Positions 1 to 15,255 of a DNA stretch of 15,255 nucleotides are shown here, one piece after another. Position numbers and translations under genes: made by a program. The notes below the pieces were generated by a model. The model had not been told where the DNA came from and did no database searches. It worked only from the letters and a program-made list of their open reading frames with translations. This stretch comes from an uncultured Actinomycetes bacterium. GTDB lineage: Bacteria; Actinomycetota; Acidimicrobiia; Acidimicrobiales; RAAP-2. The DNA is taken from the NCBI GenBank assembly GCA_903871335.1, contig CAIQGE010000038.1, forward strand, positions 1-15,255, written 5' to 3'. Position 1 is the first letter of the stretch. The number at the start of each line of letters is the position of its first letter.

Positions 1-141
1 GGTAGGGTCCGTGATCACGGGGGTTCTTCCAATCTGTAGGTGTAGAGAACCAACAGACTTGCAGAGCCCCCGCTCTTCGCTAACTCCTAAGCCACAACCG
101 ACCGATCAAATCTCAAAACCACGCGCAAATCCGAAGTTCCT
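1..141. repeat. Left terminal inverted repeat: exact reverse complement of 15115..15255 (141/141 identical). Contains the 12-bp perfect palindrome CCGTGATCACGG at 9..20.
   Basis: Base-by-base comparison of 1..141 against the reverse complement of the window end. The match breaks at 142 (a) versus 15114 (g). The short Pro-rich ORFs inside the repeat read inward identically from both ends. Confidence 0.95.
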
Positions 142-248
142 AATAACACTGTGTACGTCCTCCCGTGTCGACGACGCGACAGCCGAAAAATAGATTTTTG
201 CCATGGTACTAAGAACGGCGAGGAGTGCTCTGTCCGCGACGCGGGGGG

Positions 249-2123
249 TCAGGCCTTCGGGACCGCCGAGACCACGACAACCGAACTGGTGCCGGCGACA
301 TTGGTGGCTACCAACGTGATGTGCACCGCTACCTTGGCCGTCAACGCGCTGAAAGTGGCGCTCTTGGCCGAACTCGCTTCGTGGTACGTCTTCGTCGACT
401 TGCCCTGCTTCACGACGACGACGTAGGAACTCGCGGGACCGCCCGACGTAGCGGCCGTCCACTTGAGTGTCACAGACTTCACTCCACCGACCGCGCTGAC
501 GTGGGTGGGCGCCGCGGGCGCATTCACGGCGTTGAAAACAACCGCCGTGCCGGAAAGAACTTGGCCGTCATTACTGATCGAGGTCACCACGTAGGTGTAG
601 GACGTGCCTCCCATGACGGTGGTGTCCACGCAGGTGGTTGAGGAGGTGACGCAGACCGGCGTTCCCTCACCGGTTCGCTTCACGACGTAGGTCGAGATGC
701 CGGTTCCGATGATCGCGGGCGGGGCCCACGAGACGGTGGCACCGTGCGCGGAGGTTTGGGCGACGGTCACTTGCGTCACACCGTGGGGCAGCGCCATGTC
801 GTACTGCCCCACCACGGCCGCTTGCGCCCCGGATTGGTTGGAGACGTAGCCGGAGTACGTGCAGACGTAGGACGATACGCACGACAGCGTGTTGACGTAC
901 ATGTTCAAGGTGATTTGTCCGTCCAGGCCCGGAAGGACATCGGGGGTGTTCCACGCACCGTTGTCGTAGGTCCAAAAACCAGCGGCGTTCCCATTTGAAG
1001 AGGCGTAGTTTCCGGCAACGACACACGTGGTGGCACTGACACATGACAATGACGACGGCGTCTGGTTCACCGCGTTACTCGAATTCGGGCCGAGAGACTC
1101 CATTGCCGAGTTCCACTTCGTGCCGGTCATCGCGTCCACAAACGTCTCGGTGTACGGGAGGGGAGTGTGATTGTTGATGTAGCTGCCGGTGAGAAGACAC
1201 GATGTTGCGGAAAAGCACGTCGAGGAGAGGTGTCGGATAGCTGACGCGTTGCCGTTGGTCGTAGCGTCGCTCGGTAGAGGCAGGGCGACGGGAGTGCCGG
1301 GAACACCACTTGCGACCGGGATGACCATCGGAATTTCCAAGAAGCTGCCGGTCACGCGATATTCACCGAAGATGTTGCAGTCGGTGGTGTCCCAACAGGA
1401 GATCGAATAGGGAACCCAAAGGCCCGGGTCGAGGGAATTCGATGGTGCGGGCAGAACCTGGGGCGCGGCCCAACTCGTCCCGTTCCAAACGTCGTCGAAC
1501 GTCGCCACCGTGCTGTTCGCGGTGTCGTATTGACCAACGAGCAGGCAGAAGTTCGATGTCGTGCACTTGACGGTCAAGACATCACTGTGCGACGAGGAAC
1601 TCGCCGAGAGGTTGTTCGGGAGGGGCACATTCGTGACGAGCGCGTTGGGAATCCAGGCAATCGCGGCGGTCGTGGAAATTGTCAGAGTCGTGACGAAGGG
1701 GCGCAAACGTCCACCGGTGGTGTAACTACCGACCACCCAGCACGTGATGCCGGCGACGCACGAAATATCCGATGCCGTGACTGGGGTCGCGGTGGAGTTC
1801 GTCGCGTCGAGTGGACCTTCGATGCGCTGCGACGTCAGGACGCTGCCGTTGACGGTCACAACGACGTACGGCCTCGTGATGGCATTGGTGTCCTCGTAGG
1901 AGCCAATGGACATGCACGTCGAGTTGACGCACGACATCTTCGTCAACATTGCGTGGGAGTTGTCCGCTGCTCCACTCGGCAGCAAAGTCAGAGTGGGCAG
2001 GGATATCGTCCCGGTAGCGGCACCGGCACTGGTCACGACCGTGGCGCTCACGCCCGCGGCGAGCATCAGGCTCGCGGCGACGTAGCGCGTCAGACGACGT
2101 CGGATGGCGTATGACGTGTTCAT
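249..2123 (-). CDS. Secreted repeat protein: N-terminal signal peptide, seven ~45-55 aa blades each with a Cys pair (motif S-x-S-C-x4-6-C-x-[AV]-V-G-x-Y), and two C-terminal fibronectin-type-III-like domains. Likely cell-surface or extracellular beta-propeller plus Fn3 protein.
   Basis: The track ORF is 249..2219 (656 aa). An internal ATG at 2121..2123 is preceded by GGAGAAGATC and is followed by MNTSYAIRRRLTRYVAASLMLAAGVSATVVTSAGA, a typical Sec signal peptide. Seven motifs recur, including MSCVNSTCMSIGSY, ISCVAGITCWVVGSY, VKCTTSNFCLLVGQY, SISCWDTTDCNIFGEY, SSTCFSATSCLLTGSY, LSCVSATTCVVAGNY and LSCVSSYVCTYSGY. The C-terminus carries two Fn3-like modules (VSWAPP...YTYVVTSISNDGQVLSG and LKWTAAT...ITLVATNVAGTSS). 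Confidence 0.85.
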   Translation of the reverse strand: MNTSYAIRRRLTRYVAASLMLAAGVSATVVTSAGAATGTISLPTLTLLPSGAADNSHAMLTKMSCVNSTCMSIGSYEDTNAITRPYVVVTVNGSVLTSQRIEGPLDATNSTATPVTASDISCVAGITCWVVGSYTTGGRLRPFVTTLTISTTAAIAWIPNALVTNVPLPNNLSASSSSHSDVLTVKCTTSNFCLLVGQYDTANSTVATFDDVWNGTSWAAPQVLPAPSNSLDPGLWVPYSISCWDTTDCNIFGEYRVTGSFLEIPMVIPVASGVPGTPVALPLPSDATTNGNASAIRHLSSTCFSATSCLLTGSYINNHTPLPYTETFVDAMTGTKWNSAMESLGPNSSNAVNQTPSSLSCVSATTCVVAGNYASSNGNAAGFWTYDNGAWNTPDVLPGLDGQITLNMYVNTLSCVSSYVCTYSGYVSNQSGAQAAVVGQYDMALPHGVTQVTVAQTSAHGATVSWAPPAIIGTGISTYVVKRTGEGTPVCVTSSTTCVDTTVMGGTSYTYVVTSISNDGQVLSGTAVVFNAVNAPAAPTHVSAVGGVKSVTLKWTAATSGGPASSYVVVVKQGKSTKTYHEASSAKSATFSALTAKVAVHITLVATNVAGTSSVVVVSAVPKA

Positions 2124-2240
2124 GATCTTCTCCTGATGTGTCCAGGTTGGCCGGACGTGATTGGCTGGCATGCTAATTCCCGTGACGTGCCAGAGAGCAT
2201 CGCCAGAGGCAACGCTCACGCGTCAGGCCAGCGAAAATCC

Positions 2241-3635
2241 CTACGCCGTTGGTGCGTCGTTTGACGTCACGGACCCTTGAGGCGGGGTCGGTGACGCGGC
2301 GGACGAGTTGGAGATCGTCGTGCTCGTGGCCGACACGCTCTTTCGCAGCGCGTCGTAGATCGTGAGACCTTGTCCGACGATGCCGGAGACAATTTCGGTG
2401 ACTCCTTCGGTGCCGTTGAGCACCGTGAGGTTAGAGCCCTTGATCCCCTCGGCCGCAGCGGTCACGAGTTCGGGCAGTGCGTCGATCAACTTGTTGGCGG
2501 CGATGAGTGCCTGATTGCCTTCAGAGAGAGCGTCGGCGCGCATGTTGATGGCGGCCGCTTCGGCCTCGGCGACCGTGCGCTCGGCGTACGCGTCACCGTC
2601 GGCCTCGTGCTTCTTCGCTTGTGCGTCGGCCTCGGCGCGAATCTTCTCGGCTTCGGCGTTGGCCTCGGCCAATTTACGCAGTCGGTTGGCCTCGGCTTCG
2701 GTCTGGTAGTTGACCGTGTCGCGGCCGGCTTCGGCGATGGTGCGCTGACGGAAGGCGTCCGCTTCGGTCTCGGCTTTCACGCGGTCACGATTCGCATCAG
2801 CGAGGGTACGCGTCTTGTAGGCCTCGGCGTCCGCGGGACGGCGAACTTCGGATTCGAGGCGCTTGTCGGTGAGCTCGGCTTCCTTCTCGGCGAGGATCGT
2901 TTGCTGGGAAATGACGTCCTGGGTCGCCCGGGCCTGCGAGAGAGGTCCGGCCTGGGCGGCCGCGGCCTTGGCTTCTTCGATCTCCGCGTTGAAGCCGGCG
3001 GTCTTGATCTCGGTGTCACGCATGTACTGAGCCTTTAACGCCGCGGCGGTCTGCTCCTGCTGGGTGGCTTCCTGGTCCGCCTTGGCGCTGGCGATACGAG
3101 CCTGCGACGCAATGGCCGCGGCGTGAGGCGCCGCGATGTTGTCGATATAACCGGAGGAGTCTTCGATCTCTTGAATTTGAATCGAGTCAACGACGATGCC
3201 GAGCTTCTCCATCTCGCCGTGGCTGCCGTCCTTCACCTCTTGAGCGAGACGGTCGCGCTCACGAATGATCTCCTCGACGGTCAACGATCCGATGATCGAG
3301 CGAAGGTGACCCGCGAAGATACGGCCCACGAGTTCTTCCATGTTGTTCTGCTCGGCCAAGAAACGTCGAGCGGCGTTCGCAATGGATGCGGCGTCGTCAC
3401 CGATCTTGAAGGCGGCAATGGCGCGCACGTGGAGACGGATTCCCTGGGTCGTGATGCACTCCTCCGTGATCTCGGACTCGCGCAGCGAGAGGGAAAGATA
3501 GCGGGCCTTTTGCTTGATCGGAATAACGAAGCAACCGTGGCCGGTGACGATGCGAAATTGCGTGTCCTGATCACCGCGACGGGATCCGGAAATGAGCAGC
3601 GCCTCGTTCGGGGCGGGAACGTACCAGAACAGCAT
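2241..3635 (-). CDS. Flotillin-like SPFH/band-7 domain protein (YqiK/FloT type). It has a long Ala/Glu/Lys-rich coiled-coil region and an unusual Ser/Thr/Pro-rich C-terminal tail.
   Basis: The track ORF is 2241..3761. An internal ATG at 3633..3635 is preceded by GAGGAGACATC, an SD 4 nt upstream. It is followed by MLFWYVPAPNEALLISGSRRG...FRIVTGHGCFVIPIKQ...LSLSLRE, the N-terminus typical of bacterial flotillins. The SPFH core is then followed by a long AEAEA/KAE-rich repeat region, as in flotillins. Confidence 0.85.
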   Translation of the reverse strand: MLFWYVPAPNEALLISGSRRGDQDTQFRIVTGHGCFVIPIKQKARYLSLSLRESEITEECITTQGIRLHVRAIAAFKIGDDAASIANAARRFLAEQNNMEELVGRIFAGHLRSIIGSLTVEEIIRERDRLAQEVKDGSHGEMEKLGIVVDSIQIQEIEDSSGYIDNIAAPHAAAIASQARIASAKADQEATQQEQTAAALKAQYMRDTEIKTAGFNAEIEEAKAAAAQAGPLSQARATQDVISQQTILAEKEAELTDKRLESEVRRPADAEAYKTRTLADANRDRVKAETEADAFRQRTIAEAGRDTVNYQTEAEANRLRKLAEANAEAEKIRAEADAQAKKHEADGDAYAERTVAEAEAAAINMRADALSEGNQALIAANKLIDALPELVTAAAEGIKGSNLTVLNGTEGVTEIVSGIVGQGLTIYDALRKSVSATSTTISNSSAASPTPPQGSVTSNDAPTA

Positions 3636-3651
3636 GATGTCTCCTCGAGAG

Positions 3652-3870
3652 TCAGTACGGCGTGACGAGAACGGTGCGACCAGAAATGATCTCCACGACG
3701 ACGACGCGGGAGTTCTTCGTGATCTCCTCGTCCGCCAGGGCCTGATAGGCCTCGACGCCACCGCGAATGGGAATCATGACTTCGCCAGGGCGACCGTCAC
3801 TGATGGGGACCGACACACGGCCAATAGCGCCAACGACTTCTTGGCTCAATTCTTCCGACATGTTGGCCAA
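3652..3870 (-). CDS. Short NfeD-like protein containing only the C-terminal OB-fold beta-barrel, immediately upstream of the flotillin gene (nfeD-floT operon arrangement). No N-terminal membrane segment is present.
   Basis: The 72-aa ORF ends in the ...RVVVVEIISGRTVLVTPY beta-barrel motif typical of NfeD-short (YuaF-like) proteins. A TTG start at 3868..3870 is directly preceded by AAGGAGAT; the ATG three codons in is an alternative start. The gene ends 14 bp before the flotillin start. The yuaF-yuaG/nfeD-floT operon pairing is established knowledge. Confidence 0.6.
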   Translation of the reverse strand: MANMSEELSQEVVGAIGRVSVPISDGRPGEVMIPIRGGVEAYQALADEEITKNSRVVVVEIISGRTVLVTPY

Positions 3871-3924
3871 ATCTCCTTATATTGCTAAGCACCAACGTAG
3901 CCGTCCATCTTCCTTTGGGGCAAG

Positions 3925-3936
3925 GGTGAATTCACC
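3925..3936. promoter_or_regulatory. 12-bp perfect palindrome GGTGAATTCACC in the putative promoter region about 55 bp upstream of the nfeD-floT operon. Candidate operator for a dimeric regulator.
   Basis: Seen directly in the sequence. Its reverse complement is identical to itself. It lies in the 306-bp non-coding gap upstream (minus strand) of the nfeD start. Confidence 0.3.
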
Positions 3937-4176
3937 TCATAAACGGTCTCGAGTTCCGTCGCACCGACTCGAAGTGAAAGTGGCGAGTACGACGACAGTC
4001 ATCGAGTTGACGAGGCGATTGAAATCAGCGCGTCGCGCAGGAGGATTCCCGGACCGAAGGGTTCTGTGGCGTCGGTCGGTCCGCTGATGTCGAAGGTTCG
4101 CGATACCAGCAACGAGGGCGGGTGCCCATCACCTTCGGAACGTTTGGGAGGTGATTTATGGCTGCTGGCTTATGGT

Positions 4177-4458
4177 CTATTTGTCACGAGACCTTCGGAA
4201 GAGCGCGAGCATGACTCCGATCCATAGCGTTAGTGCACTCAGCCACAGCCATCCGGGTGCGTCGAGAACACTTGCGGCGTCAGCGGGTCGGCTGCAGGTT
4301 GAACCGTGACACGCGGACGAGAACGGTGAGATCAATTCGTGGTCGTAGTGATGAAGTGACTTTCCAATGGCGACGACCAGGACGAAGAGGACACATCCCC
4401 AGACGATTGAACACGCCGCGCGAACCATTAAGCGAGCCCGCGCCGCGTTCATGCTCAC
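4177..4458 (-). CDS. Small hypothetical membrane protein with two predicted TM helices and a Cys-containing loop (CHGSTC). It sits 48 bp downstream of the secreted BNR-propeller gene and may be co-transcribed with it.
   Basis: The 93-aa ORF has two hydrophobic stretches (SIVWGCVLFVLVVAIG and WLWLSALTLWIGVMLALF). It has a GTG start with a weak SD; an ATG two codons downstream is an alternative start. I recognise no homology. Confidence 0.3.
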   Translation of the reverse strand: MSMNAARARLMVRAACSIVWGCVLFVLVVAIGKSLHHYDHELISPFSSACHGSTCSRPADAASVLDAPGWLWLSALTLWIGVMLALFRRSRDK

Positions 4459-4506
4459 AAATATATGGACGCCCGCGACTGCAGTCTCTTACATACCGTC
4501 CGCGAT

Positions 4507-5649
4507 CTAGTGGGGCGTACCGCTCTGGGACCACGTGGAACCGGAATTGCGTGAGATCAAGGTTGTCGGGTGATACGGATCATTTCCAATGTCGCCCACC
4601 GCGATGCACGTTGGCAATTGGGCGCACGACAGACCGTTGATGTCCGCGAGATGAGGGGTCGTAACAACGCCGAAATGGACACCATTGCCACTTCCCAAGA
4701 ACTGGGTCAAGTCGGCGTACGACGTTGAAGCGGAATATCCGGTCGCGAAGCAGTGAGCGGCGCCCCAACAACCCACCCAGGCCAGTTGGTCAACGTCACG
4801 GGCGACGGGAACGCTCTTGAAGATTGATCCCGAGACCGTTGACAAGTACGCCACCGACGAAGCGAGGGAAGCGGACACGCCCACCTCGACGCAAAATGCA
4901 GCAGTGACGCACGTGGCACTGGTCAGCATTGAGGCGTGGACGAGGTCGTCGTGATCTAACCACGTGGCACCCCGGTCGGTGGTGGTGGACATGGCGCCCA
5001 CCTGTCCCGATATCTGACCATCCGCACCGACGAGAAGACAGCTTCCTGACGGCAGGCACGACACGCTTTCGGCGATGGAAATATTGAAGGGCAGCGTCTG
5101 GCTGTGCCACGTCTTCCCGCCGTCGAGACTTTGCAGTTCAACACCCGACGTGATCAAGGAGCCGTCGGTGGTTGGCACGTAGTGGAGTCCGGAGGCTTGA
5201 CACCAGGTCGGTGTCGGGCAGGTCACCGAGAGCAGCTTGGAGGCGATCGCGGGAACGGCCACGCGGTGCCAGGTTGCGCCGCCGTCGGCGCTGAGGATAA
5301 TGACACCAGCGGTCACCTTGGTGTTGTAGCCAACGGCGACACACGTCGTGCGGGACGCACACGCCACCGCACTGAATCCACCGGCTCCGGCGGGCACCGT
5401 GACACGCGCCCACGATGCTGAATGATCTTTCGACCGGTAGATGGCGGTACCGGAATTCGATGAGAGACCCACCTGTGCACCGCTCGCGAGGCAGTCAGTA
5501 GTTGACGGGCAGGCGATGGATGTCATGGTGCCATCGAGGGGTGCGACACGCGGTGCGACCGATCTCGCGGTGGCGGCGCCCGACGCAAAGTTCGCGGACG
5601 CGGCTACCGCCAGTATGAGAATTCCCGCCAACCATTTCAATCGCTGCAT
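4507..5649 (-). CDS. Secreted seven-bladed BNR (Asp-box) beta-propeller-like protein. Each blade carries both a Cys pair (S-x-x-C-x5-C-x-A-x-G) and an Asp-box-like motif (S-x-D-G-G-x-T-W). It has a Ycf48-like or sialidase-like propeller architecture.
   Basis: The track ORF is 4507..5733. An internal ATG at 5647..5649 is preceded by GAGGGAGCTTGCA and starts MQRLKWLAGILILAVAASANFASGAATA, a signal peptide. Seven Cys-pair motifs are present: SIACPSTTDCLASG, VACASRTTCVAVG, SVTCPTPTWCQASG, SVSCLPSGSCLLVG, SATCVTAAFCVEVG, VGCWGAAHCFATG and LSCAQLPTCIAVG. Asp-box-like motifs are SADGGATW, SLDGGKTW, TTDRGATW and SRNSGSTW. Confidence 0.8.
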   Translation of the reverse strand: MQRLKWLAGILILAVAASANFASGAATARSVAPRVAPLDGTMTSIACPSTTDCLASGAQVGLSSNSGTAIYRSKDHSASWARVTVPAGAGGFSAVACASRTTCVAVGYNTKVTAGVIILSADGGATWHRVAVPAIASKLLSVTCPTPTWCQASGLHYVPTTDGSLITSGVELQSLDGGKTWHSQTLPFNISIAESVSCLPSGSCLLVGADGQISGQVGAMSTTTDRGATWLDHDDLVHASMLTSATCVTAAFCVEVGVSASLASSVAYLSTVSGSIFKSVPVARDVDQLAWVGCWGAAHCFATGYSASTSYADLTQFLGSGNGVHFGVVTTPHLADINGLSCAQLPTCIAVGDIGNDPYHPTTLISRNSGSTWSQSGTPH

Positions 5650-5779
5650 TGCAAGCTCCCTCTGTTCGAAGTCGTCGGCCGTCTCATTACCGGACAAACG
5701 CAAGATTTCAAATCGGCAACGTCGTGCCATCACTTTGCCACGACCACGCCCGGTCGAGGTTGCGGAAATGTCGAGAAAC

Positions 5780-6301
5780 TCAGTGAGGCGACGTCGTCGA
5801 TGCGCGTCGTGTCGCTCCGCGACCCGGTCGAACAGTCACGTCACGAACGGTGAGGTCGTGTCCTTCCGTGCACCGCACAGAAACGGTTACCGCCGACCCG
5901 CAGGCGCTGTGTGATAACTCGACCGGCGGACCCTCGGGAGCGAGCCACTTGTCGCCCCATTGCATGAGGGCAACGACCGGGACGAAGGCGTCGCGACCCA
6001 TGTCGGTAAGTCGGTAGGCGAGCCTTTCCCGATCGCCGGCGTCTTGGTACGGCACGCGCGTGAGAAGTCCTTCTTCGACGAGGTGTCGTAGTTCATTCGC
6101 GACGACCGGTTCACTCAGTCCCGTCCGCCGAACGAATTCGTCAAAACGCGTGCTTCCGTAATACGCCTCGCGCAGAAGCAACATGTTCGAGCGCTTCCCG
6201 ATCAACTTGACGGCACGGTCCATCGAGCACGCCGCAGCCGACCAGGCGTCGCGATCGTGCAGGGCAGTGGTGAAGCGAACACGGTCGGGTGTGTCAGACA
6301 T
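5780..6301 (-). CDS. HxlR-family (DUF24/MarR-like winged-helix) transcriptional regulator. It has an N-terminal Cys in the position of the redox-sensing Cys of YodB/HypR-type members and an unusual ~55-aa C-terminal extension.
   Basis: The sequence ...AACSMDRAVKLIGKRSNMLLLREAYYGSTRFDEFVRRTGLSEPVVANELRHLVEEGLLTR... is the hallmark HxlR HTH region. The track ORF starts at TTG 6308..6310. I prefer the ATG at 6299..6301 (MSDTPDR), which has TAGGAGAT about 10 nt upstream. The gene is divergent from the MFS gene with only ~40 bp between the start codons. Confidence 0.8.
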   Translation of the reverse strand: MSDTPDRVRFTTALHDRDAWSAAACSMDRAVKLIGKRSNMLLLREAYYGSTRFDEFVRRTGLSEPVVANELRHLVEEGLLTRVPYQDAGDRERLAYRLTDMGRDAFVPVVALMQWGDKWLAPEGPPVELSHSACGSAVTVSVRCTEGHDLTVRDVTVRPGRGATRRASTTSPH

Positions 6302-6341
6302 AACTTGCAATCTCCTAAGTCAGAGCGTAGGGTCTCTCACT

Positions 6342-7766
6342 ATGGAAAGCCTAAGTCATCCGCAGGATCGACCGCGAGCGGTACTGATCGTTCTGTGCGC
6401 CGCCGCCTTCATGGCGTCACTCGATTTGTTCATCGTCAATGTGGCCTTCACCAGTATTGGGCACGACTTCCATCAGCACACGTACGCGAACTTGAGCTGG
6501 ATCCTCAACGGTTACGCCATCATCTATGCCGCTCTCCTCATCCCACTGGGGCGACTCGCCGATCGCTACGGACTGAAGGCTGGATTCCTGCTCGGACTCG
6601 GTGTCTTCACGGCGGCGAGCGTCGGGTGCGCGTTGAGTGGATCGCTATGGATCCTGGTGGGCTTTCGAGTCCTGCAAGCCACGGGAGCCGCCGCGCTCAC
6701 GCCCACGAGTCTCGGGCTTCTTCTGAACGCGTATCCGGCCGAGAAGAGGTCGGGTGCCGTTCGTATCTGGTCCGCCGTCAGCGCCATGGCCGCTGCCATC
6801 GGTCCTGTCATGGGTGGCGTTCTCGTACAGCACTCCTGGCGCTGGGTATTCCTCGTCAATCTGCCGCTGGGCATCGTTGCGCTGATCGCTGCGATCATCG
6901 TTGTTCCCGACCACAAGAACACGACTGAAAGCTTGTTGCCCGACCTCGTGGGGGCCGTGGTTCTCGCGGTGGCCATTGGCGCATTGGCGCTGGGTCTCGT
7001 GAAGGCGCCGGCGTGGGGCTGGACGTCACAGCACACCATCGTGTCCTTCGCCGTCTCCTTCGGCGGGATCATTGTGTTCGCCCTTCAAAGCCGTCGTCAT
7101 CCGGCCCCGGTGATTGATCCCGTCTTACTGAAAGTTCGGACATTTTCGTGGGCCAATGCGACGAGCCTTATGTTCGCCGTGGCGTTCGCGTCGAATCTCC
7201 TGATCGCCATCTTGTGGATGCAGAACATCTGGCACTTCTCGCCGGTTCGGACAGGACTGTCGGTGGCCCCAGGACCATTGATGGTTCCCGGGTTCGCGAT
7301 CTTGGGCGGTCATTTCGTTCGCCGGTATGGTCCCGGACTAGTGACGACCGCCGGTTGTGTGTGCTTCGCCTGCGGCGTCGGGCTCTCGCAATTGCTGTTG
7401 GGCTCCTCGCCGCAGTACTTTTCCGAGATGTTCCCCGCGCAGATCATCACCGGCATCGGCGTCGGCCTCGCGCTGCCCACGATTCTGTCGTCGGCCACGG
7501 CTGATCTTCCTCTCGCCAGGTCCGCGACCGGGAGCGCGATTGTCAACATGAGTCGTCAGATCGGCAGCGTGATCGGTGTGAGTGTGTTGATCGCGTTACT
7601 CGGTACGCCCACCACCTACGCGGCTGCCGCACGTGGCTTCCAACACGCGCGCCTTGCCTGCATTATCGCGGCGCTCGTGGCCGCACTGACGGCGGTCGGA
7701 ATGACCTCGAAGACGTGGTCCAGGATCCCACGCACCGAATCGATGGTGGCCGAGGTGTCCTTGTGA
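6342..7766 (+). CDS. Major facilitator superfamily transporter. Its 14-TMS DHA2 (EmrB/QacA-like) topology suggests a drug or metabolite:H+ antiporter.
   Basis: The track ORF is 6183..7766. The ATG at 6342 (MESLSHPQDRPRAVLIVLCAAAFMASLDLFIVNVAF) lies ~14 aa before TMS1, as is usual. The MFS signature GRLADRYGLK and many hydrophobic helices are present. The stop TGA is immediately followed by cgATG of the next gene. Confidence 0.85.
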   Translation: MESLSHPQDRPRAVLIVLCAAAFMASLDLFIVNVAFTSIGHDFHQHTYANLSWILNGYAIIYAALLIPLGRLADRYGLKAGFLLGLGVFTAASVGCALSGSLWILVGFRVLQATGAAALTPTSLGLLLNAYPAEKRSGAVRIWSAVSAMAAAIGPVMGGVLVQHSWRWVFLVNLPLGIVALIAAIIVVPDHKNTTESLLPDLVGAVVLAVAIGALALGLVKAPAWGWTSQHTIVSFAVSFGGIIVFALQSRRHPAPVIDPVLLKVRTFSWANATSLMFAVAFASNLLIAILWMQNIWHFSPVRTGLSVAPGPLMVPGFAILGGHFVRRYGPGLVTTAGCVCFACGVGLSQLLLGSSPQYFSEMFPAQIITGIGVGLALPTILSSATADLPLARSATGSAIVNMSRQIGSVIGVSVLIALLGTPTTYAAAARGFQHARLACIIAALVAALTAVGMTSKTWSRIPRTESMVAEVSL

Positions 7767-7768
7767 CG

Positions 7769-8560
7769 ATGGGGTCTTTCGCCCGCGCGACGGCAGTGAC
7801 CTTTCGTGATGGACGTTACGAAGGAGAGATTCAGCCCCGATGGGACATCGCCGGTGACGCGAATGGTGGCTACCTCATGGCGATTGTCGCTCGAGCATTG
7901 TTGGACATGACGAGTCGAAGTGATCCCATCACGGTGACCGCTCACTTCTTGTCTCCTGGTCGTCCAGGTCGGGTGAGCATCGAAACGCACGAGGTCAAGT
8001 CCGGACGTCGGTTCGCCACGGCCACCGCGACGCTGCACAGTGAGGATCGTCCACTTCTCACGGTGTTGGGCACTTTTGGAGACCTACGGGAGACGAGTGT
8101 CCCGTTACGCGTTGACGGGACGCCGCCTGACGTACCTCCCCTCGACGAGTGCGTTCCCGTGATTGCCACCGAGACTTTTCCGCCTCCCTTCATGGGTCAA
8201 GTGGAACTTCGACTCCACCCAGACCAGGACCTCTCACCTCGTGCTCGATCCATCGGCAAGTCGGAGATCTCCGGTTGGTTTCGCTTGCGTGACGACGAGG
8301 AGATCACGACCACCGCGTTGCTGTGTGCGCTAGACGCTTTTCCGCCCACGATCTTCAACACCGATCTTCCGGTGGCGTGGACACCGACCATCGAACTCAC
8401 CGCACACCTGCGAGCTCGTCCCGTCCCCGGCTGGTTGCGATGTCGCTTTACGACGCGATTCATTACCGCCGGCATGCTCGAAGAAGACGGTGAGATTTGG
8501 GACGAGAGCGGCACCCTGGTGGCTCAGTCACGGCAGTTAGCACTGGTCCCACAGTCGTGA
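7769..8560 (+). CDS. Thioesterase-superfamily protein: a TesB-like double hot-dog acyl-CoA thioesterase family member.
   Basis: MGSFARATAVTF...WDIAGDANGGYLMAIVARAL... resembles the N-terminus of thioesterase-like double hot-dog proteins. The gene is 263 aa, the right size. The start ATG at 7769 is coupled to the MFS stop (TGAcgATG). The alternative GTG at 7715 would overlap the MFS gene by 52 bp. Confidence 0.65.
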   Translation: MGSFARATAVTFRDGRYEGEIQPRWDIAGDANGGYLMAIVARALLDMTSRSDPITVTAHFLSPGRPGRVSIETHEVKSGRRFATATATLHSEDRPLLTVLGTFGDLRETSVPLRVDGTPPDVPPLDECVPVIATETFPPPFMGQVELRLHPDQDLSPRARSIGKSEISGWFRLRDDEEITTTALLCALDAFPPTIFNTDLPVAWTPTIELTAHLRARPVPGWLRCRFTTRFITAGMLEEDGEIWDESGTLVAQSRQLALVPQS

Positions 8561-8686
8561 CCTTCACGTAGGAACCCCCGCACCAACTTCTTGTTGAACG
8601 CAGACCTCTGTTTTGCGGTCCTTTCTCGTCGTCGTAAACTGAAGCGTCGCGGGAGGAACGTGTACGTCTGCTCGAGCGTTGAAGAA

Positions 8687-9478
8687 ATGTTGACTCTCGA
8701 GAGAGTCGACGCCACGATTTTCCGCGGACAAAATGGTCCCGCGAGCCCGCGGCAGGCCCTTTACGGTGGCCAAGTGGCGGCGCAGTGCTTGATGGCGGCG
8801 GCGGCGACGGTGCCCGAAGGTAGATCTCCTCACTCACTGCACGGCTACTTCCTGCGACCGGGATCCGTCGACTTACCCGTCGTCATGGAAGTGGACCTCG
8901 ACCGTGATGGTCGAAGTTTCTCCGCTCGCCACGTCAACGCTCTCCAGAACGGGAAAGTGATCTTCTCGATGGTGGCCTCTTTTCACGAAGAGCGCCCGGA
9001 ACCTTCCTTTGACGCCGCGCCACGGCGAGAGGTTCCCGAGCCCAAGAAGGATCCGTCGTCGCACAGCTGGAACACGATCATCGACGTGATGGACGTCACG
9101 CCGTTCGACCTCGCGACCGGACGGTTCCCGGACTGTATGTGGGTCAAGACGACCGATCCTTTACCGAACGACCCCATCATGAATGCGGGTGCCTTGGTCT
9201 TCCTCTCGGATCTTGGTTCAGGTTTCGGGCAGGTAGATGCGGGACTTTCGGGACGCGGGGGTCCCAGCATCGATCACGCGATGTGGTTCCAGGAACCCAT
9301 TCGGGCCGATGAGTGGGTTCTCCTCGACCTCATTCCCGTCAAGGCATGGTCGGCGCGCGGGACCTATCACGGCTCGCTTCGCGATCAGAGCGGACGCCTC
9401 GGAGCCACGGTGTACCAGGAACATCTTCTGCTCCCCATGTCGGCACTTCGGCCTACTTCCCCGAGCCCAAACCCATAG
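8687..9478 (+). CDS. tesB: Acyl-CoA thioesterase II (TesB).
   Basis: MLTLERVDATIFRGQN...PRQALYGGQVAAQCLMAA...HSLHGYFLRPG...VDLDRDGRSFSARHVNALQNGKVIFSMVASFH aligns by eye with the E. coli TesB N-terminal hot-dog domain (LLTLLNLEKIEEGLFRGQS...FGGQVVGQAL...HSFHSYFLRPG...[21 protein letters not shown]). The start could alternatively be GTG 8661, which sits after GGGAGGAAC. Confidence 0.85.
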   Translation: MLTLERVDATIFRGQNGPASPRQALYGGQVAAQCLMAAAATVPEGRSPHSLHGYFLRPGSVDLPVVMEVDLDRDGRSFSARHVNALQNGKVIFSMVASFHEERPEPSFDAAPRREVPEPKKDPSSHSWNTIIDVMDVTPFDLATGRFPDCMWVKTTDPLPNDPIMNAGALVFLSDLGSGFGQVDAGLSGRGGPSIDHAMWFQEPIRADEWVLLDLIPVKAWSARGTYHGSLRDQSGRLGATVYQEHLLLPMSALRPTSPSPNP

Positions 9479-9597
9479 TTCCGTCGGGCCCATTTGAGCG
9501 CTGGATGTCGCAAAATCCGAACGTTCACGGGATGAATACTTTTTGTCCTACAGTGTCGTTTTGAGACCGATTTATCGAGCGGAACCCGGAGATAAAT

Positions 9598-11934
9598 ATG
9601 CAAGCCACCCGACCACTACTTAGATTCGGGCTGTGTACCGCGCTTGTGGTTTCAATCGGAACATTCGCGCTGACGCTGTCGGCAAGCGCGGTTCCCACTA
9701 GCTACTTGCCGCTTTACGGCACGACCGTGCCGGCCTCGTCGGCCACAACGGGAACCGGACAATTGAGTTCGATTAGTTGTGTGGACGCCACGCATTGTGA
9801 ATCGGTTGGCCTCTACGCAACGAACAACACTGGACCGCTGGGTGTCTACGCCCAGAGCATCGTCGCGGGAGTTGCCGGAACCCCGACGGCTCTTGCGTCG
9901 GGCGCGGATGATGCCAGTACGGCGCCTTCGATTTCCTGCTTTGACGCGAACGATTGTGTCGCTGTATTCGCCGTTGGTTCCGGCACCACCGCGACGACTG
10001 ACGTCGCCACGGAAACTTCAGGCTCGTGGTCAGTGACTTCGCCCTTCAGCGCACAAACTTTGGCGCAGGGAATTTCGTGCGTTGCGGCCTCGTCATTTTG
10101 CGCGGTCGTAGGTGAGTTGACGAACTCCAACCGTGCTTTCGGTGTCACCTTGTCCGCCGGCGCTTGGGGGACGATGCAGACCATTAATGACGTAGGTTCC
10201 CCGACGCACTCCACTGACTTGGTCAGTGTGTCGTGTTGGAGTGTTGGTAATTGCATGGCCGCGGGAAATTTCAATGTGGGAGCACCTTCGTATTTCGGAC
10301 GGTCTCCATTCGTTGCTGGACTGTCCAGCGGTTCGTGGATCGCAACACCTGGCGGCGGTTCCAATTCAGGCACCAATTCGTCGAGCTACAACTCGATTTC
10401 CTGTCCCTCCGCGACAACCTGTTTGACCGCTGGCACGTCTAATGGCATTGCGTTCACCCAAGAGTTCTACGGAACTCGCTGGTATTCGATAGATCTCGTT
10501 CAGCTGCCTACGAATTCGTACGTTCTATCCAACGCTTCGAGCGTGTCGTGCGTCGATGCGAGCGATTGCGTCGTCGTCGGTTCGTATCAAACTCAAACGC
10601 TGGGCGAACAAGCCTTCTATGGTTCAGACTCCATTACCAACGGCGATCTCAATGGCAATGTCCATGCAAATGTTGTCACCTCGCCTTATTCCGGCACCAT
10701 TGACCCCGTGGGCGTTCAGGCCTACTTGAATTCCGTTTCGTGTCCTTCGACATCGAATTGTGAGTTTGTGGGTAGTTACAACACGGACATCAATAGCGAT
10801 CCCACCCTGCCGGCATTTGGTGGTTCAGGAACGCCTCCTCCGAGCGCGCCGACCTCCCTGTCAGCCCTGCCCGGGAATCACTCGATCACGGTGTCCTGGT
10901 CCGCTCCGCTAGCGAATGGAAGTCCGAGCCCCACGAGTTACACGGCGTACGCCGGATCGAATTCGTGCACGACCAAGGGCCTCAGCTGTACGGTCACCGG
11001 TCTTATCAACGGCCAGACGTATCAAGTCACGGCTGCTGCTTCGAACGCCAAGGGTCAAGGGCCCGTTGCGGACGCAATCTCAGGATTTGCTGCCGGAGTT
11101 CCCGACCCGCCCACTGTCGTCTCGGTGGTACCGGGAGCGAAGTCCGCGCTCGTGACGATCGCTCCTCCGGCAAATAACAACGGCGCGCCAGTGACGAGCT
11201 ACACCTATTACTGGGCGGTTGGATCAAAGGTAACGATGGCGGGTTCCATCACTGGTCTGTCGTGGGATCTCGCTGGACTACCAAACGGCGCGACCGTTAG
11301 TTTCTACGCCACGGCGACGAATGTCACCGGTGCGAGCGCGCCGGCAACGCCCGTGACCGTCACGTTGCCCGAGCTAGCTGGTGCGCCCACCAACGTGGTA
11401 GCTATTGGAGCGGCGTCGACAATCACGGTGAGTTGGAACGCCAGTACCTTGGGCGCCACGGCGACCAGTTACACGGCGACCGCTACCGAACCTTCATTTG
11501 AGGGGTCTGGTTCTTTCACCTGCACAACTACAACAACCACTTGCACGATTACGGGTCTCGGCCTCCACAAGTCATTTTCTGTGACCGTCGCGGCGAACAA
11601 TGCCGTTGGGTCGAACGCGTCGAACAGCGTGCAGACATTTACAACCACCTCTCCAGTCGGGCCCCCTGGTGCAGTGACGGCTCTGACGGCGAAGGGCAGC
11701 AAGACCTCAATTGCCTTGAAGTGGAAGGCACCCAAGAATCACGGCGCGGGTATTGGGAATTACATCGTCTACGAGTACGTGAGTTCTGCCTGGGTGCAGG
11801 TGGCCACACCCGTCCTTGCGAATGTCAGTATTTCAAAGCTGTCGTCAAAGACGAGCTACAAGTTTGAGGTCGTGTCCTACGCGATGGACGGTCAAACTTC
11901 CAAGCCCGTCACCGTATCCAGCAAAACAACCTGA
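9598..11934 (+). CDS. Secreted repeat protein: signal peptide, seven Cys-pair blades (C-x5-6-C) and four tandem fibronectin-type-III domains. It is a paralog of the 249..2123 and 4507..5649 products.
   Basis: The ATG at 9598 is preceded by GGAGATAAAT. The signal peptide is MQATRPLLRFGLCTALVVSIGTFALTLSASA. First Cys of the pairs fall at aa 61, 114, 161, 213, 269, 318 and 382, a period of ~47-64 aa. Motifs include SISCVDATHCESVG, SISCFDANDCVAV, ISCVAASSFCAVVG, VSCWSVGNCMAAG, SISCPSATTCLTAG, SVSCVDASDCVVVGSY and SVSCPSTSNCEFVGSY. Four ~90-aa Fn3-like modules run from about nt 10850 to the stop. Confidence 0.9.
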   Translation: MQATRPLLRFGLCTALVVSIGTFALTLSASAVPTSYLPLYGTTVPASSATTGTGQLSSISCVDATHCESVGLYATNNTGPLGVYAQSIVAGVAGTPTALASGADDASTAPSISCFDANDCVAVFAVGSGTTATTDVATETSGSWSVTSPFSAQTLAQGISCVAASSFCAVVGELTNSNRAFGVTLSAGAWGTMQTINDVGSPTHSTDLVSVSCWSVGNCMAAGNFNVGAPSYFGRSPFVAGLSSGSWIATPGGGSNSGTNSSSYNSISCPSATTCLTAGTSNGIAFTQEFYGTRWYSIDLVQLPTNSYVLSNASSVSCVDASDCVVVGSYQTQTLGEQAFYGSDSITNGDLNGNVHANVVTSPYSGTIDPVGVQAYLNSVSCPSTSNCEFVGSYNTDINSDPTLPAFGGSGTPPPSAPTSLSALPGNHSITVSWSAPLANGSPSPTSYTAYAGSNSCTTKGLSCTVTGLINGQTYQVTAAASNAKGQGPVADAISGFAAGVPDPPTVVSVVPGAKSALVTIAPPANNNGAPVTSYTYYWAVGSKVTMAGSITGLSWDLAGLPNGATVSFYATATNVTGASAPATPVTVTLPELAGAPTNVVAIGAASTITVSWNASTLGATATSYTATATEPSFEGSGSFTCTTTTTTCTITGLGLHKSFSVTVAANNAVGSNASNSVQTFTTTSPVGPPGAVTALTAKGSKTSIALKWKAPKNHGAGIGNYIVYEYVSSAWVQVATPVLANVSISKLSSKTSYKFEVVSYAMDGQTSKPVTVSSKTT

Positions 11935-12065
11935 GATCGCAGTATCTCGGCTCGTTGGATTTGCGAAGGAACAGGACTTCGTGGTGGAAGTGCCGTCACC
12001 AGCCAATCGGCACTGCGCCGGATCGAGATGGTGCATGACTCCGGACGCGGGTAGCAGGTCGAGGC

Positions 12066-12086
12066 GCTTCACCGTGTGAAGCCTTT
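12066..12086 (+). terminator. Candidate intrinsic terminator for the Fn3 gene: 7-bp GC-rich stem GCTTCAC/GTGAAGC with a 3-nt loop followed by CTTT.
   Basis: The hairpin was read directly from the sequence. The U-tract is short, which is common in high-GC genomes but lowers confidence. Confidence 0.3.
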
Positions 12087-12242
12087 GAGAGGGTTGCACG
12101 TCTGTCTCGGCGACATTGACGAGTAAGAACCGCGACCCTACCGAGGTGTGGTTCGTCACATTCGGGCCTTGCAAAATTCACCAAAGTCATTGGTCCGTGT
12201 GGGCACGCTGTTCTACGCTGCGGAAGAGCCGAGGAGGTCGCC

Positions 12243-14063
12243 GTGTCCCTTTCAGTCTTGCGAACCGTACGTCGAGGAGTTCTTGCGGGATCTCTGCTTC
12301 TCGGTACCACACTCCTAGCGGCAGGAGAGGCTGCCGCTAGCGCGCCAACCTTTACCACGATCGCACAACTCCCTACTGCGATCGACAGTCATAACGAGTC
12401 CTTTGAATTTCACCCAGCTTTTCTTCCCAACGGACAACTGGCAGTCTTCGATACGTTCTTGAACACGATCTCGGTGATGAACGCGGACGGCACAGATCAG
12501 CAACCGATTGCAAGCTTGCCGCTCAATGTCGACGGATCGAACTTGATCTACGACACGTCATTGAAGGCACTGGCAATTGTTGCGGACCGGCCGACTATTT
12601 CTTCGACGCTTGAACTCTTCTCTCCCTCAGGAAGTCTGCTGGCCTCCTTGGACGTCTCCAGCACGGTGCAGAACGTCACGTCACTGGCCCAAGGTCCCGG
12701 TGGTGAAGTGCTCCTCGGTTCCACGACAGGCCTTTACGGCGTGAACGTACAAATGTCGTCAAGTTCACCCGCCGTCTACTCCCTCGGTAACTCGAACAAC
12801 ATTGCGAGTGGCCCTGTCACCGGTGCGGCCGCTACCTCGACGGACATTTTCGTCTGTACCACGGGGGCGATGCAGGAGTACACGGTGTCGGGTTCATTCG
12901 TAACGAATATTTCGGGGAACTCCGGTTGCTCGTCGCCGACGATTGACGGTGGCAGTCTGCTTGATTTCGCGGGGAGCACGACAATGCTCTTTACCCAAAA
13001 TCTTCAGAGCATGTCCATGTCGACCTTCGCGACCTCGACTCTGGCAACACTCGGTTACCAGTACGCACCCGGTTTCACGACGGGTTCGTACGAAGATCTT
13101 GCTGTCATGCCGAGCAACGTCGTTGGCGGCACGCCCGGTGGGTTGATTTTGTCGGAGTTGAATACCCAATCCATTCCGAACTCCGCGGGTCGTGCTCTCT
13201 TGCCACTCTTGTACGCCACCAATGCTTCGGGCGCGCTGGGTAGCTACAAGTGCATCGCGGTTGCCAGCACACCAAATGATCTTCGCTACGTCAACGTGAT
13301 TGCGAATCCGGTGGCAAATACCTTCGATTTCGTTGACCAATGGGGTGGCACAGTGACGCAGGTGTCATCTTCGGGCGCGCAAGCCACCAATATCATCTAC
13401 AACTACCGCGCACCTGATCTGCTGTCAACGGATCAGTTCGGTTATTACCCCGTTTCCGCGGCGATCGACGCGAAGAAGAAGTACCTGTTCACGCTCGACG
13501 CTATGAACCGTGTTCGACGATTTGCGTCAACTGGTGGGTCGGGCCTGCAGGGAGCGCTGCTGGCGACGCGTCAGGTCGCGGGGAGTCCGGGAAGCACCGT
13601 TCCGTTGCTCGCTACTTCTCTCGCTGTGAACAATTCCTTGGTCTACCTGGGATTCAACAATGATGTGTATTCCGAAACAGAGACGGGTAGTGCGCCGAAG
13701 CGTGTGCTCGCTGCTCCTCAATACGACACGATTGCCAGTATGAAGTCGGGGCCGAACGGCGACTTGTTGATCACCGCGACCGGTGCAGTGCCCGAACTCT
13801 ACGTGTACTCCTCAACCGGAAAACTGGTGAAGTCGATCAAGTGGTCGTTCGGGGAACCCGCGTCATCTGACATTGACAGTTCCGGTCACGTCTGGATTGT
13901 TTCTTCTACGGGCGATCTGTACGAGTCAACGTTGACGAGCTCAAGAGTGACGAAAGTTACAACCGGCAACTTCACGGATGTCGCGACGAGTTCGAACGGA
14001 ACGATCATGCTCGTTGAGCCCACCACAGTGGTCGCAACAACGGCGGTGCAACTCGGCCTGTAG
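12243..14063 (+). CDS. Secreted hypothetical repeat protein, probably a beta-propeller-like fold. Cys-poor, with an N-terminal signal peptide and a possible twin-arginine motif.
   Basis: The GTG start at 12243 is preceded by the strong SD GAGGAGG with a 5-nt spacer. The N-terminus MSLSVLRTVRRGVLAGSLLLGTTLLAAGEAAASA has an RR-x-V-L pattern followed by a hydrophobic stretch and an ASA cleavage site. Degenerate repeats such as GDLLITATG...LYVYSSTGKL and GHVWIVSSTGDLYES resemble NHL/YVTN-type blades. The ORF is 606 aa. Confidence 0.75.
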   Translation: MSLSVLRTVRRGVLAGSLLLGTTLLAAGEAAASAPTFTTIAQLPTAIDSHNESFEFHPAFLPNGQLAVFDTFLNTISVMNADGTDQQPIASLPLNVDGSNLIYDTSLKALAIVADRPTISSTLELFSPSGSLLASLDVSSTVQNVTSLAQGPGGEVLLGSTTGLYGVNVQMSSSSPAVYSLGNSNNIASGPVTGAAATSTDIFVCTTGAMQEYTVSGSFVTNISGNSGCSSPTIDGGSLLDFAGSTTMLFTQNLQSMSMSTFATSTLATLGYQYAPGFTTGSYEDLAVMPSNVVGGTPGGLILSELNTQSIPNSAGRALLPLLYATNASGALGSYKCIAVASTPNDLRYVNVIANPVANTFDFVDQWGGTVTQVSSSGAQATNIIYNYRAPDLLSTDQFGYYPVSAAIDAKKKYLFTLDAMNRVRRFASTGGSGLQGALLATRQVAGSPGSTVPLLATSLAVNNSLVYLGFNNDVYSETETGSAPKRVLAAPQYDTIASMKSGPNGDLLITATGAVPELYVYSSTGKLVKSIKWSFGEPASSDIDSSGHVWIVSSTGDLYESTLTSSRVTKVTTGNFTDVATSSNGTIMLVEPTTVVATTAVQLGL

Positions 14064-14453
14064 GCAGAAGATTGTCGGTCGATCTTCGAATGCCGAGGTG
14101 ATCCGAAGAAGATCCGTCATCCCATACTTTGGCGGGAAAACAGGAGACTCGGGAAGCACTGCATCGAATGAGTACGCGGGGAAGCATCAACGACGGTGCG
14201 GTGGACGTCGCGGCGACGTAGATCCGAGAATTAACAAGTGGAGTCAGGTTCAGCAGGCACACTCAGCAACCCGACACGCGAATGCGACTTGACCGATGAC
14301 TCTTCGGACCAAAATGGATGTGAGCTATGACACTGGAATATGAATGAGGGCTGGACCCGAAACCTGCAAATGGTTCTTGAAGTTGCTAGCGGGTAGTGAC
14401 TCCTCTTGTATCCGGCGGAGACATGGCCGTCATGTCGCAGCCGAGGCATCTTG

Positions 14454-14825
14454 ATGATTTCCGCGCTGGCTGGAGTCGCCATTCTCGCTAGCCTTATCCT
14501 CCTACCGTGGTTCGCTGTTCGATCGATTGACCCGATCCTTTCTTTCGACGGCGCGGTGTCTGCCAACGTCAGTGGGGGACTATGTGTCACTGTGTTTTGG
14601 TTCCCCATATTTGCTGTCACGAGACCTATGGCACGTGTCACGGTGAACCGTGACGGCTTACTCCTCCGGCCTATTTGGGGACTCCCACCGATTATCGCGG
14701 TCAGGTGGACCGACATGAGTTACGTAGAGGTCAAACTGGGGAAGATTCGATTTTCTCCTCCGAACCGCCGGTGGTGCAGGTTGTGGTTGGCTGGCTTGCC
14801 ACCGCTCTCGCTCGGTGACGAATGA
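14454..14825 (+). CDS. Small membrane protein with two TM helices followed by a beta-rich domain, possibly a bacterial PH-like domain. Hypothetical.
   Basis: The track ORF 14406..14825 starts with TTG. The internal ATG at 14454 (MISALAGVAILASLILLPWFAV) has GAGG 7 nt upstream. A second hydrophobic segment is LCVTVFWFPIFAV. The C-terminal part RVTVNRDGLLLRP...VRWTDMSYVEVKLGK is PH-domain-like. The region has lower GC and weak codon bias. Confidence 0.35.
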   Translation: MISALAGVAILASLILLPWFAVRSIDPILSFDGAVSANVSGGLCVTVFWFPIFAVTRPMARVTVNRDGLLLRPIWGLPPIIAVRWTDMSYVEVKLGKIRFSPPNRRWCRLWLAGLPPLSLGDE

Positions 14826-14884
14826 TCATCCGTCGTGTCGCAGGGCACACGTGACGAGGCGTCAGTGACTGAGATCAACTAGAC

Positions 14885-14972
14885 CAAAAAATGAGGGGCT
14901 CTACATTGGGAAGTCAGTCGGATCGAAACTCGCCTCGCAGAGGCGCCTCGTGCGGGTCTGTCCGATTTTTTG
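14885..14972. other. Structured element: the 8-bp A/T arms CAAAAAAT and ATTTTTTG bracket a ~70-nt GC-rich core. The core contains a 6-bp hairpin (CGCCTC-gca-GAGGCG) and the 10-bp palindrome GAGGCGCCTC. It may be a bidirectional terminator or a small structured RNA.
   Basis: The inverted 8-mers are at 14885..14892 and 14965..14972, the hairpin at 14931..14945 and a T6 run at 14966..14971. All were read directly from the sequence. Confidence 0.25.
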
Positions 14973-15114
14973 TGTAAGTGACGTGATCGGGTGCACTGCC
15001 TAGTTGAAGCGATCGCCGTAGTGGATGGCGAGAGTGTTGAGGACACTCTTCCAGTTTCGCACGCGGCCGACGACATTGCCGCCTCTTCCGTTGGTTCTTC
15101 GGATCGTGAGATAG

Positions 15115-15255
15115 AGGAACTTCGGATTTGCGCGTGGTTTTGAGATTTGATCGGTCGGTTGTGGCTTAGGAGTTAGCGAAGAGCGGGGGCTCTGCAAGTC
15201 TGTTGGTTCTCTACACCTACAGATTGGAAGAACCCCCGTGATCACGGACCCTACC
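15115..15255. repeat. Right terminal inverted repeat, partner of 1..141 (palindrome CCGTGATCACGG at 15236..15247).
   Basis: Same comparison as for the left repeat. Both shared-prefix ORFs (11..193 + and 15000..15245 -) diverge exactly at the repeat boundary. Confidence 0.95.

What the first reader, a model, noticed from the sequence alone, without database searches (positions are those of the whole stretch)
1..15255. Whole window is bounded by a perfect 141-bp terminal inverted repeat
Positions 1..141 are the exact reverse complement of 15115..15255, and the match stops cleanly at 142/15114. Three readings are possible:
- (a) The window is a de Bruijn contig whose first and last k-mers are reverse complements. 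141 is the default largest k of MEGAHIT. Such a contig terminates inside two inverted copies of a longer repeat (an IS or other repeat) that flank this 15-kb segment.
- (b) It is a genuine terminal-inverted-repeat element, either composite-transposon-like or an invertible segment.
- (c) It is a hairpin or fold-back assembly artefact.

No transposase or recombinase lies inside, which argues against an autonomous element. If the segment really is bracketed by inverted repeat copies, it is a candidate for inversion or mobilisation as a unit. The repeat carries an internal 12-bp palindrome, CCGTGATCACGG, which is a plausible protein-binding site.
Basis: partly seen in the sequence, partly recalled or inferred. 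Interest (0 to 1): 0.7.

Follow-up and report, generated by a model that had tools for sequence, protein, structure and literature searches.

The report
Contig ends inside two ISL3 copies
The 141-base inverted repeat is where a k=141 assembler stopped inside two oppositely oriented copies of an ordinary 1.4-kb ISL3-family insertion sequence that flank a normal chromosomal segment, so it is not a new kind of element.

Summary
In detail: 1-141 is the exact reverse complement of 15115-15255, and position 142 differs.

- **What the arms are.** Each arm is nt 1-140 of a 1425-bp ISL3-family insertion sequence, plus one flank base that matches by chance. Those 140 nt hold the left inverted repeat, the leader and the first six codons of the transposase.
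- **Why 141.** It is the assembler's k. Sibling contigs are named k141_*, and the contig on the far side of the left copy starts with exactly the last 141 nt of the IS.
- **How the copies got there.** Both are simple insertions with 8-bp target duplications, and all four junctions were recovered. The left copy (TAATAACA) sits at the start of an NHL-repeat gene. The right copy (GAGATAGA) sits inside the 3' end of a resident IS256-family element.
- **Independent events.** Other samples carry alleles with only one insertion, and the left site also occurs empty without the right side being seen. The 15-kb segment is therefore native chromosome and not cargo moved as a unit.
- **The palindrome.** The 12-bp palindrome overlaps the transposase GTG start. 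Coding and translation-start constraints explain its conservation better than a dedicated binding site does.
- **Open point.** Two short contigs in other samples join the right outer flank, through the IS, to the segment's left end. That hints at an IS-mediated inversion but does not prove one.

Interest is low.

The parts
1..140 (-). Inner 140 nt of the left ISL3-family IS copy. The IS sense strand is the window's minus strand and the transposase reads leftwards out of the window. IRL is at window 140-118, the leader follows, and the probable GTG start is at 18-16.
   Evidence: 100% identical to nt 1-140 of the complete 1425-bp IS in L009. The transposase of that IS scores 288 bits against NF033550 (cutoff 180) and 7.8e-55 against PF01610.
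141..148 (.). 8-bp target-site duplication of the left insertion, TAATAACA (TGTTATTA on the other strand). Base 141 (T) also matches the right-hand target by chance and completes the shared 141-mer.
   Evidence: The empty site in L005/L002 has one copy. The window has it next to IRL, and L013 has it next to IRR followed by the NHL gene.
9..20 (.). 12-bp palindrome CCGTGATCACGG, mirrored at 15236-15247. It overlaps the probable GTG start codon of the ISL3 transposase and the spacer after a GGAAG Shine-Dalgarno-like motif.
   Evidence: In six relatives the sequence reads GTG ATC ACx GAC CCT, with ACG/ACT/ACC and ATC/ATT changes at third codon positions. The last G of the palindrome is such a wobble base. 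The window has seven 12-bp palindromes against 4.4 in shuffles.
149..14945 (.). Native chromosomal segment. Genes: fn3 protein 249-2123(-), Band_7/SPFH 2241-3635(-), BNR protein 4507-5649(-), HxlR regulator 5780-6301(-), MFS transporter 6342-7766(+), two acyl-CoA thioesterases 7763-8560(+) and 8687-9478(+), fn3 protein 9598-11934(+), unknown 606-aa protein 12243-14063(+).
   Evidence: Pfam hits and gene calls on sibling contigs. The segment is continuous with its outer flanks, without the ISL3, in L002/L005, L011 and L012 on the left and in L001 on the right.
14946..14953 (.). 8-bp target-site duplication (CCTCGTGC) of the resident IS256-family element.
   Evidence: The same 8-mer flanks both ends of the intact element in L001, at 14946-14953 and 16372-16379.
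14954..15115 (-). 3'-terminal 162 nt of an IS256-family element: the terminal inverted repeat from 14954, plus the last 37 transposase codons and the stop (15113-15000). It is cut off by the ISL3 insertion.
   Evidence: L001 carries the intact 1418-bp element (14954-16371), whose 430-aa transposase scores 411 bits against NF033543. The window's C-terminal peptide matches it at 38/40 residues, E = 9e-25; the first three aligned residues of that peptide are read from the ISL3 tip.
15108..15115 (.). 8-bp target-site duplication of the right insertion, GAGATAGA.
   Evidence: The empty site is in L001. The outer junction in L023 reads ...GGTCC[TCTATCTC]GGGGCTTCGG(IRR). The predicted read-through protein exists exactly as P0154, while the 7-bp and 9-bp duplication controls do not.
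15116..15255 (+). Inner 140 nt of the right ISL3-family IS copy. The sense strand is the window's plus strand and the transposase reads rightwards out of the window. IRL is at 15116-15138 and the probable GTG start at 15238-15240.
   Evidence: 100% identical to IS nt 1-140.

Best explanation
The window is a MEGAHIT k=141 unitig. It covers a roughly 15-kb piece of an actinobacterial chromosome (probably Acidimicrobiales-like) bracketed by two identical, oppositely oriented copies of a 1425-bp ISL3-family insertion sequence. In both copies the left end (IRL) faces the segment. The assembler collapses the two copies, so the contig can extend only to the last k-mer shared by both junctions. That k-mer is 140 nt of the IS plus one flank base that coincides, which gives a 'perfect 141-bp terminal inverted repeat' that stops cleanly. 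Each copy arrived by ordinary transposition and made its own 8-bp target duplication. One landed at the 5' edge of an NHL-repeat gene. The other landed in the last 40 codons of a resident IS256-family transposase gene. Directly shown: the identity of the arms, all four IS/flank junctions, both target duplications, and alleles in other samples that lack one of the two insertions. Inferred: that both copies are full length and sit in the same genome in the window's own sample. This follows from the absence of a branch to either empty-site allele at the contig ends.
For: - The repeat is exact over 141 nt and stops at 142.
- Sibling contigs of the same locus are named k141_*. L013, on the far side of the left IS, begins with exactly the last 141 nt of the IS.
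- The arms are 100% identical to nt 1-140 of an IS that is complete in L009: 1425 bp, IRL GGAACTTCGGATTTGCGCGTGGT, IRR GGGGCTTCGGACTTCAGCGTGGT. It recurs at 99.8% in L010.
- Its transposase is ISL3 family: NF033550 288 bits against a cutoff of 180; PF01610 7.8e-55; PF14690.
- Left insertion: the empty site has one TGTTATTA (L005), the window has TGTTATTA|IRL, and L013 has IRR|TGTTATTA followed by NHL.
- Right insertion: the empty site is in L001. The predicted 403-aa read-through protein across an 8-bp duplication exists exactly, on 26 contigs, and the 7/9-bp controls are absent. L023 shows the junction DNA.
- Alleles with one insertion only: L001 has the left IS and an intact IS256; L002 has an empty left site and the right IS. 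L011 and L012 also show the left site empty.
- Relatives of the IS mostly sit on 1.4-2.5-kb contigs, as collapsed repeats do.
Against: No reads or assembly graph for the window's own sample were available. That both copies lie in one genome, and that both are full length there, is therefore inferred. Two contigs that run through a whole copy of this IS at other sites (L009, L010) lack clean target duplications. I attribute that to chimeric paths through a collapsed repeat. Some sibling contigs are 15249 nt instead of 15255 nt, which I could not explain without their DNA.
Confidence: 0.93

Rival explanations
1. Same structure, but the segment also inverts. Homologous recombination between the two 1.4-kb inverted IS copies flips the 15-kb segment, and both orientations exist in natural populations. 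This adds to the best explanation and does not exclude it.
For: Two contigs from different samples (ERZ1426834 and ERZ1426560) have the order truncated IS256 gene, ISL3 transposase, 624-aa fn3 gene, Band_7. The gap from transposase to fn3 is 252 nt in both, exactly as predicted if IRL abuts window position 141, the left end of the segment. That is the hybrid arrangement, with the right-hand target duplication on one side of the IS and the left-hand one on the other, expected after inversion. No native-order contig running through the IS appeared among the six places shown.
Against: Both orientations produce the same four junctions and the same contigs. A short-read assembler crosses a collapsed repeat only when one branch on each side is lost, and half of such accidental paths would look inverted, so two out of two is not significant. 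Both contigs are short (5.7 and 6.8 kb), and their DNA could not be read. One has 1.4 kb upstream with no called gene, unlike the L001 context. L009 and L010 show that contigs running through this IS can be chimeric.
Confidence: 0.3
2. The unit of IS, 15-kb segment and IS is a composite transposon that was acquired or moved as one piece.
For: Two identical IS copies in inverted orientation bracket the segment, the same layout as in Tn5 or Tn10 (my own knowledge). This ISL3 lineage appears recently active, with identical copies at several sites.
Against: Each IS copy has its own matching 8-bp duplication, whereas a composite transposon would have one duplication around the whole unit. The segment is continuous with the same outer flanks where an IS is absent (L001, L002, L011, L012). 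The cargo is housekeeping-type genes. Single-insertion alleles exist.
Confidence: 0.03
3. The two junctions come from different strains in the sample, one with only the left IS and one with only the right, and never occur together in one genome.
For: Both single-insertion alleles exist in other samples (L001 and L002).
Against: A comparable mixture would put a branch to the empty-site allele at 140/141 and at 15115/15116, and the unitig would then not include the 141-mer at either end. If one strain dominated, the contig would run on through the empty site, as L001 and L002 do. About 15.25-kb contigs of this locus are the commonest form across samples.
Confidence: 0.05
4. The repeat is a fold-back or hairpin assembly or library artefact, or the ends of a genuine linear replicon with terminal inverted repeats.
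For: The perfect identity and the length equal to k could suggest an artefact.
Against: Only the terminal 141 nt are palindromic and the interior is unique. Each junction recurs in independent samples and continues into real flanking DNA. The window has no replication or terminal-protein genes.
Confidence: 0.01

Closest known systems
ISL3-family insertion sequences (for example the ISL3-type element Tn7546 described in PMC9782665, with inverted repeat GGGTCTTCGGA and an 8-bp direct repeat)
   Same: A single DDE transposase with the ISL3 zinc ribbon, helix-turn-helix and DDE_Tnp_ISL3 domains. Size 1425 bp. Imperfect terminal inverted repeats of about 23 bp starting GG..CTTCGGA. 8-bp target duplications.
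   Different: The transposase is at most 39% identical to annotated ISL3 transposases on sequenced plasmids. The closest named relatives, at about 60% identity, are labelled only 'ISL3 family transposase [Acidimicrobiales bacterium]'. It is probably an unnamed member; I could not consult ISfinder.
IS256-family insertion sequences
   Same: The 162-nt remnant at 14954-15115 is the end of a 1418-bp element with terminal inverted repeats of about 35 bp, an 8-bp target duplication and a 430-aa Transposase_mut protein.
   Different: In the window it is interrupted by the ISL3 copy (a nested insertion). It is a bystander and not the source of the terminal repeat.
Composite transposons bounded by inverted IS copies (Tn5 and Tn10 type; my own knowledge)
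   Same: Two identical IS copies in inverted orientation bracket a DNA segment.
   Different: Each IS has its own target duplication and the segment is native to its location, so there is no sign that the unit ever transposed.
Repeat-induced contig breaks in de Bruijn graph assemblies (MEGAHIT with k-max 141, as used in PMC12952284)
   Same: The contig ends carry exactly k bases of the collapsed repeat. Neighbouring contigs begin with the complementary k bases of the same IS.
   Different: Nothing differs. The only special feature is that both ends fall in the same end of the same IS, which gives an inverted instead of a direct terminal repeat.

Membership tests
ISL3 family IS | DDE transposase matching the ISL3 family profile | tested here: met
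   The L009 copy, 100% identical to the window arms over IS nt 1-140, encodes a 422-aa protein. It scores 288 bits against NF033550 (cutoff 180), 7.8e-55 against PF01610 and 1.6e-08 against PF14690. The gene body lies outside the window.
ISL3 family IS | Imperfect terminal inverted repeats of the GG..CTTCGG type | tested here: met
   IRL GGAACTTCGGATTTGCGCGTGGT and IRR GGGGCTTCGGACTTCAGCGTGGT. Compare GGGTCTTCGGA in PMC9782665.
ISL3 family IS | 8-bp target-site duplication | tested here: met
   Left copy TGTTATTA. Right copy GAGATAGA. A relative has CGTGATCA and GAGTAAGG. Contigs running through the IS (L009, L010) were unreliable for this test.
IS256 family IS (remnant at 14954-15115) | Transposase_mut/IS256 profile, terminal inverted repeats, 8-9-bp duplication | tested here: met
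   The intact copy in L001 scores 411 bits against NF033543, has 40-nt arms at 83% complementarity, and has the duplication CCTCGTGC. The window fragment matches its C-terminus at 38/40 residues.
Composite transposon | One target duplication flanking the whole IS-cargo-IS unit, with the unit present at a non-native site | tested here: not met
   Each IS has its own duplication. The segment is continuous with the same outer flanks in alleles that lack an IS.
Site-specific invertible switch (Hin/Gin or FimBE type) | A dedicated invertase or recombinase gene within or next to the segment, and short inverted crossover sites | tested here: not met
   No recombinase domain was found in any major ORF. 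The repeats are whole IS copies.
IS-mediated inversion by homologous recombination | Both orientations of the segment relative to the outer flanks observed | tested here: inconclusive
   Two contigs without readable DNA show the inverted linkage with exact geometry, but chimeric paths through the collapsed IS cannot be excluded.
De Bruijn graph contig-end overlap | Terminal repeat length equals the assembler's largest k, and neighbouring contigs share k-length ends | tested here: met
   The repeat is 141 nt, sibling contigs are named k141_*, and L013 starts with exactly 141 nt of the IS. The window's own assembly parameters were not available.
Linear replicon with terminal inverted repeats | True molecular ends, with replication or terminal-protein genes | tested here: not met
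   Both ends continue into flanking DNA in other assemblies, and no such genes were found.

The most novel reading that the evidence does not exclude
The 15-kb segment, carrying two fn3 surface-type proteins, an SPFH protein, an HxlR-MFS pair and two thioesterases, exists in both orientations in natural populations because the two inverted ISL3 copies recombine. The flip also changes which gene lies downstream of each outward-reading IS end, for example at the NHL-repeat gene whose annotated start the left insertion displaced. That would make it a naturally segregating IS-mediated inversion polymorphism in an uncultured freshwater-type actinobacterium.
Probability: 0.3. Interest if true: 0.35.

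Novelty: new member of a known kind. Interest (0 to 1): 0.15.

Why it matters
It matters mainly as a caution. A perfect terminal inverted repeat whose length equals the assembler's k marks a contig that stops in two inverted copies of a repeat. It is not evidence of a new mobile element. For this locus the work identifies an apparently unnamed, recently active ISL3-family IS in uncultured actinobacteria. Its insertions are polymorphic between samples, one of them nested in an IS256 element, so it could serve as a strain marker. It also flags a possible IS-mediated 15-kb inversion that long reads could test in an afternoon. None of this challenges current understanding.

Tried and rejected
- **First hypothesis, rejected.** I first thought the 141-mer was the interior of the IS256-like gene whose C-terminus follows the right arm. 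L001 shows the intact IS256 gene without the 141-mer.
- **Profile scans of the short end peptides.** Pfam and NCBIfam found nothing, and tblastn of the 41-aa peptide against plasmids found nothing. The IS256 identity came from L001 and from one weak blastn hit.
- **IS110/bridge-RNA, group II intron and att-site ideas.** I considered these because the IS256 target resembles the IS tip in 8 of 9 bases. I dropped them once the ISL3 transposase and 8-bp duplications were found.
- **RNA searches.** Rfam and tRNA scans of the window gave no hits. The leader's RNA fold is no better than shuffles (z = -0.95), and no promoter or terminator consensus was found.
- **Target duplications from contigs that cross the IS.** L009 has the imperfect pair GGATAAGT / ACTTAAGT. 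L010 has none, and its outer 4 nt differ. The MAG copies in L006 and L007 are decayed and have no recognisable IRR. I used outer-junction contigs and a predicted read-through protein instead.
- **Other dead ends.** The viral contig scan was empty. An exact look-up of the 656-aa longest-ORF form of the first gene failed because the called start is different.
Full report
**1. The observation.** Window 1-141 is the exact reverse complement of 15115-15255. It is the only long inverted repeat in the window, and the next best is 38 nt at 71%. Read inward from each end, base 142 is A on the left and C on the right, and no similarity follows. The palindrome CCGTGATCACGG is at 9-20 and 15236-15247.

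**2. What the window encodes.** GC content is 55-67% with no compositional break. There are no tRNA genes or Rfam families. The main ORFs are ordinary chromosomal genes:
- two fn3-domain proteins
- an SPFH/Band_7 protein
- a BNR-repeat protein
- an HxlR regulator divergent from an MFS transporter
- two acyl-CoA thioesterases
- a 606-aa protein with no Pfam match

No intact transposase or recombinase gene is present.

**3. Sibling contigs show what lies beyond each end.** An exact-protein look-up of the 778-aa fn3 protein found the same locus in many public assemblies, with contigs named k141_*, the MEGAHIT naming at k=141.
- L001 (27 kb) starts at the same base as the window with the same 141-mer. 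On the right it follows the window only to about 15118-15123 and then continues into an intact 430-aa transposase gene.
- L002/L004 (64.5 kb) ends at the same base as the window's right end. On the left it joins the window only from about position 141 and continues into an NHL-repeat gene.

So the 141-mer belongs neither to the left neighbour gene nor to the right-hand transposase gene. It is a third sequence that abuts the segment at both ends. In L003 a diverged copy of the same sequence (82% identity) is inserted at a different place, window 14273/14274. That marks it as the end of a mobile element family.

**4. Identity of the 141-mer.** I scanned the public collections with the stretch conserved between the window copy and the L003 copy. 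This found four loci. In L009 the sequence continues into an ORF, and the complete element is 1425 bp (L009 1486-2910). Its ends are IRL GGAACTTCGGATTTGCGCGTGGT and IRR GGGGCTTCGGACTTCAGCGTGGT. Its 422-aa protein matches the ISL3 transposase model NF033550 at 288 bits (cutoff 180). It also matches PF01610 (7.8e-55), the ISL3 zinc ribbon PF14690 and the ISL3 helix-turn-helix.

Both window arms are 100% identical to IS nt 1-140. Base 141/15115 is therefore flank. It is the first base of two different target sites (TAATAACA, and TCTATCTC read inward), which share a T by chance. That is why the last k-mer common to both junctions is 140 + 1 = 141 nt long. In both copies IRL faces the segment, so the two IS copies are inverted and their transposase genes read outwards.

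**5. The right-hand neighbour is a resident IS256-family element.** In L001 it spans 14954-16371 (1418 bp). It has 40-nt arms at 83% complementarity and the 8-bp duplication CCTCGTGC, and its transposase scores 411 bits against NF033543. The window keeps only its last 162 nt (14954-15115). The encoded C-terminus matches at 38/40 residues. The ISL3 copy is nested in it.

**6. Both ISL3 copies are simple insertions.**

Left copy:
- the empty site (L005) reads ACACAG TGTTATTA CGAAGCATC
- the window, on the reverse strand, reads ACACAG TGTTATTA|GGAACTTCGG (IRL)
- L013, a 46-kb k141 contig with 23 similar places, starts with exactly the last 141 nt of the IS and then reads TGTTATTA CGAAGCATC into the NHL gene

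Right copy: I predicted that an 8-bp duplication (GAGATAGA) would make the IS256 transposase gene read through into IRR. That gives residues 1-395 plus GASDFSVV, 403 aa in all. This exact protein exists in the collection (P0154, 26 contigs, 38 index blocks), while the proteins predicted for 7-bp or 9-bp duplications do not. L023 shows the DNA...GGTCC[TCTATCTC]GGGGCTTCGG..., followed by 98 nt identical to the IS.

A related 1420-bp element has perfect 8-bp duplications at two further sites. These features match published ISL3-type elements, for example inverted repeat GGGTCTTCGGA with an 8-bp direct repeat (PMC9782665).

**7. Independent, polymorphic insertions.**
- L001 has the left IS and an intact IS256.
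- L002 has an empty left site and the right IS.
- L011 and L012, from JGI metagenomes, also have an empty left site.

The insertion alleles are the more frequent ones in the collection. P0144, the 605-aa NHL form, is on 33 contigs, against one or two contigs for each 622-aa form. P0154 is on 26 contigs, against 14 for the intact P0155.

The window carries the full 141-mer at both ends with no branch to either empty-site allele. The dominant genotype in its sample should therefore have both insertions. This step is inferred, not shown. The segment is native chromosome and was not delivered as composite-transposon cargo.

**8. Why exactly 141.** With k=141 the two identical IS copies collapse into one path. 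The 141-mer vertex has two outgoing edges, one to each end of the segment, so the unitig through the segment begins and ends with that vertex in opposite orientation. MEGAHIT runs commonly use k-max 141 (for example PMC12952284; that it is the default is my own knowledge). The outer limit of the repeat is therefore set by the assembler. The inner limit is the real IS tip plus one coincident base.

**9. The palindrome.** In the IS the palindrome lies 21 nt upstream of the ATG and contains an in-frame GTG. Across six relatives the sequence reads GTG ATC ACx GAC CCT AyC ... ATG. The changes ACG/ACT/ACC, ATC/ATT and CTC/CTT fall at third codon positions, and a conserved GGAAG lies 6-7 nt upstream. 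Many gene callers start the protein at this GTG (429 aa, P0001). The final G of the 12-bp palindrome is one of those wobble positions, and only GTGATCAC is invariant. The window has seven 12-bp palindromes against 4.4 expected.

The whole leader is conserved (86% mean column identity). Its predicted fold is no better than that of shuffled sequence (z = -0.95), and no sigma-70 consensus was found. Coding and translation-start constraints therefore explain the palindrome better than a dedicated binding site. This is suggestive, not proven.

**10. An unexpected hint of inversion.** Among contigs carrying P0154, two short ones from different samples (ERZ1426834 and ERZ1426560; no DNA held) run through the whole IS. 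Their gene order is truncated IS256 gene, ISL3 transposase, 624-aa fn3 gene, Band_7. The transposase-to-fn3 gap is 252 nt in both, exactly the value predicted if IRL abuts window position 141. This links the right outer flank to the segment's left end, the arrangement expected after recombination between the two inverted IS copies.

Both orientations yield the same four junctions, however. A short-read assembler crosses a collapsed repeat only when branches are lost, and L009 and L010 show that such crossings can be chimeric. I rate a real inversion polymorphism at about 0.3. My contig look-ups were exhausted, so I could not pursue it further.

**11. Verdict.** The terminal inverted repeat is the k-limited view of two inverted copies of an ISL3-family IS, each a simple insertion, around a native 15-kb chromosomal segment. 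The IS seems to be an unnamed member of a well-known family: at most 39% identity to annotated plasmid ISL3 transposases, and relatives labelled only 'ISL3 family transposase [Acidimicrobiales bacterium]'. Interest is low.

Noticed in passing
Contigs without DNA in ERZ1426834 (6795 nt) and ERZ1426560 (5696 nt); relates to window 141 and 15115: The gene order truncated IS256 gene, ISL3 transposase, fn3 (624 aa), Band_7 links the right outer flank through the IS to the LEFT end of the segment, with an exact 252-nt gap. It is either a real IS-mediated inversion or a chimeric assembly path. One of the two contigs also has 1.4 kb upstream with no called gene, unlike the L001 context.
   Followed up: partly
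L017, L018, L020: 803-810 and 2231-2238 (IS at 811-2230): A related 1420-bp ISL3 element is inserted into the leader and start-codon palindrome of another ISL3 element, duplicating CGTGATCA. The 8-bp target is the palindrome core itself. L008 and L009 flanks show another palindromic 8-mer, ACTTAAGT, so this lineage may prefer palindromic or AT-rich targets.
   Followed up: partly
window 15116-15123 compared with L001 15116-15123: The IS256 sequence immediately after the right-hand target site (GGACCTTC) matches the ISL3 IRL tip (GGAACTTC) in 7 of 8 bases. This could be chance, or a preference for inserting next to sequences that resemble the IS tip.
   Followed up: no
window 141-149 (minus strand); L005 11975: The left ISL3 insertion separates the annotated GTG start (window 149-147) of the 622-aa NHL-repeat ORF from its body. 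Genomes carrying the IS have it called as 605 aa (P0144). The IS transposase reads in the same direction as the NHL gene, so the insertion may change that gene's expression.
   Followed up: partly
window 9042/9043; L003 1-9445: In sample ERZ27313078 the second acyl-CoA thioesterase gene is interrupted by at least 9.4 kb of different DNA. It encodes a 519-aa tyrosine recombinase (Phage_integrase), a DndB-like protein and an ADP-ribosylglycohydrolase, and is probably an integrated island. The same contig also has the diverged ISL3 copy at window 14273/14274.
   Followed up: no
IS nt 64-80 (window 77-61 and 15179-15195); alignment A1 columns 64-80: A small hairpin in the transposase leader shows compensatory changes among relatives: AGAGC-GGGG-GCTCT, AGGGC-GGGG-GCCCT, and AGGGC-GGGG-GTCCT with a G-U pair in the sense strand. 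With only three variants and no significant overall fold, its function is unknown.
   Followed up: partly
L019 2700-2882: In one copy of the related ISL3 the usual leader is replaced by tandem GGCCACCAG[CT]GG-type repeats next to an IS21-type pair (rve plus IstB). This looks like another nested IS event.
   Followed up: no
Contig in ERZ1426607 (15249 nt) and 19 similar places: Many sibling contigs of this locus are 15249 nt instead of 15255 nt. A 6-nt difference is not explained by a standard odd k. It may be an indel or a different assembly setting, but no DNA was available.
   Followed up: no
L009 1478-1485 and 2911-2918; L010 4134-4137: Contigs that run through the complete IS have mismatched flanks: GGATAAGT against ACTTAAGT in L009, and none in L010, where the outermost 4 nt of IRL also differ. 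This fits either chimeric paths through a collapsed repeat or IS-mediated rearrangements.
   Followed up: partly

What the first reader, a model, noticed from the sequence alone, without database searches (positions are those of the whole stretch)
249..11934. Paralogous family of three secreted seven-bladed repeat proteins with one conserved Cys pair per blade
Three genes (249..2123 -, 4507..5649 -, 9598..11934 +) encode signal-peptide proteins, each with exactly seven repeats of ~45-55 aa. The repeats are built around [LV]-S-[SV]-[IV]-S-C-x4-6-C-x-[AV]-V-G-x-Y. The first Cys of successive pairs are spaced 47-64 aa apart. Seven blades and an even Cys count imply a seven-bladed beta-propeller stapled by one disulfide per blade. 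I do not recognise this as a named domain family. The proteins are Asn/Ser/Thr/Gly-rich, with many N-x-S/T triplets, which is unusual for a high-GC genome. The two large members carry 2 and 4 C-terminal Fn3 domains, an adhesin-like or glycan-binding surface architecture. Three copies in 12 kb, two of them in inverted orientation near the two window ends, suggests a locally expanded and possibly diversifying family.
Basis: seen in the sequence. Interest (0 to 1): 0.8.

Follow-up and report, generated by a model that had tools for sequence, protein, structure and literature searches.

The report
Cysteine-stapled seven-bladed propeller proteins
Three secreted proteins of an uncultured peat/bog actinobacterium are seven-bladed beta-propellers with one conserved cysteine pair per blade, and they belong to a very large but uncurated branch of the well-known Asp-box (BNR/Ycf48-like) propellers, so the architecture is real but is a variant of a known kind.

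Summary

B is a sub-threshold Asp-box/Ycf48-like propeller. A and C keep only a G-x-W remnant and match no Pfam or NCBIfam model, but their family profile aligns blade-in-register with B's (hhalign 99.9%, E=1.4e-33). In Ycf48 the Cys columns align with a conserved F...W aromatic pair.

The family is very large: 38,299 50%-identity cluster representatives, usually with 7 or 14 blades. In 104 relatives, 95% of cysteines lie in such pairs.

Not supported: sequon enrichment, recent local expansion (24-28% identity over aligned regions; B and C+D absent from a sister lineage) and diversifying selection (dN/dS 0.15). The disulfides and the function are inferred. The most likely role is a non-enzymatic binding scaffold, because only blade-periodic structural residues are conserved. 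Verdict: new variant of a known kind, moderate interest.

The parts
249..2123 (-). Gene A, 624 aa: signal peptide, then a Cys-stapled seven-bladed propeller, then two Fn3 domains
   Evidence: ORF. Same 624-aa gene call on L001/L002. 99%, 88% and 59% orthologs P0001-3.
2019..2123 (-). A residues 1-35: Sec-type signal peptide (MNTSYAIRRRLTRYVAASLMLAAGVSATVVTSAGA|A)
   Evidence: Read from the sequence. Model pLDDT is below 50 for residues 1-36. No predictor was run.
789..2015 (-). A residues 37-445: seven-bladed beta-propeller. Cys pairs at 65/70, 122/128, 187/193, 243/249, 303/309, 361/367 and 415/421.
252..788 (-). A residues 446-624: two Fn3 domains. The first carries its own C-x6-C pair (C491/C498).
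   Evidence: PF00041 at 34.7 bits for the whole protein. The separate halves score 23.9 and 25.8 bits. Cys positions.
4507..5649 (-). Gene B, 380 aa: signal peptide, then a Cys-stapled seven-bladed Asp-box (Ycf48-like) propeller with no extra domains
   Evidence: ORF. Identical protein P0028 occurs on 35 contigs. Sub-threshold BNR, Sortilin-Vps10 and PSII_BNR hits.
4510..5538 (-). B residues 38-380: propeller. Cys pairs at 47/53, 97/103, 144/150, 198/204, 247/253, 294/300 and 342/348. Four regex-matching Asp-boxes (73-80, 120-127, 174-181, 223-230) and a fifth recognisable by eye (SRNSGSTW, 366-373).
   Evidence: AF2 pLDDT 82.8, pTM 0.83. Foldseek to Ycf48 5ojr/2xbg, E=2.5e-11, TM 0.72. Family profile against PDB: Ycf48 E=3.8e-11, GH74 E=5e-11.
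9598..11934 (+). Gene C, 778 aa: signal peptide, then a Cys-stapled seven-repeat propeller domain, then four Fn3-sized modules
   Evidence: ORF. Same 778-aa gene call on L001-L003.
9745..10842 (+). C residues about 50-415: seven repeats. Cys pairs at 61/67, 114/120, 161/168, 213/219, 269/275, 318/324 and 382/388. Homologous to A's propeller.
   Evidence: blastp against A's N-domain gives 26% identity over 443 columns, E=6e-13. Aligned in A1 with all Cys columns invariant. C was not modelled separately.
10843..11931 (+). C residues 416-778: Fn3, an undetected Fn3-sized module, Fn3, Fn3. C-x6-C pairs at 457/464 and 642/649.
   Evidence: PF00041 at 83.9 bits. Per-module scores are 34.6, none, 36.6 and 32.9 bits.

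Best explanation
A, B and C are exported proteins of an uncultured Acidimicrobiaceae-type actinobacterium. Their propeller domains belong to one ancient superfamily, a cysteine-stapled branch of the Asp-box (BNR, Ycf48/sortilin/GH74-type) beta-propellers.

Each domain is a closed ring of seven four-stranded blades. In every blade the innermost hairpin (strand 1, a 4-6 residue turn, strand 2) is bracketed by two invariant cysteines. After Sec export into the oxidising cell envelope, these most likely form a cross-strand disulfide. In canonical Ycf48 blades the same two positions hold a conserved aromatic pair (F...W), so a hydrophobic contact has been replaced by a covalent staple. B keeps the Asp-box (S-x-D-G-G-x-T-W) in the strand-3/strand-4 loop. 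A and C keep only its G-x-W end.

Across the family only blade-periodic structural residues are conserved (S-C, C, A-V-G, Y, G-x-W, P). No catalytic-type residue is conserved. The propellers are therefore best read as rigid, stabilised scaffolds whose variable loops bind a ligand, either a glycan or a protein. In A and C, two to four Fn3 modules act as a stalk or spacer.

The three genes are old, divergent paralogs sitting in variable slots of the genome. They are not a recent tandem expansion.

Shown here: the genes, the repeats, Cys conservation and parity, the predicted fold, homology among the three families and to Asp-box propellers, the family size, and the gene turnover. Inferred: export, the disulfide bonds, and the non-enzymatic binding role.
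For: - Seven Cys pairs per protein.
- The Cys columns are invariant in 41- and 29-sequence alignments, and the other conserved columns are only the periodic G, W, A, V, Y, S and P.
- 95% of 1,908 Cys in 104 relatives lie in C-x4-7-C pairs. 99 of 104 have an even Cys count after N-terminal orphans are removed. Most Cys outside these pairs come in twos 20-70 aa apart; in the sequences read, such as P0042, the second Cys starts the usual C-x-V-V-G, so these look like the same pair with an expanded loop.
- Confident AF2 models have 7 x 4 strands, with each pair flanking the first hairpin.
- hhalign of the A/C family against the B family gives 99.9% probability, E=1.4e-33, over 306 columns in blade register.
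- The B-family profile hits Ycf48 (3.8e-11), GH74 (5e-11) and sialidases in the PDB, with Cys1 aligned to F and Cys2 to W or F of Ycf48 blades.
- Relatives carry 7, 8 or 14 pairs.
- No FRIP motif and no LPXTG.
- Published precedents for disulfide-stapled extracellular propellers: CRINKLY4 (bioRxiv 10.1101/2020.08.10.245050) and PfCyRPA, a non-enzymatic sialidase fold with one Asp-box (PMC5349852).
- From my own knowledge, not checked here: Actinobacteria are reported to make extensive use of disulfides in exported proteins.
Against: - No coordinates were available, so no S-S distance was measured. No experimental redox data exist.
- C was not modelled. Its fold is inferred from homology to A.
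- A's and C's link to Asp-box propellers rests on the profile-profile match to B's family, which is itself partly driven by the shared Cys motif, and on fold similarity. The A/C profile alone hits no PDB sequence.
- B scores below every curated Pfam and NCBIfam threshold.
- Lack of family-wide conserved polar residues does not exclude lineage-specific active sites. The closest folds include many glycoside hydrolases, and Fn3 modules are common in secreted actinobacterial glycanases.
- No ligand, anchor or operon partner points to what is bound.
Confidence: 0.62

Rival explanations
1. They are secreted carbohydrate-active enzymes (GH33 sialidase-like, GH74-like, or a new glycoside hydrolase or lyase family) acting on peat or plant polysaccharides. 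The propeller would be the catalytic domain and the Fn3 modules would be linkers.
For: - The nearest folds and profiles include GH74 xyloglucanases and sialidases.
- B has a weak hit to the NCBIfam 'F510_1955 family glycosylhydrolase' model (E=1e-5).
- The 14-blade relatives mimic the two-propeller GH74 layout.
- The organism lives in peat, bog or soil.
Against: - No FRIP motif or equivalent.
- No conserved Asp, Glu, Arg, Tyr or His column in either family alignment at 70% or more, apart from two of B's Asp-box aspartates, which are structural.
- All enzyme-family scores are far below cut-off, for example 24.9 against 175 bits.
- A, B and C each have a single propeller, not a GH74-type pair.
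- Charged-residue content is very low.
Confidence: 0.2
2. The cysteine pairs are not structural disulfides. Instead they would be functional thiols: metal-binding or redox-active sites arranged as a ring of seven around the propeller axis.
For: - The pairs are invariant even where everything else varies.
- In the models they sit at the innermost hairpins, so seven pairs would lie near the central channel.
Against: - The proteins carry signal peptides and would fold in an oxidising compartment.
- Each site has only two Cys and no conserved His, Asp or third Cys nearby.
- The pair tolerates loops from 4 to about 65 residues, as expected for a loop-closing disulfide and not for a chelate.
- In Ycf48 the same positions hold a buried aromatic pair, which is a structural role.
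- Precedents in CRINKLY4 and CyRPA are structural disulfides.
Confidence: 0.06
3. This is the first reader's evolutionary reading: a recently and locally expanded, diversifying paralog family, with three copies generated within this 12-kb region and under positive selection.
For: - Three members lie within 12 kb.
- A evolves 2-8 times faster at non-synonymous sites than its neighbours.
- B, C and D lie in slots that differ between related genomes.
Against: - Pairwise identity is only 24-28% over aligned regions, and B differs in sub-type (Asp-box) and architecture (no Fn3).
- dN/dS is 0.13-0.18, which is purifying selection.
- Unrelated housekeeping genes separate the copies.
- The best relatives of each copy are found in other organisms rather than being each other.
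- The pattern fits independent residence or acquisition in variable islands.
Confidence: 0.05

Closest known systems
Ycf48/HCF136 and 'photosystem II stability/assembly factor-like' proteins (Pfam PF14870 PSII_BNR; PDB 2xbg, 5ojr, 8am5)
   Same: Both are seven-bladed Asp-box propellers of about 330-380 aa. Ycf48 is the best sequence and fold match for B. The blade register is identical: strand 1, turn, strand 2 (G-x-A-V-G), then the Asp-box between strands 3 and 4.
   Different: Canonical Ycf48 has an F...W aromatic pair where B, A and C have Cys...Cys. B scores 25 bits against the 326-bit equivalog cut-off. The host is a non-photosynthetic-type Acidimicrobiaceae with no PSII context. A and C have lost the Asp-box and gained Fn3 tails.
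Asp-box/BNR propeller supercluster: sialidases GH33, GH74 xyloglucanases, the sortilin Vps10 domain (Quistgaard and Thirup 2009, as cited in PMC9218822)
   Same: Same blade type and motif position. The profile and fold matches are significant. The 14-blade relatives parallel the GH74 double propeller.
   Different: Sialidases have six blades plus a FRIP motif and Arg triad, which are absent here. GH74 has two propellers and catalytic aspartates. None of these families has one Cys pair per blade.
CRINKLY4 (ACR4/PpCR4) ectodomain propeller
   Same: [quoted passage not shown]
   Different: It is a plant receptor kinase with a WD40/RCC1-like blade type and a buried N-terminal strand. No sequence relationship was detected or expected, so this is convergent design.
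Plasmodium falciparum CyRPA
   Same: A sialidase-type propeller with a single residual Asp-box, sequential intra-blade disulfides in five of six blades, and a purely non-enzymatic binding role. It is the closest functional analogy for A and C.
   Different: It is eukaryotic and has six blades. Its disulfide positions and sequence are unrelated.
CylK C-terminal propeller (PDB 7ron/7roo)
   Different: Only 8% identity. CylK is a Ca-dependent Friedel-Crafts alkylating enzyme with an N-terminal domain that forms the active site, and it has no Cys-pair repeat.

Membership tests
Asp-box / BNR beta-propeller superfamily | S-x-D-x-G-x-T-W (Asp-box) motif recurring in the loop between strands 3 and 4 of the blades | tested here: inconclusive
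   B has four regex matches plus one more recognisable by eye and two degenerate copies, located between model strands 3 and 4, so the feature is met for B. A and C have no full motif, only G-x-W remnants at the same position (W157, W218, W337 and W391 in A), so it is not met for A and C.
Asp-box / BNR beta-propeller superfamily | Score above the curated Pfam gathering thresholds (PF02012 BNR, PF13088 BNR_2, PF15902 Sortilin-Vps10, PF14870 PSII_BNR) | tested here: not met
   B scores 25.1 against 27, 24.6 against 31.4, 30.9 against 33 and 22.6 against 27 bits. A and C have no hit at E<=1.
Asp-box / BNR beta-propeller superfamily | Significant profile-level homology to solved Asp-box propellers | tested here: met
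   The B-family profile hits Ycf48 at 3.8e-11 and GH74 at 5.3e-11, and 49 PDB sequences in all at E<=1e-3. The A/C family has no direct PDB hit but matches the B family at hhalign 99.9%, E=1.4e-33.
Asp-box / BNR beta-propeller superfamily | Closed beta-propeller of four-stranded antiparallel blades | tested here: met
Ycf48/HCF136 photosystem II assembly factor (orthologs) | Equivalog-level similarity (NCBIfam NF010237, cut-off 326 bits) | tested here: not met
   B scores 25.3 bits. A and C have no hit.
Ycf48/HCF136 photosystem II assembly factor (orthologs) | Occurrence in an oxygenic phototroph with photosystem II | tested here: not met
   The flanking flotillin gene places the window in Acidimicrobiaceae/Acidimicrobiales MAGs. 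No photosystem genes appear within the roughly 20 kb of context read on the related contigs.
GH33 sialidase | Six blades with a FRIP motif and arginine triad | tested here: not met
   There are seven repeats or blades. No [FYW]R[IVL]P motif occurs in A, B or C, and no Arg column is conserved.
GH74 xyloglucanase | Two tandem seven-bladed propellers forming a cleft with two catalytic Asp | tested here: not met
   A, B and C each have one propeller. The 14-pair relatives do have the double layout, but their catalytic residues were not examined.
Fibronectin type III (PF00041) | Score above the Pfam gathering threshold (25 bits) | tested here: met
   A scores 34.7 bits with two stretches and C scores 83.9 bits with three. 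C's second module, residues 506-595, is undetected.
Disulfide-stapled extracellular propellers (CRINKLY4 / CyRPA type), an analogy rather than a homologous family | One intra-blade disulfide in (nearly) every blade, shown experimentally | not testable with these tools
   Model coordinates were not retrievable. The support is indirect: Cys invariance, Cys parity, and the hairpin-flanking positions in the DSSP maps.
Pfam DUF6087 (PF19565) / DUF2510 (PF10708) | A domain-level match to the model | tested here: not met
   A, B and C have no hit. Only W-N-G-type distant relatives pass the whole-protein threshold, by summing fragments with zero individually significant stretches.

The most novel reading that the evidence does not exclude
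The Cys-stapled propeller would be a distinct, major and so far uncurated lineage of the Asp-box supercluster, with tens of thousands of sequence clusters, 7-, 14- and up to about 41-blade arrays, and at least three sub-types. It would form a principal repertoire of variable, exported recognition modules in Actinomycetota and neighbouring phyla. On this reading, swapping the buried F...W pair for a disulfide was the key innovation that let blade surfaces diversify freely. A, B and C would be island-borne members involved in strain-specific surface recognition, for example of phages, neighbouring cells or polymers.
Probability: 0.3. Interest if true: 0.55.

Novelty: new variant of a known kind. 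Interest (0 to 1): 0.38.

Why it matters
It shows that a very large set of exported bacterial proteins is invisible to Pfam and NCBIfam. The profile found about 38,000 cluster representatives at E<=1e-3 and about 13,000 at E<=1e-30. These proteins can nevertheless be explained as Asp-box propellers in which an aromatic pair has been replaced by a loop-closing cysteine pair in every blade.

Practical consequences:
- A new family model could be built, which would improve annotation of actinobacterial and peat or soil metagenomes.
- It gives a natural example of blade stapling that is relevant to propeller design.
- It offers candidates for strain-variable surface-recognition proteins.

It does not reveal a new fold, a new mechanism or a function.

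Tried and rejected
- **Sequon enrichment or N-glycosylation signal.** Shuffling shows no excess. Rejected.
- **Diversifying selection.** Nei-Gojobori dN/dS for A against its 88% ortholog is 0.15, with the propeller at 0.13. Rejected as gene-wide positive selection. Site-level tests were not possible with two sequences.
- **Duplicated two-gene cassette (A + NHL protein, C + D).** D and the NHL-repeat neighbour of A show no significant similarity, E=0.32. Dropped.
- **Conserved synteny of A-like genes next to flotillin.** None was found in nine species-level relatives with usable flanks, L007-L015.
- **Genome-collection scans.** The scan with protein A found no relative among GTDB species representatives.
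- **Model coordinates.** Not exposed to scripts, so Cys-Cys distances were not measured.
- **Defence-system and phage libraries.** No hits for A to D.
- **Cluster-member look-up for names and organisms.** It yielded only 'hypothetical protein' or 'photosystem II stability/assembly factor-like'.
- **Literature.** No paper mentions DUF6087, and no paper combines Ycf48, BNR, Actinobacteria and non-photosynthetic. The propeller survey PMC9218822 does not mention cysteines or disulfides.
- **Tat export for A (RRRL).** Judged by eye to be a poor Tat motif. Not tested.
Full report
**1. What is in the sequence.**
The window (56-65% GC) contains the three ORFs exactly as described:
- A: 249-2123 (-), 624 aa.
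- B: 4507-5649 (-), 380 aa.
- C: 9598-11934 (+), 778 aa.

Independent gene calls on identical metagenome contigs give the same lengths. Each protein has exactly seven C-x(4-6)-C pairs at regular spacing (first-Cys spacing 47-65 aa).

A and C also have C-x6-C pairs inside their Fn3 domains, and C has one Cys in its signal peptide, so the totals are 16, 14 and 19 Cys. All three N-termini read as Sec signal peptides. That is sequence inspection only; the models give these residues pLDDT below 50.

A has two Fn3 domains. C has three detectable ones plus one Fn3-sized module with no hit. N-x-S/T sequons are no more frequent than composition predicts.

**2. Are the three related, and to what?**
- A and C are homologous along the whole N-domain but distant (26% identity, E=6e-13).
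- B is only marginally similar to either by BLAST (E about 1e-4).
- B has sub-threshold hits to BNR, Sortilin-Vps10 and PSII_BNR. It matches Ycf48-like proteins and sialidases in the PDB by sequence.
- A's and C's N-domains hit nothing in Pfam, NCBIfam or the PDB.

Database searches found relatives of all three, and nearly all carry 7, 8 or 14 Cys pairs about 50 aa apart. They fall into three sub-types:
- Asp-box type (B-like, often labelled 'photosystem II stability/assembly factor-like').
- W-N-G-T-x-W type (about 700 aa, 14 blades).
- A type with neither motif (A and C).

In alignments of 41 A/C-type and 29 B-type sequences, the Cys columns are the invariant ones. The two family profiles align blade-in-register at hhalign probability 99.9%, E=1.4e-33. 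The B-family profile hits Ycf48 (3.8e-11), GH74 xyloglucanase (5e-11) and many sialidases.

In that alignment the first Cys column falls on the Phe, and the second on the Trp or Phe, of the Ycf48 blade motif ...VSF-x5/6-(W/F)-x-x-G. The Cys pair therefore replaces a conserved aromatic pair at the same hairpin.

**3. Structure.**
AlphaFold2 with these alignments gave confident models:
- A N-domain: pLDDT 83.7, pTM 0.84.
- B: pLDDT 82.8, pTM 0.83.

Both are all-beta, with seven units of four strands. In all 14 cases the two cysteines sit at the end of one strand and the start of the next. Examples are A C65/C70 between E59-66 and E69-78, and B C47/C53 between E41-46 and E53-58. The Asp-box or G-x-W lies before the fourth strand, as in known Asp-box propellers.

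- Foldseek places B nearest Ycf48 (E=2.5e-11, TM 0.72), then GH74, sortilin, CylK and sialidases.

Three indirect observations support it:
- 95% of 1,908 Cys in 104 relatives lie in such pairs, against 21.5% in shuffles.
- 99 of 104 proteins have an even Cys count after N-terminal orphans are removed.
- Most Cys outside these pairs come in twos 20-70 aa apart. In the sequences read (for example P0042) the second Cys starts the usual C-x-V-V-G, so these look like the same pair with a greatly expanded loop.

**4. Family size and curation status.**
An exhaustive profile search of 1.84 billion cluster representatives (50% identity) found:
- 38,299 proteins at E<=1e-3.
- 27,220 at E<=1e-10.
- 13,312 at E<=1e-30.

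The best 150 carry 8-41 pairs, with a mode of 14. One is a 3,727-aa giant. Consensus-like members have no Pfam or NCBIfam domain. The W-N-G sub-type only gets summed, fragmentary hits to DUF6087 and DUF2510. I found no paper describing the repeat. The count may include some ordinary Asp-box propellers at the weak end, because only the top 150 could be inspected.

**5. Genomic and evolutionary context.**
The flotillin gene next to A is 77-84% identical to those of Acidimicrobiaceae and Acidimicrobiales MAGs from peat, palsa and Danish soils. The same locus recurs identically in several metagenomes.

In a sister lineage whose A is 88% identical, the flotillin, HxlR, MFS and thioesterase genes and A itself are syntenic. 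B's slot there holds a 104-aa ORF, a 418-aa unknown and a DUF2510 protein, and the C+D slot holds small ORFs. Nine species-level relatives with usable flanks have no Cys-pair propeller within 10 kb of flotillin. A has no relative among GTDB species representatives.

A's dN/dS against the 88% ortholog is 0.15 (propeller 0.13, Fn3 0.18), compared with 0.02-0.07 for five neighbouring genes. That is purifying selection, but relaxed.

The three genes are therefore old, divergent family members sitting in variable slots. They are not a recent local expansion, and nothing here shows diversifying selection.

**6. Function.**
The only columns conserved at 70% or more in either family are the periodic structural residues: S-C, C, A-V-G, Y, G-x-W and P, plus some Asp-box positions in B's family. 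There is no FRIP motif, no conserved catalytic-type residue and no LPXTG anchor. There were no defence-system or phage-family hits.

The most economical reading is a rigid, covalently stapled scaffold with variable binding loops, carried on Fn3 spacers in A and C. Published precedents for the design are CRINKLY4, with seven blades each stabilised by a disulfide, and PfCyRPA, a sialidase fold with one Asp-box, five intra-blade disulfides and no enzymatic activity.

An enzymatic role as a glycoside hydrolase remains a real alternative, at about 0.2, given the fold neighbours and the habitat.

**7. Verdict.**
The 'seven-bladed, one Cys pair per blade' interpretation is well supported at the level of prediction. 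The claims of an unrecognised fold, sequon richness and local diversifying expansion are not supported.

This is a new variant of a known kind: a Cys-stapled, partly Asp-box-degenerate lineage of Asp-box propellers that is very large but uncurated. It is of moderate interest, mainly for annotation and for propeller evolution and design.

Noticed in passing
window 1-149 (- strand); full gene at L001:15107-16975: Directly downstream of A, running off the left end of the window, is a 622-aa secreted NHL-repeat propeller protein (PF01436, 83.6 bits, 4 stretches; also SGL and SBBP). This is a second, unrelated propeller type next to the Cys-stapled one, and it is conserved next to A in the 88% sister lineage.
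   Followed up: partly
window 12243-14063 (+): Protein D is 606 aa, has a signal-peptide-like N-terminus and only 3 Cys, and sits immediately downstream of C. It has no hit in Pfam, NCBIfam, PADLOC or PHROGs. It has a faint NHL-like motif (IDSSGHVWIVSSTGDLYES) but is not significantly similar to the NHL neighbour of A (E=0.32). It is absent, together with C, from the sister lineage.
   Followed up: partly
window 4507-5835 and 9565-14063, compared with L004:5735-8055 and L004:366-1827; also L002:1-650: The slots holding B and C+D are variable between close relatives. In L004-L006 they are replaced by a 104-aa ORF, a 418-aa protein of unknown function and a DUF2510 protein (B slot), and by 75-, 130- and 155-aa ORFs (C+D slot). 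One strain (L002) has a Transposase_mut gene about 1 kb beyond D.
   Followed up: partly
window 636-659 (A C491/C498, - strand); 10966-10989 and 11521-11544 (C C457/C464 and C642/C649): Three of the Fn3 domains carry their own C-x6-C pair (CVTSSTTC, CTTKGLSC, CTTTTTTC). This suggests the same hairpin-stapling strategy is used outside the propeller.
   Followed up: no
relatives P0042, P0047, P0049, P0059 (B-type): In one blade the two cysteines are separated by a 50-70-residue Pro/Thr/Ser/Ala-rich insertion instead of 5 residues (for example P0042 C249...C314), yet both Cys are kept. This looks like a disulfide-closed, low-complexity loop displayed from the propeller.
   Followed up: partly
relatives P0004-P0021, P0068, P0077, P0086 (about 700 aa, 14 blades): Every blade carries W-N-G-T/S-x-W at the Asp-box position, which is a perfectly conserved N-x-T/S sequon. 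These proteins pass the Pfam whole-protein thresholds for DUF2510 and DUF6087 only by summing fragments, so those Pfam models may partly overlap this repeat.
   Followed up: partly
representatives P0140 (3,727 aa, 41 Cys pairs), P0146, P0148, P0155: There are giant multi-propeller members of the family with up to seven matched stretches. P0136 adds C-terminal repeats with a weak ZirU-family hit. None is annotated.
   Followed up: no
window-wide: proteins A, B, C, D: Charged-residue content is unusually low (D+E 4.0-6.6%, K+R 2.6-4.2%) while S+T+G+A+N is high, and the predicted pI is 4.4-5.7. This may be an adaptation of exported proteins to acidic peat or bog water.
   Followed up: no
window 7763-8560 and 8687-9478 (+): There are two tandem acyl-CoA thioesterase II-type genes (4HBT_3 / 4HBT_3C) between the MFS transporter and C. 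Both are conserved in the sister lineage, with very different dN/dS values (0.057 and 0.019).
   Followed up: no

What the first reader, a model, noticed from the sequence alone, without database searches (positions are those of the whole stretch)
4507..5649. Hybrid member links the Cys-pair repeat to BNR/Asp-box propellers
The 380-aa member keeps recognisable Asp-box motifs (SADGGATW, SLDGGKTW, TTDRGATW, SRNSGSTW) next to each C-x5-C-x-A-V-G element. In the two Fn3-bearing paralogs the Asp-box has decayed to SGSW, GAWGT and similar. The family is therefore likely a disulfide-bearing offshoot of Ycf48-like or sialidase-like BNR propellers. The Cys-bracketed segment would correspond to the W-a-V-G strand of those blades. 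This gives an evolutionary handle on an otherwise orphan repeat and suggests carbohydrate binding or cell-surface assembly rather than catalysis.
Basis: partly seen in the sequence, partly recalled or inferred. Interest (0 to 1): 0.6.

Follow-up and report, generated by a model that had tools for sequence, protein, structure and literature searches.

The report
Disulfide-stapled Asp-box beta-propeller protein
The 380-residue gene encodes an exported seven-bladed BNR/Asp-box beta-propeller whose blades each carry a conserved cysteine pair; it is an ordinary member of a very large, unstudied bacterial family, and that family does tie the two neighbouring unclassified cysteine-repeat proteins to the known BNR propellers.

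Summary
Window 4507-5649 (-) encodes a 380-aa protein with a signal peptide.

In an AlphaFold2 model (pLDDT 82, pTM 0.83) it is a seven-bladed propeller. Each Asp-box sits in the standard strand 3-4 loop. Each Cys pair flanks the strand 1-2 turn.

The homology chain is:
- Cys-free Ycf48-like proteins versus the B-type family: hhalign E 5e-22.
- B-type family versus the family of the two Fn3-bearing paralogs: E 1e-29, and 5e-15 with all Cys masked.
- Cys-free proteins versus the paralog family: no match (E 0.3).

But the protein is not a rare hybrid. Cys pair plus Asp-box is the norm in a large clade:
- 106,148 cluster representatives match the family profile.
- The 150 best all carry at least six Cys pairs.
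- They split sharply into an Asp-box type and a W-[ND]-G-x-x-W type.

The disulfides are inferred, not measured, and the function is unknown. I favour a non-catalytic exported binding scaffold. It is a modest variant of a known fold; interest is low to moderate.

The parts
4507..5649 (-). Gene B: 380-aa exported seven-bladed Asp-box/BNR beta-propeller (stop codon at 4507-4509)
   Evidence: ORF and translation. Shine-Dalgarno GAGGGAG before the ATG. Identical 380-aa gene call on other contigs. AF2 model pLDDT 82, pTM 0.83, 28 strands = 7 x 4.
5578..5649 (-). Signal peptide, about residues 1-24 (MQRLKWLAGILILAVAASANFASG). No lipobox cysteine.
   Evidence: Read from the sequence. Low pLDDT over residues 1-30. 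No signal-peptide predictor was available, so the cleavage site is approximate.
5383..5532 (-). Blade 1 (aa 40-89): Cys47/Cys53, degenerate Asp-box SKDHSASW 73-80
5242..5382 (-). Blade 2 (aa 90-136): Cys97/Cys103, standard Asp-box SADGGATW 120-127
   Evidence: Pfam BNR best stretch 119-129
5080..5241 (-). Blade 3 (aa 137-190): Cys144/Cys150, standard Asp-box SLDGGKTW 174-181
4933..5079 (-). Blade 4 (aa 191-239): Cys198/Cys204, Asp-box TTDRGATW 223-230
4792..4932 (-). Blade 5 (aa 240-286): Cys247/Cys253, Asp-box lost (STVSGSIF)
4648..4791 (-). Blade 6 (aa 287-334): Cys294/Cys300, Asp-box lost (GSGNGVHF)
4510..4647 (-). Blade 7 (aa 335-380): Cys342/Cys348, Asp-box SRNSGSTW 366-373
249..2123 (-). 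Paralog A: 624 aa. Signal peptide, seven-bladed Cys-pair propeller without Asp-boxes (about nt 804-1961), then two Fn3 domains.
   Evidence: AF2 pLDDT 87.7, pTM 0.90. hhalign to the B-type family E 9.7e-30.
9598..11934 (+). Paralog C: 778 aa. Signal peptide, seven-bladed Cys-pair propeller without Asp-boxes (about nt 9745-10797), then four Fn3-like repeats (Pfam fn3 matches three stretches).
   Evidence: BLASTP against A: E 9e-19.

Best explanation
Gene B encodes a Sec-exported, single-domain, seven-bladed beta-propeller of the BNR/Asp-box superfamily (Ycf48-like branch). The host is an uncultured actinomycetotal bacterium, probably an Acidimicrobiales member.

Each blade is a four-stranded sheet. 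The Asp-box forms the strand 3-4 hairpin on the outer rim, as in sialidases and Ycf48. What is distinctive is a cysteine at the last residue of strand 1 and another at the first residue of strand 2. After export these most likely form one disulfide per blade. Seven such disulfides would clamp the seven inner hairpin turns, which I expect (from general propeller topology, not read from the model) to ring one mouth of the central tunnel. They replace the F...G-W packing of cysteine-free relatives.

Shown:
- the motifs and their register;
- the propeller fold and the loop positions (model level);
- homology to BNR proteins;
- the bridge to the paralog family;
- near-absolute conservation of both cysteines.

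Inferred:
- that the pairs are oxidised to disulfides;
- that the protein is a stable extracellular binding scaffold, not an enzyme.

Paralogs A and C carry the same stapled propeller in its Asp-box-less form, fused to Fn3 stalks.
For: Fold and loop positions:
- AF2 model with 7 x 4 strands. Cys1 ends strand 1, Cys2 begins strand 2, and the Asp-box lies between strands 3 and 4. The standard position is given in PMC2716378.

Homology:
- Pfam Sortilin-Vps10, BNR, BNR_2 and PSII_BNR at E 1.6e-7 to 7e-5.
- A single-sequence search reaches Cys-free BNR proteins P0036, P0039 and P0040 at E 8e-5 to 8e-4 in a database of 5.8 billion sequences.
- Family profile versus PDB: Ycf48 at E 1.5e-9.
- Foldseek top hit is Ycf48, E 6.6e-12.
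- hhalign of Cys-free Ycf48-like sequences against the B family: E 5.2e-22 over 282 columns, seven blades in register.

Disulfide:
- All 14 Cys are paired.
- 2865 of 2867 blades recovered from 227 family proteins keep both Cys.
- A median of 96% of all Cys in the top 150 relatives lie in C-xn-C pairs.
- There is an N-terminal signal peptide.
- The neighbouring flotillin gene is about 77-82% identical to Acidimicrobiales and Actinomycetota MAGs.
- Actinobacteria oxidise their exported proteins (PMC2823432).

Non-catalytic:
- The only (nearly) invariant columns in the 33-sequence alignment are Cys, Gly, Trp and Pro.
- No RIP motif.
- A single propeller, not the GH74 tandem.
Against: - No S-S distance could be measured, because model coordinates are not exposed. 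In four blades DSSP draws a 2-residue turn, which would place the two Cys diagonally and not directly opposite each other.
- B itself misses every curated Pfam cut-off (30.9 vs 33; 25.1 vs 27; 24.6 vs 31.4; 22.6 vs 27).
- The blade HMM is Cys-weighted, so blades that have lost both Cys would go unseen.
- There is no ligand, partner or conserved gene neighbourhood. B, A, C and D are absent next to the flotillin gene in the related actinomycetotal genomes fetched (loci L004-L010).
- Lack of conserved polar residues in a 25%-identity repeat alignment is weak evidence against catalysis.
Confidence: 0.72

Rival explanations
1. It is an enzyme: a sialidase-like or other glycoside hydrolase, as many Asp-box propellers are. 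The Cys staples would only add stability.
For: The family profile also matches GH74 xyloglucanases and GH33 sialidases. NCBIfam 'F510_1955 family glycosylhydrolase' hits at E 1e-5. Paralog A's model hits many GH33 sialidases.
Against: - Seven blades, not the six of GH33.
- A single propeller, not the tandem that forms the GH74 cleft.
- No RIP motif.
- No conserved Arg, Asp, Glu or Tyr columns among the homologues.
- The NCBIfam score of 24.9 is far below the cut-off of 175.
Confidence: 0.12
2. The C-x5-C pairs are not structural disulfides. They would be metal ligands or a redox-active array: seven thiol pairs around the tunnel mouth.
For: Both Cys are extremely conserved. By the general propeller topology all seven pairs should lie on one face, near the axis; the model fixes only their strand positions.
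Against: The protein has a signal peptide and comes from a phylum that oxidises exported cysteines (PMC2823432). There are no accompanying His, Asp or extra Cys ligands. The pair replaces two hydrophobic or small packing residues (F and G) at a hairpin base, which is the classic place for a staple.
Confidence: 0.08
3. The resemblance is convergent. The Cys-pair repeat would be an independent propeller lineage that happens to carry Asp-box-like turns, since Asp-boxes also occur in other folds.
Against: The match to Cys-free Ycf48-like proteins runs across the whole blade, in register over seven blades and 282 columns (E 5.2e-22). It covers the strand 2 a-V-G, the strand 3 i-l-x-T and the W-x5-P segment, not only the turn. 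The B-to-paralog match survives masking of every Cys (E 4.7e-15).
Confidence: 0.05

Closest known systems
Ycf48/HCF136 (Pfam PSII_BNR PF14870; PDB 2xbg, 5ojr, 8am5)
   Same: Single seven-bladed Asp-box propeller of about 330 residues. The blade consensus f-x5-G-W-a-v-G...G-t-i-l-x-T-x-D-G-G-x-T-W aligns blade for blade. It is the best sequence and Foldseek match.
   Different: No cysteine pairs in Ycf48. B scores 25 bits against an equivalog cut-off of 326. The host appears to be a non-phototrophic Acidimicrobiales bacterium, so PSII/D1 binding cannot be the role. Two of B's Asp-boxes are lost.
GH33 sialidases and GH74 xyloglucanases (Asp-box glycosidases; Quistgaard and Thirup 2009, PMC2716378)
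   Same: Asp-box in the strand 3-4 hairpin of each blade; profile and fold matches.
   Different: GH33 has six blades and an RIP/Arg-triad active site, and GH74 needs two tandem propellers. B has seven blades, one propeller and none of these motifs.
Uncharacterised 'photosystem II stability/assembly factor-like' proteins of Actinomycetota and Chloroflexota (e.g. P0002, P0004, P0013)
   Same: This is B's own family. They have 7 or 14 C-x5-C-x-A-V-G elements, each followed by an Asp-box. They are 25-29% identical to B, with E down to 6e-36.
   Different: Most keep 6-7 Asp-boxes per propeller and pass the Pfam cut-offs. B keeps 4-5 and falls just below.
W-[ND]-G-x-x-W Cys-pair propellers (paralogs A and C; P0045, P0064, P0085)
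   Same: Same C-x5-C-x-A-V-G staple, same blade length, the same G-x-x-W and the same W-x5-P. hhalign E 9.7e-30.
   Different: No Asp-box. No Pfam, NCBIfam or PDB sequence match for the propeller. Often 14 or more blades, or fused to Fn3/Ig domains.

Membership tests
BNR/Asp-box beta-propeller superfamily | Repeated S-x-D-x-G-x-T-W (Asp-box) motifs | tested here: met
   Five of seven blades carry it, two of them in strict form. Expected by chance: 0.007.
BNR/Asp-box beta-propeller superfamily | Asp-box forms the hairpin between strands 3 and 4 of a four-stranded propeller blade | tested here: met
   DSSP of the AF2 model (pLDDT 82) places every motif between the 3rd and 4th strand. Definition from PMC2716378. 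This is model-level evidence, not experimental.
BNR/Asp-box beta-propeller superfamily | Score above the curated cut-off of a BNR-type family model | tested here: inconclusive
   B scores 30.9/33, 25.1/27, 24.6/31.4 and 22.6/27, so all four are just below cut-off. Its homologue P0002 passes all four. The family profile hits Ycf48 at E 1.5e-9, and hhalign to Cys-free members gives E 5.2e-22.
Ycf48/HCF136 PSII assembly factor | Equivalog-level similarity (NCBIfam PRK13684, cut-off 326 bits) | tested here: not met
   25.3 bits.
Ycf48/HCF136 PSII assembly factor | Occurs in oxygenic phototrophs, together with PSII | tested here: not met
   The neighbouring flotillin gene best matches Acidimicrobiales and Actinomycetota MAGs at about 77-82% identity. 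No photosynthesis genes in the 15-kb window or in the 20.7 kb of locus L001 examined. This is indirect evidence.
Ycf48/HCF136 PSII assembly factor | Conserved arginine patch that binds the D1 C-terminus | not tested
   No residue-level structural superposition was possible.
GH33 sialidase | Six-bladed propeller with an RIP/Arg triad and a Tyr-Glu nucleophile | tested here: not met
   Seven blades. No RIP motif in the sequence. No conserved Arg, Tyr or Glu columns.
GH74 xyloglucanase | Two tandem seven-bladed propellers forming the catalytic cleft | tested here: not met
   One propeller fills the whole 380-aa protein.
Sortilin/Vps10 domain | Ten-bladed propeller followed by the 10CC module | tested here: not met
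   Seven blades and no C-terminal module. The Pfam match covers only profile positions 2-67 of 446.
Cys-stapled propeller clade (defined here) | C-x4-6-C-x-[AV]-[VA]-G at the strand 1-2 turn of every blade | tested here: met
   Seven of seven blades. The same is seen in 2865 of 2867 family blades.
Cys-stapled propeller clade (defined here) | The two cysteines form a disulfide | not testable with these tools
Support is only pairing, conservation, export and phylum.

The most novel reading that the evidence does not exclude
The cysteine-stapled propeller is a very large, essentially undescribed exported protein superfamily of Actinomycetota and Chloroflexota, with tens of thousands of 50%-identity clusters. 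Its W-[ND]-G-x-x-W half has no family model at all. It can be placed in the Asp-box supercluster only through B-type intermediates. The invariant ring of seven disulfide-clamped inner loops would be a new functional surface, for ligand binding or redox sensing, and not merely a stability device.
Probability: 0.15. Interest if true: 0.55.

Novelty: new variant of a known kind. Interest (0 to 1): 0.3.

Why it matters
It classifies, by homology, a very abundant but unannotated repeat: the Cys-pair W-N-G-x-x-W propellers, which have no Pfam, NCBIfam or PDB sequence match. The profile built from the B-type family matches more than 100,000 cluster representatives, so a dedicated family model would annotate many 'hypothetical proteins' in soil and freshwater actinomycetotal metagenomes.

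It is also a clean natural example of a repeat fold that swapped hydrophobic hairpin packing (F...G-W) for one disulfide per blade after moving to an oxidising extracytoplasmic setting. That may interest propeller-evolution and protein-design groups.

It says nothing yet about physiology.

Tried and rejected
- **Genome-collection scans.** The alignment A1 had no stretch conserved enough to search with. B alone found no relative. The organism was therefore inferred only from the flotillin neighbour.
- **AFDB50 fold library.** Unavailable.
- **Model coordinates.** They are not in the sandbox, so Cys-Cys distances could not be measured.
- **Paired loss of cysteines.** The blade HMM found only Cys-bearing blades, so paired loss could not be tested.
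- **Paralog-family profile versus PDB sequences.** Nothing at E <= 1.
- **Cys-free Ycf48-like sequences versus the paralog family.** No match.
- **Conserved two-gene module.** I tested whether the gene after A (NHL-repeat, 622 aa, outside the window) and the gene after C (ORF D) are paralogs. BLASTP found no similarity.
- **Synteny.** B, A, C and D are absent from the flotillin loci of the related actinomycetotal genomes fetched. I draw no operon-based functional inference.
- **RNA and terminators.** Rfam found nothing in the window, and no intrinsic terminator was predicted around B.
- **Literature.** Searches on Ycf48/Asp-box with disulfide or Actinobacteria, and on COG4447, found no description of cysteine-stapled BNR blades.
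- **Database names.** Sampled relatives are called only 'hypothetical protein' or 'photosystem II stability/assembly factor-like'.

Full report
**What is there.** The window has about 60% G+C. It is identical to several ENA metagenome contigs. The finding's coordinates, 4507-5649 on the minus strand, are a real gene. The longer GTG-started ORF (to 5733) is not the likely product. The ATG at 5649 is preceded by GAGGGAG 7 nt upstream, and a 380-aa protein identical to this translation is called on at least 19 contigs.

The product begins with a typical Sec signal peptide (MQRLKWLAGILILAVAASANFASG) with no lipobox Cys. It contains 14 cysteines, all in seven C-x5-C pairs spaced 47-54 residues apart.

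A fifth degenerate one (SKDHSASW) sits in blade 1, and blades 5 and 6 have lost the motif. In 20,000 shuffles of the sequence the expected counts were 0.007 for the Asp-box pattern and 0.48 for C-x5-C, against 5 and 7 observed.

**Fold and motif positions.** I built an alignment of the protein with 32 homologues (A1) and used it for an AlphaFold2 model. The model has mean pLDDT 82 and pTM 0.83 and contains 28 strands, that is seven four-stranded blades.

Laying the sequence over the DSSP string shows three things:
- The first Cys is the last residue of strand 1.
- The second Cys is the first residue of strand 2.
- Each Asp-box occupies the loop between strands 3 and 4.

I could not read model coordinates. 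The Cys-Cys distance is unmeasured, and in four blades DSSP draws a two-residue turn that would put the two Cys slightly out of register. The disulfide is an inference.

**Homology to BNR proteins.**
- Pfam gives four BNR-type hits, each just under its gathering score: Sortilin-Vps10 30.9/33, BNR 25.1/27, BNR_2 24.6/31.4 and PSII_BNR 22.6/27.
- NCBIfam gives Ycf48 and a 'F510_1955 glycosylhydrolase' at E about 1e-5, far below their cut-offs.
- A single-sequence search of 5.8 billion proteins found 40 relatives. Most carry Pfam BNR/PSII_BNR annotations, and several are named by JGI 'photosystem II stability/assembly factor-like uncharacterized protein'.
- Three of those hits (P0036, P0039, P0040) are ordinary BNR propellers without C-xn-C pairs (P0036 has no cysteine at all).
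- The A1 profile hits Ycf48 chains in the PDB (8am5_S at E 1.5e-9; also 5oj3 and 2xbg), then GH74 enzymes and sialidases.
- Foldseek on the model ranks Ycf48 first (5ojr, E 6.6e-12), followed by GH74, sortilin and sialidases.
- hhalign of the Cys-free Ycf48-like pair P0039/P0040 against the 26 'pure' Asp-box members of A1 gives probability 99.4% and E 5.2e-22 over 282 columns, with all seven blades in register.

In these alignments Cys1 aligns with the F that ends strand 1.

**The link to the Fn3-bearing paralogs.** ORF A (249-2123, minus strand, 624 aa) and ORF C (9598-11934, plus strand, 778 aa) are paralogs of each other (BLASTP E 9e-19). Each has a signal peptide, seven C-x4-6-C pairs and C-terminal Fn3 domains.

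Their propeller regions match nothing in the family and structure libraries:
- no Pfam or NCBIfam family;
- no BNR-type Pfam hit for any of the 24 members of alignment A2;
- no PDB sequence at E <= 1 for the A2 profile;
- no match of A2 to the Cys-free Ycf48-like pair (hhalign E 0.3).

Yet A1 matches A2 at E 8.9e-41. Because A1 contained a few A2-like sequences, I repeated the comparison with only the Asp-box-bearing members and got probability 99.8% and E 9.7e-30. With every cysteine in both alignments masked to X the result was still probability 98.4% and E 4.7e-15.

A blade HMM aligns the paralogs' VWNGTSW, TGTKW, DNGAW, SGSW, GAW and GTRW with the Asp-box columns of B. An AF2 model of A's propeller is confident (pLDDT 87.7, pTM 0.90). 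Its Foldseek list is CylK followed mostly by GH33 sialidases.

The B-type family is therefore a genuine transitive bridge between standard BNR propellers and an otherwise unclassifiable repeat.

**The 'hybrid' framing is wrong.** Cys pair plus Asp-box is the consensus of B's own family. The A1 consensus reads V-x-C-x5-C-x-A-V-G ... T-x-D-G-G-x-x-W in every blade, and 26 of the 33 members have at least four Asp-boxes together with 4-14 Cys pairs (24 of them with six or more).

An exhaustive profile search of 1.84 billion cluster representatives found 106,148 proteins at E <= 1e-3, 55,937 at <= 1e-10 and 17,785 at <= 1e-30.
- All of the best 150 carry at least six C-xn-C pairs; many are 14-blade or larger proteins.
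- They divide cleanly into 64 Asp-box-type and 81 W-[ND]-G-x-x-W-type proteins. Only one protein (P0130) mixes both.
- I cannot say what fraction of the 106,148 carry Cys pairs, because only the top 150 were inspected and the profile also matches Cys-free BNR proteins.

B is a somewhat eroded member of the first type. A and C are eroded members of the second: A keeps one W-N-G-x-x-W and C keeps none. The Asp-box is shared with the Cys-free outgroups, so parsimony makes it ancestral and the W-N-G form derived. A and C, however, are old sister-branch proteins (about 22-28% identical to B), not decayed copies of B.

**Are the pairs disulfides?**
For:
- Every Cys in B is paired.
- 2865 of 2867 blades recovered from 227 family proteins keep both Cys (the HMM is Cys-weighted, so blades lacking both would be missed).
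- A median of 96% of all cysteines in the top 150 lie in such pairs.
- The proteins carry signal peptides.
- The neighbouring flotillin gene is about 77-82% identical to genes of Acidimicrobiales and Actinomycetota MAGs.
- Exported proteins of aerobic Actinobacteria show an even-Cys bias and are oxidised by Dsb-like enzymes (PMC2823432).

Against:
- There is no distance measurement.
- A metal-binding or redox role is not excluded.

I put disulfide staples at about 0.75-0.8.

**Function.** Nothing here fixes a function.
- The only (near-)invariant columns among the homologues are Cys, Gly, Trp and Pro.
- There is no RIP motif.
- The protein is a single seven-bladed propeller, unlike six-bladed GH33, tandem GH74 or ten-bladed Vps10.
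- It cannot act as Ycf48 in what appears to be a non-phototrophic host.
- The gene neighbourhood is not conserved. That neighbourhood is an HxlR regulator upstream on the same strand; a small ORF, flotillin and paralog A downstream; and an MFS transporter and two thioesterases on the other strand. The flotillin loci of the related actinomycetotal genomes fetched lack B, A, C and D.

This is the weakest step.

**Novelty.** Database names for sampled relatives are 'hypothetical protein' or 'photosystem II stability/assembly factor-like'. I found no paper describing cysteine-stapled BNR blades. Large surveys of repetitive propellers mention the Asp-box group but contain neither 'cysteine' nor 'disulfide' (PMC9218822).

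The protein itself is a new member of a known superfamily. The per-blade staple, and the Asp-box-less sister branch that has no family model, make this a new variant of a known kind. It is useful for annotation and mildly interesting for repeat-protein evolution. It would not surprise a specialist.

Noticed in passing
window 12243-14063 (+): ORF D: 606 aa with a signal peptide and no Pfam or NCBIfam match, directly downstream of paralog C. It looks Ser/Thr-rich and beta-rich. It shows no BLASTP similarity to the NHL-repeat protein that follows paralog A outside the window (L001 15107-16975).
   Followed up: partly
window 249-2123 (-) and 9598-11934 (+), Fn3 parts: The Fn3 domains of A and C carry their own C-x6-C pairs: CVTSSTTC in A, and CTTKGLSC and CTTTTTTC in C. 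The hairpin-staple habit seems to extend beyond the propeller.
   Followed up: no
window 2030-2123 (-), N-terminus of paralog A: The leader reads MNTSYAIRRRLTRYVAASLMLAAGVSA. The RRR stretch could be a twin-arginine (Tat) signal, which would be odd for a protein expected to gain seven disulfides after export.
   Followed up: no
window 3862-4506: A 645-nt gap between the stop of B and the next called gene (a 69-aa ORF at 3652-3861, then flotillin at 2241-3635). No Rfam match, no predicted terminator, and only Pfam-less ORFs.
   Followed up: partly
window 5780-6301 (-) and 6342-7766 (+): An HxlR-family regulator and an MFS transporter form a divergent pair about 40 nt apart. HxlR lies 130 nt upstream of B on the same strand, so B could be co-regulated with it.
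   Followed up: no
window 7763-8560 (+) and 8687-9478 (+): Two tandem acyl-CoA thioesterase II-like genes (4HBT_3 domains, 265 and 263 aa as called on L001). The first overlaps the end of the MFS gene by 4 nt.
   Followed up: no
[not shown]
   Followed up: no
protein P0130 (1814 aa): The only protein among more than 200 inspected that mixes both blade types: 3 Asp-box and 18 W-N-G-x-x-W blades, plus Fn3 and PhoD_N-like domains. It may be a true mosaic or an intermediate.
   Followed up: no
proteins P0075-P0224: Many of the top relatives are 650-760 aa with exactly 14 Cys pairs, that is two tandem seven-bladed propellers. That is the same architecture and size as GH74 enzymes.
   Followed up: no
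loci L004-L010: The flotillin gene next to B is 65-82% identical in the fetched loci, which come from Acidimicrobiales, Acidothermaceae and Frankiales MAGs and from Kitasatospora. None of these loci contains a B, A, C or D homologue. The propeller genes look like lineage-specific accessory genes.
   Followed up: yes
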